Source: an uncultured Candidatus Saccharibacteria bacterium (lineage in GTDB: Bacteria; Patescibacteriota; Minisyncoccia; Phycocordibacterales; JACOZG01). Taken from it: a DNA stretch of 64,000 nucleotides. The stretch covers positions 30,644 to 94,643 of the forward strand of contig CAYICB010000001.1 in NCBI GenBank assembly GCA_964361825.1, written 5' to 3'. Of the stretch, positions 1 through 64,000 are shown piece after piece. The notes under the pieces were generated by a model that was not told where the DNA came from, did no database searches, and saw nothing but the letters and a program-made list of their open reading frames with translations. A program made the position numbers and the translations under genes. The first letter of the stretch is position 1, and every line of letters starts with the position of its first letter.

Positions 1-2
1 AT

Positions 3-218
3 CCTGGTTCAATTAAGAATGTTCAGCCAAATAATCCTCTTCGTGTGAACGGCAACTCAATGGTCATCGGACAAGGACAAGAAGCGTTCAAAGCTATGCT
101 CAATACCGCTTTGGAAGAAGAGCTAAACAGTGGCTACATTGATGCTCTTGTTAAGAAATATGAGACGTCAAAGAACTCATTCTATCCAGTTGCAAAGACA
201 TTCTCGTTACCTAACTAA
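3..218 (+). CDS. amino-acid ABC transporter substrate-binding protein, C-terminal fragment (5' end outside window)
   Basis: Frame-3 translation PGSIKNVQPNNPLRVNGNSMVIGQGQEAFKAMLNTALEEELNSGYIDALVKKYE... ends at TAA 216-218. It sits immediately upstream of the permease and ATPase genes. Family assignment rests on context and general resemblance only. Confidence 0.45.
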   Translation, partial: PGSIKNVQPNNPLRVNGNSMVIGQGQEAFKAMLNTALEEELNSGYIDALVKKYETSKNSFYPVAKTFSLPN

Positions 219-223
219 CACCT

Positions 224-895
224 ATGGTAACAGCGGTTTTCACAATTATCAGCCAGTATCGTGAGGGTCTACTTCAAGGTCTTCTTGTTACACTGGCACT
301 TTGTCTAATCGTCTGGGTATGCGGTCTTACAATCGGGACACTATTAGGAAGTCTGTCGGCTCAATATCCTAATGAGGTCGGTAAACCGAGCAAAGCTCTC
401 TCATTCACGCTTTCAGGTATTCCCATTCTTGTTCTGCTCTTTTGGCTTCACTATCCACTGCAAGAAATGTTGGGTGTTGTGATAAATCCCTTTTTTACAG
501 CCGCCTTTGCCTTATCACTCGTAAACATATTTGCAGTAACTGATATTGTAAGGACTGCTCTCGTTGAGTTTCCATCACAATATATTGCTGCAGGAAAAGT
601 TTCGGGTTTGAGCAACCAAGAGATATTCAAGAAAATCCAATTCCCAATTATATTCAGACAGATTATTCCTGCCATACTGACAACTCAAGTTAATATGCTT
701 CAGCTTACACTCTTCGCAAGTCTTATTTCAGTGGAAGAGATTTTCCGAGTTACCCAGCGAATAAATGCGAGCATCTATAAACCAGTAGAAATATATACTG
801 CATTGGCTATCTTTTTCCTAATAATCTGTCTTCCACTCAATGGATTGGCATTATATTTGAAGAGAAAGTATACCCGTAATCTTTCTGAAAAGTAA
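224..895 (+). CDS. amino-acid ABC transporter permease (His/Glu/Gln/Arg/opine type)
   Basis: 223 aa polytopic membrane protein. The motif FAAFALSLVNIFAVTDIVRTALVEFPSQYIAAGKVSGLS is typical of polar amino-acid permease EAA loops. It is followed 2 bp later by an ABC ATPase. Confidence 0.8.
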   Translation: MVTAVFTIISQYREGLLQGLLVTLALCLIVWVCGLTIGTLLGSLSAQYPNEVGKPSKALSFTLSGIPILVLLFWLHYPLQEMLGVVINPFFTAAFALSLVNIFAVTDIVRTALVEFPSQYIAAGKVSGLSNQEIFKKIQFPIIFRQIIPAILTTQVNMLQLTLFASLISVEEIFRVTQRINASIYKPVEIYTALAIFFLIICLPLNGLALYLKRKYTRNLSEK

Positions 896-896
896 C

Positions 897-1622
897 ATGT
901 TACAAGCTACAAATATAACTAAGAGGTTTGGCGACAAGATTGCATTGGATAATATCAATCTTGATATTAAGCCTGGAACGATTACGTCTATCATTGGGCC
1001 TAGTGGAAGTGGCAAGACTACGCTCCTACGAACGCTTGGGATGCTAGAATTGGCTGATACAGGCACAATAGCCCTGGATAAAGAGCTATACCAGTTTCCA
1101 TTAGCTACTGTTGAGGGCCGAGCCCCTTGGCCAAAATTGACCATTGTCTTTCAGCAGTTGTTTATCTGGCCTCATCTAACACTGCGTGGAAATATCCTGC
1201 TTCCTCTTGGTGGGAATATGTCAGCGGACCAACAGAAACAATTTAATGAATTAGTGGAGTTGTTCAGCATGGAAGAATTTATTGATAGGTATCCCAACGA
1301 AGTCTCTTTAGGCCAGAGACAAAGGACAGCTATCATTCGGGCACTCATGCTTAATCCTGAATATCTTTTTCTGGATGAGGTAACATCTTCACTAGACGTT
1401 GAACAGACTTCAATTATCCTTTCTCATTTAGGGGACATTAAGAAAAGAGGGGTTGCAGTGGTTGTGGTAACTCACCTTTTAAACTTTGCGAAATCAGTGA
1501 GCGACCAAGTGATATTTCTTGAGCATGGCAAGATTGTCGTATCTGGGGATAGAACAATACTTGAAAACTCAAGTAACGAGAGATTGAGAGAATTTACAAG
1601 CCTTATTAAACAAGCAAGCTAA
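897..1622 (+). CDS. amino-acid ABC transporter ATP-binding protein
   Basis: Walker A GPSGSGKTTLLR, ABC signature LSLGQRQRTAIIRAL and Walker B LFLDEVTSSLD are all present. Confidence 0.9.
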   Translation: MLQATNITKRFGDKIALDNINLDIKPGTITSIIGPSGSGKTTLLRTLGMLELADTGTIALDKELYQFPLATVEGRAPWPKLTIVFQQLFIWPHLTLRGNILLPLGGNMSADQQKQFNELVELFSMEEFIDRYPNEVSLGQRQRTAIIRALMLNPEYLFLDEVTSSLDVEQTSIILSHLGDIKKRGVAVVVVTHLLNFAKSVSDQVIFLEHGKIVVSGDRTILENSSNERLREFTSLIKQAS

Positions 1623-1623
1623 T

Positions 1624-2430
1624 ATGACAGACAATGATTTAGAAAAGAATAGTGCATACGATGCTCGATTTTCAGAAGCTCTAGGTGGAAGCGAGTATGA
1701 AGACCTGCTCATTGCCATAGAGTACTACAATGAATTTCAGGCAGAGACAGGAAAGGCCCTACAAAAGTATATCGCTGAACACTGTCAGGACCAGGACAAC
1801 ATTAAAGTATTGGAAGCTGGACCTGGCACGGGCATAACCACTCTTGAGCTGTTAAAGGCTGACCCTCGTGTCAAAGTTACCTCGGTAGATAATGAGCCTA
1901 AGATGCTTGATGCAGTAAAAGCCAGATTCGCAAAGATGGAAAGCTTACCTGAACGAGTAGAGTTTGTTTTAGCTGATATTCTTGGATACCTTGAAGCTCA
2001 AGAGGATGGTACTTTTGATGCTTTTGCCTCTGTTTATACACTGCACAACTTTACACCCGCATTCAGAAGGCAGGTTATAGAGTTGATTGCCAAGAAGCTA
2101 AAGCAAGGAGGTGTTTTCATAAATGGCGATAAATATGCAGAAGAAGGTGAGCTACATCAGAAAGACTATGCTTCTGAAATAGCGAACTATGGAAAGTTTG
2201 ACATAGCGGCAGATAAAGCCGAAAGAGCAGGAGATACGGCACGAGCGGCACATTTGAGAAAGATAAAGGAAGAATGGATTGCTCATTGTGCTGAAGATGA
2301 GAAAAATAAGATAACCGTTGAGGAACAAAACAAGATGTTTGAAGAATTGGGTCTTGGAGATGTTGAGTGGGGTAAACGATTTGATTTGGTTACAACTGTA
2401 AAGGCGATAAAGAAAGGAAAGACGGAATAA
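1624..2430 (+). CDS. class I SAM-dependent methyltransferase
   Basis: Motif I LEAGPGTGITTLEL and an acidic post-I residue (VTSVDNEP) are present. Length 268 aa. Confidence 0.65.
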   Translation: MTDNDLEKNSAYDARFSEALGGSEYEDLLIAIEYYNEFQAETGKALQKYIAEHCQDQDNIKVLEAGPGTGITTLELLKADPRVKVTSVDNEPKMLDAVKARFAKMESLPERVEFVLADILGYLEAQEDGTFDAFASVYTLHNFTPAFRRQVIELIAKKLKQGGVFINGDKYAEEGELHQKDYASEIANYGKFDIAADKAERAGDTARAAHLRKIKEEWIAHCAEDEKNKITVEEQNKMFEELGLGDVEWGKRFDLVTTVKAIKKGKTE

Positions 2431-2514
2431 GCCCAGAAAGCTGAAGTTCCTGCTTAATTCCCTTCCAATTAACAGTTCTGAACGCATCCAACCACTCCCG
2501 TCAAACATAAAGCT

Positions 2515-3015
2515 GTGAAAAAAATATCTTTACCTCACCCCGAGCTTGTTCAAGCCCTTCTCAAACAAATAAAAATTACAGCAAGGGTCAATCACTCATT
2601 AGACAAAAACACCGGTATTTCTTATGAAATATATAGTTACAGTGGGCCGAATGATCCAGTAGCTTTTTATAACGAAAGTGGCAATATTTATGTTACAGAA
2701 ACGTTGCATCGCACTTTTCCACAGTATGCTGATTTAGTTGCCTATCACGAAACCGAGGAAATTAAATTTAAACGAGGCGGAAATGCACACGGTGAGGCAC
2801 ACGTTAAAGCTTGGCTATCAGAGTTAAGCTTGGTAAACAAAATTTATAGCACTGAAACAGAATTAAAAAATTATATTGATTGGAGAATTTCGATCTATTC
2901 TCAAGGTAAAATCCCGCACAAAGAAGTAGTGGCCAAACAACTCATGGTCTTATTATTAAAAAACCCACATCCTTCATTGGAAATATCCGAATTTATTAAA
3001 AATAACGGTTTATGA
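2515..3015 (+). CDS. hypothetical protein
   Basis: 166-aa ORF with a GTG start and no motif I can recognise. It overlaps the next ORF by 4 bp. Confidence 0.4.
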   Translation: MKKISLPHPELVQALLKQIKITARVNHSLDKNTGISYEIYSYSGPNDPVAFYNESGNIYVTETLHRTFPQYADLVAYHETEEIKFKRGGNAHGEAHVKAWLSELSLVNKIYSTETELKNYIDWRISIYSQGKIPHKEVVAKQLMVLLLKNPHPSLEISEFIKNNGL

Positions 3016-3323
3016 AACCTCAATCAAAAAAACTTTATCAATTTAAGTCAAAAGTTTGGCTCTATCCGGGGATGGATGCTTGGCACTTTCTCACTTTGCC
3101 CCAGAAGGAGTCGGCCGAGATTAAGAAAAATTTTTCTCAAGTGAAGCGTGGTTTTGGTTCACTCAAAGTGGAAGCAAAGATTGGTAAAACCGCTTGGCTT
3201 ACTTCTATTTTTCCCGACTCCCGAGCCGGGGCCTATCTTCTCCCGCTCAAAGCGAGCGTTCGCAAAAAAGAACACCTACTGGCCGATGACACAGTGAGAT
3301 TTACAATCAAAATCAAGGGTTAG
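3012..3323 (+). CDS. DUF1905 (YdeI-like) domain protein
   Basis: The region KVWLYPGMDAWHFLTLPQ...GSLKVEAKIGKTAWLTSIFPDSRAGAYLLPLKASVRK matches the DUF1905 pattern. Confidence 0.55.
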   Translation: MKPQSKKLYQFKSKVWLYPGMDAWHFLTLPQKESAEIKKNFSQVKRGFGSLKVEAKIGKTAWLTSIFPDSRAGAYLLPLKASVRKKEHLLADDTVRFTIKIKG

Positions 3324-4323
3324 GCGCAACACTTGCTGAATCCAACACCTGCTCAAGGCCCACAAAGGTGGTAGGAGAATTAATTTCTAAAGACGAATTG
3401 TAGCCAGCGAGCGACCAATCAAGCGCGTAATTGCCCTTATATTTGAAACCAGAGTTTGAATTGGTTTTATTAATCGGCCCCGAGAGCGTGAGGCGATAAA
3501 TGAGGTGATCATTGCGGCCAATCCAAATTTCCCCTTGAGGCAACTGGAGATTGTCGAGGACGGTCTCCAACTCCCCTGTTTCCAGTGGCGTATTGGCAGA
3601 AACTAATTTAAGCGCTTCAATCACCAAACCCTTAAGCGCCGCTCGACTAGGCACAAAACTATAGTGATAAGTTGGCACGCCCTCGAGAGTCTCGAGAGGC
3701 AAGCGCGCCGTGATCTCAATTAAGCCTGATTGAGTAAAAAGTTTCTTCAGGTCCACTTGATCAGAGAGTTTGATCCATTGTTCTTTCCAAGGTTCGAGGT
3801 CAAACAAGGTAATGGCTGGGACCTCACGCAAACGAAGATAGAGATCGGCATCAACCAAACGCAAATCCGCTTGCAATCTAAGACGACTGGGCACAATAGG
3901 ATTGGCGGGCAGGCCATAAGCCGAGAGTGACCAACTTTGCGCCAAGCGATGCGCCGGCGCATAAACACTGTCGCCGCCCACCTCAAGATTAAAAACCAGA
4001 GAATCAGAGGCCGAGGGCGACTTGGGCGAATCGCTGGCCCCGCCCTCGAGCAAAAGCTTTTCTCGCGAGAGCGCCAAACGCAAGTGGCCAGTAGAATGCG
4101 CCGAACTCACCGCGCCTTGAGCCGTGAGCATTTTGGCCAAGATCAACTCTGGTGGCTGCAGTCGCGGCCAAAAATAAAAGTAACCGCTCGCGCCAAGCGC
4201 CGCCAAAACGAGGAGAAAAAAACCAATGAGCAAAAGCTTGGGCGCTTGGCGCGGCTCTTGCTCGGGCAAAGCCGACATAATCTTAACCGGATCAAAATCA
4301 AACTTAGGCATTGGGTCTACCAT
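3313..4323 (-). CDS. hypothetical N-terminally membrane-anchored protein
   Basis: Start chosen at the internal Met (MVDPMPKF...) because the longer ORF overlaps the divergent gene. A TM segment PKLLLIGFFLLVLAALGASGYFYFW follows, then a Pro/Ala/Ser-rich linker. Confidence 0.45.
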   Translation of the reverse strand: MVDPMPKFDFDPVKIMSALPEQEPRQAPKLLLIGFFLLVLAALGASGYFYFWPRLQPPELILAKMLTAQGAVSSAHSTGHLRLALSREKLLLEGGASDSPKSPSASDSLVFNLEVGGDSVYAPAHRLAQSWSLSAYGLPANPIVPSRLRLQADLRLVDADLYLRLREVPAITLFDLEPWKEQWIKLSDQVDLKKLFTQSGLIEITARLPLETLEGVPTYHYSFVPSRAALKGLVIEALKLVSANTPLETGELETVLDNLQLPQGEIWIGRNDHLIYRLTLSGPINKTNSNSGFKYKGNYALDWSLAGYNSSLEINSPTTFVGLEQVLDSASVAPNP

Positions 4324-4338
4324 TATTATTATTGTATA

Positions 4339-4818
4339 ATGTTCGTCATCACCATGCCAATCAAAACCGTGATTATTGAGTGGGAAGATGTTGAGGAGCG
4401 CCCGGCGAAGCATCCCCATTTAATTTTGGGTATCGGACTCTTCGGCTTAATCCTAGTCATCGTGGCTTTAGTTTTAAAAAATTTCCTCTTTGCTCTTATT
4501 GTGGCGGTGGCCGCCGGTGTGATTATGTTTTCGGCTCGTCAAACCAAACCGCGCTCGCGTTACGCTCTCACCAAAGAGGGTATCATTTTTGATGACGAAT
4601 TTTTCCCTTATGACAATCTTCACTCCTTCTCGCTCAAAGAACACGATAGCGGTTGGCGACTCAAAGTAAGAACTGGCCGAACCTTCTTACCCTTCCTCCT
4701 CCTGCCCTTGGGTCATGAGGAGTTCGCGAGCGAAGTGCGAACGATTCTTCTTGATTTTCTCGAAGAAGGCAGGCATGATGAAACGCTAGCCGAGCTGGTT
4801 AGCGACTTGCTTGAGTAA
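4339..4818 (+). CDS. hypothetical small membrane protein
   Basis: Two TM helices (LILGIGLFGLILVIVALVL and FLFALIVAVAAGVIMF). The upstream part of the listed ORF overlaps the opposite-strand gene, so the start was placed at MFVITMPIK. Confidence 0.4.
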   Translation: MFVITMPIKTVIIEWEDVEERPAKHPHLILGIGLFGLILVIVALVLKNFLFALIVAVAAGVIMFSARQTKPRSRYALTKEGIIFDDEFFPYDNLHSFSLKEHDSGWRLKVRTGRTFLPFLLLPLGHEEFASEVRTILLDFLEEGRHDETLAELVSDLLE

Positions 4819-4825
4819 CCCCCAA

Positions 4826-4897
4826 GCTCCCGTAGTTCAACGGATAGAACGCAAGATTGCGGATCTTGTAATCGAGGTTCGATTCCTCGCGGGAGCA
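4826..4897 (+). tRNA. tRNA-Arg (anticodon GCG)
   Basis: Hand-folded cloverleaf. Acceptor GCTCCCG/CGGGAGC, D-arm GTTC..GAAC, anticodon stem CAAGA/TCTTG with loop TTGCGGA, and T-arm CGAGG-TTCGATT-CCTCG. No encoded CCA. Confidence 0.75.
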
Positions 4898-4901
4898 TCT
4901 A

Positions 4902-6137
4902 GTGAACAAAAGGCTTTTTCTTTGGGCTTTATACGACTTCGCGAATTCTCTCGTTTTGATGGCTTTTCTGTTCTACTTTTCTCAGTGGCTCGTGATCGAT
5001 CAAGGTAAGCCGGCCTGGTGGTACAATGCCGCGCTAATTATTTCTTCTCTGCTCTTTATTCTCAGCGCTCCTACTATTAGCCAAAAAATCGACGCCACAA
5101 AAGTAAAAATTACCGGTCTGCGCTTTTGGACTCTGCTTACTTTTGTTGGGTATCTAATCGTCGCCCTCCTTACCATTCTCACCAGCGATCAAGAAATTCT
5201 CGCCACCGTTCTTTATACGCTGGCGACTTATGCTTACCTAATTTGCTTTCTCTACTTCACGCCGATGCTCAATGATCTATCAAACGAGAAAGATCGGTCC
5301 TGGAAATCGGGTGTCGGTCAAGGCGCTAATTCTGTTGGCCAAGTGGTTGGCGTAATCATCACCCTCCCCTTTGTTAATGGCTTAACCTTATTGGGTCAAC
5401 CCGGACGGGCTCAAGCCTTGTTGCCAGCCACGATTCTCTTTGGCTTATTGGCTTTACCCATGCTCTTGTTTTATAAAGAAATTAAGGAAACCAACACCCG
5501 TGAGACATTGGGTCAACCTCGAGCCAATTTTTTCAGTCTGTTTAAAGAAGTTTTCCGCTACAAACCCCTAGCCCTGCTACTCCTGGCCTACTTTTTGTTT
5601 AGCGACGCCATGCTTACCTTCGCCAATAATTTTCCGCTTTACTTGGAAACGGTCCACCACGCAAGCGATACCACCAAATCCCTACTCACTGCCAGCATTC
5701 TCATTCTCGCGGCTATCGGTGCCATCCTTTTTGGTAAAATCGCCGACAAAAAAGGTAATTTAAAAATCTTAAAAATTATTCTGGTGCTTTGGTGTTTCAT
5801 TTTCTTGGCTATGGCCTTAGTCACCAGCTTTACTGTTCTCATTCCCATTTTCTTATTTGCTGGAATTTTATTCGGACCGGTTTGGGCCATCAGTCGCGCC
5901 TTGGTTGGCAATTTAGCACCGCCCCATCTCGCCGCCTCTTCCTACAGCTATTATGTCGTAGCAGAAAGGTTCGCCACTCTTATTGGACCTGCCGTGTGGA
6001 GTCTCGCTCTCATTACCGTGGGTGAGGGGGCACGCGGTTACCAAACTGGCTTAATTTCTCTGGGCGTACTTATAGTAGCCAGTTTGTTCGTTCTAAATAA
6101 AATTAAACCGACTTCTTCAGAAGCATCGCAAGTTTAG
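4902..6137 (+). CDS. MFS transporter, UMF1 family
   Basis: The N-terminal WALYDFANS motif is diagnostic of UMF1. About 12 TM helices. GTG start 4 nt after the tRNA. Confidence 0.7.
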   Translation: MNKRLFLWALYDFANSLVLMAFLFYFSQWLVIDQGKPAWWYNAALIISSLLFILSAPTISQKIDATKVKITGLRFWTLLTFVGYLIVALLTILTSDQEILATVLYTLATYAYLICFLYFTPMLNDLSNEKDRSWKSGVGQGANSVGQVVGVIITLPFVNGLTLLGQPGRAQALLPATILFGLLALPMLLFYKEIKETNTRETLGQPRANFFSLFKEVFRYKPLALLLLAYFLFSDAMLTFANNFPLYLETVHHASDTTKSLLTASILILAAIGAILFGKIADKKGNLKILKIILVLWCFIFLAMALVTSFTVLIPIFLFAGILFGPVWAISRALVGNLAPPHLAASSYSYYVVAERFATLIGPAVWSLALITVGEGARGYQTGLISLGVLIVASLFVLNKIKPTSSEASQV

Positions 6138-6345
6138 ACTTTTTGCGAGCGGCGGTGGCGGCCTTGATGACGCCGCGCTTCATGGCCTTATCGATGGCTT
6201 GGTAAGCGGTAGGTAAGAGCTTGGCCGAAGGCGCTTTCACAAATTCTTTGATCGCTTCCTTCATCGCCTTATCGCGGCGCAAGTTAAACACGCGCTTATT
6301 AGCACTAGCGCGGAGAGCCTTCTTGGCTGATTTCGTAATTGGCAT
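6103..6345 (-). CDS. rpsT: 30S ribosomal protein S20
   Basis: MPITKSAKKALRASANKRVFNLRRDKAMKEAIKEF... is a classic S20. Start set at the internal Met of the listed ORF. Confidence 0.85.
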   Translation of the reverse strand: MPITKSAKKALRASANKRVFNLRRDKAMKEAIKEFVKAPSAKLLPTAYQAIDKAMKRGVIKAATAARKKSKLAMLLKKSV

Positions 6346-6403
6346 AGGTGGCAAAAGGTTAACACCGGTGTGCCAAAAAGGCAAGGTCTGTTACACTGGC
6401 CTT

Positions 6404-6976
6404 ATGATCGGTCTCATTAAGGGCAAGGTGGTGGAGAAAACTGAGCGGGCTTTGCTTGTCGATACCGGCGGGCTGGGCTATGAAGTAAATGTTCTACCGG
6501 CGACAAGAAATGGGGCGAAAATTGGCGAGACGGCACAATTCTTTACCTATTTGGCCGTGCGCGAGGATGCGCTGGAGCTCTATGGTTTCGCCGAGAAAAA
6601 GGAGTTGGAATTTTTTAAATTACTGATCTCGATCTCCGGCATTGGGCCGAAGGGCGCGATTGCGGTCTTGGCGATCGCACCCCCAGAAACGCTCGAGAAG
6701 GCTGTGCGCTCGGGCGATACCAATTACCTCACCCGCGTCTCGGGCATAGGGAAGAAGCGCGCGGAGAAAATTGTGCTGGAACTCAAAGACAAACTCGGCT
6801 CGCTCGAAACGGGCGATGCCGATCACAGCTTGCAAGGCGAAGCTGACACGCTCGAAGCCCTGCAATCGCTCGGTTACACCCTCCCCGAGGCCCGCGAAGC
6901 GCTCAAGAAAGTCTCCCCCGACCTCACCGACACCAGTGCCAAAGTGAAAGCGGCCCTGAAAGTACTCGGCAAATAA
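6404..6976 (+). CDS. ruvA: Holliday junction branch migration protein RuvA
   Basis: MIGLIKGKVV...GGLGYEVNV...ISGIGPKGAIAVL (HhH) and C-terminal domain III. Start at the internal ATG at 6404. Confidence 0.85.
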   Translation: MIGLIKGKVVEKTERALLVDTGGLGYEVNVLPATRNGAKIGETAQFFTYLAVREDALELYGFAEKKELEFFKLLISISGIGPKGAIAVLAIAPPETLEKAVRSGDTNYLTRVSGIGKKRAEKIVLELKDKLGSLETGDADHSLQGEADTLEALQSLGYTLPEAREALKKVSPDLTDTSAKVKAALKVLGK

Positions 6977-6978
6977 TA

Positions 6979-7005
6979 ACTCACCCTCCTCTTAGGGTAA
7001 GAGGA
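6979..7005 (+). terminator. perfect 11-bp inverted repeat hairpin downstream of ruvA (CCCTCCTCTTA-GGG-TAAGAGGAGGG), no T-run
   Basis: Seen directly. A second hairpin GCTGCCC...GGGCAGC follows at about 7038-7064. Confidence 0.4.
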
Positions 7006-7361
7006 GGGCTAGGGAGGAGTTACGAAACAAAAAGAAGCTGCCCGGGCAAACAATTGGGCAGCTAAACACATTCTTCACCTCTTTCATCCTTTACCTTTCT
7101 TGCCTCTAAATATCGGCGCAACTCTGCAGACTGAAGCCGTGAATTCATTCGTAAAAAACATTGGCAACAAAGGTCGTGGGCCGGATCACTCGGACTCCTC
7201 CAACCACAAAAAGATCTCCGCCCGCGATAATACACCCTAATTACTCTTCCACACTCACAACGCTTCACCTGGATCTCCTTTCCGTTTTTAATTAAACCAT
7301 ATTTTGTTTTACGAAGCAAACCAAACTGGATTATTTGCCAATTCCAGAGTAAGCTGGTGCC

Positions 7362-8630
7362 GTGGAAAAAAAATCGTTATTGGAGAAAATTTTGGACGCG
7401 GGAAGGAGGGTGATACCAAAATCGCTCTTTCGGGCGGCGCAACCGATTTATCATTACAAACTCGCTTTGCTTGGGGCGATGATTTATGGCTGGCCAGCTC
7501 GCAAAATTAAGGTGGTCTTTGTGACCGGGACAAAGGGCAAAACCTCGGTCTGCGAGATGGTCAACGCTGTGCTAGAAGCGGGTGGCCAGCGAACCGCGCT
7601 TGCCTCCACTTTGCGTCTCAAGGTTGGCGAAGTAAGTGAGCCCAATAAATTTAAGATGACAATTCGCGGGCGCTTCTTTGTGCAACGCTTCTTGCGCCGC
7701 GCCGTGGCCGCCAAGTGCGACTGGGCGATTATTGAGATGACGAGCGAAGGCGCCAAGCAATATCGCCACGAGTTTATCTCCCCTACCGCCTTCATCTTCA
7801 CCAACTTAGCGCCCGAGCACCTTGAGTCGCATGGTTCGTATGAGAAATATGTGGCGGCCAAGTTGAGTATTGCCGAAAGTTTGCGCGATGTGATGATTAT
7901 AAATGGTGATGACAAAGAAGCTAGCAAATTTCTTGCGCTTCCGGCCAAGCGTAAATTTACTTATCGTCTCAAAGACGCGGAACCTTATACCGCCACCGAT
8001 CACGGCTTAGAATTTACTTGGCGTGGTTCGACGATGCGCTCACCCCTCGCTGGTGAATTTAATTTGAGCAACTGGCTCGCGGCGCTGACCTTCGGCGAGA
8101 GTCAGAATATTGCAGTGGAGAAAATGAAGGAGGCTGTTGCCAAGCTTGATTTAATTAAGGGCCGAGTGGAGAAAATTAAAGCGAATGGTTTTGATGTCAT
8201 TGTGGATTACGCTCACACGCCCGATTCTCTCCGCGCGGTGTATCAAACCTTCGCGGCTCGCGGCAAAGTCTGCGTCCTCGGTAATACCGGCGGCGGGCGC
8301 GATAAATGGAAGCGGCCTTTGATGGGCCAAATTGCCGCCGAGCATTGCCGCCAAATTATTCTCACCGATGAAGATCCATATGACGAAGATCCAAAAACTA
8401 TTTTGGACGAAATGATTGTAGGAATTAAAACTGATAATTATAAAATTATTCTGGATCGTCGGGTGGCAATCCGCACCGCCATGCAAGAGGCAAAGCCCGG
8501 CGAAGTGGTCATCATTACCGGCAAAGGCACCGACCCCTACATCATGGGCCCGAAAGGACAGAAAACGCCATGGTCAGACGCCGAGGTGGTGCGGGAGGAA
8601 CTAAATCATGCCCGAATTACCGGAAGTTGA
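7362..8630 (+). CDS. Mur ligase family protein (MurE-like UDP-N-acetylmuramoyl-tripeptide synthetase lacking N-terminal domain)
   Basis: P-loop VTGTKGKTSV, the DYAHTPDSL motif typical of MurE, and a C-terminal Mur ligase domain. GTG start; the true start could be further downstream. Confidence 0.7.
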   Translation: MEKKSLLEKILDAGRRVIPKSLFRAAQPIYHYKLALLGAMIYGWPARKIKVVFVTGTKGKTSVCEMVNAVLEAGGQRTALASTLRLKVGEVSEPNKFKMTIRGRFFVQRFLRRAVAAKCDWAIIEMTSEGAKQYRHEFISPTAFIFTNLAPEHLESHGSYEKYVAAKLSIAESLRDVMIINGDDKEASKFLALPAKRKFTYRLKDAEPYTATDHGLEFTWRGSTMRSPLAGEFNLSNWLAALTFGESQNIAVEKMKEAVAKLDLIKGRVEKIKANGFDVIVDYAHTPDSLRAVYQTFAARGKVCVLGNTGGGRDKWKRPLMGQIAAEHCRQIILTDEDPYDEDPKTILDEMIVGIKTDNYKIILDRRVAIRTAMQEAKPGEVVIITGKGTDPYIMGPKGQKTPWSDAEVVREELNHARITGS

Positions 8631-9465
8631 GACGCTAAAGCGCGAGTTGTCGCGCAAGCTTGTTGGAAAGACAATCGCTAAAACGGAAGTGAATTGGGCA
8701 AAGATGGTAGCCCCACTTTCCCCCGCCGAGCTTGGTCGGGAATTGAAGGGTGAGAAAATTGCGGCGATTGAACGGCGGGCCAAAATTTTAATTATTACGC
8801 TAGTTGGTAAAAAGTTAATTCTGATTCACCTCAAGATGACGGGGCAACTGATTTTTCAGGATGTCAGACATCCTCACAAATTAGTTGTTGGAGGCCACCC
8901 GCAAAAAGAGCCATTTACCCACACGCGCCTGATTCTTCATTTCCAAGACGGGAGTAAATTACTCTTCAATGACTTGCGCAAATTTGGCTGGTTCCGGCTT
9001 TCTCACTCGGAACATCTAGCCGAACTAACAAAGAAAATTGGCCCGGAGCCACTCTCAAAGAATTTTACGCTCGACTATTTTCAATCGCTATTCAAAAGAT
9101 TTCCGAAGCGCAAGGTCAAACAACTCTTGCTCGACCAACACCTGATTGCTGGCCTCGGGAATATTTATGTGGACGAAAGTTGCTTCTTGGCCAAAGTTCT
9201 GCCCACCCGTCTCGCCCACTCACTCAAGCCAAGTGAAACTAAAAAACTGCATCAAGAAATTATTTGCGTCCTCAAGTTCTCAATCGCGAGCGGCGGCACT
9301 TCAGCACGCAATTATCGACGGAGCGATGGCTCAAAGGGAAACTTTATTAAACACCTCAAAGTGTATGGCCGCGGTGGCAAACCCTGCTTGCGGTGTAAAG
9401 GAGAGATAAATAAGATAAGATTAAACTGTCGCGGCACGCACTTCTGCGAGCGGTGTCAAAAATAA
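8608..9465 (+). CDS. mutM: formamidopyrimidine-DNA glycosylase (Fpg/MutM)
   Basis: N-terminal MPELPEVE, H2TH region and C-terminal zinc finger CxxC...CxxC. Confidence 0.85.
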   Translation: MPELPEVETLKRELSRKLVGKTIAKTEVNWAKMVAPLSPAELGRELKGEKIAAIERRAKILIITLVGKKLILIHLKMTGQLIFQDVRHPHKLVVGGHPQKEPFTHTRLILHFQDGSKLLFNDLRKFGWFRLSHSEHLAELTKKIGPEPLSKNFTLDYFQSLFKRFPKRKVKQLLLDQHLIAGLGNIYVDESCFLAKVLPTRLAHSLKPSETKKLHQEIICVLKFSIASGGTSARNYRRSDGSKGNFIKHLKVYGRGGKPCLRCKGEINKIRLNCRGTHFCERCQK

Positions 9466-10050
9466 ATGACGGAATTTAAATTTAGTTACGAAACTCGCTC
9501 ACTAATTGTTGGGATAATTTTACTCGTGCTGGTGGGGCTTGCTTCTGAACCAGTAAAAAACTTCAAACCCGTAAACACCATTAAAAGAGCGGTGCTGGAA
9601 CCGGAAAAATTTTCTGGCGTAAAATTTTTCCGGTTGGGCGAAATCATCGAACCCGCAGAAGTTACCCCCACAAAAAATGAAGAAATTATTCGCTCCCCCA
9701 AATCCTCACCGCTTGGGGTTAACTTTCAAGTAAATAAATGCAGTGGCTACTTAAACCAATTTCTCACTTTCGCCCCACCGCTCGCTCCGCCAGTTGGCGG
9801 CTGCCCAAAACCAGACCTCTCGGCCCTCGACCCCACCCTACCCGCCAATCAAGTTTGCCTCGAATTTATCGCCACCATCCCCGCCTGCACCACGCCGCTA
9901 GAATTCCCTCGACGCAATGGCGAGCAGGCGTCCACCCTTTCGCCGAATTGCCAAAATTTTATTAAAGAAGAATTTAATTACAATGCCTGCTTCGACACTC
10001 ACCGCCATGACCCCGACTTTCTCCTGCCAGAGTGGCGGGTGTATGAGTAG
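9466..10050 (+). CDS. hypothetical membrane-anchored Cys-rich protein
   Basis: N-terminal TM helix (LIVGIILLVLVGLA), a Pro-rich middle and 8 Cys. Confidence 0.4.
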   Translation: MTEFKFSYETRSLIVGIILLVLVGLASEPVKNFKPVNTIKRAVLEPEKFSGVKFFRLGEIIEPAEVTPTKNEEIIRSPKSSPLGVNFQVNKCSGYLNQFLTFAPPLAPPVGGCPKPDLSALDPTLPANQVCLEFIATIPACTTPLEFPRRNGEQASTLSPNCQNFIKEEFNYNACFDTHRHDPDFLLPEWRVYE

Positions 10051-10077
10051 AGCAAAATAAATTTTTCGAACAAAACA

Positions 10078-10125
10078 AAACCCCCTGATCACCTTGTCGC
10101 GAGACAAAGTTTCAGAGGGTTTTAG
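10078..10125. terminator. bidirectional hairpin between convergent genes
   Basis: AACCCCCTGA...TCAGAGGGTT stem with an inner TTGTC-GCGA-GACAA hairpin, flanked by an A-run and a T-run. Confidence 0.5.
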
Positions 10126-10151
10126 TTTCTTAAACACAATTTGCAAAGTAT

Positions 10152-10739
10152 TTAAGAAACTTTGCGATAAACAATCACATCGCCGCTAGACCTCCCGCTC
10201 TCAACCGAGTCGAGGCCGAAGTTCCACCCGCCATCGCCCCCGCCGCTCCAGCACGCGTATATTGCCCATCCGTAAGAATAGAAAATATACGTGTGCTCAC
10301 GACTTGCCGTTTTCAGAAACTCGTAGATCGTCCTGAGCGAGACTTGCAACCTTCCCAAACGACCAAGTGTTTTAAAAATTGCTCTATCGAGCGAAGCGCC
10401 AACCAACTTCTGCTGACAAAGCCGAGTCTCGGATGCTGGCGACTCTACATACACATACACTTGATTGAGTAGGATCTTGATACCTTCCACGGAGTAGATC
10501 GGCAGTTCGGCGTCGGGCGCGGTATTGACGACGAATTTCCGGATGACATCGAAAAGTTCAGTGGCGGCGGGGATAGTGGTGGTACCAACGAAATCGAGAA
10601 GCGCAGTTTCCTCGATGGTCACTGTCACTTCTCCGGCAATCAACTTTTTGGCGTTCTTTTCGCCAATGACATTGATGAGAGCCTCAACCTGACCGCGCGT
10701 CCAATCTAAATACTTAGAAGTAATGGCCACGATAACCAA
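10152..10739 (-). CDS. hypothetical protein
   Basis: 195-aa ORF with a Gly-rich C-terminus and no recognisable motif. Confidence 0.4.
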   Translation of the reverse strand: MVIVAITSKYLDWTRGQVEALINVIGEKNAKKLIAGEVTVTIEETALLDFVGTTTIPAATELFDVIRKFVVNTAPDAELPIYSVEGIKILLNQVYVYVESPASETRLCQQKLVGASLDRAIFKTLGRLGRLQVSLRTIYEFLKTASREHTYIFYSYGWAIYACWSGGGDGGWNFGLDSVESGRSSGDVIVYRKVS

Positions 10740-10897
10740 CCTTTCCGACTAAAAGTCGAAAACTTACCTCTACCCGAGGCTGGGACACTCATTTCAATGA
10801 GCGAATTTCTGCACCAAGCTTAGCATATTTGATAGCCACTTGTCAAGTAGGATAAAAAATGGCTCAAAATAAGGGTTTTTAGCAACCACAGCTAAAC

Positions 10898-11377
10898 CTA
10901 AAGTCCCAATAATCTAAAAATCGCTATGCCGGCGGCGGTGGCCACATTGAGCGATTCTTTCTGGCCGCGCAAAGGAATTTCGATAATCGCCTCGCAGAGT
11001 TTGAGAATTTTTTGGTCGAGGCCCGTGACTTCATTACCTAGCACCAGCGCCGCGCCGCCAATTAATTTGAACTTTTTATAATCGACTGAATTTTTGGCCT
11101 GTTCGAGCGCCACAATTTTTATTCCCCCACTTTTTAGCTTTTTGATTAAACGAGGAAAACTGATTACTTTTTCATACGCCACCAACTTCTCTGCCCCCAA
11201 GGCTGTTTTCGCGATTGTGGCATTAGCGCGATCAAAACGATCACGCGGTGCCGGCGTGTAACCCGTTAAAAATATCTTTTTAACCCCCGCCGCTTCCGCC
11301 GTGCGAAAAATCGCCCCCACATTGTGCGCGCTTCTCAAATTATGAAGAATCAAACTAAGTTCTGTTTGTTGAAACAA
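10898..11377 (-). CDS. TrmH/SpoU family RNA 2'-O-methyltransferase
   Basis: HNLRSAHNVGAIFRTAEAAG and the C-terminal motif LNVATAAGIAIFRL. The listed ORF's first 20 codons overlap tRNA-Lys, so the start was moved to in-frame TTG at 11377. Confidence 0.7.
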   Translation of the reverse strand: MFQQTELSLILHNLRSAHNVGAIFRTAEAAGVKKIFLTGYTPAPRDRFDRANATIAKTALGAEKLVAYEKVISFPRLIKKLKSGGIKIVALEQAKNSVDYKKFKLIGGAALVLGNEVTGLDQKILKLCEAIIEIPLRGQKESLNVATAAGIAIFRLLGL

Positions 11378-11379
11378 AG

Positions 11380-11452
11380 TCCGCCCGGGGGGAATCGAAC
11401 CCTCGACCGTCTGCTTAAAAGGCAGCTGCTCTACCAACTGAGCTACGGGCGG
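11380..11452 (-). tRNA. tRNA-Lys (anticodon UUU)
   Basis: Reverse complement CCGCCCGTAGCTCAGTTGGTAGAGCAGCTGCCTTTTAAGCAGACGGTCGAGGGTTCGATTCCCCCCGGGCGGA folds as a cloverleaf. Acceptor CCGCCCG/CGGGCGG, anticodon loop CTTTTAA, T-loop TTCGATT. There is one G-A and one A-C mismatch in the stems. Confidence 0.7.
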
Positions 11453-11531
11453 ATAATGAGATAACTTAACATATTATTCATCAAATTGACAAAAGCTTGA
11501 CTAAAATAGCAATATGGTCTAATCTCTGACC

Positions 11532-11722
11532 TTACAGGTTGAGGAAGGACCAGACGGATGCGAGGCCGCATCAATCATTAGGCTCAAAGGGGGCAATAAA
11601 CAAAACTAAGGCCCCAACTCTTCTGGTAGCACGGTGGGGTGATTGGTGACCACCATGCGTCTATCTTCCAAAAAACCTTAGGGGTCGAGTTGGCTGATGG
11701 AGCTAGCCGACCCCGTTTTTTT
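11532..11722 (+). ncRNA. candidate small non-coding RNA (identity unresolved: 6S / SRP-like / other)
   Basis: A sigma70-like promoter (TTGACT, 17 nt, TAATCT) sits at 11497-11525. About 190 nt with no ORF follow, containing several internal hairpins (GATGCG-AGGC-CGCATC and GCACGGTGG...CCACCATGC). It ends with a GC-rich hairpin 11681-11714 plus a T8 run. Confidence 0.3.
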
Positions 11723-11726
11723 ATCC

Positions 11727-11764
11727 AAAAAAAATCCGGCCGAGCGCGTGGCTCGAGCCGGATT
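11727..11764 (-). terminator. rho-independent terminator of the P-loop kinase gene
   Basis: Hairpin ATCCGGCCGAGCG-CGTG-GCTCGAGCCGGAT, followed on the - strand by T8. Confidence 0.7.
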
Positions 11765-11780
11765 TTGGTTTACTCAAAGA

Positions 11781-12311
11781 TCAGTCGATTGCCGCCATGA
11801 TGATTTTTGCCCCTTCTGCCGGAGTAAGATTGGTGGTATTGATGATCAAATGGAACATCTCAAACTTAGGCGGGTACACGATGTCATACAACCTCTCAAA
11901 CCGCCGGCGATCATCCCTCTCGCGCCCCAAAACAAGGCCTCCGACCTTATCCACATCAGTGACCCCCTCTCTTTTTGCCAGTCGAGCAAAGCGAACAAGA
12001 TCATCGCACCACAAACAGATTTTGTAAGACTCGGGCAAGAAATGCCAACCTAAACGAGCGTCACACAAAACTGGTTTACCCACACGGCAACGACGGGGAA
12101 TGATTTCGCGGTCAACCCGATAATCGTGTTCCAAATCCGCCGACTCTCCGGCCTGCGCTTCAATAGTCACACTCCTTAAGGCGGCATGCTCTCGCTGAAT
12201 ATCGCCAGCCGAAATGAATTCTCGATTGCTTCGCGCAGAAACAATCTTTCCAATATCCCCCTTGCCCGCACCACACACCCCAAACAAAGTCACAATGTTC
12301 TTTCGGGCCAT
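11781..12311 (-). CDS. P-loop NTPase, cytidylate kinase-like family
   Basis: Walker A LFGVCGAGKGD, 176 aa. Confidence 0.5.
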   Translation of the reverse strand: MARKNIVTLFGVCGAGKGDIGKIVSARSNREFISAGDIQREHAALRSVTIEAQAGESADLEHDYRVDREIIPRRCRVGKPVLCDARLGWHFLPESYKICLWCDDLVRFARLAKREGVTDVDKVGGLVLGRERDDRRRFERLYDIVYPPKFEMFHLIINTTNLTPAEGAKIIMAAID

Positions 12312-12345
12312 TAGGCACCTTCCTTTCTCCCCTCACCCTGCCACA

Positions 12346-13008
12346 CTATAAACCCAAAATCAAGCGTTCTAAACCAACTTCTAAGTCGCGTTCGCCGCGG
12401 CGCGAAGCGTGGAAGATGCCGACCAGCTCGCGAGACAGAGTTTTCAATTCTTCAGTTTCATAATTTTTAGCAGCAAATTCGGCCTTGCTCGCCACGAAGG
12501 GGTTTAGGGTTTTCACATTTTCCGGTCCGGCTTTCACTAAGAGTAAATTCTTAATTTGCCATTGGAACTTCCAGAAAATTTCTTCCGCTGGTAAGCCACT
12601 CATCAGCGCTTTCTCGAAGGTTACCCAGAGCTTCTTGCGATCACGCGCGCCAAGCGCATCGCTTAGAGCAAAAACATTGAAAGGCGCTTTTGCTGGAGAG
12701 CTTTTGGCTTCTAGAATTTTACCACCTAATTTAATAACTTTTTTATTTAAAGCCGCGCCAAGTTCTTCTTCTATAAACACAAACTTCGTTTGCGACTCAA
12801 CTAATCGAGAAAGCAGTTCTTCAATTTCAGTTTCAAAATTGGCGAGCAAATCTTCGCCATGCACTGCGAGCTTCTCGCCAAAGAGCGACTTGCCGTCAAT
12901 TAATTCTTCTAGTTGCGCTCGCGAAAAGTTCTCCCGATTAAACTTCGCGGTATATCCGCCAGCTGGCGGATGCGCCTTAGGTCTCATTTTTACATAAACT
13001 TCTAACAT
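12346..13008 (-). CDS. DNA polymerase III delta subunit-like protein (HolA-like, short)
   Basis: The C-terminal region LWVTFEKALMSGLPAEEIFWKFQWQIKNLLLVK resembles HolA domain III. Weak call. Confidence 0.35.
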   Translation of the reverse strand: MLEVYVKMRPKAHPPAGGYTAKFNRENFSRAQLEELIDGKSLFGEKLAVHGEDLLANFETEIEELLSRLVESQTKFVFIEEELGAALNKKVIKLGGKILEAKSSPAKAPFNVFALSDALGARDRKKLWVTFEKALMSGLPAEEIFWKFQWQIKNLLLVKAGPENVKTLNPFVASKAEFAAKNYETEELKTLSRELVGIFHASRRGERDLEVGLERLILGL

Positions 13009-13803
13009 CTAGAGATCAAGGGTCACACCAACCGGCGCATGATCCGAACCCAGCACTTCACCCAAGATAAACGCTTTTTTCACCTTATTTTTCAGCTTCT
13101 CGCTGACCCAAAATTGATCTATCCGCCAGCCCACATTACGGTCGCGGGCATGCGTTTTCTGGTCCCACCAACTATATTCTACCTTCTCCGGATGGAGCAA
13201 ACGAAATGAATCGGTAAAGCCCGCCGCCACAAATTTGTCGAGCCAAGCGCGCTCTATCGGCATAAAGCCCGAGTTTTTCTCATTCTCCTTCGGTCGCGCC
13301 AAATCAATGGGGAAATGAGCGGTGTTTACATCACCGCCGAAAATAATATTCTTCCCTTTCTTAAGCAAAGATTTATTGTACTCGAGAAATTCATCATAAA
13401 ATTTGAGCTTATAGTTTAGCCGCTCCTCGCCCGAACCGCCATTGGGAAAATAAATGTTTTGGTAAATAAAGTCGCCAAAGTCGAGCTCGATCATCCGACC
13501 CTCGCGGGTGAGAATGCTGGAGTAGCCAGACCGCGGATTATCGCCAAAATCCTTGGTAAACTTCTTCGGTTTTTCTTTAGTATAAACCCCCACGCCGCTA
13601 TAACCCTTCTTCTCTTTCTCCAAGTCCCAATAAGCGATGTAACCATCGGGGTGCGTCAAAGCCGCGCTCAACTTGATTTCATCATCAATCTTCACCTCCT
13701 GCAAACCCACCGCATCAGCTTTACTCTCGGCCAACCACTTGGGAAAACCCTTCTTCTCCGCCGCCCGAATCCCATTCACATTCCACGAGATAAAAGTCTT
13801 CAT
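13009..13803 (-). CDS. xth: exodeoxyribonuclease III (AP endonuclease)
   Basis: MKTFISWNVNGIRAAEKKGF...LQEVK and the C-terminal SDHAP motif. Confidence 0.9.
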   Translation of the reverse strand: MKTFISWNVNGIRAAEKKGFPKWLAESKADAVGLQEVKIDDEIKLSAALTHPDGYIAYWDLEKEKKGYSGVGVYTKEKPKKFTKDFGDNPRSGYSSILTREGRMIELDFGDFIYQNIYFPNGGSGEERLNYKLKFYDEFLEYNKSLLKKGKNIIFGGDVNTAHFPIDLARPKENEKNSGFMPIERAWLDKFVAAGFTDSFRLLHPEKVEYSWWDQKTHARDRNVGWRIDQFWVSEKLKNKVKKAFILGEVLGSDHAPVGVTLDL

Positions 13804-13866
13804 TGGGCCGATTGTAGCATAAGATTTGATCTTGAGTTAAAAACAAAATCATGTTAGTTTGTAAAC

Positions 13867-14106
13867 ATGACCAAAGCTAAAGTCCTCAGTGAAAAAATTA
13901 ATTTAACTGCCCGAGTCTTCAAAGAAGGAAAAATGTATGTGTCTCACAACCCAGAACTAAATGTGGCGAGTTGTGGCAACACCGCCGAAGAAGCAACGCT
14001 TAATCTCCGTGATGCCGTGTCTGGTTTTCTTAAATCGGCTAATAAATTAGGAACTTTAGAAGAAATTCTTGAAGAAAAAGCCTTCACGCGAGTATTTGTT
14101 GTTTGA
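13867..14106 (+). CDS. HicB/UPF0150-family antitoxin-like small protein
   Basis: Motif YVSHNPELNVASCGNTAEEATLNLRDAV matches the UPF0150/HicB N-domain pattern (Y.A.vPdLpgc.tqG.T.EEAl.N..EA). Its 3' end overlaps the RT gene 3' end by 23 bp, convergently. Confidence 0.55.
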   Translation: MTKAKVLSEKINLTARVFKEGKMYVSHNPELNVASCGNTAEEATLNLRDAVSGFLKSANKLGTLEEILEEKAFTRVFVV

Positions 14107-15067
14107 GTTTAAAACTATTCCCCCACCCCAGCAAACCCAAATACGAATTAATCACCGCCGGTTCTGGTTTCTGGGTCAGTCTTTTCAACATTCTCTTCTT
14201 CGTCACTGTTCTTAACACCCGATGATCGGGAAAGTGAATCCAACCGAGAAAATCAACACCAGAGGCAAGAGTCTGAATGGAAATTTTCTTCGGGTGCATG
14301 GAGAGCTTGAGTTTATTCCTCAAGAAATCTTGCATGAGCGGCAAAATCTGTTCTAGATATGCACGATCAGGGGACACAACCACAAAGTCATCGGCATAAC
14401 GGACATAATATTTTATTTTAAGCTTGTGCTTCACGAACTGATCAAACTCGTTCATGTAAATATTTACAAACAGTTGCGAGGTGAGATTGCCGAGTGGAAG
14501 ACCCACACCGTTTCTGCCCGAATTGAAGCTACCGAGAACAACAGAGAGAAGCCAGATAATATCTTGATCCGGAATGTATTTGCTTATAATCACAAGCAAA
14601 GTGGTCTGATCAATGTTTGCAAAAAACTTCTTGATATCGCATTTTAGCGCCCAAGTAGCTCTTGTGTTATTTCGCGAGATGATGTCGGTAAATTGTTGGA
14701 AACGCTTAAGCGCCCGGTGCACCCCCTTGCCGATTTGGCAGGAATGAGAATCTGAAATAAATGTCTTAGTGAAAAACGGAGAAAGCATCCGGTGCAAAGC
14801 ATGGTGAAGCAACCTGTCGCGCACACTTGCCTTGTGAATATCGCGTGGTTTGGGATCGGAAATTTTAAATGCCTGATATTTTGAGTGTGAATATGCCTTA
14901 GCAACAAGCTCGTGATGAAGCGAGACTATGTTTGTCATCAAGTTTCGCTCGAACATCTGCACATCTTGGCGGGCTCGCTTGCCACGCACGAATTCTTTCC
15001 ACGCCTTGAGAAGATTCTCGAGCGAGATGATATCATCATGTGTATGTTGAAAAATAATTTTGGGCAT
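14084..15067 (-). CDS. DGR reverse transcriptase
   Basis: RT motifs present: CDIKKFFANIDQ (motif 3), GLPLGNLTSQLFVNIYMNEFD (motif 4, with the DGR-specific [ILV]GxxxSQ), YVRYADDFVVV (YxDD), and a C-terminal GLLGWGNSFKLKQ. 327 aa. Confidence 0.9.
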   Translation of the reverse strand: MPKIIFQHTHDDIISLENLLKAWKEFVRGKRARQDVQMFERNLMTNIVSLHHELVAKAYSHSKYQAFKISDPKPRDIHKASVRDRLLHHALHRMLSPFFTKTFISDSHSCQIGKGVHRALKRFQQFTDIISRNNTRATWALKCDIKKFFANIDQTTLLVIISKYIPDQDIIWLLSVVLGSFNSGRNGVGLPLGNLTSQLFVNIYMNEFDQFVKHKLKIKYYVRYADDFVVVSPDRAYLEQILPLMQDFLRNKLKLSMHPKKISIQTLASGVDFLGWIHFPDHRVLRTVTKKRMLKRLTQKPEPAVINSYLGLLGWGNSFKLKQQILA

Positions 15068-15074
15068 AAAGATG

Positions 15075-15105
15075 GTCAGTCAGTCAGTCAGTCAGTCAGT
15101 CAGTA
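15075..15105. repeat. tetranucleotide microsatellite (GTCA)x7.5
   Basis: gtcagtcagtcagtcagtcagtcagtcagt(a) lies 8-38 bp upstream of the RT ATG (15065-15067) and 16-46 bp upstream of the avd TTG start (15121). Confidence 0.95.
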
Positions 15106-15120
15106 AAGATTTTACCCGTT

Positions 15121-15474
15121 TTGAGTAAGGTCAAGAGTGGATATCTAACATGGTACAAATTTTATCAAGAGATCCCTAAAACACACCGATACTCACTCGG
15201 CCAGCGCACAGACAACCTGTTTGTCGAAGTGATTGAAGCAATTTCGGCGGCGAGTTTTCTCTCGAGAGAGGAAAAGCAACCATATGTGAGACTTGCAATA
15301 AAGAAACTCGATACTCTACGAGTACTTCTCATGATTCTCTGGGAGACAAGATCTTTTGACGACAAGAAATACATTGCCCTATCGGTCATTCTTGGTGAGG
15401 CCGGGAAAATGCTCGGTGGTTGGAATGGCCAGCTTACAAAACAAAACTCTCCTACAAAAGCAGGAGAGAAATGA
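15121..15474 (+). CDS. avd: Avd-like accessory variability determinant (four-helix-bundle protein)
   Basis: 117 aa. IPKTHRYSLGQRTDNLFVEVIEAI and the C-terminal LGEAGKMLGGWNGQ...KAGEK resemble Bordetella phage BPP-1 Avd (IPRKHGVAREMFLK ... IAEVGRILGSW...GQAGK). TTG start; the frame stays open upstream through the microsatellite to a GTG at 15079. Confidence 0.6.
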   Translation: MSKVKSGYLTWYKFYQEIPKTHRYSLGQRTDNLFVEVIEAISAASFLSREEKQPYVRLAIKKLDTLRVLLMILWETRSFDDKKYIALSVILGEAGKMLGGWNGQLTKQNSPTKAGEK

Positions 15475-15480
15475 AGAGAG

Positions 15481-15607
15481 TTGCGGGACAACAAACGCGA
15501 ACCCGCCGTTGTCGTTCCACTCGTCGTCTGGCCTGTCGTAGTTGGCGTTCAGCCAACCACCATCGTCGTTGCGGTTCGCGTTGAGCAAGTTCGGATCGCC
15601 GTCGGAA
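15481..15607 (-). repeat. DGR template repeat (TR)
   Basis: 127 bp, near-identical to 15980-16112. At every one of the 14 mismatches this copy has T on the + strand (A on the - strand). It encodes an Asn-rich reading (NANRNDDGGWLNANYDRPDDEWNDNGGFAFVV). Confidence 0.85.
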
Positions 15608-15934
15608 ACACACAGGAAACCATCAGTGTCACTGCCCCTCGAATACTCTTAGGGCTGTATCGAATCCGGCATCGTAATGCCTTAGTCTCCCGTGCCAAGT
15701 ATCTTCGTTTTTTAACAGTTACATGCATCACTCTATCTGAAGCCATGACCGCAGATAATCTCGATGCACGGATACTGGGTTCGGTAGCGGGAAGCCGTAA
15801 CCGCCCGCATATTCACCTACTACCATTTAAATTTTAGCATAATAAAACCCCATGCCAGATTGCATGAGGTTGGAGTTTGATACGCTGTGTCTCCCGAGCG
15901 TTTGGCAATTGCTTGCCGTAGGACTAAGGTCCAA

Positions 15935-15961
15935 GGAACCAAGCGCTAGGGCTTAGGTTCC
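15935..15961 (-). promoter_or_regulatory. GC-rich stem-loop immediately 3' of the VR (candidate DGR homing hairpin)
   Basis: GGAACCAAGC-GCTAGG-GCTTAGGTTCC, about 19 nt beyond the VR end on the - strand. Confidence 0.5.
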
Positions 15962-15973
15962 AAGGTATCAGTA

Positions 15974-16693
15974 CTACTTTTGCGGGACAGGGACAACAAA
16001 CGCGAACCCGCCGCTGCCGTTCCACTCGCCGTCCGGCCTGTCGTAGTGGGCGCCCAGCCAACCACCACCGTCGAGGCGGTACGCGTGGAGCAAGCGCGGA
16101 TCGCCGTCGGAATCCTTGATGGGTTCGTGCATCGTGACGATGTACCACAGACCCATCTGTTCCAACTGCTCGTCCGTGAATGTGTCGCGGATCAGGCAGG
16201 CGACCTCCCAATGAGGCTTGACCCAGCCCTTCTTGTCGGCGGCCGCACGAATCTTCTTCGTGATACGGTCACTGATCTTCTGGCCCGGGCGCACCACGAT
16301 GTTGTAGGTGACGCCATTGGTCGGCGCTTCGCTTGCGCGACGCAGCACTTGACGTGCATAGTCGCCGATTCTCCAACCGCGACGCTCGAGGTACTGTTCC
16401 CACTGTTCGCGGGTAAAGCCATTCGAGGTGAGCGTGAAGTGGATGTTGCCCTCATCATCGACGGTCCATGCGGTCGGTGTCGGCGCGGTCGTCGGAATGG
16501 CAGCTCCTTCGCTTTCGGGAACTTCACCGGGTTGTTCATCAACTATGCCCTGCAAAATGTCAACAACCTGTTCTGGGTCTCGTTTTCCATCAAGAACCAG
16601 TTTGCCAACATTTGCCTGAAGCTTCCATAGTCTCTCGTACACGTTGTTGCTCACAACCATCTCCTTTTTGAAGAACTTACACCCGCTACTCAC
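15974..16693 (-). CDS. DGR target (variable) protein with C-terminal C-type-lectin/FGE-like VR
   Basis: 239 aa. The C-terminal 44 codons (LLHAYRLDGGGWLGAHYDRPDGEWNGSGGFAFVVP) are the VR. There is no obvious signal peptide. The gene is markedly more GC-rich than the neighbouring RT and avd genes. Confidence 0.8.
   Translation of the reverse strand: MSSGCKFFKKEMVVSNNVYERLWKLQANVGKLVLDGKRDPEQVVDILQGIVDEQPGEVPESEGAAIPTTAPTPTAWTVDDEGNIHFTLTSNGFTREQWEQYLERRGWRIGDYARQVLRRASEAPTNGVTYNIVVRPGQKISDRITKKIRAAADKKGWVKPHWEVACLIRDTFTDEQLEQMGLWYIVTMHEPIKDSDGDPRLLHAYRLDGGGWLGAHYDRPDGEWNGSGGFAFVVPVPQK
15980..16112 (-). repeat. DGR variable repeat (VR)
   Basis: Matches the TR except for 14 substitutions, all at TR-adenine positions on the - strand. 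A 6-bp GGGACA duplication lies at the 3' (IMH) end. The VR ends 4 nt before the target stop codon. Confidence 0.85.
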
Positions 16694-16855
16694 AGGTGCT
16701 TCCGGAATCTGCCGGATCAGTTAGCAAGGAAATCTCGCTAAATCTGGCCCAAGGTTAGCATATGCCCTGACAAAAGTCAAGCAAAAGTGGGAAATATGGC
16801 TTAAAATAAGGTTATTTTAACCGTAACTTACCTTCTGGTTTCTTGAGGAAATTTC

Positions 16856-16886
16856 AGTTATCGACAAACTGTCGATAACTTGTCGA
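16856..16886. promoter_or_regulatory. palindromic operator-like site GTTATCGACA-AAC-TGTCGATAAC plus an extra TTGTCGAT half-site
   Basis: Perfect 10-bp inverted repeat, about 165 bp upstream of the DGR target start and about 45 bp upstream of a small + ORF (16924-17133). Confidence 0.4.
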
Positions 16887-17212
16887 TGGTTCAAATCACA
16901 ACTCCACTTCTTGCACAAATTTTATGAAATGGCATAATCGTTCTATGTCTAATTCAATAGAAAAGCCAGTCATCTTGGCTCGAAAGGAAATTGAGTCTGT
17001 TCTTCGGCGTTACCAACTCAATTGGGAGGAAGTCCTGCCCGATCAAGATAATTCGATTTGGAAAAAATTCAAACCGGAAGCTAAAAAAGTCCGTCAAGAA
17101 CTGCTCCGCAAATTTTATCCGTCGCTTCAATAAATGCCGCGGTGCTACCGGTAAAAATCGTAACGCCACAAAATTTTTTTCAACAATATTGGATTTGATA
17201 CTGGGTTTTACT

Positions 17213-17653
17213 TTATCTCACTTTTTCTTCCAAAAACCAGAGCGCAATAAAAACAAACAGGGAAAGCAAAGAAGTAATGAGGGCGAGAATATAGAGCTTG
17301 AAGCCACAAGCGAGGCCAATGCCAGCCGCCACCCAGAGTCCAGCCGCGGTGGTGAGACCGCTGATTTTTTTATCTTTAAAAACAATTAAACCGGCGCCGA
17401 GGAAGCCAATCCCCACCACCACTTGGCTAGCCACCCGTAGCGGGTCAAACTGGAAACCCGATAAACCAACCGACATATTAGAAACCAAGTCACTCACGGT
17501 CACAAAGAGCGCCGCCCCCAAACTTACCAAAGCATAAGTGCGGATGCCGGCTGTTTTGCCTGCCACACTTCGCTCCAAACCAAGTAAACCGCCAAAAAAA
17601 ATCGCGGCCACCAATCTAAGTACTAAGTCACTATAAAAGGCGAGCACTTCCAT
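17213..17653 (-). CDS. MgtC/SapB family membrane protein
   Basis: The N-terminal region LRLVAAIFFGGLLGLERSVAGKTAGIRTYALVSLGAALF is characteristic of MgtC. Confidence 0.75.
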   Translation of the reverse strand: MEVLAFYSDLVLRLVAAIFFGGLLGLERSVAGKTAGIRTYALVSLGAALFVTVSDLVSNMSVGLSGFQFDPLRVASQVVVGIGFLGAGLIVFKDKKISGLTTAAGLWVAAGIGLACGFKLYILALITSLLSLFVFIALWFLEEKVR

Positions 17654-17680
17654 CCACTTTATTATATCAAAAGAGAAAAA

Positions 17681-18142
17681 TTAAAACTCAATTTCTCCAC
17701 AAGCCACCAGATTTGCTTCCGACTCATCTCCTGTTTCTAAGGCAATCGCCATGGGCCCTTCTTCAGCTAAGGCAGTTAAACTAATTGGTAAAGTGGTAAC
17801 CGCTTGATTATTTTTCACCTCACTTAAAACATAAGCCACCTTACCAAAGAAGGCGCAAGAACCACGATAAATCGTGGCGCGGTAAACAACCATAATTGGC
17901 GTACTAGAAGCGGCGGTTAAAGTGCTTAAACTCATGGTGGCCAAAGTTTCTTCGCCTTCTGTGGCCAATAATAAGGTTCCGGTAATCCCTGAACGGCGCT
18001 CACTGTGGAGACTCACGCTCACCGCTTGAGGCGTTTCGCTCAAAACCAAGTTGGGCACCCCCGCACTACTGGGCTGGAACCACCGGAAAAGACCAAAGCC
18101 GATAATTAATAAAGAAATGATAACGATAATTGCCCCCTTCAT
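17681..18142 (-). CDS. hypothetical membrane-anchored/secreted protein
   Basis: N-terminal TM/signal segment (IIVIISLLIIGFGLF). 4-bp gap to the downstream gene. Confidence 0.4.
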   Translation of the reverse strand: MKGAIIVIISLLIIGFGLFRWFQPSSAGVPNLVLSETPQAVSVSLHSERRSGITGTLLLATEGEETLATMSLSTLTAASSTPIMVVYRATIYRGSCAFFGKVAYVLSEVKNNQAVTTLPISLTALAEEGPMAIALETGDESEANLVACGEIEF

Positions 18143-18148
18143 AAACTT

Positions 18149-18925
18149 TTAAAACAAACTTGATTGCGCCGGCATTTTAACTTCAGCCAGCACGGCCTCA
18201 CGATAAGTACAATAATCGCAATCCCCGCTCGCCTTCGGGCAATTGTCGTCCACTAAACATTTTTTAATTTCTGTGAGCTTGGGCTCGATCCATTTATCGT
18301 CACCAGTGTAGGGAATGAGCTTCACCTCAAACTCGAGCCGAGCATCGAAGGCCTTGGCGTCGCGCTTGCCGTTGACATACACAAAGTAGCCGGTGGAAGA
18401 AACTTTGAAACCATTTTGCCGCAAAAGCCATTGGTAAATCTCCATCTGATTCTTATAGCCCTGTTGCCACTCGGCATCTAAGTTTACCTCGCTGTCTTTG
18501 CTCGTTGCCTTATAATCCACCACATGGAGCTCACCGGCTTTATTGACCCACACATCGTCCACCGCGCCGGTGATAATAAAATTGGTTGGCGCGTGCAAAT
18601 ATTGCACACCCACAAAGTTCTCGCGCCACTTATCGAGATCGCGATGCTCATAAGGAATTGCGTCGAGGCCATAAGCTTTCATGAGAGGGTGCGGTTCTTG
18701 CTTGGCCCGATGAGTATCAAATTCTTTTTTCAACAATAAGTCCACCGCGGCGTTGAGGCTAAAAGGGAAACCGGGCGGCCGCCCAACGCCGAGCCGCCGA
18801 TCGAGATAAAAACATAGCGGGCACTCGAGAAAGAGCTCAATCTTCGACCGACTCAACTTAAACGGCTCCACACTCGCCGGATCAAAAATCCCCCTTGTCC
18901 GCTTGCCCTTATAATATTCCGACAT
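18149..18925 (-). CDS. PD-(D/E)XK nuclease family protein, Cas4-like with 4-Cys cluster
   Basis: One N-terminal Cys (CPLCFYLD), D...DYK in the middle, and a C-terminal CPKASGDCDYCTYREA. This is the RecB/Cas4 Fe-S nuclease arrangement. Confidence 0.55.
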   Translation of the reverse strand: MSEYYKGKRTRGIFDPASVEPFKLSRSKIELFLECPLCFYLDRRLGVGRPPGFPFSLNAAVDLLLKKEFDTHRAKQEPHPLMKAYGLDAIPYEHRDLDKWRENFVGVQYLHAPTNFIITGAVDDVWVNKAGELHVVDYKATSKDSEVNLDAEWQQGYKNQMEIYQWLLRQNGFKVSSTGYFVYVNGKRDAKAFDARLEFEVKLIPYTGDDKWIEPKLTEIKKCLVDDNCPKASGDCDYCTYREAVLAEVKMPAQSSLF

Positions 18926-18986
18926 TAATCGGATTGTAGCATACCTCGATTGTGGTAAAATAAAACCAAGTTAATTTATAAAAATT

Positions 18987-19391
18987 ATGAATAAAAAAAA
19001 TGTTTTAATTGCTCTCGCTTTTTTTATCGCCGGTAGCCTTATTACGGCCGCTTGGTATAAGCAAAACCCAACAGACTACCCCAAAACCACGGCCACCCCA
19101 ACCTATTTAATTAAAAATTTAGAGTTTACCGCGGCTCCTGCCAATTCCCAAAGCGCCATGGCCCTCTCTCCCGGCTTACCAGACTTCTTGGGTAAACTTA
19201 AAGGGATCGTGGATGAGGCAGAAAAACGCGAGGGTCAAGCCAGAATTGATTTTTGTTGCGAAGCGTTTGGGGGGAAAGTGTTTACTCGTGACGGTGGCAG
19301 TGGATGCTCTTTTGACCCGGGACTTGGTGGCGGTGGTATGGATCTCTTAGATATTTGTATCAATGAAGTCCCACCAGAAGCCACGGTTTAA
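18987..19391 (+). CDS. hypothetical secreted protein
   Basis: N-terminal TM/signal segment (VLIALAFFIAGSLITAAW) and a Gly-rich C-terminus. Confidence 0.35.
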   Translation: MNKKNVLIALAFFIAGSLITAAWYKQNPTDYPKTTATPTYLIKNLEFTAAPANSQSAMALSPGLPDFLGKLKGIVDEAEKREGQARIDFCCEAFGGKVFTRDGGSGCSFDPGLGGGGMDLLDICINEVPPEATV

Positions 19392-19480
19392 AACTCACTG
19401 GCAAAGTCGAATTCCATACCCGCATTCTAGTGTTTTTAGAGACAAAATCCAGCCGAAAAATCCCCCATGTTCTTTTCCCC

Positions 19481-20500
19481 TTATAATATTCCGACATGAG
19501 CCTGTACGTTCTCAAAATAATCTCGAAGGAACTTATGGAATCTTTCTGCTGACTCTTTCTTGGTCGGATCAGTCTTTTGAAGCATATAAAGATAAGACAC
19601 CATGATCGCTGAAACATAAATCACAAAAGGAATGTCTAATTTCCTGTCAACCTTCAGACCTGCTTCAGATTCATAACCTTCCACGAATGATTTAAACAAA
19701 CTCTTGTCTCCGGTTAAAACCCAGACATCTACTCCAATTCGATAAAGAGGTAAAAATTGGTGGCCCACACCCCACTCTTCTTTAGGTACGAAAGTGTCCA
19801 TAAGATAAAGAGTGTTACCAAAGAAACTAGCATTGTGACTATGAAAATCACCGTCCACAACAATACCCTGAGTGAGTTCTCCCAAAAACCATTCTCGATT
19901 TTTATTTCTATAATCTTCCAAAAAATCACAATACTTTCCTGATTCTTCTTCACTAATATAATCTGCAGCGGATTTGATCCAAGCACGAAGATCTCTGATT
20001 CTCGAACCAAACACTTCGTAGAAATTGAATTTCTCAGAAAGAGATTTTTGAACCTTCTTCAAGCTAGTAGCTAGTTGTTTACCAATAGTAAAACTTTCCG
20101 ACTTCTCAATTTCTCCCCGTACAATTTTCTCAAAAAGAACGTCATTTGCTTCAACCCGATTCATTACCATTACCAATTCCTCTGCTTGATCTTCCTCCAC
20201 AAAAGAGATCTCTCCTTCTTCTGTCACCTCCACGCCTCGAAGCTCTAGATAAATCGAAGGACTAAGGGTCTGGTTCCAAGTGAAATCCCGCCGGGTAAAG
20301 TCAAATCGTGCTGATGTGGTAGAAATATCACGAAAACCTTGGTTGAAAAAATCATTGTCGTTTTTATAAACTTTATAGACCAAATTTTCGAAAACAAAAA
20401 CATTGGAGATAACAGTTTCAATGTGCTTTGGTATCGTAGTCTCACCAGGAGTTTTGCCAGCCTTCACTAACTCAATCAGTGGCTTTTGGGAGTAAGTCAT
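19481..20500 (-). CDS. phosphotransferase (APH/choline-kinase-like kinase fold) family protein
   Basis: The catalytic-loop-like VDGDFHSHNASF resembles the APH family HGDxHxxN. Start moved to the internal Met (MTYSQKPLIEL) because the longer ORF runs through the IMPase terminator hairpin. Confidence 0.4.
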   Translation of the reverse strand: MTYSQKPLIELVKAGKTPGETTIPKHIETVISNVFVFENLVYKVYKNDNDFFNQGFRDISTTSARFDFTRRDFTWNQTLSPSIYLELRGVEVTEEGEISFVEEDQAEELVMVMNRVEANDVLFEKIVRGEIEKSESFTIGKQLATSLKKVQKSLSEKFNFYEVFGSRIRDLRAWIKSAADYISEEESGKYCDFLEDYRNKNREWFLGELTQGIVVDGDFHSHNASFFGNTLYLMDTFVPKEEWGVGHQFLPLYRIGVDVWVLTGDKSLFKSFVEGYESEAGLKVDRKLDIPFVIYVSAIMVSYLYMLQKTDPTKKESAERFHKFLRDYFENVQAHVGIL

Positions 20501-20510
20501 AAGGAAACAA

Positions 20511-20549
20511 TATAATAAAAGGGGCCTGGTAGCAATTGCCACCAGGCCC
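20511..20549 (-). terminator. rho-independent terminator after the IMPase gene
   Basis: GGGCCTGGT-AGCAATTGCC-ACCAGGCCC stem followed by a T-rich run on the - strand. Confidence 0.6.
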
Positions 20550-20574
20550 ACAGTAGTTCCTTTTACACAACCCG

Positions 20575-21423
20575 TCACCCAGGCAACAAAGTGCCGCGAA
20601 TGATTTCAGTGACTTGTTCCCACCCCTTCATCTCGGCGGCGCGAGTCGTCATCTCGACCAGTTGATCGTGGATCAAACCATTTGAGATAATGTGACCCTT
20701 GATCTCGCCATTTGGGCCGTACTGTAATGGTTTGCCGTAGATGTCAGTGGCTTTGCCACCAGCCTCCGTAGCCAATAACTGCATCGCGGCTGTCTCCCAA
20801 CCTTTACGGCCGGGGAAAATGATCGCATCTTGCTCACCAGAAGCAAGTAAACCACCATAGTAAGCGACAGTCAGAGGATTACCCCATGTGACACCCGCCT
20901 CCATTAACATATGGCAAACGGCATAGAGGTTAAACTCCGAACCGTGCCAAAAGAGCAAACAGGCATTGGTGCCTTTGAGTTCCGCATGAGTTGAAACCCG
21001 CACTGGCTTTCCGTTGAGGAAAGTTCCCTGACCCCGCGTCGCTGACCACATCCGACTCATAAACGGATCGTAAATGACAGCGACAAGTGGCCAATTTTCC
21101 TTGATCACAGAGATAACAAAGGTTGCGATTGGGATACCACGGCAAAACGGAATAGTTCCATCAACCGGATCGCAGAGTACCGTGTATTCCGCGTCCGCCA
21201 CATCGTAGTTACCTTCCTCACCGATCACACGGACATGCGGAAAATCACGACGAATTGAGTCAATGACAAGCTGATTGATCCTTGTGTCGCTCGCGGTTAC
21301 CGGAGTATTATCATCTTTAGATGTTCGCTCCATCCCAAGACAAAAGTTTTTCCGCATGATTTCTCCGGCCTGCGCCGCAAGAACAGCAAAATAAGTTTCA
21401 TTGGGACAATGTTCACTTTTCAA
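20575..21423 (-). CDS. inositol monophosphatase family protein
   Basis: Motifs VIGEEGNY, DPVDGT and WGNPLT...GG match IMPase/SuhB. Confidence 0.8.
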   Translation of the reverse strand: MKSEHCPNETYFAVLAAQAGEIMRKNFCLGMERTSKDDNTPVTASDTRINQLVIDSIRRDFPHVRVIGEEGNYDVADAEYTVLCDPVDGTIPFCRGIPIATFVISVIKENWPLVAVIYDPFMSRMWSATRGQGTFLNGKPVRVSTHAELKGTNACLLFWHGSEFNLYAVCHMLMEAGVTWGNPLTVAYYGGLLASGEQDAIIFPGRKGWETAAMQLLATEAGGKATDIYGKPLQYGPNGEIKGHIISNGLIHDQLVEMTTRAAEMKGWEQVTEIIRGTLLPG

Positions 21424-21544
21424 AGTTCACCGTTCCTTTCGTTAAGGTCGATTTTTGGTCAATCTAAAATTGCAACATTTCTGCCACTAGCATATCATTT
21501 CTGTGGCTATTTTGTCAATAGCTGATGGATGGCTCTGTTGAGGT

Positions 21545-23884
21545 TTATTTCACCTCCCCTAAGTTTTGACCTGTAGAAAGATTGGTCACCAAAGGCACGC
21601 CGATGTCGGCGGCCGTCTCCATGGTTTGCTTCACAATTTGGCCGGTTTCGGGAACTTTGGCGAGTTCCACTTCGTAAACAAGTTCATCGTGGACTTGGAG
21701 GAGGAAGTGAGCGTGGTTCTGAAGATCCGCGGCGCGGAGTTTGGTCTCAATTTTAATCATCGCGAGCTTCACGAGATCAGCCGCCGTACCTTGGAGCGGC
21801 GCATTCATGGCGGCGCGCTCGGCCCCGGCTTTAATCAGCGGCACGGGCGAATTGATGCCAGGGAAGTAACGCCGACGACCAAAAAAGGTTTCGGTGTATC
21901 CCCGCTCGCGCGCTTCGCGCTTCACTTTCTCAAAATATTCGCGGATGGAGCCAAAGGTGGTGAAATAATTTTCATAAAAAGCCGCGGCTTCAGCGCGCGT
22001 CACGCCGAGCGTCGCCTGCAAGCGCGTCACGCCCATACCGTAAATAATGCCGAAGTTAATCACCTTGGCCCGCCGCCGCATCTCTTTAGTTACCTCGCTC
22101 CCCGGCACCCCAAACACGAGTGAGGCCACGCCGGTGTGCACATCTTCACCTTTCTTAAAAATTTCTAAGAGCGCTGGGTCGCCCGAGAGCGCCGCGAGAA
22201 CCCGCATTTCAATTTGTGAATAATCGGCAGAGAGGAAGGTGTGCCCGGGCCGCGCAATAAAGCCCCGGCGCACGGCGAGCCCCAGCTCACCGGAGGCCGG
22301 AATATTTTGCATATTCGGATTCTCGGATGACATCCGGCCGGTCGCCGCGCCCGTTTGGCGCAAGTGGCTATGGAGCACATGGTTTTCGTCAGCCAATTTT
22401 GGAATGGCATCAATATAGGTGGAAAGTAATTTTTGTAATTCGCGTTGCTGGAGAATCTCGGCGATGATTGGGTGAGCCTCTTTGAGCTTCTCGAGTTCGC
22501 TCTCCCTAGTAGAACGAGCGCCGCCGGCGGTTTTTTTCAAACCCTTGGCCGAGAGTGCAAGCTTGTCGAAAATAATTTCACCGAGTTGCTTCGGTGAATT
22601 GATATTAAATTCTTGACCCGCTAATTTATAAATTTCTTTCTCAATTTGCGCGAGCTTCTGGTGATAATCTTTGGATAGACTTTTGAAATAATTAAGATCG
22701 GCCACAATCCCCCGCCCGCGCGCCGCTTCAATAATTGGAATCAGGGGCAATTCAATTTCGCGATACACTTTTTCTAAACCGCGCTTTGCCAGCTCGGTAA
22801 ATAAAAACTTTTTTGCTTCTTCCAAATTTTCTGTGCCAGCCAAACGCGTTAAATCTTCAAAGTTAGGGTCGCTATTTTCTGAATCTAAGAGCCACGCGGC
22901 GATCTTGGTTTCTTGATCGAGCGCTATTTCTGATTTTTTTTCTTGTTCCGAGCTTGTCGAAGAATCTTCAGCAAAAACTTGATCCGCTCGCGCGAGCAAA
23001 CTCTTAAAGCCGAGCTCGCTGAAAAATTCTTTCACTGCGGGTAAAGTTGAACCGTCGCGAAATCGGCAATCGTCTAAAACAAAGTCCACCGGCGCATCGC
23101 GGCGAATTGTGGCCAAGGTTTTCGAAAACTCGGCTTCTTCTTCGCCTTCTTTAAGTAGGCCAATAATGCGCGGCGATATTTTTAACTTTTTAAATTCTCC
23201 CTCATCTTTTTTCAAAGCGCGATACATCTTCTCGAGTGTACCGAAGTGACCGATCAAAGTTCCGGCCGTTTTCTCGCCAATCCCTTTGATGCCAATAATA
23301 TTATCGCTCGGATCACCACGCAAACCTTTGTAATCCGGCAAACTCTCGGGAGAGAAACTAAATCTATTTTTTACCGCAGCCTCGTCGTACAAAATAGTAT
23401 CGTTAATACCCTTTTTTAAAGTGTAAACCTTCACCCGTTTGCCAGCCACCAGTTGCAAAGTATCCATATCGCCGGAGGCAATTACCACTTCCAAACTTTT
23501 TTCTCCCTTCGTTTTCTCCACAATAGTGCCGAGCAAATCATCCGCTTCGAAGCCCGGCGCTTCGAAAATGGGGATATTGAAGGCGGTAAATAAATCGCGC
23601 GACCGAATAATTTGCTTCACCAAAGACTCATCAGTTTTTGGCCTTCCGGCTTTATAATCATCATAAATCGCTTTACGGAAAGTGGGCTCGGGCAAATCGT
23701 AACAAGCGGCAATAAAATCTGGCTTAAGTTCCTTAATAATCCGCATCAGCATTGTCGCCAGACCATAAATCCCGCCGGTTGGTTCACCAGCTTTCGAGGT
23801 AAAATCCGGCATCGCGTGATAAGCGCGATGCAAGATCGCGTGGACATCAAGTAAAATTAATTTCTCGGTGGTCGCCTTCGCCAT
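21545..23884 (-). CDS. polA: DNA polymerase I (5'-3' exonuclease + polymerase domains)
   Basis: N-terminal 5'-nuclease domain, polymerase motif A region, motif B RRRAKVINFGIIYGMG and motif C LLQVHDELVYEV. 779 aa, so probably lacking an active 3'-5' exonuclease domain. Confidence 0.9.
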   Translation of the reverse strand: MAKATTEKLILLDVHAILHRAYHAMPDFTSKAGEPTGGIYGLATMLMRIIKELKPDFIAACYDLPEPTFRKAIYDDYKAGRPKTDESLVKQIIRSRDLFTAFNIPIFEAPGFEADDLLGTIVEKTKGEKSLEVVIASGDMDTLQLVAGKRVKVYTLKKGINDTILYDEAAVKNRFSFSPESLPDYKGLRGDPSDNIIGIKGIGEKTAGTLIGHFGTLEKMYRALKKDEGEFKKLKISPRIIGLLKEGEEEAEFSKTLATIRRDAPVDFVLDDCRFRDGSTLPAVKEFFSELGFKSLLARADQVFAEDSSTSSEQEKKSEIALDQETKIAAWLLDSENSDPNFEDLTRLAGTENLEEAKKFLFTELAKRGLEKVYREIELPLIPIIEAARGRGIVADLNYFKSLSKDYHQKLAQIEKEIYKLAGQEFNINSPKQLGEIIFDKLALSAKGLKKTAGGARSTRESELEKLKEAHPIIAEILQQRELQKLLSTYIDAIPKLADENHVLHSHLRQTGAATGRMSSENPNMQNIPASGELGLAVRRGFIARPGHTFLSADYSQIEMRVLAALSGDPALLEIFKKGEDVHTGVASLVFGVPGSEVTKEMRRRAKVINFGIIYGMGVTRLQATLGVTRAEAAAFYENYFTTFGSIREYFEKVKREARERGYTETFFGRRRYFPGINSPVPLIKAGAERAAMNAPLQGTAADLVKLAMIKIETKLRAADLQNHAHFLLQVHDELVYEVELAKVPETGQIVKQTMETAADIGVPLVTNLSTGQNLGEVK

Positions 23885-24284
23885 GATTAAAATAAATTTT
23901 TTCTGCGTGAGTAAATAATTCCGGAAACTTATCCGCCCATTCGACCAAAATCAGATTTTCCGGTTCGCTACTGATCTCTTGCCAGCCCAAATGTAATAAT
24001 TCTTCTGGTTTATCTAAGCGATAGCAATCGATGTGAATGAGATTCTGCCACTTCTGTCCCTTCAACTTATAAATTTTCTCCAGCACAAAAGTTGGGCTGG
24101 TAATATTTTCCTTCACCCCAAGCGCTTCCGCCACCGCCTGCGTAAAGGTCGTCTTCCCCGCACCTAAATTGCCAATTAAGGCCACCACCGTCGCCTTGCC
24201 CGATCCGCTTCCGGCGAATTTAGGGTTAAGCCATGCCTTGGCTGCCTCTTTCGTCTCCTTTGCACTCTTCGTTACCACTTTCAC
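23847..24284 (-). CDS. tsaE: tRNA threonylcarbamoyladenosine biosynthesis ATPase TsaE
   Basis: P-loop LIGNLGAGKTTFTQ. Start set at GTG 24284 because the longer ORF overlaps the upstream gene. Confidence 0.7.
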   Translation of the reverse strand: MKVVTKSAKETKEAAKAWLNPKFAGSGSGKATVVALIGNLGAGKTTFTQAVAEALGVKENITSPTFVLEKIYKLKGQKWQNLIHIDCYRLDKPEELLHLGWQEISSEPENLILVEWADKFPELFTHAEKIYFNHGEGDHREINFT

Positions 24285-24337
24285 CCTTACAAAGTAACAA
24301 AAACAGGGCTCGCCGTATAGACAGCGAGCCCTAAACA

Positions 24338-24994
24338 CTACCGTTCTCCGTAAAGCGCCTTCAAACAACTCCACGACCGCTTCACTGTCGCAGGAATTTC
24401 CACCGGAGCAATATCTCCTTTTAAGGCGTAAGTCCCCAACCGAGTGACCTCTCCAACCAAACGCCCAATCCAACGGGCCGGCTCGTTCACAAAAAGCGAA
24501 AGATCGAGTGGCTCCCAAGTGCTTCCTACCACTTCAATTTCCGGAAACTGTTGCCGAAATGTGGCGCAAACACGCCTGAGGTGCGGTGGGAACGAAACCA
24601 AAATCAAACTCTCTGGATTAATTCCTGCCTCACGTAACACTCGCACCCCAAGTTGCACATTCTCTTTGGTGTTTGACGATTGCTTTTCATGAAACAAGAC
24701 CTCACTTGGCACCCCCTCGCGACGCGCGAGATCAAAACAAAACTCTGCTTCAGTATCGAAATCAGGTTGCTCGCTCCCCAATTTCCACGGACCACCGGTG
24801 AAAATAATCCCCGGCGCTTTCTGCTCTCGCCATAATTGCGCGGCGAACCGGGCCCGGAGATCAGCATTACTACTGCTTCCAAAAACAAAAATTGCGTCGG
24901 CTGATCCGATTTCTGAAATTGGGGTCGCTTCAGTGAGAAAATTGATCAGGGTTTTGACATGCCGATCAATGATCGGAGAAATAACTTCTGCCAT
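24338..24994 (-). CDS. YdcF/DUF218 (ElyC/SanA-like) family protein
   Basis: DAIFVFGS...GIIFTGG and the DUF218 pattern. Confidence 0.6.
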   Translation of the reverse strand: MAEVISPIIDRHVKTLINFLTEATPISEIGSADAIFVFGSSSNADLRARFAAQLWREQKAPGIIFTGGPWKLGSEQPDFDTEAEFCFDLARREGVPSEVLFHEKQSSNTKENVQLGVRVLREAGINPESLILVSFPPHLRRVCATFRQQFPEIEVVGSTWEPLDLSLFVNEPARWIGRLVGEVTRLGTYALKGDIAPVEIPATVKRSWSCLKALYGER

Positions 24995-25036
24995 TGTGTT
25001 ACCTCCTCTCTGACAAATAACAATCCCACTTCCACC

Positions 25037-25067
25037 CTACCACTTTCCCACAGGTGGCGCTAGCTAC
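25037..25067. repeat. 31-bp direct repeat, copy 1 (CCACTTTCCCACAGGTGGCGCTAGCTACTTC)
   Basis: Copy 2 lies at 25346-25376 and matches 28 of 31 positions. Confidence 0.8.
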
Positions 25068-25099
25068 TTCTCAAAATCTTTTTCTTCGACGAATAACGC

Positions 25100-25342
25100 T
25101 TAGGCATACACCGGAGCCAGTGTCACCACTTCAGCGCGATTCACTTCCATAATCTCTGGCGATTTTTCATCTTCAAAATAAAGCGTTATCGCCTCGTTTA
25201 AGTTAGCTAGGGCTTCTTTTTTAGACACACCAAAACTCGAAACCTCAACATTAAGACATTGAGCCACATAATGCTTACCTTCGCGCCAAACCACACTTTT
25301 TAAATTAAGCTTTTTCACCCAACGACTATAACAAAAAAACAT
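25100..25342 (-). CDS. HicB/UPF0150-family antitoxin-like small protein (paralog of 13867-14106)
   Basis: KHYVAQCLNVEVSSFGVSKKEALANLNEAITLYFE matches the same pattern as the other HicB-like ORF. Start placed at the internal Met, 4 bp after repeat copy 2. Confidence 0.5.
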   Translation of the reverse strand: MFFCYSRWVKKLNLKSVVWREGKHYVAQCLNVEVSSFGVSKKEALANLNEAITLYFEDEKSPEIMEVNRAEVVTLAPVYA

Positions 25343-25345
25343 CAC

Positions 25346-25376
25346 GACGGCCACTTTCCCACAGGTGACGCTAGCT
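25346..25376. repeat. 31-bp direct repeat, copy 2 (CCACTTTCCCACAGGTGACGCTAGCTATTTG)
   Basis: See copy 1. Confidence 0.8.
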
Positions 25377-25412
25377 ATTTGAAAGAGTTGTGCTAGAACT
25401 AACCATAAGATC

Positions 25413-27113
25413 ATGGTTGAGTTCCAAGAAGATAAACAAAATCAAAAAATTTCCGAGCTGCACCGGAAAGAAGCTGAAGAACTCGCTCAAATTCTTGCCA
25501 AAAAACACGGCCTCCCCTATCTCGATCTCTCCAATTTACCCATCAATACCGATGCGCTACGTTTAATTTCTGAAAGTGAGGCTCGGCTCGCCCAAGTGGC
25601 CGCCTTCAAGATTTCTGGCAAGCAAGTTTATGTGCTCACTGTGGCTCCCGAGAGCTTAGCGACCAAAAAACTGCTTGAAGAATTGCAGGGCAAAAACTAC
25701 AAACTTGAGGTTTATCTTGGTTCACCCACTAGTCTAGAGCGCGCCTGGAGTCGCTACGGAGAAATTTCGGTTTCGACCAAAACCGAAGCCGGTGTAATCG
25801 ACATTTCTAATGAGGACATCAAACGCTTTGTGACTGAACTCAAAGATTTGCCTTCAATTAAGGCTCTCCTCGACCAAGAGGGAAGCCTCGCGCTCAAAGA
25901 GGGCGGGATTTCGTCTTTATTAGAAATTGTTTTGGCCGGAGGTTTGGTTACCAAAGCTTCCGATATCCACTTTGAGCCAGAAGAGCAAGGAGTGCGCTTG
26001 CGTTATCGTCTTGATGGGGTGCTAAATGATCTCGTTAATTTACCCGAGAAGCTTTACCGTCAAGTTCTTTCGCGCGTGAAGCTGGTTTCCGGCCTAAAAC
26101 TTAATGTGAAGCAAAATGCTCAAGACGGTCGCTTTAGCCTCCGATTGGATCAAGGTGATATTGAAATTAGAACTTCGGTTTTACCGGGGGCTTATGGTGA
26201 ATCAATTGTTTTGCGCTTACTTAATCCAGAAACCCTCACCGTGGGTTTAAATAATTTGGGCATGGAACCTGATCTCTTGGCCCGAGTTGGCGAAGAGATC
26301 AAAAAACCTAATGGTCTCATTTTACTCACCGGACCCACCGGTTCAGGAAAAACCACCACTCTCTACGCTTTCCTCAAAGAAATCAATACCCCCGACAGCA
26401 AAATTATTACCATCGAGGATCCGATTGAATATCATTTGAAAGGGGTTAATCAAACGCAGGTGAATCCAGAGAAAGATTATACTTTCCTGTCTGGTTTGCG
26501 CAGCGCCTTGCGCCAAGATCCCGATATTATTATGGTGGGAGAAATTCGCGATTCAGAAACCGCCGAAATTGCGGTAAATGCCTCGCTCACCGGCCACCTC
26601 GTTTTCTCCACCCTCCACACCAACAATGCCGCCGGCACCATCCCCCGCTTAGTTGATCTGGGAGTAAATCCGAAGGTGCTCGACTCGGCACTTAATATCG
26701 CTCTGGCTCAACGCTTAGTCCGCAAACTTTGCCCTGATTGTCGAAAGCCCGCTTCTCCTAATGCTGAAGAAAAATCTTTAATAGAAAAGGTTTTAGCGGC
26801 CGTAAAACAAAAGCGTCCAGAATTTATCGCTCCCGACCCGACGATTTTTTCCTCAAACAATTGTGCGGCCTGCCATGGCACTGGTTATCGTGGTCGAATT
26901 GGGATCTTTGAGGCAATTATCGTTAATCAAAAAATCGCCGACCTGCTGCTTTCGGGTAATCCTAATGAACGAGAACTGCGCCTCGCGGCTCTGGATCAAA
27001 AACTGTTGGACATGCGCGAAGACGGGGTGATCAAAGTTCTTTCCGGCATCACCTCCTTTGCCGAACTAGCACGAGTAATTGACCTAAATGAAGAAATTCT
27101 TATGGCCACTTGA
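25413..27113 (+). CDS. pilB: type IV pilus assembly ATPase PilB / GspE family
   Basis: N-terminal GspE_N-like domain, Walker A LLTGPTGSGKTTTLYA, Asp box, His box and tetracysteine CPDC...CAACHGTG. Confidence 0.85.
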   Translation: MVEFQEDKQNQKISELHRKEAEELAQILAKKHGLPYLDLSNLPINTDALRLISESEARLAQVAAFKISGKQVYVLTVAPESLATKKLLEELQGKNYKLEVYLGSPTSLERAWSRYGEISVSTKTEAGVIDISNEDIKRFVTELKDLPSIKALLDQEGSLALKEGGISSLLEIVLAGGLVTKASDIHFEPEEQGVRLRYRLDGVLNDLVNLPEKLYRQVLSRVKLVSGLKLNVKQNAQDGRFSLRLDQGDIEIRTSVLPGAYGESIVLRLLNPETLTVGLNNLGMEPDLLARVGEEIKKPNGLILLTGPTGSGKTTTLYAFLKEINTPDSKIITIEDPIEYHLKGVNQTQVNPEKDYTFLSGLRSALRQDPDIIMVGEIRDSETAEIAVNASLTGHLVFSTLHTNNAAGTIPRLVDLGVNPKVLDSALNIALAQRLVRKLCPDCRKPASPNAEEKSLIEKVLAAVKQKRPEFIAPDPTIFSSNNCAACHGTGYRGRIGIFEAIIVNQKIADLLLSGNPNERELRLAALDQKLLDMREDGVIKVLSGITSFAELARVIDLNEEILMAT

Positions 27114-27123
27114 AATATAAAAA

Positions 27124-27297
27124 AATCGAACCTTTTAATCTCCAAGCAATCCTTTCGCTAGTGATATTGAAAGTTAGGTTGGTTATTAAGGATAGTTCCA
27201 GCGGTCTACCGCCGAAGCGGAGAACCAGAACGTCCTTCTAACTAACCCGTTTAAGTCCTAAAAGGACTTAGTTGCTTGGAGATTAAAAGGTTCGATT
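27124..27297. repeat. MITE-like element / long structured hairpin with 26-bp perfect terminal inverted repeats
   Basis: AATCGAACCTTTTAATCTCCAAGCAA at 27124-27149 is the exact reverse complement of 27272-27297. The 122-bp interior has nested hairpins, including CCGC-CGAA-GCGG. Confidence 0.5.
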
Positions 27298-27331
27298 ACC
27301 TACCGCCACACCTTAGCATAAAACAAAACCA

Positions 27332-28333
27332 ATGTCAAGTAATACCAATCCAGACCGCTTTCTCGACAGCGCCCTGCGCCCTTCAGTTTGGGCTGATTAT
27401 GTCGGCCAAGAGAATATCAAAGATAACCTCAAAATACTACTAGGTGCAGCCAAAGAGCGCAACCAACCGCCTGAACACCTCCTGTTTTATGGCCCGCCGG
27501 GCCTAGGCAAGACCACCCTCGCCCACCTCATTGCCAAGGAGCTGGGGGCGCAGATTAAGGTTACCGCTGGCCCCACCATTGAGAAGGTTGGCGACCTAGC
27601 TTCGATCCTAACCAACCTCACTGCCGGTGATATTCTCTTTATTGATGAAATTCATCGGCTCAATAAGACCATTGAAGAGGTGCTTTACCCCGCTATGGAA
27701 TCAGGCACCCTCAATATTATTATTGGCAAGGGCCCGGGGGCGCGAGTGATTCAGCTTGATCTCCCCCCTTTTACCCTCATTGCCGCTACTACCCGCATTG
27801 CCCTCCTTTCTGCCCCGCTCCGTTCCCGCTTTTCTGGTGGCACTTTTCGCCTTGAGTTTTACACTCTCCAAGAAATTGAAGAAATTATTTCTCGTTCGGC
27901 CAGAATTCTAGAGATCCCCATTAGCCAAGAAGCGGCGGCCGAAGTGGCCAAACGCAGCCGTTTTACCCCCAGAATTGCCAACCACCTCCTTAAACGCTCG
28001 CGCGACTTTGCCCAAATTAATAAAACTGATATTGACGCCCGGGTCGTTGCCGAAACTTTAAATTTACTGGGAATTGACGCTCTGGGCTTAACGGCCGCCG
28101 ATCGCCGCATTTTAGAAGCGGTAATCCACAAATTTAATGGCGGACCAGTGGGGCTCGGCACCATTGCCGCCGCCACCTTCGAAGAAGAGGCGACGATTGA
28201 AGAGGTGCACGAGCCTTACTTACTCCAGCTCGGTTTTCTCGAGCGCACTCCCCGTGGCCGCCTCATTACCCGTAAGGCCTATGACCATCTCAAGCTCTCA
28301 TTCCCTAAGAATCGACAAGAAGGGATGTTTTAA
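27332..28333 (+). CDS. ruvB: Holliday junction DNA helicase RuvB
   Basis: LLFYGPPGLGKTTLAHLIA and the AAA+ RuvB layout. Confidence 0.9.
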   Translation: MSSNTNPDRFLDSALRPSVWADYVGQENIKDNLKILLGAAKERNQPPEHLLFYGPPGLGKTTLAHLIAKELGAQIKVTAGPTIEKVGDLASILTNLTAGDILFIDEIHRLNKTIEEVLYPAMESGTLNIIIGKGPGARVIQLDLPPFTLIAATTRIALLSAPLRSRFSGGTFRLEFYTLQEIEEIISRSARILEIPISQEAAAEVAKRSRFTPRIANHLLKRSRDFAQINKTDIDARVVAETLNLLGIDALGLTAADRRILEAVIHKFNGGPVGLGTIAAATFEEEATIEEVHEPYLLQLGFLERTPRGRLITRKAYDHLKLSFPKNRQEGMF

Positions 28334-28346
28334 TTAAGCTAAAGCC

Positions 28347-28901
28347 ATGGCTGGGCATAATAAATGGACGCAAATTAAGCGGCAGAAGGAGGTGGTTGAT
28401 AAAAAAAAGAGCAAGATTTTCTCGATTCTCGCTCGCATCTTAACCCTTGAAGCCAAGCAAGCTAAGGGCGACCGCAATGCTCTGGGTTTAAAAAAGGCGA
28501 TCGAAAAAGCGCGGCTGGCCAATGTGCCAAACGATAATATCGAGCGGGCGATTGCCCGCGGCCTCGGTGGTGAGGGTGGCGAACTAGAAACCGTAGTGTA
28601 TGAGGCTTATGGTCCCGGTGGTACCGCCCTGCTCATTACCGGTATTACCGATAACAAAAACCGTACTTCTCAAGAAATTAAACACCTGCTTACCGAGCAC
28701 GGCGCTAGCCTCGCCCCGCAAGGCTCGGTCACTTGGGCTTTTACAAAAACAAATGAAGGTCTGTCTAATCAACCGGCGGGTTGGCAAGCTAATAATTTGC
28801 TCGATTTATCTGAGGCCGATCAAAGCAAAATTAATTTGCTTCATTTGGCCCTCGAGAATCACGAAGACATCGAACACATTTATGATAATTGCCGGCATTG
28901 A
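28347..28901 (+). CDS. yebC: YebC/PmpR family DNA-binding regulator
   Basis: MAGHNKWTQIKRQK N-terminus. Short at 184 aa. Confidence 0.8.
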   Translation: MAGHNKWTQIKRQKEVVDKKKSKIFSILARILTLEAKQAKGDRNALGLKKAIEKARLANVPNDNIERAIARGLGGEGGELETVVYEAYGPGGTALLITGITDNKNRTSQEIKHLLTEHGASLAPQGSVTWAFTKTNEGLSNQPAGWQANNLLDLSEADQSKINLLHLALENHEDIEHIYDNCRH

Positions 28902-29364
28902 TCCCGGGTACGGCAAAATGGGGGTGGCCATAATTGAGGGCGAAAAACTTTTGTTTTCTGATTGCCTAATTACTTCGAGTAAAGAAAGTTTGGCTGATCG
29001 TTTGCTCCAACTTGGTCAAGATTTTGAAAAAATTCTCAAAAAATTTTCCCCCGAGCGTTTGGCGCTAGAAAAACTTTTTTTTACCACCAATCAAAAAACG
29101 GCGATGGCCGTGGCAGAAGCCAGAGGCATGATTACTTATCTTGGTCGCGCTCATGGGCTCAAGATTGCTGATTACACCCCGCTCGAAATTAAGCAAACCA
29201 TTACCGGTTATGGTCACGCCAGCAAAAAGCAGGTGGCAGATTTTCTCCCCAAACTGATTAAAATCGACAAAAAAATTAAGGAGGATGATGAGCTCGACGC
29301 CATTGCCGTGGCCCTCACCGATCTCTTTATCCACAAGTCTCGGGCAATTGGGTTGCAAAAATAA
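28882..29364 (+). CDS. ruvC: crossover junction endodeoxyribonuclease RuvC
   Basis: MIIAGIDPGYGKMGVAI...DAIAVAL. Overlaps yebC by 20 bp. Confidence 0.85.
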   Translation: MIIAGIDPGYGKMGVAIIEGEKLLFSDCLITSSKESLADRLLQLGQDFEKILKKFSPERLALEKLFFTTNQKTAMAVAEARGMITYLGRAHGLKIADYTPLEIKQTITGYGHASKKQVADFLPKLIKIDKKIKEDDELDAIAVALTDLFIHKSRAIGLQK

Positions 29365-29568
29365 AAGCGGGGTGCTAAAACTTAGCGGTGTTTTCGAAAG
29401 TTAAAGGTCGGAAACAATTTATTGGTAAAATTTTAAGCAAAAATATGGAAGAAGCAGAGAACTTAGACGAAGTAGCGGGTACGGAAGAAGAGGATGACGA
29501 TTTAGAAAAGCTTTCTGGCGCTGATGACGACGACGATGACGCCGAGGAAGAGGCCACTGACGAATAAA

Positions 29569-30720
29569 TTAAACCCGCAACTTTAGAAAACGTTTTTTTC
29601 CGATCTGAAGATCAAGGTCACCGCTTAGGCAATAATCCGAGGCGGTGATTTTGTTACCAGTCAGTTCTTTGATTGCGCCGGCATCGAGCAAACGCCGGAA
29701 GTCGCTTTTTGATTCTACGATTTTTTCGCGGAGCAAAATGTCGACGAGTAATTCTCCCACTGCTACCTGCGTCGCCGGTAATTCTGCCGGCATCGCACCA
29801 TCACTAAACTTGGTTTGGAAGTCGCGCGCGGCGCGCTTAGCCTTCGCTTCACCATAAACTAATTTTACAATTTCGCTCGCCAAACACATCTTCGCTTCTT
29901 TCGGATGACCGACCAGAATCTTTTTTACCTCCTCGTCAGGCAATCTGGTTAAAAGCTCGAAACTCGAAGGAATTAATTCATCTCCCCAACTCATAATCTG
30001 GCCATACATATTTTCTGGCGAGTCAGAAAAGGCGGCCAAATTACCTTCGGTCTTACCCATTTTCTTGCCATTATTATCGACTAATAATTTAGTCGTCAAA
30101 ACAAATTTTTCTTTCCCCGCCCGCTTAAGCAAAGTTCGGCCTGCAAGCATATTAAAGGTTTGGTCATTGCCACCAATTTCTAAATCCACCCCCAAAGCCA
30201 CCGAATCATAACCTTGCATCAGAGGGTAAAAAAATTCATGTAAGTGAATTGGTTCACCCGCCTTAAAACGCTTCTCGAACATGTCGCGTTCAAGCATCTG
30301 CGCCACCGTAAACTCGCTCGCCAGCTCAAGCACTTCGGCAAATTTAAGTTTAGCGAGCCATTTACTATTGAAGACAATCTTCACTTTGGCGAGATCGATA
30401 ATCCGCGCGAGCTGTTTTTTATAACCTCTCAAGTTTTCTTTCACTTCTCCCACAGTAAGTTGCTGTCTGGTTGCCTTTTTATCTGTGGGGTCACCAACCA
30501 TAGCGGTAAAATCACCCACCACAATCAAGGTTTCGTGCCCCGCTTCGGCCAAATCGCGCAATTTAAGCAAGGGCACCAAGTGTCCAAGGTGCAAATCGGG
30601 GCCAGTGGGATCAATGCCCCAGTAAACTTTTAGTGGCTGGCCCAAGCGTAAACGCTCGGTTAAAGCCTCGGTGGAAGGATAAATTTTTTCTACCCCACGA
30701 GTCAAAATTTCTTCTCTCAT
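29569..30720 (-). CDS. tyrS: tyrosine--tRNA ligase
   Basis: HIGH-type HLGHLVPL, KMSKS-type KMGKTEG and a C-terminal S4-like region. Confidence 0.8.
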   Translation of the reverse strand: MREEILTRGVEKIYPSTEALTERLRLGQPLKVYWGIDPTGPDLHLGHLVPLLKLRDLAEAGHETLIVVGDFTAMVGDPTDKKATRQQLTVGEVKENLRGYKKQLARIIDLAKVKIVFNSKWLAKLKFAEVLELASEFTVAQMLERDMFEKRFKAGEPIHLHEFFYPLMQGYDSVALGVDLEIGGNDQTFNMLAGRTLLKRAGKEKFVLTTKLLVDNNGKKMGKTEGNLAAFSDSPENMYGQIMSWGDELIPSSFELLTRLPDEEVKKILVGHPKEAKMCLASEIVKLVYGEAKAKRAARDFQTKFSDGAMPAELPATQVAVGELLVDILLREKIVESKSDFRRLLDAGAIKELTGNKITASDYCLSGDLDLQIGKKRFLKLRV

Positions 30721-30755
30721 TCGACTAAATTTAACATAATGTTAGGATTAGACCA

Positions 30756-33215
30756 ATGATAAAAAAGGTGTTTTTATTTGCCGTGGCCTTGGGTCTAGTA
30801 ATTGGTGGCTCCGGCCTCTTGTGGCTCGCCACGCTCGACATCCCCGATTTCGGCTCTTTCGACGAGCGCCTCATTGCTCAATCAACCAAAATCTATGACC
30901 GCACGGGCAAAATTCTCCTCTACAATGTTCAAGACGAAGTGAGGCGCCACATTGTTAGTTCGGAAAACATTTCTCGGCATATCAAAAATGCCACCGTCGC
31001 CATTGAAGATGATCAGTTTTATGAACACCGCGGAATTAAACCGATGGCTATTCTCCGCGCCGTTTTTGTAAATTTGGGGGCTGGCACCTTAAAACAAGGC
31101 GGCTCCACCATTACCCAACAATTAATTAAAAATACTTTACTAACTCAAGAAAAAAAGTTTTCCCGCAAAATCAAAGAGGCGGTGCTCGCCGTCAAACTAG
31201 AGAAAGTGATGAACAAAGAGCAAATTCTCAATCTCTATCTCAATGAAACACCCTATGGCGGCAATATCTACGGCGTGGAAGAAGCGGCTCAAGCCTTTTT
31301 TGGCAAAAGCGCCAAAGAAGTAAGTCTGGCCGAAGCGGCTTATATTGCCTCGGTGCCTAAGGCCCCCACTTTCTACTCGCCTTATGGTCAAAATAAAGAA
31401 AAATTAAAGGAGCGACAAAGTTTGGTCCTCACTAGAATGCGCGAACTTGGTTTTATCACTAAAGAAGAGGAGCAAGCGGCACAAACAGAAATCGTCACCT
31501 TTTTGCCCCCACAAAATCGAGGCATTAAAGCACCCCACTTCTCTCTCTGGGTGAGAGATTATCTAGAAGAAAAATACGGTTCAGAGGTGGTGCGGAGCCG
31601 TGGCTTAAAAGTGACCACCACTCTCAATTGGGAGTGGCAAAAGCAAGCGGAGGAGGTGGTGGATAAAATTGCCCCGGGAAATGAAGCTAATTTCAGAGCT
31701 AAAAACACTGGCCTCGTGGCCATCGATCCAAAAACCGGCGAAATTTTGGTAATGGTGGGCTCTCGTGACTACTTTGAAGTCTCCAATGACGGCAACTTCA
31801 ACACCACTCTCGCTCATCGTCAGCCCGGATCAGCCTTCAAACCTTTCGTTTATGCCACCGCCTTTAATAAAGGTTATACACCAGAAACGGTTCTTTTTGA
31901 TCTAGAGACCCAGTTTGATGTTAATTGTGGTGACGGAGGTAATTGTTATAAACCGCAAAATTACGACAGCCTTTTCCGCGGGCCCATTAATCTCCGCAAT
32001 GCTCTGGCTCAATCGATCAACATTCCAGCGATTAAAGTCCTCTATCTCGCCGGTATCAATGATTCACTCAAAACGGCTCGGGAAATGGGCATAAAAAGCC
32101 TCGGAAATGATCCAAATCTCTATGGCCTAACCTTGGTACTAGGTGGTGGTGAAGTTTCTCTCCTTGAGCTTACTAGCGCTTATGGCGTGTTTGCTAATGA
32201 TGGACTAAGGTCGCCTTATTTTAATATTCTAAAAGTCGAAGATGCTGAAGGCAAAATTTTGGAAGAAGCTAGTCCAAGAACCACGCGCGTTTTACCAGAA
32301 AATACCGCCAGATTAATTTCTGACATTCTCTCTGATAACCAAGCCAGAACTCCATTGTTTGGGGAAAATAATTTACTTACTTTTGGCGATCGCGAAGTAG
32401 CGGCCAAAACTGGTACCACCAATGATTATCGCGATGCCTGGATCGTAGGTTACACCCCCAATGTGGTAATCGGCGCCTGGGCGGGCAATAACGATAATAC
32501 CCCGATGGAAAAAAGGGTGGCCGGGATGATTATCGCCCCTCTCTGGCATGAAGTAATGGCCAAAATTCTCCCCGATCTCAATGCCGAAAGTTTTACTGAT
32601 CCCCTACCCACCTTTACCGATCTCAAGCCCGCGCTCCGTGGCTATTGGCAAGGTGGCGAAAGTTATTTTATCGATAAAATTTCGGGCAAATTAGCCACGG
32701 CATACACCCCCACCGAATTACGGGAAGAAAAAGTTTTAACCTCGGTGCACTCAATCTTGTATTGGTTAGACAAAAATGACCCTTTAGGGTCAAAGCCGTC
32801 ACGACCCGAGCGCGATCAACAATTTGCCCTTTGGGAAGAGCCGGTTCGCGCTTGGGCGAGAACGAAAAACATTATCGAACAAAATTTATCTGATTTGCCC
32901 AAAGAAGAGGATGATGTCCACTTACCAGAATTTGCTCCGCGCGTCGAAATCACCTCACCCAATAGCAATCAAACTTATGAAGCGAGCACTAATCTCACTA
33001 TTGAGATTGAGACCGATGGCGAGTACTCCATTGAAGAGGCCACCTTCTTTCTCAACAATAATTACCTCGGCGCCAGCAATCGCGCGCCGTTTAGTTTCCG
33101 CTTCCGACCAGCAGAATTAGAGAATCTCCAAGAACGCAATGAGCTCAAAGTGATTGTTTACGATAAAATGCGAAACCGCGGAGAAACTAGCATTACCCTA
33201 AAGTTAGATTACTAA
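30756..33215 (+). CDS. class A penicillin-binding protein (glycosyltransferase + transpeptidase)
   Basis: GT51 motifs (EDDQFYEHRGI, GGSTITQQL) and the transpeptidase SAFKPF(SxxK), SxN and KTGT motifs. Confidence 0.85.
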   Translation: MIKKVFLFAVALGLVIGGSGLLWLATLDIPDFGSFDERLIAQSTKIYDRTGKILLYNVQDEVRRHIVSSENISRHIKNATVAIEDDQFYEHRGIKPMAILRAVFVNLGAGTLKQGGSTITQQLIKNTLLTQEKKFSRKIKEAVLAVKLEKVMNKEQILNLYLNETPYGGNIYGVEEAAQAFFGKSAKEVSLAEAAYIASVPKAPTFYSPYGQNKEKLKERQSLVLTRMRELGFITKEEEQAAQTEIVTFLPPQNRGIKAPHFSLWVRDYLEEKYGSEVVRSRGLKVTTTLNWEWQKQAEEVVDKIAPGNEANFRAKNTGLVAIDPKTGEILVMVGSRDYFEVSNDGNFNTTLAHRQPGSAFKPFVYATAFNKGYTPETVLFDLETQFDVNCGDGGNCYKPQNYDSLFRGPINLRNALAQSINIPAIKVLYLAGINDSLKTAREMGIKSLGNDPNLYGLTLVLGGGEVSLLELTSAYGVFANDGLRSPYFNILKVEDAEGKILEEASPRTTRVLPENTARLISDILSDNQARTPLFGENNLLTFGDREVAAKTGTTNDYRDAWIVGYTPNVVIGAWAGNNDNTPMEKRVAGMIIAPLWHEVMAKILPDLNAESFTDPLPTFTDLKPALRGYWQGGESYFIDKISGKLATAYTPTELREEKVLTSVHSILYWLDKNDPLGSKPSRPERDQQFALWEEPVRAWARTKNIIEQNLSDLPKEEDDVHLPEFAPRVEITSPNSNQTYEASTNLTIEIETDGEYSIEEATFFLNNNYLGASNRAPFSFRFRPAELENLQERNELKVIVYDKMRNRGETSITLKLDY

Positions 33216-33469
33216 AAAAGATCAGTGGGCGCTTGGCGATCCAGTAAATCTCGCAGTAAAGTTAGAATTTTTTCCTTCTTGATAAACACCGCGGAGCGTT
33301 CAATGGGCGTTAGGGTCAAAAAAACCTTGCGACCGGTAAATTTAATTTGCTTTGGTGTCAATTCTATTCCAGCCAAACGAAAAATAGCTTCGGCCACAGC
33401 CTCTTTTTGCTGCCGATCAGCTGGTTCCAACACCTTAAACTTAGCCAAATACTTCTCGAGATTATTCAC
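33212..33469 (-). CDS. DUF721/DciA-like small protein
   Basis: 85 aa with a loose DUF721-like pattern. Located near dnaN/dnaA. Weak call. Confidence 0.3.
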   Translation of the reverse strand: MNNLEKYLAKFKVLEPADRQQKEAVAEAIFRLAGIELTPKQIKFTGRKVFLTLTPIERSAVFIKKEKILTLLRDLLDRQAPTDLF

Positions 33470-33576
33470 CCTTTAAGCATAGCCTTACTTGACTAATTAA
33501 ACTACTTATGTTAAGTTAGCAAAACTCTCGGGTGTCTGAGAGACAGGGTGGAAGTTCTTTCACAGGAGAAGACAGT

Positions 33577-34170
33577 ATGAAGTATGTGATTATGGCTCTG
33601 TTGAGCGGTTGTTTGGCGATTTGGTTGGTGGGGTGTGGGGCGATGGAAAGCGCCACCTTGGCCAACCAGATACCGGCCGAAGAAGCTGGTCAGGAACAAT
33701 CTTTTTCAACGAGGTATGGAGGTGGTTACGAGATTGAGAACGGCGACGAAAATTTCGCCGAGATCGATGACGTAACACAAGGCAACGGCAACAGCGACGG
33801 TGGTGGCAATGGCGGGAACACAGAAGATCGCCCATGGCTTCCACTCACCCTCGGCGGATTTGTTGGGACTTACCAAATGTGTGGTAGTCCGTGGCAATAT
33901 CTTCCTTCGGAAGGCTACGAAACCATCACCGTGGTGGCAATCGGCGGAAAAAATCCAGAAAAGTCTTACGAGTATCTGGTTCGCTGGTTTTTTCCTGACG
34001 AGTCGTACCGAGAAGGAACTCTTGCCGAAGTCGGCACGGTTCGAATTTCTCTCGACACCATCGGCGACCTTGTCGCTTACATAAGCGACGATGACGGTGA
34101 GACTTGGGAGGAGTTTAACCTGATCAGTATTGTTCCTTACTTCCCCTACGAAAAGGGTGGCAAGGGCTAA
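33577..34170 (+). CDS. hypothetical lipoprotein
   Basis: Signal peptide with lipobox (MKYVIMALLSGCLAIWLVGC) and a Gly/Asn/Asp-rich region. Confidence 0.45.
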   Translation: MKYVIMALLSGCLAIWLVGCGAMESATLANQIPAEEAGQEQSFSTRYGGGYEIENGDENFAEIDDVTQGNGNSDGGGNGGNTEDRPWLPLTLGGFVGTYQMCGSPWQYLPSEGYETITVVAIGGKNPEKSYEYLVRWFFPDESYREGTLAEVGTVRISLDTIGDLVAYISDDDGETWEEFNLISIVPYFPYEKGGKG

Positions 34171-34250
34171 CGACAGAATGAGCCTTCCGGGGACCTTGGG
34201 GAAGAAGTTGGCCCGCACGAGCACAATGCTCGGGCGGGTCTTTTTTGTTT

Positions 34251-35348
34251 CTAACGATTCATGGGCATTACCAAGTAGGAGAAGGAGGGGTCGGCTGCGC
34301 CACGGAAGAGCACGGGTTTGGTTTTGCCATTAAATTTAATTACCACTTCCTGATCGCTCAAAGATTGAAACATTTCGAGCAAATAGCGAACATTGAAGCT
34401 CATTTCTATCGGTTCACCAGTAATCTCGGCACCAAGCCTTGCCGCGCTTTCCCCCACCTCACTATTTTGAGACACAATTTCGACATTTTTATTATTAGGC
34501 TGAACCTTGCAATCAATTTGGTTGAGTTTATTAGCAAAAACATTAACCAGCTTCAGATTAGCGAGCAAATCATCGCGGGTCAAAATTACTTCGGTTTTTG
34601 CCTCTTTAGGCATAATTTGTCGGTAATCAGGATAAACCCCGTCAATTAAACGCGAAATGAAGTAAAAATTATTACTCGTAATCGCTAATTGATTTTTATT
34701 AAAGTTAAGCACTACCTTATCCCCCACATTTTCAAACAAACGAATAATTTCTGACACGTTTTTTGCTGGAATAATCATTTCCAAATTGGATTTTAAACTA
34801 GGCATGATGATTTTTCGTTCAGATAGCCTAAAAGAGTCCGTGGCCACGAAAAAAAGTTGATTTTCTTCACTATACAGATAAACGCTATTAATCTCTGGCT
34901 TAATACTCGAGGTAGCCGAAGAGAAAAAAACCGACTTCAACCCCCCAACCAAGGTTTCGGCCGATATTTCCACATCCTCTGATTCGGGTTGAATTGGTAG
35001 GGAAGGAAAATCACCCACTGGTAAAGCTTTAACTAAAATTGTGTGGTAAACAGAGGAAACCAAAATATTCTCGTTCACCAACTCCAGTTTTATTTTGTCT
35101 TCTTTTAGATTATTGAGGAGTGATATCAGGGTTCCAGCTTTTATTACAACCTGGCCCTCTTTTTCGACCTTAGCGGGGATCTTAATCTCCACTCCAACAT
35201 CAAGATTAGTGGCTCTAATCACTAAAATTTCTCCCATCACTTCAAGTAGTACCCCAGAAAGCACTGGCAAAGAGAGATTTCTACCGGTTAATCTTTCAGC
35301 TAAAGTTAAAGCGTCCCGCAAAATATCTTTCTTACACTCTAATTTCAT
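34251..35348 (-). CDS. dnaN: DNA polymerase III beta sliding clamp
   Basis: Three-domain clamp, 365 aa, directly downstream of dnaA. Confidence 0.9.
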   Translation of the reverse strand: MKLECKKDILRDALTLAERLTGRNLSLPVLSGVLLEVMGEILVIRATNLDVGVEIKIPAKVEKEGQVVIKAGTLISLLNNLKEDKIKLELVNENILVSSVYHTILVKALPVGDFPSLPIQPESEDVEISAETLVGGLKSVFFSSATSSIKPEINSVYLYSEENQLFFVATDSFRLSERKIIMPSLKSNLEMIIPAKNVSEIIRLFENVGDKVVLNFNKNQLAITSNNFYFISRLIDGVYPDYRQIMPKEAKTEVILTRDDLLANLKLVNVFANKLNQIDCKVQPNNKNVEIVSQNSEVGESAARLGAEITGEPIEMSFNVRYLLEMFQSLSDQEVVIKFNGKTKPVLFRGAADPSFSYLVMPMNR

Positions 35349-35553
35349 AATATCTTTAGTTTAATTAAATAAATGATAGTAATGTGGCTGGGGATAAGTG
35401 GATTGTCTGATTAAAGTTAAGACGAAAGTTGGTCGTAATAGGTCTAAAAGCCTGATTAACCAAAAGGAAACTGGTTGTTTGTCTTAAAACACCTTTAGAA
35501 ACATCCGATTTCTCCAGAGGTCTTCCACAGGTTTTCATAAACTTATCCACAGT
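35349..35553. other. candidate oriC (dnaA-dnaN spacer)
   Basis: DnaA boxes TTATCCACA (35543-35551) and TCTTCCACA (35521-35529), plus AT-rich stretches (tttaattaaataaatgatagtaatg). Confidence 0.5.
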
Positions 35554-36933
35554 TTATTCACTATATAACCGCCCCCTGATCTGTTCAATTTCTTGTACGA
35601 GATTGGCGTCATTTTTTAAGTCATTTCGAATCTTGTCGTAAGCGTGAATAACTGTGGTATGGTCTCTGCCGCCTAGTTTTTGGCCAATATAAGGGTAAGA
35701 ACTGCTAAAATCTTCTCTTAATAAGTACATTACCACTTGCCGTGGCTTAACCACTTCCTTTTTTCGGGTTTTTTCATACAAAACCTGCTCCTCGATATTG
35801 TAAAATTCAGCCACCACACTGGTTAAACTTTTGACAGAGATAGATTTTTTAGGCTTAATGCTATTTTTTAGCAATACCTTAGCTTCATTAAGGGTAATCC
35901 CCCGCTTTTTTACATAGGCTTGGCAGACCACTGAGTTTAGAGCCCCCTCTAACTCCCTAATATTGTCTTGAACCGAGGAAGCGATGTATTCAAGGATTTC
36001 TTGGTCTAATTCGAACTTAATTGATTGTAGTTTGGCCGTTAAAATTGCCAATCTAGTCTCAAACTCTGGTTTATTGACCCCAATCATCATCCCCCCTTCC
36101 AAGCGGGAACGAACCCGTTCTTCTAGATTAGGGATATGTTTTGGGGCTTTGTCTGAAGAAAAGATCAATTGTTTATTGTTATCTTGAAAATTGTTAAAGA
36201 TATGGAACAGTTCTTCTTGGGTCTTGTCTTTATTGGACAAAAACTGAACATCATCAAGAATCAGAATGTCGTATTTGCGATATTTTTCTTTAAAGGACGG
36301 AATTCTGTTGTTAAGGACAGAATTAACATAATCCAAAGAAAATCTTTCTGAAGTAATGTAGTATCCTTTTTTGTTTGGATGTGTCTTTTTAAAATGATTT
36401 CCTACCGCTTGAATTAAATGGGTTTTTCCTAAGCCGGTTGGTCCATAAATAAATAAGGGGTTATAGGTCGAACCTGGTTGTTTAATTACCGCTTGGGCGG
36501 CCGCATAGGCTAATTCATTAAAGGACCCTACGATAAAGGTGTCAAAGACATATTTGGGATTTAAATTGTCTTCTTTGTTGACGTAAAGGTCATTAAGATT
36601 AAGTTGATTGGTAAAGGGCGGCTTGTCATAGTAGTCTGTCTGATTAGTTTTGTCCTTTTCTTCTGGTTTTTGAATCAAATACTCAATCCCTCTAACCTCT
36701 GGCGATAAGTCGCGGAGAGTTTTGACGATTAGTTTGTGAAATTTGTTGGCTAACCAGTCTTTAGCAAAGGCATTTGGTACGCCCAAGCACACCACGCCAC
36801 CATCTTGTTTAAGAATACAGGTGTTTCGAAACCAAGTGCCAAAATTAGCTTTAGAAATATTGACCTCAATTAACCCTAGAGCGTCAACCCAAAGTTTTTT
36901 GGTATCGATCATCGCGTAAAGTATAGTCTTCAT
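35554..36933 (-). CDS. dnaA: chromosomal replication initiator DnaA
   Basis: AAA+ GPTGLGKTHL and a C-terminal DNA-binding domain. Start set at an internal Met (alternative 36912) because the longest ORF overlaps the rpmH start. Confidence 0.9.
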   Translation of the reverse strand: MKTILYAMIDTKKLWVDALGLIEVNISKANFGTWFRNTCILKQDGGVVCLGVPNAFAKDWLANKFHKLIVKTLRDLSPEVRGIEYLIQKPEEKDKTNQTDYYDKPPFTNQLNLNDLYVNKEDNLNPKYVFDTFIVGSFNELAYAAAQAVIKQPGSTYNPLFIYGPTGLGKTHLIQAVGNHFKKTHPNKKGYYITSERFSLDYVNSVLNNRIPSFKEKYRKYDILILDDVQFLSNKDKTQEELFHIFNNFQDNNKQLIFSSDKAPKHIPNLEERVRSRLEGGMMIGVNKPEFETRLAILTAKLQSIKFELDQEILEYIASSVQDNIRELEGALNSVVCQAYVKKRGITLNEAKVLLKNSIKPKKSISVKSLTSVVAEFYNIEEQVLYEKTRKKEVVKPRQVVMYLLREDFSSSYPYIGQKLGGRDHTTVIHAYDKIRNDLKNDANLVQEIEQIRGRLYSE

Positions 36934-36989
36934 TTTGATAAGAGCAACTTGGTTGCCAACCAAACTTTTTTGAGTTAGGATGTAAGACC

Positions 36990-37124
36990 ATGTCATTCAC
37001 TTATAAACCAAAGAAACGCAAACGCCGAACCACTCACGGTTTTTTGGTCAGACAAAAAAGCGCTACTGGTAGGAAAGTTCTTCGTGCCAGACGCCGCAAA
37101 GGACGCCACAAGCTTTCGGTTTAA
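36990..37124 (+). CDS. rpmH: 50S ribosomal protein L34
   Basis: Translated by hand: [44 protein letters not shown]. Not in the ORF track because it is under 60 aa. Confidence 0.85.
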
Positions 37125-37127
37125 GCA

Positions 37128-37472
37128 ATGTTGCCAGCTAAAAATCGGCTTAACCGCGGCCAAATTAAGGAAATTATGGTTCGGGGGCGGTCTTTTTTTT
37201 CTGATCACCTTACTTTTCGTTATGCTCCATTAGGAACAGGTCAGTTGAGTGGTTTTGCCGTGGTGGTGGCCGCTAAGTGGGCCAAAAAAGCCAACGAACG
37301 AAACAAAATCAAGCGATTGATCAAGGTGGTTTTAAGAAATCTCTTGCCCCAAGTAAAAGCCGGTTGGGGTGGGGTCATTTTTTTGAAAAAAAGCGTAACC
37401 CCGGTAACATTAAGGGGTTTAGAAACTGAAGTGAAGCAATTAATTTATCAAACTCCTTTATTTTATAAATGA
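37128..37472 (+). CDS. rnpA: ribonuclease P protein component
   Basis: MLPAKNRLNRGQIKEIMVRG... Confidence 0.85.
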   Translation: MLPAKNRLNRGQIKEIMVRGRSFFSDHLTFRYAPLGTGQLSGFAVVVAAKWAKKANERNKIKRLIKVVLRNLLPQVKAGWGGVIFLKKSVTPVTLRGLETEVKQLIYQTPLFYK

Positions 37473-38221
37473 AATTTATTTATCAGCAGATTTTTTATCT
37501 CCCCCTCTACAACCTTTTGGCTTTTTTGGCCGAAATGGTGCCAACCCACAATCTTGGTCTCGCGATTATCATCTTAACTTTATTGGTTAAACTGGTCTTG
37601 TTTCCGTTTTATCATAAGACACGGAAAATTCAGCTTAAAATTAAGGCGATTGAACCAGAATTGAAGAAGATCAAACAAGAAAATGCTGGTAATAAGCAGG
37701 CCGAAGCCTTAAAAACGATGGCTTTGTACCGTGAGCACGGGATTAGCCCATTATCTGGGTTCGGTATTATGCTAATTCAGCTACCGATTTTGTTTGCTTT
37801 ATATGGTGTTTTTCGCGAAAGCTTGGCTTTTGATCCCAACCTCCTCTATTCATTTGTGTCTGCCCCAGAAACAGTTAATCATGTTTTGTTTTTCATTGAT
37901 TTAACTAAAGCCAGCTATATTTTGGCAATTTTGGCGGGAATTACCCAGTTTGTGCAAGTAAAATTAGCTTTGCCCGGTACTCCCCCCGCCGACCGCAACG
38001 GTGATGGCAAAACCACTTTTAGTGAGGATTTGGCCCGAAGCATGAATGTCCAAGCCAAATATTTTTTACCAGTAATGATCACCTTGTTTTCTCTTGGTTT
38101 ACCCGGAGCAATTTCTCTTTACTGGGTGGTTGGCAATTTATTTATGATTGCTCACGAACTCTTGGTGAAACACCGAGCTAAGGTGGCGTTTACTGCTCCC
38201 AACTTAAGCTCCACAGTGTAG
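37469..38221 (+). CDS. yidC: membrane protein insertase YidC (short form)
   Basis: Conserved TM1 with K (LLVKLVLFPF) and a 60KD_IMP core. Confidence 0.85.
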   Translation: MKFIYQQIFYLPLYNLLAFLAEMVPTHNLGLAIIILTLLVKLVLFPFYHKTRKIQLKIKAIEPELKKIKQENAGNKQAEALKTMALYREHGISPLSGFGIMLIQLPILFALYGVFRESLAFDPNLLYSFVSAPETVNHVLFFIDLTKASYILAILAGITQFVQVKLALPGTPPADRNGDGKTTFSEDLARSMNVQAKYFLPVMITLFSLGLPGAISLYWVVGNLFMIAHELLVKHRAKVAFTAPNLSSTV

Positions 38222-39392
38222 CGTCTGGCCGATTTTGGAAGATTAAACGATTTTCGGCTGGATTTAGGCTCAAACGCGAAGCATCGAGGTTGTTTTGTAA
38301 ACCAAAAACGGTAGAAGTTTCAAAAATGAGGTAGCTCTCGCCGGTGTCGGTATTGATTTGCCAAAAATTGTCTTGCCAAGCAATTTCGCCGCGGTAATAA
38401 GCATCTGGTAGCGGGAGGGGGCTTAATTTTGTTGGAACCGCACAGTAAATTAATTTAGAATCGTTCGTCCAAACACACTTTTCGGCCAAAGTTTGAATGC
38501 CCAATAAAGTGATTTCATTGGTATTTAAGTTAAGCAAACTTAGATTTAAGCCAGCCCCGTTATTGTGGCTATATACTAGCTTGGTGCCGTCTGGACTTAA
38601 GTGGCCAGTTAAGCCAAATGAACCGCCGATTAAGCGAGTGAGTTTGCCGGTGTTTGGATCTAGGTTATAGATTAAACCGGCATAATTGGCCGCCGGCTTA
38701 GTATTTAAAAGGATTGAGCTATTGGTGGGCCAAGACACTAGCCATTCGCTTACCCCAGCGCGAAAGATAACCTTTTTGTTTTCAGGTTTTTGCCAATCTA
38801 AAACTGAACCAATTGCCCCGTCCCCCACTTTCTCTAGGAGGAAAACCTTTTTTTGATCTGGAGACGAAGCGAGAGCAATTAAATTGGGTGAAATTATATT
38901 GCCCGTGCTACTAAGTAAAACTTGACCTCCCGTCTCGGGTTTAATGGCCCAAAAATCAATCGTACTGGTGGCGCCGAGGAAAAATTTAGCCTCGGTTAAG
39001 CCGGGCGCGGTGTAATTGCTTAGGCGGGTGGCCGCATTATTGAGCAAATCTTTCTCATACAAATGGCCGGTAGCTTTATCAAGATAATAAATTTTACTCG
39101 TGGTGGAGCCTTGGTTTAGCTGAAAATCACTAATAGGAGTATCGAGGAGACGATTTAAGCCTTGGCCAAAACTCTGATTGACTAAACTTTCACCAAAACC
39201 GGGCGCTAAAGACTCTTCTGCGGAAGAGTTATTTTCCCCAGTGTCGACCGGAAAGAATTCATCGATGGTGGGTAGATTTGGCGCCGGTGTGGGAGCAATT
39301 TCTCGGTTTTGATAAAGCCAGAAGCCAATTAAGCCAGCGCTTAAAGCGACAAGGATAATGATAATCGTGAGAATTTTTTTAACCGTGCTCAT
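38190..39392 (-). CDS. membrane-anchored periplasmic protein with TolB/PD40-like beta-propeller repeats
   Basis: N-terminal TM and repeats such as LSPDGTKLVYSHNNG. It is the last gene of the T4SS-like operon. Confidence 0.4.
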   Translation of the reverse strand: MSTVKKILTIIIILVALSAGLIGFWLYQNREIAPTPAPNLPTIDEFFPVDTGENNSSAEESLAPGFGESLVNQSFGQGLNRLLDTPISDFQLNQGSTTSKIYYLDKATGHLYEKDLLNNAATRLSNYTAPGLTEAKFFLGATSTIDFWAIKPETGGQVLLSSTGNIISPNLIALASSPDQKKVFLLEKVGDGAIGSVLDWQKPENKKVIFRAGVSEWLVSWPTNSSILLNTKPAANYAGLIYNLDPNTGKLTRLIGGSFGLTGHLSPDGTKLVYSHNNGAGLNLSLLNLNTNEITLLGIQTLAEKCVWTNDSKLIYCAVPTKLSPLPLPDAYYRGEIAWQDNFWQINTDTGESYLIFETSTVFGLQNNLDASRLSLNPAENRLIFQNRPDATLWSLSWEQ

Positions 39393-40462
39393 TTGGGTAA
39401 AATAAAGTTTAGATTGACCAAATTAGGATTAATTTGCTGGAGAATAAGGTAAGCCGCTAGAGCGAGGATAATCCCCTTTAAGATTTCCCATAAACGATCT
39501 TTGGCATCGGTTTTTACCCCCGGAAGAGGGTTAATGGTGTATTGCACCCCCTTCCATACAATAGTGATGATGGCAAAGAGTCCAAGGAGTCCAACGGCTT
39601 GTTTGAAAAGCGCTTTTAAATAGTCTGGTAAATTAGCGATGGGAGTGGAGCCCGTGGCGCCAATCACACCCGGTTCCAACACATTTACCCCACCCACCTC
39701 TTGGGCTAAGGCCACTGGGAGAAGTTTTGGCCAGAAAGAGAAACCATCATTACCAAATTCAATTTGGAGATCACGGGCCGCTTCTTGATTGCTAATCGCT
39801 TTGTTTTTTATCCGCAAGTTTACTGGCGCCACGCCTTCTTTGCCAGAACGATTTTGCAGGATAACCGTGCGGCCGTCTTCGGAGCTGGGGGTAGCTAATT
39901 GGTTATTGATTAGCCAAGAGAAAGCCACTTGGCCACTAGCTAAATTGGCGAGAGAAAAAAAGTATGGTTCGGCGATTAGGGAAAAGGTGTTTTCTGGCAA
40001 ATGCCAAGTGTCGGGTATGGCTAAAGCATAATTTGGTCCAAGCAAGGGTTCGGTTGGGTAAATTAGCGCTTTGGGGCTAACGAGCGATAGATTGAGAGTT
40101 TGTTTGAGCCTAGTTTCTCCGGTGGGCGTTTTGACCTCTACCGTAATAGCATTGCTACCAGTATTGCCGGCGCGGTAAATTAAACTATTTTTGCCTGTTC
40201 CGGAATTGGCGGGTAAATTGTAACCGTCTTTTTGCCAAGTGTAGATTAGGTTTTCTGGTGCCAAATTGGCAATTTGAGCTAGGGCCACCACCTTAACCTC
40301 GCTTTGGCTCGAAGGTAGGGCTTTGCCTCGATAACCTGTGGGGGTGTAAGTTCGCGCTTCCCAGAGCAGGTCGACAAAATTATTGTTTGGCGCTGACTGG
40401 GCTTGAGCGCTGGGAATGAGGGTGATGAGGCTAAACCCCAGGCTTAGAAGAAATTTTTTCAT
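39389..40462 (-). CDS. secreted protein with C-terminal double-TM hairpin (possible T4SS pilin/TrbC-like domain)
   Basis: Signal peptide MKKFLLSLGFSLITLIPSAQA and two C-terminal hydrophobic helices (GLLGLFAIITIVW, GIILALAAYLIL). Confidence 0.35.
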   Translation of the reverse strand: MKKFLLSLGFSLITLIPSAQAQSAPNNNFVDLLWEARTYTPTGYRGKALPSSQSEVKVVALAQIANLAPENLIYTWQKDGYNLPANSGTGKNSLIYRAGNTGSNAITVEVKTPTGETRLKQTLNLSLVSPKALIYPTEPLLGPNYALAIPDTWHLPENTFSLIAEPYFFSLANLASGQVAFSWLINNQLATPSSEDGRTVILQNRSGKEGVAPVNLRIKNKAISNQEAARDLQIEFGNDGFSFWPKLLPVALAQEVGGVNVLEPGVIGATGSTPIANLPDYLKALFKQAVGLLGLFAIITIVWKGVQYTINPLPGVKTDAKDRLWEILKGIILALAAYLILQQINPNLVNLNFILPK

Positions 40463-40787
40463 TTAATTTTTTTAAGGCTGGCATTCGATCTTCTAATTTT
40501 ACCATAACTATTAGACCAATAACGCCAGCCGTGATGGTGGGTAACCAGCTGACAAAGGGAATAAATTCTAAAACGGCACTGGTGGCGGCGGTGGCCAAAC
40601 GCCCGGGATGCATAAAACTGGCGCCCCGGAGGTAAAACCATAAGGAAAAAGTTAACCAAGCAAATAAACTGGAGACAAAATTGACTATTGGCACAAAACT
40701 AAGTAAATCAAAAAATAAAGCGACACTAATGAGAAAAAATCCCTGAAGCCAGTCGATGCGGGTTTTCTTTTTGGCGTTTTCGTCCAT
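40431..40787 (-). CDS. small polytopic membrane protein
   Basis: Three TM helices. Overlaps neighbouring genes. Confidence 0.4.
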   Translation of the reverse strand: MDENAKKKTRIDWLQGFFLISVALFFDLLSFVPIVNFVSSLFAWLTFSLWFYLRGASFMHPGRLATAATSAVLEFIPFVSWLPTITAGVIGLIVMVKLEDRMPALKKLNEKISSKPGV

Positions 40788-40790
40788 AAC

Positions 40791-42623
40791 TTAGGGCGTT
40801 TTGGGCTTATCTTCGGTACTAAGTTCGAGCTCTTGTTTGGCCTTTTTGATGGCGAGGAGTTGCGAGGGATCCGAGGTAATAATTTGGTCTTCGGTATAGG
40901 AGGCAATAATTTTGATCGCCACATGTTTGAGGCCGGCGAAAAAGATTCCCTCCCCCACATTACTCTCGAGAAGTAAGAATTTTTCTTCATCAGTGAGTTG
41001 GAAGGTTTGCTGAACCAGATCGATGGAGGCCGGCGACTGCTTGAGCAAGAGTTGGATGGAAGAGTTGGTGATGATTGGTAGGCCATATTCTGAACGCAAG
41101 AAATCCCCCACATCTTGTGTGATAGTGGCCACGCCGAGATAATATTTACGCCCGCGCTTAACGAGCGAGAAGAGGAAGGAGGCGGTATCGGGCGCCTTCA
41201 TCATCCACCACGCCTCATCAATCACTAGCAAGCGCTTTTTTAGATTTCGTCTGATGGAGTTCCAGATATTATGCATCACAATATACATCGCCACCGGCTT
41301 GAGCTCATCCTCCATGTCGCGCACTGAGAACACCACAAACTTTTTATTAATATCCACATTGGTGGGTTGATTGATGAAACCGGCCCAAGTGCCTTGAGTA
41401 TATTTGAGCAAGCGTTGCGCCAGCGGCGCCCCACCCTCCATGCCAGCGAGCACCAACTCCAGATCCGAGAGGAGGGGCGCTGGTTTATTACCAAAATTAG
41501 AATCGGGGGTAATATCTTTGAGGGCATAGGTTTCGGTAATCGCGGCGTCTAAAATAGCGTCCTCCTCGCTCGTGAGACCGCCGAGCATAATTCTAAAAAG
41601 GCCCACCAAATTGATGATATTAGAACGCAAAACATCGGCCGGCGACTCATCTTCTCTGGGGTAAGGCAAGTCGAAAGGGTTAATGTGGTGCTCGGAAGTG
41701 AGCGAGATATTGAAATAGCGCCCGCCAACCGCCTCGGCCAAAAATTCGTATTCTCGCTCGGGGTCAATGACGATAATGTCGGTATCAAACATCAGCGAGC
41801 GCAAAATCTCTAACTTGGTGGCATAAGATTTGCCCGAGCCCGATTTGGCAAAAATCACCGAATTGTAGTTCTCGAGGGAAAAGCGGTCGAAGAGTACGAG
41901 CGAAGAATTGTGGCGGTTAATGCCGTATAAAATACCCTTGTTGGAAGTAAGATCGAAGGAAACGAAAGGGAATAAGCTCGAGAGGGGCGAAGAGTTAAGC
42001 TTATAATTAATCTCTAACAGATCTTGAGAGACAGGCAAAACACTTTTGAAGCCCTCCGCTTGTTGAAATAGGGCGGGTTTGAGGTAAACCAGCTTGGCGT
42101 CGAGAATTGACTTGACCTCGGTCTCGGTTTTGTCGAGCTCATCCTCGGTTTCGCCATAAATGGTGATATATAGCCCGACGTCAAAGATCTTTTCCCGCGC
42201 TTGCTGGAGGGAGTCGCGTAGACTCTCGATATCTTCGTAAGCGGTATCAAGAATGGGGTCGCGCACCATCCCCTTACCCTCCTTGATACTGATTTGGCTT
42301 TGGACTTCGGCCACCTTTTTCTCTAATTGCTTGAGGGCGATTGAAGTATCAATGGGGTGGATGAGAATAGAAACATCAAAGATTTTGTCCAGATTGATAA
42401 CGGGCGAGAACCAATCACCGGCCAAAAATCGGGGGTAAGAAATTACGAAAAAGGTGCGCGCCAGCTTATCGCCCAAATTGAGGACTCGGGGCGTAATCTT
42501 AAGCGCCGAAGGCGCAATAATATCGCGGAGCTCCAGCACGCCCAATTCATAAATATCTTTGGGTAAAACGGGTGATAAACCCACTTTTTCCTCGGTTTTT
42601 TTGCCAAAATTAAATAAAGCCAT
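40791..42623 (-). CDS. VirB4/TrbE/PrgJ-family T4SS ATPase, C-terminal (ATPase) part
   Basis: Walker A FAKSGSGKSY and Walker B LLVIDEAWWMM. Confidence 0.8.
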   Translation of the reverse strand: MALFNFGKKTEEKVGLSPVLPKDIYELGVLELRDIIAPSALKITPRVLNLGDKLARTFFVISYPRFLAGDWFSPVINLDKIFDVSILIHPIDTSIALKQLEKKVAEVQSQISIKEGKGMVRDPILDTAYEDIESLRDSLQQAREKIFDVGLYITIYGETEDELDKTETEVKSILDAKLVYLKPALFQQAEGFKSVLPVSQDLLEINYKLNSSPLSSLFPFVSFDLTSNKGILYGINRHNSSLVLFDRFSLENYNSVIFAKSGSGKSYATKLEILRSLMFDTDIIVIDPEREYEFLAEAVGGRYFNISLTSEHHINPFDLPYPREDESPADVLRSNIINLVGLFRIMLGGLTSEEDAILDAAITETYALKDITPDSNFGNKPAPLLSDLELVLAGMEGGAPLAQRLLKYTQGTWAGFINQPTNVDINKKFVVFSVRDMEDELKPVAMYIVMHNIWNSIRRNLKKRLLVIDEAWWMMKAPDTASFLFSLVKRGRKYYLGVATITQDVGDFLRSEYGLPIITNSSIQLLLKQSPASIDLVQQTFQLTDEEKFLLLESNVGEGIFFAGLKHVAIKIIASYTEDQIITSDPSQLLAIKKAKQELELSTEDKPKTP

Positions 42624-42625
42624 AA

Positions 42626-43261
42626 TTAATTGCCACTGGGCATTGAGGCCTCACCCGGATTAAAAATTTTGAAATAAAGCTCCACTAACTCCTCGGTGCC
42701 GAGAGGGATAGCGCGGATGCCAAAACGCCCTAAACCTTGTACTACCACCCCAGCGCGTTGCTCTAGCTGGGTGCGTCGCTCGAGGAAGAGGTCTTGCTCG
42801 GCGGTGGCAGTTTTGGGCTGGCGACCGGGCAAGAAGGAAGCCAGAAAGCCTTTTTTGGTGACATCCACAATAGGTGGATCATAAGGCACCACTACAAAAA
42901 AGGTTTTGGTCATCACATCGGTGGTGAGGGTAAAGTTTTTGATAAAATCGATGTATTCTCTGGTTTGGATTTGGAGTAATTCATTGGTTTGCTCTTTAGC
43001 CCGATCTTGAAGGGTCATTAAATAGGGCTTAATATCGAGCTTGCGCGATTGGATAAAGAGCTGAATTTGGAAGTCGAGCGAATTTAAGAAGTTTTGATAT
43101 TGGAGAATGGTCGCCTCCTTCTCGTCCTCACTTTTTAAGGCAAAGTTGAGAGCCGAAGCGATAAGAACGAGGCGGAGAGAATTATTTTTGAGCACCACTA
43201 CCCCGTCGCGGATCTCGCGAATGGGGACAAAATCTTGCGTGGGCTCGGCAACTTTGGCCAT
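42626..43261 (-). CDS. VirB4-family N-terminal domain encoded as a separate ORF
   Basis: VPIREIRDGVVVLKNNSLRLVLIASALNFALKSEDEKEATILQYQNFLNSLDFQIQ resembles the VirB4/TraC N-terminus. It ends TAA-TT-ATG, 2 nt before the ATPase ORF. Confidence 0.5.
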   Translation of the reverse strand: MAKVAEPTQDFVPIREIRDGVVVLKNNSLRLVLIASALNFALKSEDEKEATILQYQNFLNSLDFQIQLFIQSRKLDIKPYLMTLQDRAKEQTNELLQIQTREYIDFIKNFTLTTDVMTKTFFVVVPYDPPIVDVTKKGFLASFLPGRQPKTATAEQDLFLERRTQLEQRAGVVVQGLGRFGIRAIPLGTEELVELYFKIFNPGEASMPSGN

Positions 43262-43280
43262 GCCAATTATTATACCGCGT

Positions 43281-43688
43281 TTATTGGATTTTTTCTCTCA
43301 CATCGAGACTCCAAGAGAGGTCGCGCAACCGACTTTGGGATAATTTGGGAATCTTGAAGCCGGTCGCTCCCTCGCTCCCGAGGACAATCTTTTTCCCCAC
43401 GGCCGTTTTCTCCTTGCGCTTCCAGATATACAGCTTTTTGGTAAACAGGTAACGGAAAGCGGCTTCGGTAACCTTAATAAACGGCTGATTATTAACTTTA
43501 TAAAAAGCGAGGAGGAGGCCGAAGGCCACGATAGCGAGAATCAGGGGCCAAGCGATGAGGCGAGGCAAATAGGTGTAGAAGATAAAGGCGCCACCGAGTG
43601 AGCCAGCAATATACACAAATTGCTTGAAGGTCAGCGGACCGAAAATCTTGTCTTCAATCTCAATAAATTGTGGGACTTGGAAGTTCAT
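43281..43688 (-). CDS. PrgI/VirB3-like small membrane protein
   Basis: VPQFIEIEDKIFGPLTFKQFVYIAG followed by two TM helices, directly upstream of VirB4. Confidence 0.5.
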   Translation of the reverse strand: MNFQVPQFIEIEDKIFGPLTFKQFVYIAGSLGGAFIFYTYLPRLIAWPLILAIVAFGLLLAFYKVNNQPFIKVTEAAFRYLFTKKLYIWKRKEKTAVGKKIVLGSEGATGFKIPKLSQSRLRDLSWSLDVREKIQ

Positions 43689-43738
43689 GTTAGAAGGTTA
43701 AAAGGCAAAAATCAAAAGGCAAAAATTTAAGTTAAAAT

Positions 43739-43978
43739 TCAAAATTTTTGACCCTTCAATTTTAACACACCAGCCGCTAACATGTTGGCCAACTCGCGCA
43801 CCTCGACGATTAAGGGGTTCACTTTTTCGCCCAAAACTAATCCCGCATCTCTTAGTAAATTTAACCAGTAAACAGTTTCATTGGCGCTTTTTAGCGAAAT
43901 TTCGTAAAATTTTTTGAATTCTAACCGGGAGCATCTTTCTTTGAGATCACTTTTGGCTTTTGAATTGTAATTTTGCAT
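43739..43978 (-). CDS. four-helix-bundle protein (TIGR02436 / Avd superfamily), 5'-truncated
   Basis: 79 aa matching only the C-terminal half of the family (ETVYWLNLLRDAGL...). Confidence 0.45.
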   Translation of the reverse strand: MQNYNSKAKSDLKERCSRLEFKKFYEISLKSANETVYWLNLLRDAGLVLGEKVNPLIVEVRELANMLAAGVLKLKGQKF

Positions 43979-44024
43979 TTTGACCTTTGACTTTTGAGTT
44001 GGTCAAAGCGCCACTGACAAAAGC

Positions 44025-44540
44025 CTACTTGGCCGGCTCTCGATACGGGTCCGTGGTCGCGGGGCTCGCTTGGGGTGGAATTGGCGCTTGGGTGGCGAGA
44101 TGATCAAGATCGACCTCCTCGCGCGGCACGCGGAAGAGTTTGCTCATTTTCTCATTGAAGATGGTGGCCGAAGCCGGCGCCTTGAGCGGTTGACTAACCG
44201 AGCTCGGCTCGCTGGGCGTAGTGCTGTGGACCTTCTGCAGGGATTCCCGAATCTTGAGAAAAATCTCTTGATTAACTTCAGTCACTATCGCTTTTATCTC
44301 TTCACCACTAATCCCCGGTAAGGCCTTGATTAATCCCTGTTCGTAACTCGCTACAGGGTTAATTCCGATTAAAACGAGGGCCGTTTGATCGGCCAGCTCG
44401 CCAATTTGGTCTAAGTGGAGTTTGTGGTTCAAACCAATTTCCCCTATTGCGCCATCGAGATCAAGATCCCAAATCGCCGCCTTAATATCCTCGGGTAAAC
44501 CCATAAACTTTTTTGCTAATTGTTCGCTATTGTGTTCCAT
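44025..44540 (-). CDS. hypothetical protein
   Basis: 171 aa with a Pro/Ser-rich C-terminus. Confidence 0.4.
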   Translation of the reverse strand: MEHNSEQLAKKFMGLPEDIKAAIWDLDLDGAIGEIGLNHKLHLDQIGELADQTALVLIGINPVASYEQGLIKALPGISGEEIKAIVTEVNQEIFLKIRESLQKVHSTTPSEPSSVSQPLKAPASATIFNEKMSKLFRVPREEVDLDHLATQAPIPPQASPATTDPYREPAK

Positions 44541-44543
44541 AAA

Positions 44544-46820
44544 TTATTTTTTGTCCTCTTTTTTCTCCCCCTCATCTTTTTTGTCTTCTTTCTTGTCCTC
44601 ATCTTTGTCGAGATTGAGTTCTCGGGCCATGCGATTTACTACTGTGAATGCACTATCCAATTCTTTTTCTTCATCAGGTGAGAGAGTGCCCGCTTTTTCT
44701 TTTGATTCAAGACGGCGAACAGTTTCCATTGCCTTGTCGAATTTCTTTTCGTTGCTCTTTTTTCTGGCGTCTTTATCAACCGATTTTTGTCGGTTTTTTT
44801 CAATCTCTTCCTGTTGGCTGGCCGATAATCTAGATTTGAATTCTTCCACAACCTTGCTAAGATGCCGATATTCTTTTTCGGCTACGCCTTTTGTTTTCTC
44901 GTCTTTTGGTGCCTTGGTTCGCGCCTCTTCTAGCTTCATCATTTCAAATACTGCTTTACGATACTTTCTCATGCTTGATTCGTTTTCTGTTTTTAGACGA
45001 TCGGTTTCAGGTGTATTGGCATACCAATTAAGAATGTCAGTATGTTTGCGGGTAGCGTCTTGAATTTCTTGCCACAACTGATCTTGAGTTTTAATCCCTG
45101 TTTGGGCCTTGTTGAGTGCGGCCTCCATTTTTGCTTGATTTACAGCTCCAAGTTGGCGATATGCTTGTTGTTGAATATAGTTACCTAATAATGGTTTTAC
45201 TCCCAAGAAGCCTTTGCCAGCAGCTTCGATGTATTTTGCTTTAGATTCCTCGGTCTTCAGTTCTTTGGGTGGTTTGGACATTTTTTCTGTTACTTCCTTA
45301 AAACTTTCTTTGCCACCAAACATGGCCTTTGTTCCCTTTTCGGCCAAGGGTTTAAACAAGTTGGCTAAACGAGGACTGGTAGTCATCATGCGGGTAATCC
45401 AGCCACCTTTATCATCCTTGTTTCGTGTTTCTTCTGCGCGAATTGCTTCTGCGCTCCAGCGACCAATGGTGGCACGGCCAATTGCAGATGGAACATAAAT
45501 TCCAGCCCCTTTTGCTGCTCCGATTCCCCAATCCTTCATTTTTTTCCCATACCCCACTACGGTGTTGGCGCCGAAGGCGCTAAGTTTAACCGCTGCAATT
45601 AGCGAGCCGATCATTAGGCCAACCACAATGGCAAAATTGAAGATGAGACCGAGCCAGTTGCTCTCTTTGTTTTCTGATAATCGCTTAATGATTCCCGTGT
45701 CGAGGATGGTGATTGAGGAATAGATGAACAATATATATATTGGAGCAAAGAATGATTGGTTCAGGAGTTTGTCCCACCAATCTTTAAAGTATTTTTCCAT
45801 GTTAGGCATAGCCCGTGCGAGGAAAGCCAGAGGAGAGATTACAATCAAAAAGACTAAGTAAACCGAACGAATAAGCAAGAGAACTGCCCCGGCTAAAAGC
45901 GTAAAACTAATAACTAAGCCAAGAACCACATTGCCGAAAATCCTAATCAAGACTTCTATTGGACTACCGTCCTTAAGGGTAAACATCTCTGTAGTAAAAT
46001 CAGAGTTTCGGAGAAAAGTTCCGGCTACCCCCTTTTGGGCTATGGGTTCATAAAGCTGGGCCGCGGCGATATTGGCCACATCAATTACGGCACGGGCCAA
46101 AAAGGCACTAAAATTGATAAACAGAGCACTAATAATTACAGTGATAATAATCCTTTCTTTATTATTGACCTTAAGATCAAGAATGAAGGCGGCGGCCACA
46201 TAGAGAAGAATAAAAATAAAGAACAGGTTGGCAAAATCTCGCAAAGTAGACCACGCTAGAGTTACTCCCGGGTCATTTACAAAGGTTCCAATTTTTTTAA
46301 CCCCAAAATCCAAAGAATAACCAAAAACCCCACCGGCAACTTTTACAATCCCGGCGGTAATTAGTGTCAACACTTCTCCAATAATGCCGAGGATTAAGTG
46401 AAAACCTCGTGTCACACAGGCCGTAAGATTTGTTAGACCACAGTTGTCTTCGTCTTCTGACGCACTTTTGATATCCTCATCTAGGGTTTTACCGTCATTT
46501 TTTGTTTTACTTGTTAGACTAGCAAGTTCGGCTTCTAGTTCCGACCGTCTTTCGTTAGAAAGGGTTGATGGCAACGCGTTGAGCTGTCTTTCAATGTCTT
46601 CTTTGCGATGTATGTCTCGCCAAATAGCCTTTTCCCTTTTATATAAAACGTTATATTCATCCTCAGTAATTTCTCCCTGGTTAAATTTTTCTGTCAGTAT
46701 GTTCAAGGCCTCACTTTCGGTTGATTGAGAAAAGGTTTGTTTAATATCAAATACTGGAAAAATCGAAATTATTATAACCAAAAGTATTCCTAGGGTTATT
46801 TTTTTCCAGTTTTTCATCAT
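44544..46820 (-). CDS. polytopic membrane protein, VirB6/TrbL/PrgH-like, with charged coiled-coil C-terminal tail
   Basis: About 8 TM helices in the central region and a Lys/Glu-rich C-terminus. Confidence 0.45.
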   Translation of the reverse strand: MMKNWKKITLGILLVIIISIFPVFDIKQTFSQSTESEALNILTEKFNQGEITEDEYNVLYKREKAIWRDIHRKEDIERQLNALPSTLSNERRSELEAELASLTSKTKNDGKTLDEDIKSASEDEDNCGLTNLTACVTRGFHLILGIIGEVLTLITAGIVKVAGGVFGYSLDFGVKKIGTFVNDPGVTLAWSTLRDFANLFFIFILLYVAAAFILDLKVNNKERIIITVIISALFINFSAFLARAVIDVANIAAAQLYEPIAQKGVAGTFLRNSDFTTEMFTLKDGSPIEVLIRIFGNVVLGLVISFTLLAGAVLLLIRSVYLVFLIVISPLAFLARAMPNMEKYFKDWWDKLLNQSFFAPIYILFIYSSITILDTGIIKRLSENKESNWLGLIFNFAIVVGLMIGSLIAAVKLSAFGANTVVGYGKKMKDWGIGAAKGAGIYVPSAIGRATIGRWSAEAIRAEETRNKDDKGGWITRMMTTSPRLANLFKPLAEKGTKAMFGGKESFKEVTEKMSKPPKELKTEESKAKYIEAAGKGFLGVKPLLGNYIQQQAYRQLGAVNQAKMEAALNKAQTGIKTQDQLWQEIQDATRKHTDILNWYANTPETDRLKTENESSMRKYRKAVFEMMKLEEARTKAPKDEKTKGVAEKEYRHLSKVVEEFKSRLSASQQEEIEKNRQKSVDKDARKKSNEKKFDKAMETVRRLESKEKAGTLSPDEEKELDSAFTVVNRMARELNLDKDEDKKEDKKDEGEKKEDKK

Positions 46821-49800
46821 CGTGTGATTGTGATTTCTCGGGTGATTTCTTGATTATTGCCCGCTAAGCACTTGATGCCATAAGCGAGTTTAGGAGTCAC
46901 GGAGATAAAGGCGGAGGTATTGGTGGTGCCGTAGATAAAGTCATACCGCCGCAGGGCTCGACCCAGTTCCGAGTCGGCGGTTTTGGTGGCCTCAATTTTA
47001 TCACGCAAGAGCTCGACAATTTTAGCCTTGGTGCGCTCGGGGTTAGTATTTTCGCCACCGGCGAGCAAAGTGGTATCACCTCCTAGGCCACCAAAGGTAA
47101 TTTGATAACTAGCATCCTCGCTAAGACTGCCGCTTGGGGTATAGGTCCAGCGCTCGGCCAAGAGATTGGGTAGCGCGGTTTTAAGCGAGAAGAGGAGGTC
47201 GGTATCCTCATTTACTAAGCGCTCAATCTTTAGGCTGGCGGTGAGGGGGTGAGCAATGGTGTGACTTCCATTTAGTTCTACCTCATCACCCTTGGCCACT
47301 AGCACCTCATTTACCGAGAGCCAATCATTATTAGCCTGGCAATAATTCGCATTGGCGGAGTTCCAAGCCAGATTAGAGAGATTTGGTGTTCCCCCACTTA
47401 CTGCCGCGAGGTTGGGAGTATTGAAGCCAAATTCGAGGCCAATTCTTGCCAAGACTGGGCCCGTAATTGGATTGTCGATCAAATCATCTAAACCAACAGT
47501 ATTTAAGGTGTTGAAGCTCGTATTATCGTAGTAATTATAGGTTCCCGAGCTCAAATTTGGTGGAGTGCGGGGTGTTGTGGGATCATCGCTAGTAATTGGG
47601 ATCGCGCCGCCAAGCGAGGGCGGTAAATTATTTCTCGACACAGGTAAATTACTGTCAAAAGCTTGCCGGGGTTGCGGGTCAGAGAGGCGGGGGCAAGGTC
47701 CAGTGCCCGGGCAAGGATTCGGAGTCTGGAAAACACTTTTATAATCACCGGGGCTGGCAATCGCGGCGCCTAGATTAGCGGTTTTCTGGATAGAATTATT
47801 GAGATCAAATTTGGCGGCATCCTCTTTTAGCCCCTTAGCATTAAGGGTTTGATCTACGGGCAAGGTGGCCAATTTGCTAGCTTGGTCGCGGATCACTGAG
47901 GGCGGAGTGGTAATGGTCCAACCATCGCAAGTCCAAGTGCCATTGGGGAGCTGAATTTTATTTGCCTCCGGGCAGGTTCTGGTGCCCAAATTACCATCAC
48001 CCCAAGCGGCTTGTTGCATAATGCTTCCGGCGGCGGCACTTCTTTCTTCGGCCACAATTCGATCTAATTCCACCGCCGCGAGTAGGGGGTTAAGCCCTTT
48101 GTGAGCCATAAAGTTATAATTTGCTTCCGGGTCGAAGGCGCTTTTGCCATCCAGACTCCCGGTTTCTTTAAAGTTTTTTATTTGTTCTGGGGTATAAGGT
48201 GAGGCGAAGATATTTTGATTTTGTTCTGCATCTCTGGCGGCTAAGGCTTGGCTCAAAGCGGGGTAAAGCGCCGGATTCTCGGCCACCGAGTTTCTAAATT
48301 TTTGGACCACGGCCGCCTCTCGTTCGTCTGCTGCCTCGGCCGCCAGCTTTTCGGGGTCAGAAACAATCAAGGGTTGAGTGTTTTCTTCTCCAAGGGTCGG
48401 TACGCTGGTGGTAAAAGAGGAGGTTTCGAGACCGGTTTGCAGGAGATCGGCCATTTGATCTTGCCAAATTGCTAAAGCGCGACCCGATTCCATAATCGCA
48501 TTGGGATCATTAACGAAGGTTTTTTCTTCCATCACAAAGAGCATTCTTCTTACCGCCTTCACATGGGTACAGGCTTGGAGCTCAAGTAAGACCAGTTTTT
48601 CCATCATCGCTTTAATTTCGGCCGTGTTTTTAACAATTTCTCCGGTATTTTTTTGCGTTCCTTGACTAACAGAAAGGAGAGATCCAGCCTCATTAACTGG
48701 CACGGTTAAGGCACCAGCGCCGCCAAGGCCAAAGCGATTCATCACTTCTTCCATGGCGCGTTTGGTGAGGTCGGTAACAATAGCTTGAGCCATGGGATTG
48801 CCCTCAAACATTGAGCCGGCCAAACCACCAATGACCCCCACGGCACTACCAGCCAAACCTTTAGCCAAATTACTAGAAAAATTGGTTAAACCAGCGGCGG
48901 CGCCATTCTTAGCAACATTATTGGTAATCACATTTTCGGTCACAGCTGGTGCGGCCGCAGTTACCTCTTGACCAGTGGTTTCGGCAAAGAAGGCCGATTC
49001 GTCTAAGGCTGGCGTGGGAGTATTGGGGTCAATATTATTAACATAGGCATCGTAATGGATTTCTCCCGGTCCGCGGATGGCATCATTGGGAATAATACGG
49101 ATATCATTGGCTTCGGAAACCTTCACTTGATTTGGCAGGAGTGGGCCATAGGTATCATCCGCCACCACCTCTACTCTAGGTGGAGGGAAAACGGCATCGT
49201 GTAAAGAGAAGCCAACTTTGTTGATTCCATCAGCGATAAAATTACCGGCGGCGAAAGCATTATTGGTAACACCCGCGGCAAAGGGGTAAAGAGTGGCGCC
49301 CACGGTGTCATCAATACTTTTGGCGATGCTATCTCCCACATGGTCAATAATAATGGTGGTGGGAGTAGTGATGGCGGCGATGGCCACATTTAGCTGGAGA
49401 TCAACGGCATTTACAATCGGGTTAAGAAATTGCTCATCCATGGTATTGATGGCCTTCTCCACCGCTCCGAGTGGTCCCACTAGATGGTCCATCGCCTTAT
49501 CGATTGAGTTTTCTAGAGAATTATTGATTGGTTTTTCGATGGCATTCGCAATGGCGTCGGCCAGCTTAGAGATATTTTTGGGATCAGTCATTGACTGCTC
49601 CAGTTGGAAAGCAAAACCATTAACCAACTCATCGGTGATTGCCTCTCTATTGGTTGTTAAGTAGGCGGCCCATTTGAAAAACTCAATTGTTTCTTCGGCT
49701 TGCGCTTTTAAATTCTCAATCATCCCTAAGATTTCCTCGCCAGTTTCTGGGAGAGAGGCTAGACCGAGAACCGTGCCGATGATCTGATTTAGAAAATCAG

Positions 49801-50713
49801 GTACGAAGGGAATATTGGCCGAAGAGAAAGATAGCCCCACATTTTGAATTGAGGCCTTAATCCCATCAATCGTGGCCCTGAAGGTAGCCACCAAGGTTTC
49901 CACCTGATCCACTGCCATTTGGGGGATTTCTAGTAAAACGGTGTTTATCTCGGCTCTATAGTAGGTTTCGATGGTAGGTTTAGCGATTTCGTGGAAGTTT
50001 AACTTTAGATTCTCTTGGAGATTATCTCGCAAGCCATGATTAACTGATTCGGAAACCTTCTTTTTGATAAATTCTTCATTTAAAACGCGGGGCCATGACT
50101 CTCTGACGGAATCGGTTACTAATTGACGAAATTGACCACGATCCCTAAGCATTTCTTCGGTCACTCCTTGCTCGCGGAAGGCTTGGAGCTTTTCGGCCAA
50201 GGTTTTTGGTACTTCTTCTTTAAGCCTTTCGGTCATACCAGTCTGGATTCCCTGACGCAAATGCCCCTCGATTGCCGGGGCCGCGCTAGTGGTTACAGCA
50301 TTAACCGTTTTTGGCATCACTTCCATTCCCACCGCTTCATTAATAAGGTTTTTAATCGGTTTTTTGAAGGCGGTTTCTGCCACTGCTTGACCATAGGTGG
50401 CTGGTTTTTTGCCCTTCACCTCTATTTCGCACTGTTTTTGATCCTCTTCGCGCCAAGCGCCCAAAATTTCTTGAGCGCTTGAGGAGTCACCGGCTTTTTG
50501 GGGTGGACGAAGCAAGTTTTTGGTGTCCAGTTCGCCGATATTTGGGGTGGGGGTAGTTTGTCCCAAAACTGAAGCCCGAGTGCGTAGTCCACCTGAATTA
50601 GGTAAACCAGCAAATTGGGCTGAAGCGCTAAGCGGAGAGAGCAAGTTGGCGGTAAGCAGGCTTAAAATTAAGCCTCGAACCAAGTAGTTTTTTGTTTGAG
50701 GATTTAATTTCAT
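46817..50713 (-). CDS. giant secreted protein (1298 aa) of the T4SS-like operon
   Basis: Signal peptide MKLNPQTKNYLVRGLILSLLTANLLSPLSASA and no recognisable catalytic motifs. Confidence 0.55.
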   Translation of the reverse strand: MKLNPQTKNYLVRGLILSLLTANLLSPLSASAQFAGLPNSGGLRTRASVLGQTTPTPNIGELDTKNLLRPPQKAGDSSSAQEILGAWREEDQKQCEIEVKGKKPATYGQAVAETAFKKPIKNLINEAVGMEVMPKTVNAVTTSAAPAIEGHLRQGIQTGMTERLKEEVPKTLAEKLQAFREQGVTEEMLRDRGQFRQLVTDSVRESWPRVLNEEFIKKKVSESVNHGLRDNLQENLKLNFHEIAKPTIETYYRAEINTVLLEIPQMAVDQVETLVATFRATIDGIKASIQNVGLSFSSANIPFVPDFLNQIIGTVLGLASLPETGEEILGMIENLKAQAEETIEFFKWAAYLTTNREAITDELVNGFAFQLEQSMTDPKNISKLADAIANAIEKPINNSLENSIDKAMDHLVGPLGAVEKAINTMDEQFLNPIVNAVDLQLNVAIAAITTPTTIIIDHVGDSIAKSIDDTVGATLYPFAAGVTNNAFAAGNFIADGINKVGFSLHDAVFPPPRVEVVADDTYGPLLPNQVKVSEANDIRIIPNDAIRGPGEIHYDAYVNNIDPNTPTPALDESAFFAETTGQEVTAAAPAVTENVITNNVAKNGAAAGLTNFSSNLAKGLAGSAVGVIGGLAGSMFEGNPMAQAIVTDLTKRAMEEVMNRFGLGGAGALTVPVNEAGSLLSVSQGTQKNTGEIVKNTAEIKAMMEKLVLLELQACTHVKAVRRMLFVMEEKTFVNDPNAIMESGRALAIWQDQMADLLQTGLETSSFTTSVPTLGEENTQPLIVSDPEKLAAEAADEREAAVVQKFRNSVAENPALYPALSQALAARDAEQNQNIFASPYTPEQIKNFKETGSLDGKSAFDPEANYNFMAHKGLNPLLAAVELDRIVAEERSAAAGSIMQQAAWGDGNLGTRTCPEANKIQLPNGTWTCDGWTITTPPSVIRDQASKLATLPVDQTLNAKGLKEDAAKFDLNNSIQKTANLGAAIASPGDYKSVFQTPNPCPGTGPCPRLSDPQPRQAFDSNLPVSRNNLPPSLGGAIPITSDDPTTPRTPPNLSSGTYNYYDNTSFNTLNTVGLDDLIDNPITGPVLARIGLEFGFNTPNLAAVSGGTPNLSNLAWNSANANYCQANNDWLSVNEVLVAKGDEVELNGSHTIAHPLTASLKIERLVNEDTDLLFSLKTALPNLLAERWTYTPSGSLSEDASYQITFGGLGGDTTLLAGGENTNPERTKAKIVELLRDKIEATKTADSELGRALRRYDFIYGTTNTSAFISVTPKLAYGIKCLAGNNQEITREITITR

Positions 50714-51573
50714 AAGCCTAAAGAGAGATTGGCCCCTTCGTTTTCATTAAACACCAGACCATTGGCCATCAAAAAGAAGTTTAAATTATTGATGGCCGTA
50801 AAAAATCCTTCTAATTTTGTGGGGTGGAGTTCGGCGGCGGCCAAGGCAATGGCAGGTTCACTTTCTATTTGGGCCATAAGCAGAGAGTTTTGCGTTAGGT
50901 TGGTGATGGCATTTACCAAATTAAGATGATTTTGGGCGGCGGTTTGAGGAATGGCGAGGTTGAGTAGAGTCTGTGAGGTGTTTTTGTAAGCCGTAACGCG
51001 CTCTTCTAGTTTAGTTAAAGTTTGATTTTCGCCGTTTTCAATGAAGTTTAGAGCCAGAACAAGCTCATTTTCTTCGCCGGTTGGCCAAGATTGACGCATA
51101 ATCTCGGCTACTTCTAAGCCGTAAGCTCTAATTTGTGGTTGGGTGGCGGAAGAAAGGAGGTGTAAATCACTAATTTGGTAGGTAGTTTGTTTGGGCCAAA
51201 AAACCTCGGAGTTGATTAATGGGGCTTCTCTGTTTTGCGAAGCCTCATGAACTTGGGCTAAAAGCTTGGCATTAACTTCTAGCGGCTGATTGGTTGATTG
51301 GCTCGGATCTCGTCCTAAGCTCACTTCGGCCCCATCTGCCACCCCGTCACCATCGGAATCTGGTTTATTAGGATTAGTGCCCCAGAGGGTTTCTTCCCAG
51401 TCTGCCAATTTGTCTTGATCTTGATCGGTGGGTTTAAATTTAGCGAGGGGCGGAACTTTTTTGGTCATCAGGAAATTGTTTTCTAGTTTTGGCGCGGAGC
51501 GGCCACCAATAAACCACAGCGACCAAACACTGATCACTACCATTAGCCCTAGCCCCACCACGAGCTTCTTCAT
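50710..51573 (-). CDS. hypothetical membrane-anchored protein
   Basis: N-terminal TM helix. It is the first gene of the operon and overlaps the next by 4 bp. Confidence 0.45.
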   Translation of the reverse strand: MKKLVVGLGLMVVISVWSLWFIGGRSAPKLENNFLMTKKVPPLAKFKPTDQDQDKLADWEETLWGTNPNKPDSDGDGVADGAEVSLGRDPSQSTNQPLEVNAKLLAQVHEASQNREAPLINSEVFWPKQTTYQISDLHLLSSATQPQIRAYGLEVAEIMRQSWPTGEENELVLALNFIENGENQTLTKLEERVTAYKNTSQTLLNLAIPQTAAQNHLNLVNAITNLTQNSLLMAQIESEPAIALAAAELHPTKLEGFFTAINNLNFFLMANGLVFNENEGANLSLGL

Positions 51574-51605
51574 TTGGCTTAAATTATATTACATTTCTTG
51601 TTAAG

Positions 51606-52073
51606 ATGGGAGCAATGTTATCAACCTTACTGTTGATTAGTCAGTTGCTCGAGCAAATTAAGGCTAAAGAGACCATTTATCCCTCGATTTTTGATCGAGT
51701 AAAAGCCGATCGCGAGATCAGGGAGAAGCTTGTGGTTCAAGAATCAGTCCTTACGCCACCTGTAATTATTGAAGTGACGCCCAAAAAAGGGGGGGCTGGC
51801 ACCGGAATTACCTTGCGGGGGCAAAATTTTGCTAAAGATAACCTTGTTTATACTGGTTTTGGCACAGTGAAGGCCAAATCTGTTGACGGGAAAACCCTTA
51901 AATTCAAATTGCCAAAACCACCCTTTTGGTCTTCTGCCCAAAATCAAGCGGCGGTAACAGAGTATTGGCGAAAGACTTACCCCAATGGCAAGGTGAGTAT
52001 CCCTTTGGGTTTTTACCTTAAAAATGACCTTGGCCAAAGCGTGGCTCCCGGAACCTTTACCTTTGAATTTTAA
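51606..52073 (+). CDS. hypothetical protein (IPT/TIG-like segment)
   Basis: PVIIEVTPKKGGAGTGITLRGQNF. Confidence 0.35.
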   Translation: MGAMLSTLLLISQLLEQIKAKETIYPSIFDRVKADREIREKLVVQESVLTPPVIIEVTPKKGGAGTGITLRGQNFAKDNLVYTGFGTVKAKSVDGKTLKFKLPKPPFWSSAQNQAAVTEYWRKTYPNGKVSIPLGFYLKNDLGQSVAPGTFTFEF

Positions 52074-52076
52074 ATC

Positions 52077-52433
52077 ATGAATAAAATCACCATTTTTTCT
52101 TTATTTCTGGCGGCGGGATTAATTTGGGCCGCTTGGCTTTACCGTCCACCGGCAGTAGAAGCGATCGGTTTTTTGCCGATTGGGGGGAAAATTGTGAATG
52201 TGACCCCGTGTTGCAACGGTTTAATGTTGACCTTAGCTGGTCCGCGCCCCGGTAATTATATGTATTATTATCAAACCTCCATTCTTTTGCCTTATTTCAA
52301 CATTTTTGTTCCCGGACCATCAGTGCTGGGTCGGGGTTTGCCCGGTGGAGTGTGTCAACCAATAGCCACTGCCTGTATTACTTCGATCCCCACGGTGGGG
52401 TCTTTTGTTAGCGTGGGGACTTCTAGTTTTTAA
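52077..52433 (+). CDS. hypothetical secreted protein
   Basis: Signal/TM segment IFSLFLAAGLIWAAW, and Cys-containing. Confidence 0.35.
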   Translation: MNKITIFSLFLAAGLIWAAWLYRPPAVEAIGFLPIGGKIVNVTPCCNGLMLTLAGPRPGNYMYYYQTSILLPYFNIFVPGPSVLGRGLPGGVCQPIATACITSIPTVGSFVSVGTSSF

Positions 52434-52839
52434 CCTGATCGCCGATTTTTAGATTGTTTTTTTCCGAGAAACCGGCATTTACTTCTAAGACATATTTCAC
52501 CGGCGAGGGTGGAAAGAAAAGTTGCGGATAAGTTTCGGGGGCGAGATTTTTTTCGATGCCGATAATTTTCCAATTTTCGTCGAGCCAAATAATGTCGATT
52601 GGGAAGAACATATCTTTCATCCAAAAATTTGGGGTAGTGACGGTGGGGAAAATAAAAAGTAAGCCAGTGTCTTGGGCGAGGTTTGTTCTGTCAGACAAAC
52701 CTTGAGTTCTTTCTATTTCAGTATCGGCGATTTCGATTTGAATAATTTTTCCGCCAATTTCTAATTGTGGTAGTGAAACCTTGGGTGCGGGGTTAATAAA
52801 ACCAAGAGCGATTAAGATCGTGAGAAAAAATTGTTTCAT
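52423..52839 (-). CDS. DUF192 domain protein
   Basis: Signal peptide plus a GLSDR...GLLFIFP...FWMKDMFFPIDIIWLD pattern. Confidence 0.6.
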   Translation of the reverse strand: MKQFFLTILIALGFINPAPKVSLPQLEIGGKIIQIEIADTEIERTQGLSDRTNLAQDTGLLFIFPTVTTPNFWMKDMFFPIDIIWLDENWKIIGIEKNLAPETYPQLFFPPSPVKYVLEVNAGFSEKNNLKIGDQVKN

Positions 52840-53612
52840 AAACTTTTAGCGAGTTTAAGCCAATCTGCTAATTTCAAATCTTCGGCGCGGGCTTTCCGCC
52901 AGTCGGATGGGATTAGAGCGGCGACATCCTTGCCCAAATTATTTTGTAATAGTTTGCGTTTGTGAGCAAAACCTTTTTTCAGTAAGGCAAAAAATTTCCC
53001 TTCGTCAATTCCTGTGAGTTTTTCTCGATCAATATTTTCGATCAAGAGAATTGCCGAATCAACGGCCGGTGCGGGTGAGAAACTCCCCGCTTTGACCGTG
53101 CCGAGCATTTTCGGCTCGCCAAAAAGTTTTACACTTAGTGATAATAAACTTTCTTTTCCATCTCTGGCAACGATGCGTTCCACCACTTCTTTTTGTAAAA
53201 GTAAGACCATCAAACTTGGTTGAGGAACTCGTCCCAACCAGAGGCGCAAAAATTCGCCGGTGAGGTAGTAGGGCAAGTTTGCGATCACTTTGTAGGGCTG
53301 ATTTGCTAAGCCGAGCGCGGTGGGTGAAACAGTGAGAATGTCAGCAGAAAAAATTTCTAGTTTTTTTCCGCCAGCTGGCGGATTTATTTCTCCCGCAAAT
53401 TTTTCTTGCAAAATTTTTACCAAGTTTTCGTCTTTCTCGACGGCGATTACTTTACCCGCTCGAGCGAGCAAGAGCGCGGTAAGGTTCCCGGTGCCCGGGC
53501 CCACCTCGAGCACGGTGTCGCTCGCCGAAAGGTTGCCAGCTGCGGCAATTTTCTCGAGCACACCCTTGTTGGTGAGCCAGTGTTGACCTAAAGATTTTTT
53601 TGCACGGATCAT
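52836..53612 (-). CDS. rsmA: 16S rRNA (adenine1518/1519-N6)-dimethyltransferase
   Basis: SLGQHWL and VLEVGPGTGNLT. Confidence 0.85.
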   Translation of the reverse strand: MIRAKKSLGQHWLTNKGVLEKIAAAGNLSASDTVLEVGPGTGNLTALLLARAGKVIAVEKDENLVKILQEKFAGEINPPAGGKKLEIFSADILTVSPTALGLANQPYKVIANLPYYLTGEFLRLWLGRVPQPSLMVLLLQKEVVERIVARDGKESLLSLSVKLFGEPKMLGTVKAGSFSPAPAVDSAILLIENIDREKLTGIDEGKFFALLKKGFAHKRKLLQNNLGKDVAALIPSDWRKARAEDLKLADWLKLAKSL

Positions 53613-53652
53613 GTGTGAAACATTGTAAAATAAGGCTAAAATGTGAAACAAA

Positions 53653-55563
53653 TCAAAACATAATTACGCTGTCGCGCAATGGCGTGGGCAGAGAATTAGC
53701 AAAAAGTTCTGGCTCAATATCGAAAATAAATTCTGATGGCAAGTTAACTTGTCGCCCGCCAAAGATGGTTCGTGTTTCGGCGTAAGATAAATATAATTTT
53801 TCTTTCGCGCGGGTGATGGCTACATAAAACAGGCGCCGCTCTTCTTCCTCATCGCGTGCCTCATCGCTTACGCCCATGAAGACATGCGGAAAAAGATTTT
53901 GTTCGAGACCAGTGACAAAAACATGAGCAAACTCCAAACCTTTAGCGGCGTGAACGGTCATCATTTTTACTCCCGCCTTTTTTTCGTTGAGCGTGTCTTG
54001 ATCAGTAACGAGCGCCGCCTCGTCGAGCAGGGCTTGGGTAGAATTGGTGCCAGTTAAACCATCATATTTCTTGGCCAGCGTGACCAATTCGCGCAAATTT
54101 TCTAAGCGTTCTTTGTCGTCATCGCCACCAGCTTGCAATAATTTTTGCCAGCCACTTTTTTCTAAAACAAATTTTATGACCTCGTTCGCCCCCATGATTT
54201 CTGTCATTTGTTTAATTTCGTTTAGGAGGGTTTGGAAACTTTGCCATTTGGCTTGAGTGCTTGCGGGCAATTGGTTTGTATTACCAGAAAATATTTTGGC
54301 GAGCGTCACTTTGCCAATGCCCCGCGGCGGAATATTGATGACCCTTTTTAAACTAAATAAATCTTCGCGATTGAGCGTGGCGCGGAGGAAGGCAATCATG
54401 TCTTTAATTTCTTCGCGCTCGAAGAAGCGCGTGCCCAGCACTTGGTAGGCAATGCCAGCGCGGAGCAAACCTTCTTCTAGGGCGCGTGATTGGAAGTTGG
54501 CGCGGTAGAGAATCGCGATCTCCTCGGGCTTTGCTCGGTGGGCTAGAAGCTGGGCAATTTTGCCGGCAACTTGGCCCGCTTCATCCGCTTCGTCGAAGCC
54601 AGCAAGGAGATCAATTTTCTCCCCGGCTCCATTTTTGGTAAAGAGATTTTTTTCTTTGCGCTTAGTGTTTTTCTTAATAATGGCATTGGCGGCGGCGAGA
54701 ATGTTTTGGGTCGAGCGATAATTTTCTTCGAGGGTGACGACTCGCGCTTCGGGATAATCTTCTTCAAAGCGCAAAAGATTTTCGAAGTCCGCCCCGCGCC
54801 AGCTGTAAATTGATTGATCCACATCGCCCACCACACAGACATTACGATGAGCTGCGGCCAAGAGTCTCGCGAGGTCATATTGAATCGTATTGGTGTCTTG
54901 ATACTCATCAATGTGTAAATAACGAAAGCGCTTTTGATATTCTCCCAGAATCTCTGGTCGTTCGCGGAAAAGACGCACCGTTTCGGCGAGTAAGTCGTCA
55001 AAGTCGAGTGCCCCGGCCTCATGCAAGCCCTCATTGTATTTTTGCCACACTTGGCCCACCGTCTTCTGGAAGAAGGAGTTGCTGGTGGCGCTCTCGAGGA
55101 AGCTGGAGCGATTGTGGCCGGCACTTTTGGCCCGCGAAATGGCGTTTAAGACCTTACGGGGCTCTAGGGTTTTGGGATCTAAACCGAGGCTTTTGATTGC
55201 CTCTTTAATCGTTTTGAGTGATTCATCGCGATCGAAAATCGAAAAATTTTTCTTGAGACCAAGGCGCTCGGCTTCATTCCGGAGCACAAAGACGCCAAAA
55301 GAGTGGAAGGTGCTGGCAAAAGGCAAATCGTCTGAAGCGAGGAGTTTTTGCAAACGCTCACGCAACTCCCCCGCCGCCTTATTGGTAAAGGTGATGGCAA
55401 GGATGGAGCGAGGCTCTACCCCCTGACGGACTAGGTGGAGAATGCGGTGAGTGAGGGTTTTGGTTTTGCCAGCCCCAGCCCCAGCCACAATTAACAGAGG
55501 CCCCTCTTTGTGGAGTACCGCTTCCCGTTGTGCCTGATTTAATTCGGCCAAATAATCAGTCAT
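53653..55563 (-). CDS. pcrA: ATP-dependent DNA helicase PcrA/UvrD
   Basis: Motif I AGAGAGKTKTLTHR, motif II DEYQDTN and SF1 helicase motifs III-VI. Confidence 0.9.
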   Translation of the reverse strand: MTDYLAELNQAQREAVLHKEGPLLIVAGAGAGKTKTLTHRILHLVRQGVEPRSILAITFTNKAAGELRERLQKLLASDDLPFASTFHSFGVFVLRNEAERLGLKKNFSIFDRDESLKTIKEAIKSLGLDPKTLEPRKVLNAISRAKSAGHNRSSFLESATSNSFFQKTVGQVWQKYNEGLHEAGALDFDDLLAETVRLFRERPEILGEYQKRFRYLHIDEYQDTNTIQYDLARLLAAAHRNVCVVGDVDQSIYSWRGADFENLLRFEEDYPEARVVTLEENYRSTQNILAAANAIIKKNTKRKEKNLFTKNGAGEKIDLLAGFDEADEAGQVAGKIAQLLAHRAKPEEIAILYRANFQSRALEEGLLRAGIAYQVLGTRFFEREEIKDMIAFLRATLNREDLFSLKRVINIPPRGIGKVTLAKIFSGNTNQLPASTQAKWQSFQTLLNEIKQMTEIMGANEVIKFVLEKSGWQKLLQAGGDDDKERLENLRELVTLAKKYDGLTGTNSTQALLDEAALVTDQDTLNEKKAGVKMMTVHAAKGLEFAHVFVTGLEQNLFPHVFMGVSDEARDEEEERRLFYVAITRAKEKLYLSYAETRTIFGGRQVNLPSEFIFDIEPELFANSLPTPLRDSVIMF

Positions 55564-55574
55564 TAACGAATTAT

Positions 55575-55612
55575 ACGTTTTTTACTCAATAAAAAAAGCG
55601 AGCGTCGTTCCT
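55575..55612 (-). terminator. rho-independent terminator
   Basis: GCGAG...CTCGC hairpin followed on the - strand by T7. Confidence 0.55.
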
Positions 55613-55633
55613 CCGACTCTCGCTTGGGTAAAC

Positions 55634-56341
55634 CTAGTTTTCAATCAGAAGTTCGTATTGAGGCCTCCTGTTGCCCAAGCAACCATTGCTTCTCGTGGCC
55701 ACACAGGTGGCCAGGCAAGCACGGACCATCTTTCCTAGTCTCTCAATGTTCTTTGGAAGAAAGTCTGACGGAAAGACTGGAAAATTGGCTTTACCACCGG
55801 ACATTTTTCTCAAGCTGGTAGTGAGATCCAAAGTGGCGCTGGCATAGGAGTTGCCAAACTGATCTTCCAGTCTAAACAAGGCGTCGACTCCGAAATTGTG
55901 GTCTAGGTTGCTATCGACCGTGCTATAGAACTTGAGAGTAAAAAGTTCAAGTAGTTTGGGGTGATTTTTTTCGATCTCTCCCTTGACTACATTGAATAAT
56001 TTTTGAGAGAGATTGGTTGGTGGGCTAGTTGGATCCCATTCCTTCGGCTGATTATTGATTGCTTCCCTTTCCTCTCTCTCATACTGTGTGGGTGTTCTCG
56101 GTTCTTTGAAGTCGTCTTTCCTTGGTTGTTCCTCCGGTACGCCCAGAACCCTCATTTCAAAGGCCCGCCCGGGTCGTACATGTTTTCTTGGTTCGGGTAT
56201 AAATGTGATCGGGCTATTGGTGGTTTCAGGCGAAAGATTGTTGGTGGGGCGGGATTTTTGCCTAGCTCCATTTCTACCTTTTTCTGTTCCCAGCATGGGA
56301 TCCTCCTTTTTGGTTAAAGACAACAAACAAACTGATTTCAA
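55634..56341 (-). CDS. hypothetical protein
   Basis: Charged, low-complexity N-terminal half. Followed by a terminator. Confidence 0.35.
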   Translation of the reverse strand: MKSVCLLSLTKKEDPMLGTEKGRNGARQKSRPTNNLSPETTNSPITFIPEPRKHVRPGRAFEMRVLGVPEEQPRKDDFKEPRTPTQYEREEREAINNQPKEWDPTSPPTNLSQKLFNVVKGEIEKNHPKLLELFTLKFYSTVDSNLDHNFGVDALFRLEDQFGNSYASATLDLTTSLRKMSGGKANFPVFPSDFLPKNIERLGKMVRACLATCVATRSNGCLGNRRPQYELLIEN

Positions 56342-56575
56342 GTGTTCAAAAATCTATTCATGATTCTGCATTTTTTGGTAAAAAAAGTCAAATTTCTTAT
56401 CCCCAATTTCAATTTTGAACTCTTGGGGGTATTGGTTCATAATGCTCCCCAGTCTGATTGACTGCCTGATCGATTACGCTTACCGCCGACCAGAAACCCT
56501 AGAAACCGGCTTATTTTATCTAAAAAACACAAAACAGTTAGCCGCAAGGCTTTCTACTTATTACCCCTTATTTTA

Positions 56576-57508
56576 ATGAGCTTAGCCTTTACGGCTAAGG
56601 CTGGTTTTTTTTCTTTATTTAGTGGCGTTTTTGCTTCAAGTGATGAGTATTTGGCGGCCACAAACAGCGAGAATTCTCAAACCGTTGAGATTTTAGAAGC
56701 TTCTGGTTCACTGATCAGCCGAGCTCGTGGTGGTGGCGAGATTTCTTTGGTCGAAGGAGAAGCTCTTTTAGCAGAAAATGTCTCCTTTTTGCCCGAACGC
56801 CAAGGCGAATTGGGTTCAGAACAAATTACCACCTATACAGTACGAGAGGGTGATACGCTGTCTCAAATTTCTGAAATGTTTGGTGTTTCTATTAACACTA
56901 TTCGTTGGGCTAATGATTTAAAACGAGTTGATTCTATTAGGGTTGGTCAGTCTTTAGTTATTTTGCCAGTTTCGGGAGTAAAACATATAGTAAAAAAGAA
57001 TGATACTTTAGCCAATATTGCTAAGCAGTATAAGGGTGATTTGGCTGAAATCATTGAATTTAATGATTTGCTTACTGGTGAAGCTTTGGTGGTAGGAGAA
57101 ACGGTGATTATTCCTGACGGGGAAATTGTGCAACCCCCTAAGAATGATTCTGGCGCTAGCTATGCTGGTTACTACGAGAGGCCAATTAAGGGTGGTAAAA
57201 AAACCCAAGGTTTGCATGGTTATAACGGCGTTGACTTGGCCACTTATGCTGGTGCTCCGGTTTACGCAGCGGCTGAAGGGCAGGTGGTGGTAAGTAAATC
57301 AAGTGGTTGGAATGGCGGCTACGGCAACTATGTTGTGATTAAGCATCCAAATAAAACTCAAACGCTTTATGCTCACTTGAGCAAAAATTTGGTTAAAGTG
57401 GGCACTAAGGTTGCTCAAGGTCAAGTGATCGGTGAAAACGGCTCTACCGGCAAATCTACTGGCCCCCATCTCCATTTTGAAGTCCGGGGGGCTAAAAACC
57501 CCTTTTAA
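56576..57508 (+). CDS. LysM-domain M23 family metallopeptidase
   Basis: Two LysM repeats (YTVREGDTLSQISEMFGVS, HIVKKNDTLANIAKQYK) and M23 motifs including GSTGKSTGPHLHFEV. Confidence 0.85.
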   Translation: MSLAFTAKAGFFSLFSGVFASSDEYLAATNSENSQTVEILEASGSLISRARGGGEISLVEGEALLAENVSFLPERQGELGSEQITTYTVREGDTLSQISEMFGVSINTIRWANDLKRVDSIRVGQSLVILPVSGVKHIVKKNDTLANIAKQYKGDLAEIIEFNDLLTGEALVVGETVIIPDGEIVQPPKNDSGASYAGYYERPIKGGKKTQGLHGYNGVDLATYAGAPVYAAAEGQVVVSKSSGWNGGYGNYVVIKHPNKTQTLYAHLSKNLVKVGTKVAQGQVIGENGSTGKSTGPHLHFEVRGAKNPF

Positions 57509-59067
57509 ATCACACTTTTTGGTCGATATTGGATCGCTTCGAAAAGGTGGCTATCTTTAATTTCATCTTCATCGGCAAGGTCGGCAATAGTGCGAGCGAT
57601 TTTGATTAAGCGATGGTAAACGCGCGCTGAGAGGCCGAGACGGATGGCGGCGTCATTGAGTATTTTGGTTTCTTTGTCCCCTAGCGGGGCATATTTTTTA
57701 AGATCTTTAGCCGACATTTCATTATTTGTCTTAATTTTCGTTTCACTGTCGGCAAAGCGCTTCAATTGCCGTTCGCGGGCTTGGGTGATGCGCTCGCGGA
57801 GTTTTGGTGATTCGGCCTGATTATCAGTATGAGTTGAGAGTTTACTGGGATCGACTGGTGCGGCGGTAAGCCACAGGTCAATCCGATCAACGATTGGCCC
57901 GGAGAGTTTGCGTTCATAACGAGCTAAAGACCCCGGATTACAAACGCACTCCTTACCTTTTGTGCCCTTATTGCCGCATGGGCAAGGATTCATGGCAGCG
58001 ACGAGAATAAAGTTGGCGGGGAAGGTGGCGGTACCCTTAGCTCGCGCCACGCGAATAATTCGATCTTCGAGCGGTTGACGCAAAGCTTCGATAACGCGTT
58101 TATCAAACTCCGGAAACTCATCAAGGAAGAGAACCCCGCGATGGGCCAAAGTAATTTCTCCCGGTTTTGGTTGATTACCGCCACCAACTAGCGAAACATA
58201 AGACGCCGTGTGGTGGGGAGAGCGAAATGGGGGTGTGGTCATTAGGTCATTCCCGAGTTCACCGGCCGCCGAGTGAATGCCGGTGATTTCTAGAATTTCG
58301 TCAAAGTCGAGGCGGGGCAAAATGCTGGCGAAGGCCTTAGCGAGCATGGTTTTTCCGGTGCCTGGTGGTCCCGAGAGCGCGATATTGTGGCGTCCAGCGG
58401 CGGCAATTTCGAGGCCGCGTTTAGCCGTTTCTTGCCCTTTTACATCGGCAAAATCGAGGAAAAAAGGTGATTCTTCATACTCAATGGGTGTGGGTGGCGT
58501 TGCTGGGATTTTTATCATCACCGATTCCCCTTCTTCGCCCTCCATTAGTCGTTTCGGACTCAAGTGATTGGCAATTTCTCGTAAATTTTTGGCGCCATAT
58601 ACCGCAATGCCCTCAATCAGCGCCGCTTCTTTGGCATTCCCGAGTGGTAAATAGATTTCTTCAAAACCGGCCAGTTTGAGTTTGCGGGTTAATAATAAGG
58701 CGCCGCGAATTGGTCGTAAGTCACCATTGAGAGCCAGTTCTCCGAGAAAGGCCTTTTTTTCTGGTTTAAAATTAACATCTTTAGTGGCCGCCAAATGAGC
58801 CAAAGCAATAGCTAGATCGAAAACCGGCCCCTCTTTCTTGAGGTCGGCCGGCGCGAGCGAAACAATCACTTTCCGGTTCCCTTTCTGGGGTGAGGGAAAA
58901 CCCGAATTTTTGATGGCCGCGCTAATCCGTTCCTTCGCTTCTTCCACGGCCTTATCGGGCAGACCCACAATCACAAAGGAGTGTAAGCCTTTGGCCACAT
59001 CCACTTCGACCTCAATGATTTCTGGTTTTAGGCCTGAAAGTTGTGCCGAGTAGACTTTGGCGAGCAT
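57505..59067 (-). CDS. comM: YifB/ComM family Mg-chelatase-like AAA+ ATPase
   Basis: ChlI-like N-terminus, Walker A GPPGTGKTML and a C-terminal domain. Confidence 0.85.
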   Translation of the reverse strand: MLAKVYSAQLSGLKPEIIEVEVDVAKGLHSFVIVGLPDKAVEEAKERISAAIKNSGFPSPQKGNRKVIVSLAPADLKKEGPVFDLAIALAHLAATKDVNFKPEKKAFLGELALNGDLRPIRGALLLTRKLKLAGFEEIYLPLGNAKEAALIEGIAVYGAKNLREIANHLSPKRLMEGEEGESVMIKIPATPPTPIEYEESPFFLDFADVKGQETAKRGLEIAAAGRHNIALSGPPGTGKTMLAKAFASILPRLDFDEILEITGIHSAAGELGNDLMTTPPFRSPHHTASYVSLVGGGNQPKPGEITLAHRGVLFLDEFPEFDKRVIEALRQPLEDRIIRVARAKGTATFPANFILVAAMNPCPCGNKGTKGKECVCNPGSLARYERKLSGPIVDRIDLWLTAAPVDPSKLSTHTDNQAESPKLRERITQARERQLKRFADSETKIKTNNEMSAKDLKKYAPLGDKETKILNDAAIRLGLSARVYHRLIKIARTIADLADEDEIKDSHLFEAIQYRPKSVI

Positions 59068-59421
59068 TTATTCGAGATGTTGCTTGCAGGTGGCGGCGGC
59101 GGGATTGGCCAATAAACGATCTTCCTCGATCGGTTTTGGGCATTTAATACACTGTCCGTAAGTTCCAGAGTTAATTTTTTCTAAGGCTAGCTTCACTTCT
59201 TGGAGACGGTCACCGAGGGCATTGGCTGAGGCTTCACGATCTTCCCATTCCTCTAAACGATTGGCGGTTTCATCGCGAGAATCACTTTCTTTTTCGGCTG
59301 ACATGGTGGCTTGCCAATCTTTAGGATTTTCGGGGTTTAGCATGGCAAACTCTTTGAGCTCTTGTTCTAAGCGCTCGCGCTCTGTTTCGAGCCTAATTTT
59401 GAATTGGCCAAAATCTAACAT
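59068..59421 (-). CDS. DksA/TraR-family C4 zinc-finger protein
   Basis: C-terminal CIKC...C motif. Confidence 0.55.
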   Translation of the reverse strand: MLDFGQFKIRLETERERLEQELKEFAMLNPENPKDWQATMSAEKESDSRDETANRLEEWEDREASANALGDRLQEVKLALEKINSGTYGQCIKCPKPIEEDRLLANPAAATCKQHLE

Positions 59422-59445
59422 GGGTCTATTTTAAGTTATTTATGG

Positions 59446-60606
59446 TTATTGTCCAGCCTGACGAGAACGGTCAATGACTTCACCAAAAACCGTGTTATTT
59501 TTCGCGATAATTAAAAGGTTACGGTTTAAGAAGCCATAAACCACGAAACCGCCCAGCTCTCTGGTGTCAATGTTTTTCAAAACCTGATCGGTAAACTTTG
59601 CCTCTCGCGGCGGGTTAACTGTTTGGCCGGCTAAAATCTCTCCCAAATCTATGGCCAGGGTTTTTTCCCAAGCTAACATGCCAGCAAAAGCTCGGTCGTA
59701 ATCAGTTATGGTCAGGGCCAAAAAAGAGCCACTGCCTTTGCCGTAAATCCCAAGCATAAACTTGGTACCTAGCGCCGAAAGAAAGTTTTCTGTTCGGCCT
59801 AAAGCCAAGAGATTTTGCCAAAATCTGAAATTGACTACCTGATTATTGTTGGTAAAAAATAATTCTAGAACTTCATCAGCGTCTCCGGTGGCCATGATTT
59901 CTTCGTTAATCTGGCGTTTTAACTCGCGGGCGCTTGATTTTTCCAAAGCCAAAACCTTGTGTTTTTCGGCAAAAATCAGAGATTCTGGTTTGAGAACGGT
60001 TGAGATTGGAGGATTTACTTCTTTGGGAAGATTAATTTTTGAAAAAGCAAAAAAGTATGCTCCGCCGCCAACCAAGAGCAAGAAAATAATTAAAACAATG
60101 ATGACTCCACCAAAACGGCGGGATTTGGTGGTGGCGAGATTATCAACTCGTTTTTTTTCTTCGGTGCTGAGGGCGATTCTGGTGAGGGAAATTTTTTCGC
60201 TATCGGCGGCTTCGGTTAGATCGGTTTTTAAGGTACGGATACCCGAGAGGCTGGCGGGGGCCTTTTTGATTTCTTGGATGGTTTTTTCAGCTTGGTTAAT
60301 ATTTGTGCGACGATTTTGGTTGGCTTGTTCGGTGGCGGCGCGACTAGCGGCGGCGGCTTGTGCCGCCGCCCGCTCTTTTTCTGCCGCCGCTTCCGCTGTT
60401 TGTTTAACCGCGAGTTCGGCCAATTTGATTACTTGCTCCGCCTTTTCCTTGGCTAAGTGACGCTCACTTCCCTCTAGGGCGCGAACGGCTTCGCGGCGCC
60501 TAGATTCTGTTTCTTCTTTATCACTCTCGCGTTTTTTTTGCCTCGCTTCCCCTTCTAGGGCTAAGCGGGCTTCCTGCCGACGATTGGCTAAGTCTTGGTT
60601 TTCCAT
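59446..60606 (-). CDS. hypothetical coiled-coil membrane protein
   Basis: Ala/Glu/Arg-rich coiled coil, then a TM helix (VIIVLIIFLLLVGGGAYFFAF). Confidence 0.4.
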   Translation of the reverse strand: MENQDLANRRQEARLALEGEARQKKRESDKEETESRRREAVRALEGSERHLAKEKAEQVIKLAELAVKQTAEAAAEKERAAAQAAAASRAATEQANQNRRTNINQAEKTIQEIKKAPASLSGIRTLKTDLTEAADSEKISLTRIALSTEEKKRVDNLATTKSRRFGGVIIVLIIFLLLVGGGAYFFAFSKINLPKEVNPPISTVLKPESLIFAEKHKVLALEKSSARELKRQINEEIMATGDADEVLELFFTNNNQVVNFRFWQNLLALGRTENFLSALGTKFMLGIYGKGSGSFLALTITDYDRAFAGMLAWEKTLAIDLGEILAGQTVNPPREAKFTDQVLKNIDTRELGGFVVYGFLNRNLLIIAKNNTVFGEVIDRSRQAGQ

Positions 60607-61166
60607 TAACCTAAAATGTTTTTTAAGGCGTCGAGGCGAGTTTTTATCCCATCCTCTTCATCCAATAGGGTGCGATATTTTTGCGTACTTACTTCGATTT
60701 TACCTTCTACCTGCGTTAGTTCGGTTTGGAAACCCCACTTTTTTTCTTCAATGGCGCGCCGTTTGGTTTGGGTCGCCCAACGCTTGTTTTCCGCCAATTG
60801 TTTATCGGCCGGCGCGGCGGCGCGGGCTTCTTCCAATTCGTTTTTTGCTTCTTCTTCCTCTAGCGCTTTTTCGTCGGTTAAAAGCGGCGTTAGTTTGGTG
60901 TTTAATTCTTTGCGTTTATCATCGAGCGTAATCCACTCTAGTTCCAGAGCGGATTTTTGTTGATCGAGGAGGGATATCTTTTTTTCTAACTCGCTTTGCT
61001 CTTTTCTCGCCCCGTCTTTTTTGTTTGCTTCTTCTTGTTTGGCTAAGCGTTCGGGGCCAGCCATAGCCGCTTGGGCGGCGGCTAATTTATCATTAATATC
61101 TGCGCCACTTACCGTGGCAGTGGGGGGGTTAAATTCCACCCCCGCGACTTCAGTTTGTTTCTCCAT
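60606..61166 (-). CDS. hypothetical coiled-coil protein
   Basis: Charged heptad-like sequence. Confidence 0.4.
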   Translation of the reverse strand: MEKQTEVAGVEFNPPTATVSGADINDKLAAAQAAMAGPERLAKQEEANKKDGARKEQSELEKKISLLDQQKSALELEWITLDDKRKELNTKLTPLLTDEKALEEEEAKNELEEARAAAPADKQLAENKRWATQTKRRAIEEKKWGFQTELTQVEGKIEVSTQKYRTLLDEEDGIKTRLDALKNILG

Positions 61167-61184
61167 TCCCCTATTATAGCGGAA

Positions 61185-61751
61185 CTAATTTTTATTTTCT
61201 TCTGGTGGTTTGGGATTATTTTCTACTCGGCGACCGCGGCGATTAGGTAAAAGTAAATATTTTCTTGGATTTTCTCCTAAATCAATAAAACTATCCGCCA
61301 CTTCTTTAAGTTTGCCGGAAGTGCTTTTGCCAAAAGAGATTACTTCCACTTGAGTGCCGGTGTGATTTTTCACGTACTCGACTAAGGGGACAAAATCACC
61401 ATCACCAGAGGCGAGCACAATGGCGTCGAGTTTGGGGGCTAGACGCACGGCATCCATGGCGAGCCCCACATCCCAGTCGGCTTTTTTGGCGCCACCAACA
61501 AAAATTTGCAAATCTTTGGTTTTGATTTCAATACCCATCCTCTCCATTGCTTCAAAAAAATTTTTTTCTTCGCCAGACTCGGTAGTAACCACATAGGCCA
61601 TAGCGCGAACCAAGTTGCGGTCACCCACCGCTTCTTTCAAAACGGCGCCGAAATTTACCCTTGCTTGGTAAAGGTTTTTGGCGCAATGGTAAAGATTTTG
61701 CGTATCAATAAAAACACCAACCCGCTGACTAGAATGTTTAATAACTGACAT
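61185..61751 (-). CDS. NYN-domain (LabA-like) protein
   Basis: VGVFIDTQNLYHCAKN...IVLASGDGDFVPLV. Confidence 0.7.
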   Translation of the reverse strand: MSVIKHSSQRVGVFIDTQNLYHCAKNLYQARVNFGAVLKEAVGDRNLVRAMAYVVTTESGEEKNFFEAMERMGIEIKTKDLQIFVGGAKKADWDVGLAMDAVRLAPKLDAIVLASGDGDFVPLVEYVKNHTGTQVEVISFGKSTSGKLKEVADSFIDLGENPRKYLLLPNRRGRRVENNPKPPEENKN

Positions 61752-61988
61752 TTAAGTGGTCTTTTTAGCCTTCACTCGCGCGGTATACTTTAAGTGGGCT
61801 CGGCGTTTGGCGACTAATTTCAAAAGTCCCCGTCGAGAATGCTTGTCTTTGGGGTATTTTTTGAGGTGTTTGGTTAAGGCTTCAATTTGCTCACCGATTA
61901 GCGCAGCTTGGACTGAAGACGAACCGGTATCTTTGCTGTGGATCCGGCTCGACTCAATAACTCCTTTCTTTTTCTTGGTTGAAAGCAT
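61752..61988 (-). CDS. rpsO: 30S ribosomal protein S15
   Basis: The HSRRGLLKLVAKRRAHLKY motif. Start at an internal Met. Confidence 0.85.
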   Translation of the reverse strand: MLSTKKKKGVIESSRIHSKDTGSSSVQAALIGEQIEALTKHLKKYPKDKHSRRGLLKLVAKRRAHLKYTARVKAKKTT

Positions 61989-62019
61989 ATTGATGGTATC
62001 ATAACAAAACAAGTGATAT

Positions 62020-62880
62020 ATGGCAAATTCTGACTTAGTTGAGCTTAAAAAGCAGTTTTTAGAATATTTAGAAATCGAGCGTGGACGAAGTGCTAAAACC
62101 GTGGCTAATTATGACCACTACCTTAAGCGTTTTCTTCAATTTTCTCAAGCTAAAACCTCAGAGCAAATTACCGCCGAAAGTCTAAGAAAGTATCGATTAT
62201 GGTTAAATCGAGAAACCCTCAAGAAAAACACCCAAAATTATCATCTCATCGCTCTTCGGTCTTTCTTTAAATATCTTGATAAAAGAGGGAAAAAGATTCT
62301 GTCTCCCACCGAGATTGATTTGGCCAAGGTGCCTAGCCGAGATTTGGACTTAATTAGTTCGGAAGATTTAGAACGCCTCCTAAAAAGCCCCAAATTGTTA
62401 CGCGATCGGGCCATTTTAGAGCTTTTTTTCTCTACTGGCCTTCGGGTGTCCGAACTTTGTGCTCTTGATCGAGACAGTTTCAGTCTCAAGCAAGATGAAT
62501 TCTCGGTTCGGGGCAAAGGTGAGAAGGTACGAGTGGTTTTCCTCTCTAATGCGGCCAAACAAGCCGTAGGAAACTATTTACGAGAAAGAACCGACACCGA
62601 AGAATGTCTGTTTGTTAGCGAAAAATTGACCCGTCTTACACCCAGAAGCGTTGAGCGGATTATCAAGCGTTGCGCGATTGAGGCTGGGATTACCAAAAAG
62701 GTTACTCCTCACACTCTGCGTCACAGTTTTGCCACGGACTTGCTCCGTAATGGGGCCGATCTTCGCTCGGTCCAGATGATGCTCGGCCACGCCAATATTT
62801 CCACTACCCAAATCTATACCCACCTCACTGATCGCCAACTAAAAGAGGTCCATAAGGCTTTCCACCGAAAGACTGAGTAA
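62020..62880 (+). CDS. tyrosine recombinase XerC/XerD
   Basis: Catalytic R...HxxR...Y (TPHTLRHSFATDLL...IYTHL). Confidence 0.85.
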   Translation: MANSDLVELKKQFLEYLEIERGRSAKTVANYDHYLKRFLQFSQAKTSEQITAESLRKYRLWLNRETLKKNTQNYHLIALRSFFKYLDKRGKKILSPTEIDLAKVPSRDLDLISSEDLERLLKSPKLLRDRAILELFFSTGLRVSELCALDRDSFSLKQDEFSVRGKGEKVRVVFLSNAAKQAVGNYLRERTDTEECLFVSEKLTRLTPRSVERIIKRCAIEAGITKKVTPHTLRHSFATDLLRNGADLRSVQMMLGHANISTTQIYTHLTDRQLKEVHKAFHRKTE

Positions 62881-63004
62881 GTTATCCCCAACTTTATCTT
62901 GTCCTTTAAATTGTCCTATAGTAAACTCTTGTCTAGGTATGATTTGTTCCTAAAAACACGATCGGGTTTGTTTAATTTCTCCACCTAACAAATAACAAAC
63001 CTTT

Positions 63005-63040
63005 TCAAAGTCAAAACCACCCAAGCAAAAGGGTGTGTTT
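63005..63040. terminator. bidirectional terminator between xer and cca
   Basis: CACCC...GGGTG hairpin followed by T9 on the + strand. Confidence 0.5.
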
Positions 63041-63042
63041 TT

Positions 63043-63999
63043 TTATTTTACGGCGTATTTTTGGCGGATTTTTTTCAGCTCCCCTTCTTCTACGGCTTCT
63101 TTTTTTTCTTTGCCCGCTTCCCCAAGTTTTTGTAATTCCTGATCTGGCAGATTCGCTAGTTCTTTGGCACGCATTTCTAATGTTTCAACTGTATTTAACT
63201 CTGGTTTATCAAGAACTTCTTCAAGTAAAGCGTGGAGAATTTGACCAATTTTTGGTCCCGGGGGCGTTTTAGTCACTTCGATGATCCGCGCACCATTGAT
63301 TTTTAACATCGCAACAGAAGTGGGGCTACGCAAGGCTTCTTCGATCATCGATTCATATTTTCTTAGACGGTAGGGACTCTCTTTTGGTCTACCCATGCCA
63401 ATTCGATCGCAGTTTCGTACTTTCATTAGATCCCAAACCAGTTCCTGACCCACATTACGGATAATTCGCCTTACGGCCGAGAGAGTGATTTTTTCGATAT
63501 CGGTAAAAAACATGTGATTTCTGACCAGTTTCTCCACTGTTTCTACTATTTTGCTAGAAAACTTAAGACGCCCCATGGCCTTTCGGGCCATTTTAGCCCC
63601 AACCACATCGTGTCCATAGAAGGTCCAATCCCCTTTCTCCTCCCCCCACTTTCTGGTTTTAGGCTTCCCGATATCGTGGAATAGGGCAGCCAGTCTCACG
63701 TGAAACTCAAAATTCTTATCTGCTGAATGTTGGAGCACTCGTAGGGTGTGTTCCCAAACATCATATTTATGATCGCCGTTCTGTTTCATCCCTATCCCCT
63801 CCGCTAGTTCTGGTAAAAATTGGCCTAAAATACCCAGTTTATGGCTTAAAATAAGACCAACCATGGGTTGTTTAGACATAATAATTTTGCCAAATTCATC
63901 TCTAATCCTTTCGGCCGAAATTTTTTGTAATAAAACAGATTGTTCGGTGATGGCATTAGCAGTCTCGGTGTTTATCGTGAAACCTAATTCCGTGGCCAA
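63043..63999 (-). CDS. cca: tRNA nucleotidyltransferase (CCA-adding)/poly(A) polymerase family, C-terminal part with HD domain (5' end outside window)
   Basis: LAALFHDIGKP HD motif. The ORF is open to the window edge. Confidence 0.65.
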   Translation of the reverse strand: MATELGFTINTETANAITEQSVLLQKISAERIRDEFGKIIMSKQPMVGLILSHKLGILGQFLPELAEGIGMKQNGDHKYDVWEHTLRVLQHSADKNFEFHVRLAALFHDIGKPKTRKWGEEKGDWTFYGHDVVGAKMARKAMGRLKFSSKIVETVEKLVRNHMFFTDIEKITLSAVRRIIRNVGQELVWDLMKVRNCDRIGMGRPKESPYRLRKYESMIEEALRSPTSVAMLKINGARIIEVTKTPPGPKIGQILHALLEEVLDKPELNTVETLEMRAKELANLPDQELQKLGEAGKEKKEAVEEGELKKIRQKYAVK

Positions 64000-64000
64000 A

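Follow-up and report, generated by a model that had tools for sequence, protein, structure and literature searches.

A conserved structured RNA, very probably with a gene of its own, upstream of ruvB in Parcubacteria

Comparative genomics has contributed orphan structured small RNA genes to Rfam, e.g., the motifs of the Bacteroidales-1, raiA and Chloroflexi-1 type. The RNA described here resembles them in its stand-alone covarying fold, its restriction to one lineage, its conserved neighbourhood, and a function that is not deducible from sequence; it differs from them in a closing stem that is unusually long and partly conserved in sequence, and in a predicted promoter that lies inside the start of the neighbouring gene. 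Another point of comparison is 6S RNA (ssrS). The two share a length of about 180 nt and a long closing stem combined with a long terminal arm, and the present RNA is likewise predicted to be abundant and to act in trans; however, it has a tight four-way junction with covarying side hairpins, whereas 6S RNA has an open central bubble. Precursors of stable RNAs, such as rRNA and the Bacillus subtilis scRNA/SRP RNA, carry stalks that are processed by RNase III, for which a duplex of more than 20 bp is long enough. The 5' and 3' ends of the present RNA also pair into a long, near-perfect duplex, which may likewise be cleaved, but in contrast to rRNA and SRP precursors there is no Rfam match, and the apical loop is variable instead of being a conserved GNAR loop. 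With miniature inverted-repeat transposable elements (MITEs) the locus shares a short unit bounded by inverted repeats, which are perfect in this genome only; unlike MITEs, it is present in a single copy at a fixed orthologous position, lacks a target-site duplication, and has an interior under RNA-level selection. Finally, divergent or overlapping promoter pairs and cis-antisense RNAs are a known arrangement in bacteria. As in divergent pairs, the RNA-sense promoter is located at the 5' end of a protein gene and would fire away from it, and, as in overlapping pairs, a gene-sense promoter is faced or overlapped in about half of the loci; unlike cis-antisense RNAs, the product here is a conserved, autonomously folding RNA and not an unstructured transcript.

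The Candidate Phyla Radiation (CPR, Patescibacteria) accounts for a large share of bacterial diversity and is almost uncultivated. The literature searched in full text contains no description of this RNA and nothing on non-coding RNAs of CPR/Patescibacteria; a co-mention of 6S RNA and the Candidate Phyla Radiation was not found there either, including the top-ranked work on these lineages. The Rfam scan that the earlier note on this DNA had proposed was run with all 4227 models of Rfam 15 on a 1.5-kb region, on the whole window (the complete 64-kb stretch of DNA that was analysed), on a 241-nt stretch with permissive filters and on 15 homologous loci, and no family matched. The 6S-type models produced no match at E <= 10 in the 241-nt stretch and the 15 homologous loci with permissive filters. 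Sub-threshold matches (nuoG, the CRISPR direct repeat DR63, psRNA14 and others) were scattered and mutually inconsistent, and were discarded. ARAGORN made no tRNA-like or tmRNA call at the element; the only tRNAs of the window according to ARAGORN and Rfam are tRNA-Arg (4826-4897) and tRNA-Lys (11379-11452). Because neither Rfam nor ARAGORN nor the literature yielded a match, we file this RNA as a new family of stand-alone structured bacterial RNA, outside any named family. It appears to be a small structured RNA gene of Parcubacteria (CPR bacteria) that is strongly conserved and had not been described before. We provide a covariance model for it, together with the consensus fold, the strand and the predicted ends.

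The inverted repeat and the fold it closes

The earlier note had drawn attention to a 174-bp unit with perfect 26-nt inverted repeats between two genes that it named pilB and ruvB. The repeat is exactly as it was described: the 26-mer AATCGAACCTTTTAATCTCCAAGCAA occupies 27124-27149, and its exact reverse complement is found at 27272-27297, with 122 nt between the arms. The gene names agree with Pfam:

25413-27113, plus strand: pilB ORF (type IV pilus / T2SS-E ATPase), 566 aa, Pfam MshEN and T2SSE; convergent with the RNA gene
27332-28333, plus strand: ruvB coding sequence, 333 aa, Pfam RuvB_N, AAA_lid_4 and WHD_RuvB

The left arm begins 10 nt past the pilB stop codon, as had been noted, and there are 34 nt between the right arm and the ruvB ATG (27332), a distance previously given as 35 bp. 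The two nested hairpins pointed out in the interior, CCGC-CGAA-GCGG (27209-27220) and GTCC-TAAAA-GGAC (27255-27267), are both present. A third copy of the 26-mer with up to three mismatches does not occur in the 64-kb window (0 of 100 shuffles matched), and a blastn search of the element against the window returned the self-match only. The flanks, ...ATATAAAAAAA on the left and ACCTACCGCC... on the right (AAAAAAA / ACCTACC next to the element), contain no direct repeat, i.e., there is no target-site duplication. Both strands fold far more stably than shuffled sequences, with z = -10.9 (plus) and z = -8.5 (minus). The locus recurs, identical in sequence, in two public contigs of Hainich groundwater. 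In one public annotation, pilB is read through its TGA, as if an alternative genetic code were in use; the DNA is identical, so that this is the choice of a gene caller only. An origin of replication at the RNA was considered for the window and rejected, the cumulative GC-skew minimum being at dnaA (about 36-38 kb), 10 kb away.

Using the elements of 13 of the closest relatives, we built a covariance model, R1, to which 98 distinct sequences were aligned. R1 matches the window at 27120-27301 on the minus strand with 140.2 bits. The fold is a four-way junction composed of a closing stem (P1), two hairpins (P2 and P4) and a long arm (P3):

27272-27297, minus strand: 5' strand of P1, the right-hand repeat arm
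27252-27270, minus strand: P2 hairpin, in the window 8 bp capped by a UUU loop and in the family 3-9 bp, from minimum-free-energy folds
27176-27248, minus strand: P3, the long arm, with a variable outer helix (P3a), a conserved core (P3b/P3c) and an apical helix (P3d)
27152-27173, minus strand: P4 hairpin with a conserved CUUU/AAAG base
27124-27149, minus strand: 3' strand of P1, the left-hand repeat arm

Shuffled alignments served as the null model for pairing. In the 98 sequences, 92.7% of cells were paired, compared to 78.4% in shuffles; double changes were found at 37 of the 46 modelled pairs, with 664 compensatory cells, and none of the 500 shuffles reached any of these covariation measures. 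When the 3' partners were slid by one column, pairing fell to about 50%. P2 and the outer and apical helices of P3 are omitted from R1; for these, and for P4, we used a half-site test, in which the pairing of a sequence's own arms is compared to that of arms swapped between sequences. Own arms paired better in P2, P3a, P3d and P4, and this was not equalled in any of 500 permutations. It should be noted that the perfect terminal inverted repeats are thus read here as the two strands of an RNA helix, not as transposon ends.

Of the 27 modelled pairs of P1, 23 are changed on both sides, with 94.2% of cells paired in the 98 sequences; all 8 modelled pairs of P4 are changed on both sides. P1 is 26 bp long and perfect in the window, and 25-33 bp long across the family. 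The perfection of the arms is peculiar to this genome, since 3-5 of the 27 pairs of P1 are typically non-Watson-Crick (G·U or mismatched) in the family. The inner half of P1 is conserved in sequence, AAUCUCUAAGCAAU / AUUGYUUAGAGAUU, and in one relative (L014) this inner part is swapped for a different, still complementary sequence. In P3, AGGACGUUCUGG (27225-27236) pairs with CUGGAACUAUCCU (27189-27201); the conserved core motif of the family is AGGAC-GUYYUGG / CUGGnnY-UA-UCCU, in which the AGGA/UCCU helix is invariant, P3c covaries, and a conserved C stands opposite UA in an internal loop. The tandem wobble pairs U82·G124 and G83·U123 (5'-UG/5'-UG) are present in 88 of the 98 sequences. P3d is capped by C(UUCG)G at 27212-27217 in the window, and the tip is variable in the family, often with a UUCG cap. 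P3 and P4 are joined by a conserved UUAA linker, and about 10-15 nucleotides of the junction are unpaired. All three hairpin loops are variable, while the conserved nucleotides cluster in the helices and around the junction. Such a pattern would be expected for recognition by a protein, and not for base pairing mediated by loops.

Four independent measures distinguish the two strands. By RNAalifold, the consensus energy amounts to -45.3 kcal/mol on the minus strand versus -16.7 on the plus strand. The model pairs contain 550 G·U cells versus 100 A·C cells, the latter being those that would be G·U if the RNA were on the other strand. The sequence CUUCGG is found 25 times in the family in the RNA sense and never on the other strand, and the CCGC-CGAA-GCGG hairpin of the earlier note reads CCGC-UUCG-GCGG on the minus strand. 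Scores of the covariance model are about 95-150 bits for the sense strand and about 25-56 bits for the antisense strand in the family, and 140.2 bits versus 54.3 bits in the window; the antisense score arises because the P1 stem is self-complementary. Judged by these measures, the sense strand of the RNA is the minus strand, opposite to that of pilB and ruvB, and the element is very probably an independent minus-strand structured RNA gene. A structured non-coding RNA was one of the options of the earlier note and is borne out by the covarying fold; the minus strand, the RNA's own promoter across the ruvB start codon and the terminator-like end on the side of pilB were not part of that note. 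Only the convergent pilB lies downstream on the minus strand, so the RNA is not a cis-regulatory leader. Extrusion of the repeat as a DNA cruciform is unlikely across a 122-nt spacer, and this reading was rejected, base-pair conservation being strand-asymmetric.

Distribution among ruvB loci

We took ruvB loci from one genome per GTDB species. By nhmmer, blastn and a scan for inverted repeats, a homologous element was found directly upstream of ruvB in the closest relatives among Patescibacteria. R1 matched exactly one sense-strand copy in each of the 16 GTDB loci in which RuvB is at least 64% identical (16/16), a group that includes Zambryskibacteria, Kaiserbacteria and Minisyncoccia labels, and empty sites were not encountered among these 16 closest relatives. 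Weaker copies occupy the same position in Sungbacteria, Paceibacterota and Moranbacteria loci. R1 did not match any other Patescibacteria locus or any non-CPR ruvB locus that was fetched. The BLASTN comparison with the rest of the genome and with relatives that had been suggested earlier leads to the same picture, i.e., a self-match only in the window and one copy per locus in relatives.

A scan of metagenomes was done with a degenerate pattern composed of the RNA motifs only, and at least 120 loci matched. Among the 120 matches listed, R1 confirms 118; the other two (L174 and L196) are chance matches to the pattern without the fold and were rejected as family members, L196 looking eukaryotic. 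An adjacent, divergent ruvB was detected in 107 of the 118 confirmed loci among the matches listed (tblastn, E < 1e-5), two further loci have a weak match to the ruvB N-terminus at the contig edge, and in the remaining nine the upstream sequence is too short to judge adjacency. Thus, with those nine having too little upstream sequence, none of the 118 listed matches places the RNA away from ruvB. Viral contigs yielded no match to the RNA pattern. Within the window and the fetched loci, with one covariance-model match per locus, the element is single-copy. All members sampled from a large Parcubacteria clade carry it, and its sequence is better conserved than the surrounding proteins. Its presence in all sampled members of the clade, a predicted promoter of textbook strength and conservation beyond that of the neighbouring proteins suggest that this RNA is probably important to the cell.

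Predicted promoter, 3' end and linkage to ruvB

The RNA appears to have a near-consensus promoter of the sigma-70 type, reading leftwards, away from ruvB, and a terminator-like 3' end:

27310-27338, minus strand: predicted promoter of the RNA, with the -35 hexamer TTGACA (27333-27338), a spacer of 17 nt with TATGC at its end (an extended -10 of the TRTG type) and the -10 hexamer TAAGGT (27310-27315)
27117-27123, minus strand: U7 tract (A7 on the plus strand) that immediately follows P1 and forms with it an intrinsic-terminator-like end
27117-27304, minus strand: predicted primary transcript of about 185 nt, with ends derived from the promoter and the U tract

In 98 of 100 loci, TTGAC(A)-N16-18-TAnnnT precedes the RNA, and the remaining two are cut by the end of the contig. 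The spacer is almost always 17 nt long and TG is almost always present at -15/-14, the consensus being TTGACA-N17-TRTGnTAnnnT; the conserved positions are exactly those that are important in sigma-70 extended -10 promoters, and positions 3-5 of the -10 hexamer vary. This promoter is absent from the six Patescibacteria ruvB loci that lack the RNA (L021, L022, L027, L035, L068 and L076). The -10 hexamer of the window, TAAGGT, agrees with the consensus at only three of six positions, which is why a generic promoter scan did not list the minus-strand promoter; it is the family-wide pattern that makes this hexamer credible. The plus-strand candidate TTGAAA-18-GATAGT, which the generic scan placed inside the RNA, is not conserved and was rejected. 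Assuming that transcription starts about 7 nt past the -10 hexamer, a few nucleotides before P1, the 5' end is predicted near 27303.

The distance between the -10 hexamer and P1 ranges from 3 to 212 nt across loci, and is 35-212 nt in about half of them. These longer spacers often contain a ruvB-sense extended -10 (TGCTATAAT) and a second RNA-sense -10, and in some of them hairpin-plus-U-run motifs are located just before P1 (e.g., L009 and L003). Because of these second -10 elements and hairpin motifs, the conserved promoter may not be the sole, or even the main, driver of the RNA at every locus.

At the 3' end, P1 with the U7 tract conforms to an intrinsic terminator in the window, being a GC-containing stem with a U run immediately behind it. 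With 122 nt enclosed by the stem, it is no simple hairpin of the canonical kind, and a generic terminator scan, which accepts only loops of 3-8 nt, did not call it. Of 100 family members, 62 have a U-rich tail after P1 and 38 lack it; some of the latter have a separate small terminator further on.

An important feature of this promoter is its position with respect to ruvB. The -35 hexamer is the reverse complement of the first codons of ruvB, ATG TCA A (xTG TCA A), and overlaps the start codon of a ruvB-length ORF in 76 of 98 loci (72 ATG, 2 GTG and 2 TTG); hence the invariant Met-Ser N-terminus of RuvB. In the other 22 loci, where this can be judged, ruvB starts within about 30 nt of the -35 hexamer, a few codons upstream or downstream. 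The hexamer is retained in those 22 loci (TTGACA, or TTGACT/TTGACC in four of them), and since it is kept where the ruvB start shifts, the conserved object is the promoter and not the start codon. The two flanks of the RNA behave differently. On the side opposite ruvB, a homologue of PilB is present in 57 of 78 loci and another gene in 21 (27%); the ruvB flank is never replaced.

The place occupied by the RNA is that of ruvA elsewhere. Where the RNA is lacking, ruvA directly precedes ruvB in most of the fetched loci, among them the Patescibacteria loci L035 and L068; the RNA-bearing clade has no case of ruvA next to ruvB, and there the RNA holds the upstream position. A replacement of RuvA by the RNA was rejected, as a RuvA homologue is encoded in the window at 6404-6847, 20 kb from ruvB.

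A ruvB-sense extended -10 is recognisable between the RNA and ruvB in 52 of 98 loci. In the window, no ruvB-sense promoter is recognisable in the 34-nt gap between P1 and ruvB; for this reason ruvB of the window is probably transcribed from further upstream, antisense through the RNA gene and head-on against a promoter predicted to be strong. The arrangement itself is observed; its effect would be a physical interlock between the activity of the RNA promoter and ruvB expression, and such an interlock would suffice to explain that the RNA and ruvB are never separated. It could be either regulatory or a frozen consequence of genome compaction. This promoter-in-start-codon layout is a compact example of the interlocking of two genes in tiny genomes.

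Possible roles of the RNA

We think it rather likely that this is a stand-alone, abundantly transcribed, trans-acting RNA that binds protein and is physically interlocked with ruvB expression. Under this model, the minus-strand gene between pilB and ruvB would yield a structured small RNA of about 185 nt, with P1 and the U tract ending the transcript and protecting its 3' end. RNase III may trim P1, which in the window is a perfect duplex of 26 bp and thus qualifies as a substrate of the enzyme (near-perfect double-stranded RNA of at least 20 bp). The mature RNA would then act in trans as a stable protein-binding RNA of the RNP type, a proposal drawn from the pattern of conservation; the proposed recognition surfaces are the conserved inner part of P1, the junction (UUAA and CUUU/AAAG) and the core of P3, with the hairpin loops free to vary.

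In an alternative model, the main role of the RNA is regulation in cis, of ruvB and of read-through from pilB into ruvB, by antisense pairing or by transcription interference: its transcription would collide, or its sequence would pair, with ruvB-sense transcripts, and the fold would serve mainly to stabilise and terminate the antisense transcript. The linkage to ruvB without exceptions next to a flank that changes in 27% of loci is consistent with this model, as are the location of the -35 hexamer at or within about 30 nt of the ruvB start and the retention of this promoter even where a second RNA-sense -10 is nearer to the RNA. The ruvB-sense extended -10, recognisable in only 52 of 98 loci and not in the window, and the separation of ruvB from ruvA in this clade, with the RNA in the usual place of ruvA, point in the same direction. 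However, antisense action does not need a four-way junction, covarying helices or invariant internal-loop nucleotides; in loci with long spacers, the fold lies outside the ruvB mRNA, provided that transcription of ruvB begins at the ruvB-sense promoter of the spacer; and passive linkage explains the neighbourhood as well, given that separation would destroy either the promoter or the start codon. On balance we regard the cis-acting model as unlikely. A functional analogue of 6S RNA, that is, an abundant RNA that binds the RNA polymerase holoenzyme, would agree with the size (about 165-185 nt), with the long closing stem and long opposite arm, with a stand-alone gene that has a very strong predicted promoter, and with the fact that 6S RNA in CPR is not mentioned in the literature searched. 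The lack of a 6S-type Rfam match at E <= 10, a centre formed by a tight four-way junction with selected side hairpins and no large open bubble, and the lack of an evident promoter-like single-stranded template region make such an analogue appear very improbable.

The two other options of the earlier note concern DNA or the opposite strand. An RNase III-type processing or attenuator hairpin in a pilB-ruvB transcript, or more generally a riboswitch or attenuator leader of ruvB on the plus strand, would fit an element that is directly upstream of ruvB in every genome, and the plus strand also folds well, owing to the self-complementarity of P1. Every strand-sensitive measure favours the minus strand, however, and a plus-strand feature is contradicted by the covariation data; in addition, the ruvB start is about 35 nt away in some loci and more than 240 nt in others, and there is no U tract after P1 on the plus strand. 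We therefore consider a plus-strand feature highly improbable, and the option as it was worded is not supported, the selected structure being on the opposite strand; trimming by RNase III of the long stem of the minus-strand RNA is a separate matter and is possible. A MITE, or a domesticated remnant of one, was suggested by the perfect 26-bp terminal inverted repeats on a 174-bp unit. Yet the unit is single-copy in the window, none of the 118 listed metagenomic members lies away from ruvB, and it occupies the same site in lineages in which RuvB is 63-84% identical to that of the window, with no empty site in the 16 closest; its AAAAAAA / ACCTACC flanks are not a target-site duplication, and the arms of most members are imperfect in a manner that is G·U-specific and strand-asymmetric. 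Together with the lack of copies on viral contigs, these results refute present-day mobility, a single copy with identical placement in the relatives being what the earlier note had named as speaking against its proposal, and a MITE, also in the form of a domesticated remnant, is extremely unlikely.

We mention one further reading that we consider a long shot: the RNA could be a dedicated partner of the Holliday-junction machinery encoded next to it. By mimicking a junction, it would serve as decoy or titrator of RuvA, RuvB or RuvC, comparable to the mimicry of an open promoter by 6S RNA. Such an RNA would be a four-way junction with long opposite arms (P1 and P3) and short arms (P2 and P4), its synthesis would be coupled directly to ruvB by the sequence that the promoter and the start codon share, and it might have arisen where an ancestral ruvA-ruvB operon broke and the RNA took the upstream place of ruvA.

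A minor observation concerns the surroundings of the RNA in some relatives, in which DnaA-box-like motifs adjoin it; in one sub-family, the longer spacers contain DnaA-box-like 9-mers.

Promoter of the RNA and the start of ruvB

The 16 nt immediately 5' of the ruvB ATG (window 27316-27331) are A-rich, GCATAAAACAAAACCA, and contain no Shine-Dalgarno-like purine run; nor was such a run found in the other overlap-type loci that were read by eye, i.e., those in which the -35 element of the RNA promoter overlaps the ruvB start codon. Translation of ruvB may therefore proceed without a Shine-Dalgarno sequence, or from a very short leader. A different arrangement is seen in the 5' region of ruvB at three of the compared loci (L138, L130 and L112). 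Here, ATGTCAAC is located at the -35 of the RNA promoter. Downstream of it come a stop codon, then a small hairpin (GTAGAGATTT..AAATCTCACTAC), then an AGGAG Shine-Dalgarno sequence, with the ruvB start further downstream. The -35 is thus retained even where the start-codon overlap has been lost.

Motifs in the ruvB-RNA spacer of relatives

In one sub-family (L112, L094, L100, L119, L163, L097, L113, L117, L138, L168, L093, L152, L099, L143, L009, L139, L158 and L126), the spacer that separates ruvB from the RNA, 100-140 nt in length, carries two to three DnaA-box-like 9-mers, TTATCAACA / GTATCCACA. These 9-mers adjoin TGCTATAAT in the ruvB sense and a second -10 (TAGTAnAAT) in the RNA sense. 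This arrangement suggests that ruvB or the RNA is under DnaA-dependent control in the genomes that carry them. The spacer of the window has no DnaA-box-like 9-mers, no ruvB-sense TGCTATAAT and no second RNA-sense -10.

In some relatives, the stretch from the conserved promoter to P1, the closing stem of the RNA, contains terminator-like motifs, each a hairpin plus a U-run in the RNA sense:

L009, 3852-3880, RNA sense, hairpin plus U-run
L003, 3920-3975, RNA sense, hairpin plus U-run
L007 and L005, spacers, RNA sense, hairpin plus U-run

For example, L009 has UCCGCGGGAGCGGAUUUUGUUUUU immediately 5' of P1. Further examples are the GC-rich hairpins that abut P1 in L099, L139 and L126. The hairpins between the promoter and P1 may act as attenuators or processing sites, or may form additional 5' domains.

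Probable replication origin and ruvA

The following features of the window concern its probable replication origin region and the ruvA gene:

34251-35348, minus strand, dnaN
35554-36996, minus strand, dnaA
470 nt, gap upstream of dnaA
6221-6976, plus strand, RuvA homologue (E. coli RuvA tblastn match at 6404-6847, E = 2e-27)

The minimum of the cumulative GC skew and a dip in GC content to 0.40 (35554-37468) coincide with dnaA, dnaN and the gap upstream of dnaA; this region is the probable oriC, located ~10 kb from the RNA. The RuvA homologue is separated from ruvB by 20 kb. Throughout the RNA-bearing clade, ruvA and ruvB no longer form their usual operon, whereas ruvA is still directly upstream of ruvB in the RNA-less Patescibacteria L035 and L068.

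Chance pattern matches and gene calls

Two metagenomic matches to the search pattern, L174 and L196, were rejected as members of the RNA family because they lack the RNA fold and are chance matches; L196 (1417 nt), which encodes a MYND-zinc-finger-like ORF, looks eukaryotic.

Public gene calls differ between L001 and L002, despite 99.9-100% identical DNA, for both pilB (582 versus 566 aa) and yebC (211 versus 184 aa). It was confirmed that the pilB difference arose because one caller read through a TGA stop codon (window 27111-27113), and we infer that the yebC difference likewise results from TGA read-through. Under the standard code, the YebC/TACO1 ORF (window 28347-28901) is only 184 aa long and overlaps the ruvC ORF.

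Follow-up and report, generated by a model that had tools for sequence, protein, structure and literature searches.

The ~13-kb operon described here, which lies in a stretch of 64,000 nucleotides (hereafter the window), is a genuine T4SS. It matches the published Patescibacteria systems (PMC12102498, PMC10633639) and is an ordinary, typical member of a class already known. Sequence comparisons indicate that its machinery derives from monoderm MPF_FATA conjugation systems, without their DNA-processing genes. The explanation favored here joins vertical inheritance, descent from MPF_FATA and a predicted role in host-cell contact, not in plasmid conjugation; taken as a whole, it is probably correct. 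In most of 80 relatives at species level, the operon recurs gene for gene and is thus far beyond chance.

Eleven co-directional ORFs run on the minus strand from 51573 to 38190. Their number and shared direction agree with the preliminary description, whose wording ‘mostly overlapping’ was slightly overstated, because four junctions overlap (by 4, 4, 32 and 4 nt) and six have gaps (three of 2-3 nt, three of 19-50 nt). Within 6 kb, and in the same direction, PrgI/VirB3, a TrsD-like protein, a VirB2-type pilin domain and a VirB6-like candidate are clustered with virB4, and Sec leaders or anchors occur on five of the 11 products. In the order of transcription, the features are as follows.

Gene 1, 50710..51573, minus strand, 287 aa: N-terminally membrane-anchored exported protein (Pfam TSP3_bac, hydropathy).
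Gene 2, 46817..50713, minus strand, 1298 aa: secreted giant protein (Sec-type leader, iterative HMM).
Gene 3, 44544..46820, minus strand, 758 aa: polytopic protein, candidate of ‘extended VirB6’-like type (hydropathy, weak family matches).
Gene 4, 44025..44540, minus strand, 171 aa: soluble, presumably cytoplasmic protein (hydropathy, conservation).
ORF 5, 43739..43978, minus strand, 79 aa: truncated 23S-rRNA-IVP / bAvd-like four-helix-bundle gene (Pfam PF05635).
Gene 6, 43281..43688, minus strand, 135 aa: PrgI / VirB3-type small membrane protein (Pfam PrgI).
Gene 7, 42626..43261, minus strand, 211 aa: TrsD-like protein (NCBIfam, Pfam PF26593, hhalign).
Gene 8, 40791..42623, minus strand, 610 aa: VirB4 ATPase without the usual N-terminal domain (Pfam, PDB, NCBIfam).
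Gene 9, 40431..40787, minus strand, 118 aa: small polytopic membrane protein (hydropathy, three to four hydrophobic segments).
Gene 10, 39389..40462, minus strand, 357 aa: fusion of a putative Ig-like protein and a pilin (Pfam, comparison with relatives).
Gene 10, putative Ig-like part, residues ~23-243, nt 39734-40396: two beta-sandwich modules after a Sec leader.
Gene 10, pilin hairpin of VirB2 type, residues 282-342, nt 39437-39619 (Pfam T4SS_pilin).
Gene 11, 38190..39392, minus strand, 400 aa: N-terminally anchored exported TolB-like beta-propeller (profile against PDB, NCBIfam).

Neither a VirB8-like protein (PrgL/TcpC) nor a VirB1-like cell-wall hydrolase is recognized among the operon proteins by Pfam or NCBIfam; a LysM-M23 peptidase gene lies 5 kb away from the operon.

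The motor is a split VirB4, made up of a TrsD-like N-domain protein and a 610-aa ATPase with intact Walker motifs. In the ATPase, Pfam finds P-loop_TraG (1.3e-25) as well as AAA_10 and DUF87, and VirB4 of PDB entry 4ag5 is matched at 2.9e-41. The best NCBIfam match is CD1110-family VirB4 (NF045971, from Clostridioides; 360 bits against a cutoff of 325), followed by Mycoplasma ICE VirB4, with the F-type and VirB4_CagE models lower. Walker A (AKSGSGKS, residues 259-266) and Walker B (LLVIDE, residues 465-470) are invariant in the homologue alignment. The ATPase profile aligns to residues 210-755 of an unsplit 783-aa clostridial VirB4 (hhalign, E 1e-56), and the profile of the 211-aa protein to residues 22-195 of the same protein (probability 89%, E 2.2e-6). 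The latter protein also matches the VirB4 N-terminus in NCBIfam (NF045975 positions 102-233, 1.8e-8; NF045971 positions 2-102, 1.3e-4) and the TrsD model (3.7e-4, significant though below cutoff), and carries a precomputed Pfam call of PF26593 (TraC-like). By these alignments, gene 7 encodes the detached N-terminal domain of VirB4; it is present in 79 of the 80 loci at ~55% identity. The preliminary description had left this protein unnamed.

VirB4 is 74-91% identical across relatives. The best 120 homologues listed are 80-100% identical, and all of their source names that give a taxon are Patescibacteria or candidate-phylum. Plasmid VirB4s reach at most 35% identity among the matches listed, the nearest being from Bacillota and Actinomycetota; 1,904 plasmids match, with a predominance of Bacillota genera. 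Judged by family-model scores and best plasmid matches rather than by a tree, the protein appears closest to Firmicutes/Tenericutes (monoderm, MPF_FATA-type) families. The PrgI protein, found in 77 of 80 loci at ~50% identity, scores 43.7 bits against a Pfam cutoff of 27 (4e-11). Both the VirB4 and the PrgI/VirB3-like assignments, put forward earlier subject to profile searches, thus held in those searches with scores above the model cutoffs.

In the 758-aa protein, an N-terminal leader or anchor and ~6 transmembrane helices (residues 136-411) are joined by a hydrophilic tail of 320 aa that is rich in Lys and Glu. Hydropathy bears out the polytopic nature ascribed to it in the preliminary description, and its proposed kinship with VirB6 is weakly suggested by family matches. 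Among its orthologues, TrbL/VirB6 (PF04610) is the only Pfam family matched by several (5 of 25, best 1.6e-4); the VirB6 protein TrwI of R388, its joint-best single-sequence PDB match, is not significant (E 0.26), and the Mycoplasma ICE transmembrane protein Mbov_0396 is matched at E 0.013 (NCBIfam). Its profile gave no match in the PDB, nor did hhalign give one with the clostridial neighbor protein. The gene is located upstream of PrgI-VirB4, with the 171-aa gene and an IVP remnant between it and PrgI.

The 171-aa protein is a conserved component of the locus: a homologue occupies the same position in 44 of 80 loci, and D164, Y166 and E168 of its C-terminal DPYxE motif are invariant in the alignment, with no recurring Pfam family among 25 members. 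ORF 5, in contrast, is an insertion remnant and not a T4SS component. Its PF05635 match (5.4e-10) covers only model positions 51-105 of 106, the gene being N-terminally truncated, and it is missing from the nearest relative. Full-length IVP copies in relatives (120-133 aa, four of them checked with Pfam) occupy differing intergenic positions of the operon, and an unassigned ORF of similar size occurs in 13 of 66 loci. Homologues of the 118-aa membrane protein are detectable in the corresponding place in 21-25 of the 80 loci, and no Pfam family recurs among them. The ‘several small membrane proteins’ noted earlier are therefore PrgI and the 118-aa product only, since the 171-aa and 211-aa proteins contain no hydrophobic segment.

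Gene 10 ends in a two-helix hairpin, visible in hydropathy, which had been described as a double-TM hairpin at the C-terminus of a secreted protein and which matches Pfam T4SS_pilin (5.6e-5), a VirB2-type domain. Orthologous pilins score above the T4SS_pilin cutoff and also match TrbC/VirB2. The N-terminal part may consist of two Ig-like modules, as weakly indicated by recurrent, weak BiPBP_C, Ig and PKD matches in 15 of 35 members and by the beta-strand content of a low-confidence AF2 model (structure predictions were of low confidence, with mean pLDDT of 33 and 44). Between these modules and the hairpin, a relic of the pilin leader persists (WPKLLPVALAQ). In most relatives, the two parts are separate adjacent genes of ~240-350 aa and of ~100-180 aa or longer, and the stop codon of the first aligns with TGG (Trp244) at 39731-39733 here. 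Three assemblies share exactly this junction, and no other fused Ig-like/pilin ORF occurs among the 80 loci; the fusion is lineage-specific.

Three further products are exported. In the 287-aa protein, one hydrophobic segment (residues 4-22) precedes thrombospondin-type-3 Ca2+-binding repeats at about residues 46-126 (TSP3_bac 2.7e-6, above cutoff; CglD/MtsD repeat matches in NCBIfam). In the PDB, its profile finds nothing but Ca-binding regions of Bap and calmodulin, the C-terminal domain being unmatched, and 34 of the 80 loci have a homologue in the corresponding place. The 400-aa protein, called PD40-like and periplasmic at the outset, emerges as a membrane-anchored TolB-like propeller: the top 12 PDB matches of a profile of 27 orthologues are all TolB (best 5.5e-5), and NCBIfam propeller_TolB is matched at 2.4e-5. 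It has a hydrophobic segment at residues 7-25 and invariant cysteines C306 and C317, and in 65 of the 80 loci its gene stands last in the operon, next to yidC.

The 1298-aa giant was rightly described as secreted, as the ORF carries a Sec-type leader, and it contains no transmembrane segment. An iterative HMM ties together 52 of 60 ‘position-B’ ORFs (323-1353 aa), which lie directly upstream of the VirB6-like gene, and a search of 1.84 billion representatives assigns 5,416 clusters to the family at E<=1e-3. The common core corresponds to about residues 640-1010 of the giant (nt 47684-48796), with its clearest motif at residues 900-956. This core is without a match in Pfam or the PDB; tails of discoidin, Ig-like or fn3 type occur in some members, and distant members hold the same genomic slot. 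Tied to the compact family core by the iterative profile and one clear motif, the giant is a much expanded, divergent member of this uncharacterized family.

Rates of change differ strongly along the operon. Between this genome and its nearest relative, identity is 91% for VirB4, 76% for DnaA, 70% for TrsD and 68% for PrgI, compared with 49% for the pilin, 42% for the Ig-like protein, 37% for the propeller, 34% for the giant, 33% for the VirB6-like protein and 31% for the anchored protein. These values point to a motor under strong purifying selection and to exported parts that are changing fast.

In the favored explanation, VirB4, TrsD and PrgI, seated on a VirB6-like platform, would pull pilin out of the membrane, and the pilin would polymerize into a short pilus or conduit across the cell wall. 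The Ig-like and giant proteins, located on the pilus or at its tip, would act as host-recognition or adhesion modules, while the propeller and the Ca2+-binding protein would scaffold the wall-spanning part, replacing VirB8/9/10. Such a machine would serve host-cell contact, namely attachment and the exchange of proteins or other molecules, and not plasmid conjugation. The adjacency of the Ig-like and pilin genes in most relatives, and their fusion here, speaks for a link between the Ig-like protein and the pilus, and the need of Southlakia epibionticum for its homologous T4SS in epibiotic growth (PMC10633639, PMC12857230) counts in favor of this explanation. Roles proposed for the 171-, 118-, 287-, 400- and 1298-aa proteins are guesses from localization and conservation only. 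Host interaction or DNA uptake, not conjugation, is also the view taken in the literature (PMC12102498, PMC10633639, PMC11665869 and PMC12857230), and the prediction of either role is consistent with the evidence.

A bolder reading, possible but doubtful as a whole, groups the fast-evolving exported proteins (the position-B family, the Ig-like protein and the pilin-domain proteins) into one module that would give a monoderm T4SS with a pilus its host specificity. If it were true, the Ig-like/pilin fusion would be a ‘Rosetta-stone’ sign of the two proteins sharing a place in the pilus, with the Ig-like protein functionally analogous to VirB5 or to minor pilins. The position-B proteins, engaged in an arms race with host surfaces, would then make up a T4SS tip or adhesin component that is new and occurs across the Patescibacteria.

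The Sec leaders and anchors on five of the products would also suit a coupling-protein-independent exporter of effectors or toxins, like Bordetella Ptl or Brucella VirB, that delivers Sec-exported proteins (for example, the giant or cell-wall enzymes) into or onto the host cell. Pilin-domain proteins of relatives do carry cell-wall enzyme domains, NlpC/P60 or YkuD, as fusions, and effector systems devoid of T4CP are known (PMC12102498, PMC12857230). However, the exported proteins of the operon contain no toxin or enzyme domain recognizable by Pfam or NCBIfam, and the family of the giant, syntenic and near-universal at the locus, resembles a structural or adhesive component rather than cargo. 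Effector export is unlikely; it overlaps the host-contact explanation, and the two are not mutually exclusive.

DNA uptake, in which DNA or nucleotides would be imported from the host or environment, as by Helicobacter ComB or archaeal Ced, and feed a nucleotide-auxotrophic cell, has been proposed as a role (PMC11665869). As in ComB, no relaxase or T4CP is found here within ~70 kb; a ComM-like gene (57505-59067), UvrD, RuvB and PolA lie nearby, VirB4 locally matches the CedB model (6.4e-9), and comF, recG and radA adjoin the T4SS in class ABY1 (PMC12102498). However, the CedB match reaches 35 bits against a cutoff of 700 and is confined to the P-loop region, no other Ced or ComB trait is matched (CedA-like and ComB-specific parts are not recognized among the operon proteins), and the nearby DNA genes belong to the usual housekeeping set around the origin, whose conservation has other causes. 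The fast-evolving surface proteins, moreover, point to a variable partner surface and not to DNA. Import of DNA seems improbable. In Southlakia epibionticum, the homologous T4SS, pilins included, is essential for epibiotic growth and comEC is dispensable (PMC10633639, PMC12857230), a result that speaks neither for nor against DNA uptake.

The chromosomal setting bears on mobility. The neighboring genes, identified by Pfam, are given below, first on the downstream and then on the upstream side.

yidC, 37469-38221, plus strand.
rnpA, 37128-37472, plus strand.
dnaA, 35554-36996, minus strand.
dnaN, 34251-35348, minus strand.
DUF192 gene, 52423-52839, minus strand.
ksgA/RsmA, 52836-53651, minus strand.
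UvrD-type helicase gene, 53653-55563, minus strand.

The cumulative GC-skew minimum at ~35.5-37 kb and DnaA boxes at 35389-35397 and 35543-35551 indicate that the replication origin is probably near dnaA-dnaN, beside the operon, a position that would provide high gene dosage. The order ksgA, operon, yidC-rnpA-dnaA-dnaN is found in most of the 80 relatives and in more distant ones. In 43 of the 80 loci, as well as in distant relatives, ksgA lies on the upstream side of the operon. Each window ORF of at least 250 aa outside the operon was Pfam-scanned or had a precomputed Pfam call, and precomputed Pfam calls covered ~6 kb of flank, ~70 kb in total. As the preliminary description had stated for the window, no relaxase or VirD4/TcpA-type coupling protein was found among these ORFs, and the flank, where such genes would have pointed to an ordinary ICE, contains none either. 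A coupling protein is likely to be encoded elsewhere in the genome, beyond these ~70 kb, because VirD4-like genes are reported to lie far from virB4 in most Patescibacteria genomes (PMC12102498). An ordinary ICE with relaxase, coupling protein and integrase just outside the window, as the homology of VirB4, PrgI and TrsD to conjugation proteins and a tyrosine recombinase at 62020-62880 might suggest, is very improbable and close to refuted, since the locus is fixed in most related species, no integrase adjoins the operon, the recombinase resembles XerC/D and lies 10 kb off among housekeeping genes (rpsO, CCA-adding enzyme), the GC content of the operon, at 0.445-0.481 per 2-kb window, falls inside the range spanned by the other parts of the stretch and shows no break at the operon's borders, and VirB4 is more conserved than DnaA. 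Fixed in this way between ksgA and yidC-rnpA-dnaA-dnaN, the operon is a vertically inherited chromosomal machine and not an ICE.

Among known systems, Bordetella Ptl, Brucella VirB and Helicobacter ComB resemble the operon in having no dedicated coupling protein or relaxase and in their VirB4, VirB2-, VirB3- and VirB6-type parts. They are, however, diderm systems with a VirB7/9/10 outer-membrane core; kinship is confined to VirB4, VirB2, VirB3 and possibly VirB6, and the likeness is a literature-based functional analogy.

The MPF_FATA modules of Bacillota (CD1110/CD1115-type, pCF10 Prg, pGO1 Trs) are closer. In the C. perfringens plasmid NZ_CP143494.1, as in the operon, PrgI is immediately upstream of VirB4 and a TrsD-type domain is present, the two VirB4s being 32% identical over 92% of the length. 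The clostridial order, MobC-relaxase-VirD4-x-x-PrgI-VirB4-SLT, is the ancestral one. Unlike the operon, this plasmid encodes MobC, a relaxase, VirD4 and an SLT transglycosylase, its VirB4 of 783 aa is unsplit, and a pilin is absent. The window is devoid of the DNA-processing genes and the operon of a hydrolase; in the operon, VirB4 is split, and a VirB2-type pilin and additional exported proteins are encoded. It shares with MPF_FATA the monoderm VirB4 kinship, a PrgI-type VirB3 and TrsD (pGO1 subclass), and departs from it in having no VirB8-like or VirB1-like protein in the cluster and in possessing a VirB2-type pilin, departures likewise reported for Patescibacteria systems (PMC12102498).

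Southlakia epibionticum ML1 (Saccharimonadia) possesses a monoderm-type T4SS with essential pilin genes in the cluster SEML1_0006-0019 (Wang et al. 2023, PMC10633639), which resembles the operon in having no recognizable relaxase or coupling protein; its low locus-tag numbers suggest a similar place near the chromosome start. Southlakia belongs to a different class and has a six-pilin array, versus one pilin domain in the operon (PMC10633639), and peptidase and lysozyme genes, absent from the operon, adjoin its virB4 (PMC12102498). Essentiality has been shown for the Southlakia cluster.

The closest counterpart is the Paceibacteria-type locus of Quinonero-Coronel et al. 2025 (PMC12102498), who describe the same locus class in Patescibacteria, with an origin-proximal position and no relaxases. 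Common to both are TrsD and PrgI homologues beside VirB4, a VirB6-like gene (a candidate here), a VirB2-like pilin near virB4 and dnaA, dnaN, rnpA and ksgA as neighbors. The Ig-like/pilin fusion, the IVP-gene insertions, the position-B slot upstream of the VirB6-like gene and the TolB-like last gene are not among the details given in the available text of that paper, against which the operon differs in nothing essential.

The reading of the locus as a Gram-positive-type T4SS, which would serve DNA uptake or host interaction rather than plasmid conjugation, is supported, and the T4SS observation of the preliminary description is itself confirmed. Between 51573 and 38190 the minus strand does carry eleven co-directional ORFs, which encode, in transcription order, proteins of 287, 1298, 758, 171, 79, 135, 211, 610, 118, 357 and 400 aa, named here by length. 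Neighbouring ORFs overlap at four junctions and are 2-3 nt apart at three others; no gap is larger than 50 nt. The operon is flanked on one side by a divergent TIG-domain gene and on the other by a convergent yidC, the 3′ end of which overlaps the last gene by 32 nt. A promoter and terminator scan was uninformative, with counts at or under shuffled expectation. The locus is a typical member of an already known kind of system, and the additional points described here are follow-up leads, not a new kind of system.

VirB4 and PrgI are firmly assigned, both with significant profile matches. The 135-aa protein is PrgI/VirB3 (Pfam, 4e-11, above cutoff), while the 610-aa protein is a VirB4 ATPase matched in Pfam by P-loop_TraG (1.3e-25), AAA_10 and DUF87. 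Kinship with monoderm conjugation systems is clear: the ATPase scores 360 bits against the NCBIfam model ‘VirB4-like conjugal transfer ATPase, CD1110 family’ (curated cutoff 325), followed by Mycoplasma ICE VirB4, with F-type and VirB4/CagE models lower, and its best solved relative is 4ag5, VirB4 from a Gram-positive thermophile (2.9e-41), with R388 TrwK second. The Walker A (AKSGSGKS, residues 259-266) and Walker B (LLVIDE, residues 465-470) motifs are intact and invariant among homologues. The same protein is found at NCBI as ‘MAG: DUF87 domain-containing protein [Patescibacteria group bacterium]’ and on contigs from 0.1-um-filtered Hainich groundwater; the best 120 homologues listed are 80-91% identical and carry source names such as Vogelbacteria, Nomurabacteria, Paceibacterota and similar, which places the window in a Paceibacteria-type member of the CPR.

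The N-terminal domain of this ATPase is split off as a separate TrsD-like protein, the 211-aa product, which had been left unnamed in the preliminary description. It matches the N-terminal part of NCBIfam VirB4 models (1.8e-8 and 1.3e-4) and the TrsD model (3.7e-4), and precomputed annotation places it in the Pfam family TraC-like. When compared by hhalign with an unsplit 783-aa VirB4 from a Clostridium perfringens plasmid, the profile of 211-aa orthologues aligns to residues 22-195 (probability 89%, E 2.2e-6) and that of the 610-aa ATPase to residues 210-755 (E 1e-56), so that this pair of neighbouring genes adds up, by tiling, to a complete monoderm VirB4. The TrsD-like profile had no hhalign match in the lineage's own 610-aa VirB4, as expected of a protein without that domain, and none among PDB sequences.

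Other components could be assigned to varying degrees. The 758-aa protein, which combines a leader with about six transmembrane helices and a Lys/Glu-rich tail of 320 aa, is probably VirB6-like, and its layout is that of an ‘extended VirB6’ in the terms of a T4SS review (PMC12857230). TrbL/VirB6 is the sole Pfam family to match more than one of its orthologues (5/25, best 1.6e-4); R388 TrwI is joint-best in the PDB at a non-significant E of 0.26, a Mycoplasma ICE transmembrane protein matches at E 0.013, and the family profile was negative against the PDB. Neither this family nor that of the polytopic 118-aa protein significantly matched the clostridial plasmid neighbours of PrgI by hhalign. 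The 287-aa protein is anchored and bears thrombospondin-type-3 Ca2+-binding repeats, through which alone its profile matched the PDB. The 171-aa protein is soluble with an invariant C-terminal DPYxE; Pfam scans of the 171-aa and 118-aa orthologue sets gave no recurring family. The PD40-like periplasmic protein described earlier holds up as a membrane-anchored exported propeller: the 400-aa protein has an N-terminal anchor, matches the NCBIfam TolB-propeller model (2.4e-5), and the top 12 PDB matches of its profile (27 orthologues) are all TolB (best 5.5e-5).

The 79-aa ORF, counted earlier with the operon, is not a T4SS part and represents the C-terminal half of a 23S-rRNA-IVP/bAvd-like four-helix-bundle gene. 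Full-length copies occur in relatives' operons at varying intergenic positions, a similar-sized unassigned ORF lies within the operon in 13/66 loci, and the operon of the nearest relative has no IVP-like gene. These genes behave like small selfish insertions in the T4SS operon.

Truncated IVP-like remnant and copies in operons of relatives (relatives' loci carry L-numbers; four checked in Pfam)
43739-43978, truncated 23S-rRNA-IVP/bAvd-like remnant, C-terminal half (Pfam)
L006:8507-8866, IVP-like copy
L009:8466-8840, IVP-like copy
L015:9619-9987, IVP-like copy
L017:4351-4749, IVP-like copy

The 357-aa and 1298-aa proteins had been singled out for sensitive profile comparison. In the 357-aa protein, a Sec leader and a beta-rich region are followed by a C-terminal two-helix hairpin, which is a T4SS_pilin domain (5.6e-5, slightly under the Pfam cutoff); several orthologues in relatives exceed the cutoff and two also match TrbC/VirB2. 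The family of the beta-rich part gives weak recurrent matches to Ig-like folds (BiPBP_C in 15/35 members, plus Ig and PKD), and its best PDB match is an Ig domain at only E 0.03. AlphaFold2 modelling of the fusion from a two-sequence alignment gave a mean pLDDT of 44.5, too poor for fold search. Ig-like (about 240-350 aa) and pilin-domain proteins (about 100-180 aa, larger when fused to other domains) are encoded by separate adjacent genes in 80/80 relatives and in the nearest relative, and the fusion is specific to this lineage. The TGG at 39731-39733 aligns with the first-gene stop codon of two relatives (L007 and L009), beyond which the frame continues across a pilin leader of reduced length (WPKLLPVALAQ) as far as the hairpin. 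Three independent assemblies have exactly the same junction. Pilin-domain proteins of relatives, 53/75 of which have a total length of at least 200 aa, often carry long extensions, and these include NlpC/P60 and YkuD cell-wall enzyme domains.

Pilin domain fused to YkuD L,D-transpeptidase or NlpC/P60 in relatives
L056:12779-13726
L059:12860-13948
L076:12871-14616

The 1298-aa giant protein has a Sec leader and zero transmembrane segments, and had no match of note in Pfam, NCBIfam or the PDB; a type III translocon match (E 0.011) is weak and was treated as noise. Word-indexed search returned only two homologues (39% and 34% identity), one of them on a 716-kb contig that also encodes a VirB4 91% identical to that of the window. 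A chimeric query joining the 357-aa protein to a compact relative of the giant returned only four matches, and these numbers preclude deep alignments for structure prediction. Nearly all relatives have a gene of 323-1353 aa immediately upstream of the VirB6-like gene, the slot here called position B, and an iterative profile seeded with five large members connects 52/60 of these ORFs. Compact members share a core, about 230 aa long, that contains paired cysteines and motifs such as WINSGFxGxP, PQNNxYGAY and TPGxxI; in the 1298-aa protein this core is recognisable mainly at residues 900-956. Searching 1.84 billion cluster representatives with HMMER yielded 5,416 members at a threshold of E<=1e-3, of which 2,307 reach E<=1e-30, and the only source names found for the family were ‘hypothetical protein’ and ‘F5/8 type C domain-containing protein’ (a Magasanikbacteria MAG). 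Distant members likewise lie between ksgA and the VirB6-like gene, and some have discoidin, Ig-like or fn3 tails. In profile searches the core matched no Pfam family and no PDB sequence, and an AlphaFold2 model of a compact member (n=6 sequences) was unusable for fold search (mean pLDDT 32.9).

Among relatives with a long contig L091 is the nearest, and protein identities to it form a gradient that also holds across twelve relatives.

Identity to L091
VirB4, 91%
DUF192, 80%
DnaA, 76%
PBP1, 73%
TrsD-like, 70%
PrgI, 68%
YidC, 58%
DnaN, 58%
171-aa protein, 57%
Pilin, 49%
Ig-like part, 42%
Propeller, 37%
Giant protein, 34%
VirB6-like, 33%
Anchored Ca-binding protein, 31%
118-aa protein, not detectable

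Between related genomes VirB4 (40791-42623) is 86-91% identical against 62-76% for DnaA (35554-36996), and its conservation also exceeds that of DnaN, YidC, KsgA and PBP1. Judged by these identities, the motor is more constrained than the replication initiator, and the parts predicted to be exposed outside the membrane all change fast.

The most likely model is a machine in which VirB4, its detached N-domain and PrgI would assemble on a VirB6-like platform and build a short pilus or conduit across the wall by polymerising the VirB2-type pilin. Surface or tip modules for host recognition would be supplied by the Ig-like protein, which in this lineage is physically joined to the pilin, and by the giant protein of position B. 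The TolB-like propeller and the anchored Ca2+-binding protein would act as a scaffold for the extracytoplasmic part, standing in for the missing VirB8/9/10. Such a machine would serve host-cell contact, not conjugation. Import of DNA or nucleotides, as proposed in PMC11665869, overlaps with host contact and is considered unlikely as the alternative. Export of effectors independently of a T4CP, as in Ptl and Brucella VirB, also overlaps with host contact and is given the same low probability. Other genes related to the envelope or to DNA uptake lie nearby.

Envelope- and DNA-uptake-related genes
25413-27113, plus strand, PilB-type T2SSE ATPase
57505-59067, minus strand, ComM-like Mg-chelatase-family protein
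L085:1453-2526, PilM, slightly past the window's left end

An ICE is rejected on synteny and on the lack of relaxase, T4CP and integrase around the operon. As previously described, no relaxase or VirD4 coupling protein is present among the large ORFs of the window; about 6 kb of extra flank from sister contigs had none either. The scan of one genome per GTDB species recovered 80 loci with VirB4 74-87% identical, which share, with small variations, the order ksgA-(DUF192)-A-B-VirB6-like-D-PrgI-TrsD-VirB4-(118-aa)-Ig-like-pilin-propeller-yidC-rnpA-dnaA-dnaN (A, B and D being the slots of the 287-, 1298- and 171-aa genes). In the window, yidC, rnpA, dnaA and dnaN lie downstream, and DUF192, ksgA and a UvrD-type helicase upstream. 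The only recombinase lies 10 kb from the operon amid housekeeping genes, and operon GC (0.445-0.481 per 2-kb window) stays inside the window's range with no border break. Given this order, the missing relaxase and coupling protein, the distant recombinase and the even GC, the operon is a fixed chromosomal feature.

The cumulative GC-skew minimum at about 35.5-37 kb and DnaA boxes in the dnaA-dnaN spacer (35389-35397 and 35543-35551) suggest that oriC probably adjoins dnaA, and therefore that the operon starts about 1.2 kb from dnaA, beside the probable origin. Judging from the skew, its transcription would run toward the origin, head-on to replication. Highly conserved operons that are presumably well expressed do not usually have this orientation; the relative gene order is the same in relatives. 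A LysM and Peptidase_M23 gene 5 kb upstream of the operon may replace the absent VirB1-type hydrolase. Two distant relatives likewise have M23 peptidase genes close to the uvrD-ksgA-T4SS block; in one of them (L093), the gene for the UvrD helicase, which lies upstream of its T4SS locus, contains an intein (Hint/Intein_splicing; L093:1826-4909).

LysM and M23 peptidase genes
56576-57508, plus strand, LysM + Peptidase_M23
L092:827-1162, M23 peptidase, distant relative
L093:1-352, M23 peptidase, distant relative

Elsewhere, the window contains a diversity-generating retroelement (14084-16693, minus strand), with repeat mismatches at adenines of the template copy in 14/14 cases. A 42-nt direct repeat (18884-18925 and 19456-19497, 88% identical) ends in the reverse-complement start codon CAT and may be a 5′ leader or promoter that two genes on the minus strand have in common.

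Diversity-generating retroelement
14084-15067, minus strand, reverse transcriptase (RVT_1)
15165-15494, minus strand, 109-aa ORF between template repeat and reverse transcriptase
15485-15607, template copy of the 123-nt repeat
15990-16112, variable copy of the 123-nt repeat
15974-16693, minus strand, 239-aa ORF, no Pfam match, variable repeat at 3′ end

Few machines are conserved in nearly all Patescibacteria; T4SSs belong to these, and one T4SS is essential for epibiotic growth in the sole species tested. Several comparative leads nominate proteins for structural and genetic work on host engagement by ultrasmall bacteria: tiling shows VirB4 to be split, the position-B family is very large and keeps a fixed slot, a TolB-like gene is constant in last place, the Ig-like protein is fused to the pilin, and conservation falls steeply from VirB4, which exceeds DnaA, to exported parts at about 30-50% between close relatives.

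The locus corresponds closely to a published class. In a Patescibacteria survey (PMC12102498), VirB4 occurs in 2,417 of 3,035 genomes as a monophyletic clade within MPF_FATA, with TrsD as the most abundant partner; PrgI-type VirB3, VirB6 and VirB2-like pilins are reported near virB4, relaxases are almost absent, and dnaA, dnaN, rnpA and ksgA are the commonest neighbours in Paceibacteria. In Southlakia epibionticum, the homologous cluster, including its pilins, is essential for epibiotic growth and has no recognisable coupling or relaxase proteins (PMC10633639); its role is called unknown in PMC12857230 and PMC11665869. The clostridial plasmid module, arranged as MobC-relaxase-VirD4-x-x-PrgI-VirB4 (unsplit)-SLT hydrolase without a pilin, shows by comparison what the window locus has lost and gained.

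Follow-up and report, generated by a model that had tools for sequence, protein, structure and literature searches.

A TrsD-like protein and a short ATPase share the VirB4 N-terminal domain in a chromosomal T4SS cluster of a Patescibacteria genome

VirB4 is divided between two open reading frames (ORFs) in the window studied here, a stretch of 64,000 nucleotides from contig CAYICB010000001.1. Is this gene genuinely split, recently broken or wrongly assembled? All three possibilities had been raised by a previous interpretation based on the letters of the DNA (the sequence-only reading). That interpretation described two ORFs of 211 and 610 aa, which we recovered on the minus strand (Table 1), both opening with ATG. 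At their junction the minus strand reads GGC AAT TAA TT ATG GCT, in agreement with the TAA-TT-ATG arrangement proposed previously. The ATPase ORF lies in a frame offset by +2/-1 from that of the 211-aa ORF; its ATG is the earliest start codon in this frame, which is open for just 27 nt upstream. The combined length of 821 aa was said to equal that of a normal VirB4, and indeed TrwK/VirB4 has 823 aa and a fused relative from Bacillus mycoides 831 aa.

By family cut-off and Walker motifs, the 610-aa protein is a VirB4/TraC-family T4SS ATPase with predicted ATPase activity. It scored 360 bits against NCBIfam NF045971 (conju_CD1110, cut-off 325; profile positions 185-733 of 752) and 90.4 bits against Pfam P-loop_TraG (cut-off 25.8). 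Residues 227-584 aligned to 4AG5, the C-terminal domain (CTD) of VirB4, with an E-value of 2.9e-41, residues 126-550 aligned to TrwK 300-735, and residues 116-198 corresponded to profile positions 292-373 of PF11130 (TraC_F_IV). Because the CTD and TrwK alignments start further in, the first ~225 residues represent the second half of the N-terminal domain (NTD), and the break thus falls inside this domain. The division into two ORFs recognized by the sequence-only reading stands, but its label of "ATPase part" was imprecise, since the 610-aa ORF also holds the second half of the NTD. A complete NTD (~400 aa) is not contained in this single chain; the first half, absent from the 610-aa protein, is the neighbouring 211-aa protein.

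Several lines of evidence bear on the identity of this small protein. Weak matches were obtained with NCBIfam VirB4_plasma (profile positions 102-233 of 894) and CD1110 (positions 2-102 of 752). With the curated NCBIfam TrsD/TraD model (NF041427), residues 9-125 aligned to profile positions 16-142 of 201, at 20.4 bits (E 3.7e-4) and thus under the cut-off of 200, and BLASTP similarity to TrsD of pSK41 was absent. Judged from these comparisons, the protein is a remote TrsD relative that lies outside the narrow staphylococcal family. Pfam PF26593 (TraC-like) is a precomputed match for P0001, a protein of identical sequence, and for 119 of the 120 best homologues; a Pfam search of the 211-aa protein at a lax threshold, with a model set that does not include PF26593, returned nothing relevant. 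The sequence-only reading had missed this known family (TrsD / Pfam PF26593 TraC-like). A small soluble protein encoded between a VirB3-like gene and virB4 is precisely what is found here, and no transmembrane segment was predicted in it.

Structure prediction pointed in the same direction. The AF2 model of the 211-aa protein reached a pLDDT of 77, and its top 14 PDB matches in Foldseek were all TrwK/VirB4 of R388 (probability 1.0, TMq 0.40-0.50). No PDB chain was matched by the protein itself (phmmer) or by a 51-sequence family profile; it is thus a fold similarity of moderate quality that connects the protein with TrwK. A family HMM of the small protein matched residues 22-197 of the fused 831-aa Bacillus VirB4 (E 6e-16) and residues 21-209 of a fused Myxococcus VirB4 (E 3e-14). 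These comparisons show that the product of the 211-aa gene is a free polypeptide equivalent to the first half of the VirB4 NTD. We also considered that the two halves of the NTD might be paralogous, having arisen by internal duplication; this was rejected, as hhalign of the small-protein family against residues 1-226 of the ATPase family gave a probability of 1%.

Table 1. Features of the locus. Positions are those of the window.
Feature	Position	Strand	Basis or remark
211-aa soluble protein, TrsD-like / "TraC-like" (PF26593), first half of VirB4 NTD	42626..43261	-	NCBIfam, Pfam, AF2/Foldseek
610-aa "short" VirB4-family ATPase (second half of NTD and CTD), activity predicted	40791..42623	-	NCBIfam, Pfam, PDB alignments
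Junction TAA-TT-ATG	42621..42628	-	stop 42628-42626, spacer TT 42625-42624, ATG 42623-42621
ATPase residues 1-226, second half of VirB4 NTD	41946..42623	-	PF11130, TrwK alignment
Walker A GSGKS, residues 262-266	41826..41840	-	translation
Walker B region VIDEAW, residues 467-472	41208..41225	-	translation
TATAAT hexamer, ends 7 nt before ATG of 211-aa gene	43269..43274	-	possible promoter
PrgI family (VirB3-like) protein, 135 aa, two transmembrane segments, immediately upstream of 211-aa gene	43281..43688	-	Pfam
758-aa polytopic membrane protein, ~6-8 hydrophobic segments; candidate VirB6-like translocon subunit	44544..46820	-	hydropathy scan
357-aa secreted protein, weak C-terminal T4SS pilin-like domain	39389..40462	-	Pfam, hydropathy
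dnaA	35554..36996	-	Pfam; origin-proximal context of T4SS cluster
dnaN	34251-35348		Pfam
yidC	37469-38221		Pfam

Natural fusions of the small module, although rare, exist both with the ATPase and with PrgI/VirB3. The fused Bacillus mycoides protein is tiled collinearly by the two proteins of the window, the small protein covering residues 22-197 and the ATPase residues 218-827. A fused form of 797 aa was found in three Colwellbacteria MAGs, and a plasmid protein of Embleya joins PrgI (residues 14-101) to the small module (residues 136-243). Single-chain VirB4/TraC proteins (TrwK of R388, CD1110 and those of Bacillus mycoides, Myxococcus pYRE and Ca. Colwellbacteria) thus have the same total length as the window pair and are collinear with it, but consist of one polypeptide, whereas the window chain is cut inside the NTD; in its fold, the small protein agrees with TrwK. 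VirB3-VirB4 fusions also occur in some Gram-negative systems (PMC12102498). Together with the Embleya protein, they depict VirB3, the N-terminal module and the ATPase as a modular chain whose pieces are variably joined or separated; in the window, by contrast, all three pieces are separate proteins.

Where in the fold does the break lie? From a mixed alignment we built a model of P0199, a natural fused relative (pLDDT 66, pTM 0.46). In this model the break point corresponds to a 32-residue stretch with pLDDT below 50, placed between two confidently folded modules, and the break inside the NTD is therefore located at a predicted disordered or flexible linker of the fused relative. Foldseek aligned the model with full-length TrwK over ~800-860 columns (TM 0.27, rmsd ~23 A), which supports collinearity of the two halves, the pTM and TM-score being too low to read domain docking.

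The surroundings of the gene pair are those of a T4SS. The 135-aa protein encoded upstream scored 43.7 bits with Pfam PrgI (cut-off 27), with transmembrane segments at about residues 36-65, and the order PrgI-small gene-ATPase is shared with relatives L037-L039 and L041 and with pSK41. The 758-aa membrane protein had no significant Pfam match. In the 357-aa protein, two transmembrane segments lie at the C-terminal end, and PF18895 (T4SS_pilin) matched residues 282-342 with 23.6 bits, under its cut-off of 26.6. Among the 11 ORFs at 38190-51573, none matched a T4CP or relaxase family. The cluster is flanked by dnaA, dnaN, yidC and ksgA, and the same dnaA-side context has been reported for T4SS loci of Paceibacteria (PMC12102498). 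The gene pair belongs to a T4SS cluster that lies beside dnaA on the chromosome of a Paceibacteria-type member of the Patescibacteria.

This arrangement had already been described for Patescibacteria, which the sequence-only reading missed. Quinonero-Coronel et al. (2025, Microb Genom, PMC12102498) reported 2,272 matches of the CONJScan TrsD HMM in Patescibacteria, where TrsD is the most abundant T4SS component and adjoins virB4 in 1,664 cases; they also described it as remotely homologous to the VirB4 N-terminus. We cite this homology through their study because the string "TrsD" is absent from the main text of Guglielmini et al. 2014 (PMC4027160). Nothing relevant to a split VirB4 was found in publications on H. 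pylori ComB, on pELF plasmids or on pIP501 TraF. The window locus has no substantive difference from the published systems and represents one instance of them: PrgI/VirB3-like, TrsD-like and virB4 genes are neighbours, a candidate pilin-like gene lies close to them, and the cluster lacks a relaxase and a coupling protein and lies beside dnaA, dnaN and ksgA. PrgI/VirB3 and TrsD homologues are found beside VirB4, as in the MPF_FATA-derived clade of chromosomal T4SSs of Patescibacteria. In that study TrsD was handled as a separate accessory component, and the position of the break in VirB4 is not discussed.

The same gene order, with proteins of similar size, is found in the staphylococcal conjugative plasmids pGO1/pSK41 (MPF_FATA, pGO1 subclass), with a 135-aa VirB3-like protein, a 227-aa TrsD and a 672-aa VirB4-like ATPase. 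TraC of pSK41 (135 aa) occupies the same position as PrgI of the window, although its PrgI match is weak. Residue 53 of pSK41 TraE corresponds to residue 51 of the window ATPase; the two ATPases have a homologous start, and the window pair shares a common break point with TrsD/TraE. The small proteins, on the other hand, are too diverged for BLASTP, and pSK41 is conjugative and encodes both a relaxase and a coupling protein, whereas the window locus is chromosomal and origin-proximal, with neither in the cluster.

What do the two proteins do together? We favour as the likely interpretation an intact and fixed two-gene VirB4, in which the small protein would rebuild the NTD in trans with the ATPase. 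The 211-aa protein would bind the 610-aa ATPase in trans and thereby complete the VirB4 N-terminal domain. It may also sit close to the membrane and connect PrgI/VirB3 with the ATPase hexamer as an adaptor, since in R388 the NTDs of VirB4 touch VirB3 and VirB8 and anchor the VirB4 ring to the membrane (review PMC12857230). The gene order, the PrgI fusion in Embleya and the N-terminal transmembrane helix that Bacillales homologues carry of their own also speak for a link to VirB3 and the membrane.

The spacing of the two genes suggests how they might be expressed. Since the ATPase starts 2 nt after the stop in a genome without Shine-Dalgarno use, termination-reinitiation, or another closely coupled process, probably drives translation of its cistron, which would help to produce matched amounts of the two subunits. 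Translational coupling, inferred in the sequence-only reading from the junction, is plausible at this locus given the 2-nt spacer and the missing Shine-Dalgarno site; it is, however, neither special, tight gene junctions being the rule within the T4SS operon, nor conserved, relatives having spacers of up to 356 nt. In the closest relative with DNA (L037, 87-88% amino-acid identity) the spacer is 6 nt long and in frame. Shine-Dalgarno motifs were found for 4 of the 56 genes of the window, which is the chance level, so that a search for such a site in the 3' end of the small gene is uninformative on coupling. The TATAAT hexamer before the 211-aa gene possibly serves as promoter for a leaderless transcript: 8/56 genes have a TAnAAT whose end lies 6-9 nt ahead of their start codon, against 0.75 expected. 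A generic scan for sigma-70 promoters and terminators (38000-52000) gave counts at or below shuffle expectation.

Alternatively, the small protein could be derived from VirB4 and yet work apart from the ATPase, with PrgI or as an assembly or regulatory factor, the short ATPase acting alone. Two of 30 relatives (L024 and L025) keep PrgI and the small gene, but an ATPase gene was not found within 4 kb, and Gracilibacteria carry TrsD homologues away from virB4 (PMC12102498); the small protein may thus have a role without an adjacent ATPase gene. It also evolves ~2-3x faster than the ATPase, its homologues carry long disordered tails rich in Pro, Gln, Ser and Thr in many lineages, and TrsD has no assigned function in the published survey (PMC12102498). 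Against a separate role, the module is fused to the ATPase in Colwellbacteria, Bacillus and Myxococcus, the near-universal adjacency of the two genes argues for one functional unit, and the short ATPase lacks a part of the NTD that is common to all full-length VirB4 proteins. We therefore regard a separate role as unlikely.

It is also conceivable, if rather doubtful, that the cut in the NTD is not neutral and creates a detachable adaptor. A free TrsD-like module tethered to PrgI/VirB3, with its long disordered tails in many lineages, could set the timing and stoichiometry with which the ATPase ring docks on the translocon, and it could recruit substrates in T4SSs that have no coupling protein or relaxase. 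If this were true, the break point shared with pGO1/pSK41 plasmids and Bacillales megaplasmids would be a rare genomic change and mark the donor lineage of the Patescibacteria T4SS.

Programmed recoding, either a -1 frameshift or stop read-through, would yield a single-chain VirB4 from the two ORFs, and a -1 shift in the last nine codons, where the ATPase frame is open, would indeed fuse the two ORFs. Yet the 27 nt preceding the stop of the 211-aa ORF contain no slippery heptamer, as read from the sequence. Moreover, counting the window with its relatives, relative frames 0, 1 and 2 occurred 9, 11 and 9 times, and spacers between the two genes ranged from -4 to +356 nt in 28 relatives, unrelated inserted DNA filling the long ones. 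Because frame and spacer length vary in this way, no single conserved recoding mechanism is possible; moreover, an ATG of its own and a conserved N-terminal peptide are retained by each ATPase ORF. Recoding is thus highly improbable.

A recent frameshift or nonsense mutation that turned a single-chain virB4 into a pseudogene would account for two frames that add up to a normal VirB4 length, and fused forms do exist in a few relatives. A comparison with orthologous VirB4 genes, suggested as a check by the sequence-only reading, showed instead that the split is conserved. The two genes form an adjacent but separate pair, each with its own stop and ATG, in 28 of 30 GTDB species representatives, and no species-level relative with both genes departs from this. 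The split is kept in every relative examined, down to 33% identity. Homologues of both halves are uniformly short (208-235 aa for the best 120 of the small protein, 589-625 aa for the best 120 of the ATPase), and 148 of the best 150 50%-identity cluster representatives have the stand-alone form. Long disordered tails have arisen in many of the small protein's homologues, which marks it as an independent protein. Finally, with dN/dS values of 0.09 (211-aa gene) and 0.027 (ATPase), both ORFs are under strong purifying selection; the value of PrgI was 0.073. We give pseudogenization almost no weight.

Likewise, an artificial split caused by a 1-2 bp indel in assembly or sequencing, for which nothing speaks beyond the frame difference itself, is next to impossible, as the junction (71 nt) shows not a single base difference between four contigs that come from independent assemblies of different samples (NCBI MAG GCA_038061915.1, Logan ERR3858116, ENA ERZ1292617 and ENA ERZ1292626), one of them from a strain 2.5% divergent elsewhere (97.5% nucleotide identity), and the same architecture recurs in thousands of homologues. 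All together, these results confirm that the split is an intact, evolutionarily fixed two-gene VirB4, neither a damaged gene nor an assembly artefact; among the three alternatives of the sequence-only reading, the genuine two-subunit VirB4 is the one supported by the conserved split and by purifying selection, and the other two are refuted.

The two-gene VirB4 described here is real, ordinary and already published, as the TrsD and short VirB4 of Patescibacteria and of some Gram-positive plasmids, and our work is an incremental refinement of these findings, not a discovery. For annotation, a "DUF87/VirB4" ORF of ~610 aa that comes after an ORF of ~210 aa should be read, together with it, as two genuine genes (TrsD-like and short VirB4) and not as a frameshifted pseudogene, in Patescibacteria as in pGO1-type Gram-positive elements. 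In Southlakia epibionticum, the sole Patescibacterium tested, epibiotic life requires the T4SS, and the TrsD homologue is among the components recorded as essential (PMC12102498). We add here the position of the break in the VirB4 NTD, at a predicted flexible linker of a fused relative, the ATPase start position common to pSK41 TraE, the fusion of the small module to the ATPase in some lineages and to PrgI in another, and the transmembrane helix of the Bacillales homologues. The break point, the fusions and the transmembrane helix lead to a testable hypothesis: TrsD may serve in trans as that part of VirB4 which binds VirB3 and provides the membrane anchor.

The split of VirB4 into two adjacent genes, correctly picked out by the sequence-only reading, is real and conserved. 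Both ORFs proposed in that reading were borne out in the sequence, in different frames (see Table). On the minus strand, the TAA of the 211-aa ORF is followed by TT and the ATG of the 610-aa ORF; the ATPase frame is open for 27 nt upstream of this ATG, which is the earliest start codon available in frame.

Table. Coordinates of the genes, motifs and modules discussed (window positions unless otherwise stated)
Feature	Position	Strand	Remarks
TrsD-like ORF, 211 aa	42626-43261	-	stop TAA, read from sequence
VirB4-family ATPase ORF, 610 aa	40791-42623	-	ATG start, other frame than 211-aa ORF
Walker A GSGKS	residues 262-266		610-aa protein
Walker B VIDEAW	residues 467-472		610-aa protein
dnaN	34251-35348
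dnaA	35554-36996
yidC	37469-38221
ksgA	52836-53651
Reverse transcriptase RVT_1	14084-15067	-	diversity-generating retroelement
Template repeat	15485-15607	-	diversity-generating retroelement
Variable repeat	15990-16112	-	3' end of 239-aa ORF 15974-16693
Fused, Bacillus mycoides, 831 aa	residues 22-197; 218-827		small module; ATPase part
Fused, Myxococcus, 858 aa	residues 21-209		module within PF11130 TraC_F_IV match 44-398
Split, pSK41			TrsD 227 aa + TraE 672 aa
Split, Pontibacillus			274 + 621 aa
Split, B. thuringiensis Bt407			328 + 661 aa
PrgI-fused, Embleya sp. plasmid NZ_CP108778.1 (locus L034), 349 aa	L034 3614-4663		PrgI residues 14-101, TrsD-like module 136-243

Profile matches place the 610-aa protein among the VirB4-family T4SS ATPases, with 360 bits for NCBIfam conju_CD1110 (cut-off 325; profile positions 185-733 of 752) and 90 bits for Pfam P-loop_TraG. 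The crystal structure of the VirB4 C-terminal domain (4AG5) aligned to residues 227-584 (E 2.9e-41), and residues 300-735 of TrwK, the single-chain VirB4 of R388, aligned to residues 126-550. Given these ranges, the protein also retains the second half of the VirB4 N-terminal domain (NTD), so that its initial description as the ATPase part was right about the ATPase but incomplete. The 211-aa protein had no match in the local Pfam copy; a PF26593 'TraC-like' match is precomputed on the identical database protein. The NCBIfam matches of the 211-aa protein fell at the N-termini of two families of full-length VirB4, VirB4_plasma (102-233 of 894) and CD1110 (2-102 of 752), and on positions 16-142 of 201 of the stand-alone TrsD/TraD family, all far under the curated cut-offs.

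The comparison of orthologues proposed in the sequence-only reading was made by a GTDB scan (one genome per species, small protein as query), which yielded 30 loci, every one a Patescibacteria MAG. The ATPase gene directly followed the small gene in 28 of the 30, every such pair consisting of separate ORFs that each have a stop and an ATG of their own, which establishes the two-gene VirB4 as genuine. Could the junction be a conserved recoding event? Among these 28 relatives and the window, spacers ranged from -4 to +356 nt (≤9 nt in 21/29) and relative frames 0, 1 and 2 occurred 9, 11 and 9 times; the closest relative with DNA available (~87-88% aa identity) has an in-frame spacer of 6 nt, versus 2 nt in the window. 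In three relatives the spacer contains hairpins or what is left of an unrelated four-helix-bundle gene, and no slippery site was found at the window junction. Conserved recoding is therefore excluded. A recent frameshift or nonsense pseudogenisation is likewise excluded by the split in relatives, by the uniformly short homologues (208-235 aa for the best 120 of the small protein, 589-625 aa for the best 120 of the ATPase) and by the dN/dS ratios (Nei-Gojobori, against the same closest relative; small gene 0.09, ATPase gene 0.027, PrgI 0.073), which are rough since dS is high (1.1-1.7) but still clearly far below 1. The small protein is the faster evolving (33-70% identity across loci, versus 46-91% for the ATPase). 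Finally, an assembly error is excluded, as the 211-aa protein is present in four independently assembled contigs (NCBI MAG GCA_038061915.1, Logan ERR3858116, ENA ERZ1292617 and ERZ1292626) that show no difference over the 71 nt spanning the junction, one of them being 2.5% divergent elsewhere. Two Paceibacteria loci (L024, 3509-8028, and L025) carry PrgI and a TrsD-like gene, after which come an uncharacterised 364-aa ORF and a pilin-like/SLT protein of 739 aa; a VirB4 ATPase gene was not found within 4 kb upstream or downstream.

Shine-Dalgarno motifs were at chance level (4/56 genes in the window) and the T4SS cluster neighbours are also tightly packed, with overlaps or 2-4 nt gaps; TAA-TT-ATG is thus typical operon packing here. 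The junction, first taken as an arrangement typical of translational coupling, is compatible with termination-reinitiation but not a distinctive signal of it. TATAAT (43269-43274) ends 7 nt ahead of the small gene's ATG. In 8/56 genes (0.75 expected), a TAnAAT hexamer ends 6-9 nt ahead of the start codon (examples upstream of 50710-51573 and of 53653-55563); among these genes are the TrsD-like one and the one that opens the upstream T4SS block. This pattern suggests frequent leaderless mRNAs. A generic scan for promoters gave no more than expected by chance.

Searching plasmids by tblastn with the small protein revealed three architectures (see Table), the small part being mapped with an HMM from 120 Patescibacteria homologues and the ATPase part by phmmer with the ATPase. 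The small proteins of both Bacillales (Pontibacillus, Bt407) bear an additional N-terminal TM helix. The split ATPases start at a position homologous to that in the window: residues 51, 21 and 23 of the window ATPase correspond to residues 53 of TraE, 20 of the Pontibacillus protein and 31 of the Bt407 protein, respectively. Next after the PrgI-module gene in Embleya come an XF1762-family gene and one for a VirB4-like ATPase of 643 aa; judged from sequence, the PrgI-module fusion is a Rosetta-stone link from VirB3 to the VirB4 N-terminal module. A profile search with the small-protein family (1.84 billion cluster representatives, E ≤ 1e-3) retrieved 3,359 relatives; among the best 150, 148 were stand-alone and 2 fused to the ATPase part. 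Longer stand-alone relatives (up to 443 aa) have Pro/Gln/Ser/Thr-rich low-complexity tails at either end. In many homologues (P0161, P0166, P0181, P0206, P0232, P0242, P0260, P0264, P0265), N- or C-terminal Pro/Gln/Ser/Thr/Ala-rich extensions of ~60-230 aa are apparently disordered. Patescibacteria themselves have single-chain forms of 797 aa (L038 544-2937, Ca. Colwellbacteria MAG GCA_964615945.1) and 898 aa (P0269); the former adjoins PrgI and dnaA and is considered genuine because it was found in three separate Colwellbacteria MAGs.

AF2 gives the small protein an alpha/beta fold (pLDDT 77). The best 14 Foldseek matches of this model in the PDB were all R388 TrwK/VirB4 chains (probability 0.99-1.00, E 1e-4 to 3e-2, TMq 0.40-0.50), the matches ranked after them having probabilities ≤0.25. 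When the fused Colwellbacteria protein was modelled, its N module (residues 11-207) came out with confidence, followed by 32 residues with pLDDT <50 and then the remainder; the break point is thus predicted to match a flexible linker separating independently folding modules. This model aligned to full-length TrwK over ~800-860 columns with a TM of 0.27; at a pTM of 0.46 its global arrangement is unreliable and module packing is not readable from it.

Other loci deserve mention. Amid the T4SS genes lies a four-helix-bundle gene of the '23S rRNA intervening sequence' family (43739-43978, minus strand, 79 aa); its product matches the family profile over the C-terminal half alone, and the counterpart in a strain of 97.5% identity (L041 372-746) has 124 aa. 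In another relative (L007 4640-5005), the 356 nt that separate the TrsD-like gene from virB4 are taken up by a remnant of such a gene and by inverted repeats. Such genes have the look of small insertions, mobile or decaying. In the T4SS block upstream of PrgI (minus strand), 46817-50713 codes for a protein of 1,298 aa whose N-terminus is hydrophobic and signal-peptide-like and for which no family match was found, and 44544-46820 for a 758-aa VirB6 candidate with ~6-8 hydrophobic segments. About 13 kb from the T4SS cluster lies a gene (25413-27113, plus strand, 394 bits) for a T2SSE ATPase of the PilB/GspE type carrying an MshEN domain, a sign of a type IV pilus or T2SS component. The window also holds a complete diversity-generating retroelement (14084-16693, minus strand), whose template and variable repeats (123 nt) are 89% identical, all 14 mismatches being A (minus strand) in the template and other bases in the variable repeat, the adenine-mutagenesis signature.

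Quinonero-Coronel et al. (2025) surveyed 3,035 Patescibacteria genomes and counted 2,272 TrsD homologues, 1,664 of them virB4-associated; elsewhere TrsD is confined to the pGO1 subclass of MPF_FATA, and it is listed, without assigned function, as essential in Southlakia epibionticum (PMC12102498). The Patescibacteria T4SS has PrgI/VirB3, VirB6 and VirB2-like genes, lacks relaxases and adjoins dnaA, dnaN and ksgA (PMC12102498). The window agrees with this description, its VirB6 being a candidate and its VirB2-like pilin putative (PF18895 T4SS_pilin, 23.6 bits, under the cut-off of 26.6, in a 357-aa protein), and no T4CP or relaxase was found among the ORFs of its T4SS cluster; the two-gene VirB4 is therefore an instance of an already known arrangement. 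As far as we have seen, four points go beyond the published description, as refinements: the break inside the NTD at a predicted linker, its position in common with pSK41, the rare re-fusion of the two parts within Patescibacteria and, in Actinomycetota, the joining of PrgI to the module.

The VirB4 of this locus is a conserved two-gene protein whose parts are sometimes joined to one another or to PrgI. VirB4 NTDs link protomers, embed in the membrane and contact VirB3 and VirB8, anchoring the ATPase ring; virB3 normally adjoins virB4, and 1:1 binding of PrgI to the VirB4 of pCF10 has been predicted (PMC12857230). The 211-aa protein may provide the VirB3-contacting half of the NTD in trans and would bridge PrgI and the short ATPase. 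The domain analysis hence offers a testable answer on what TrsD does.
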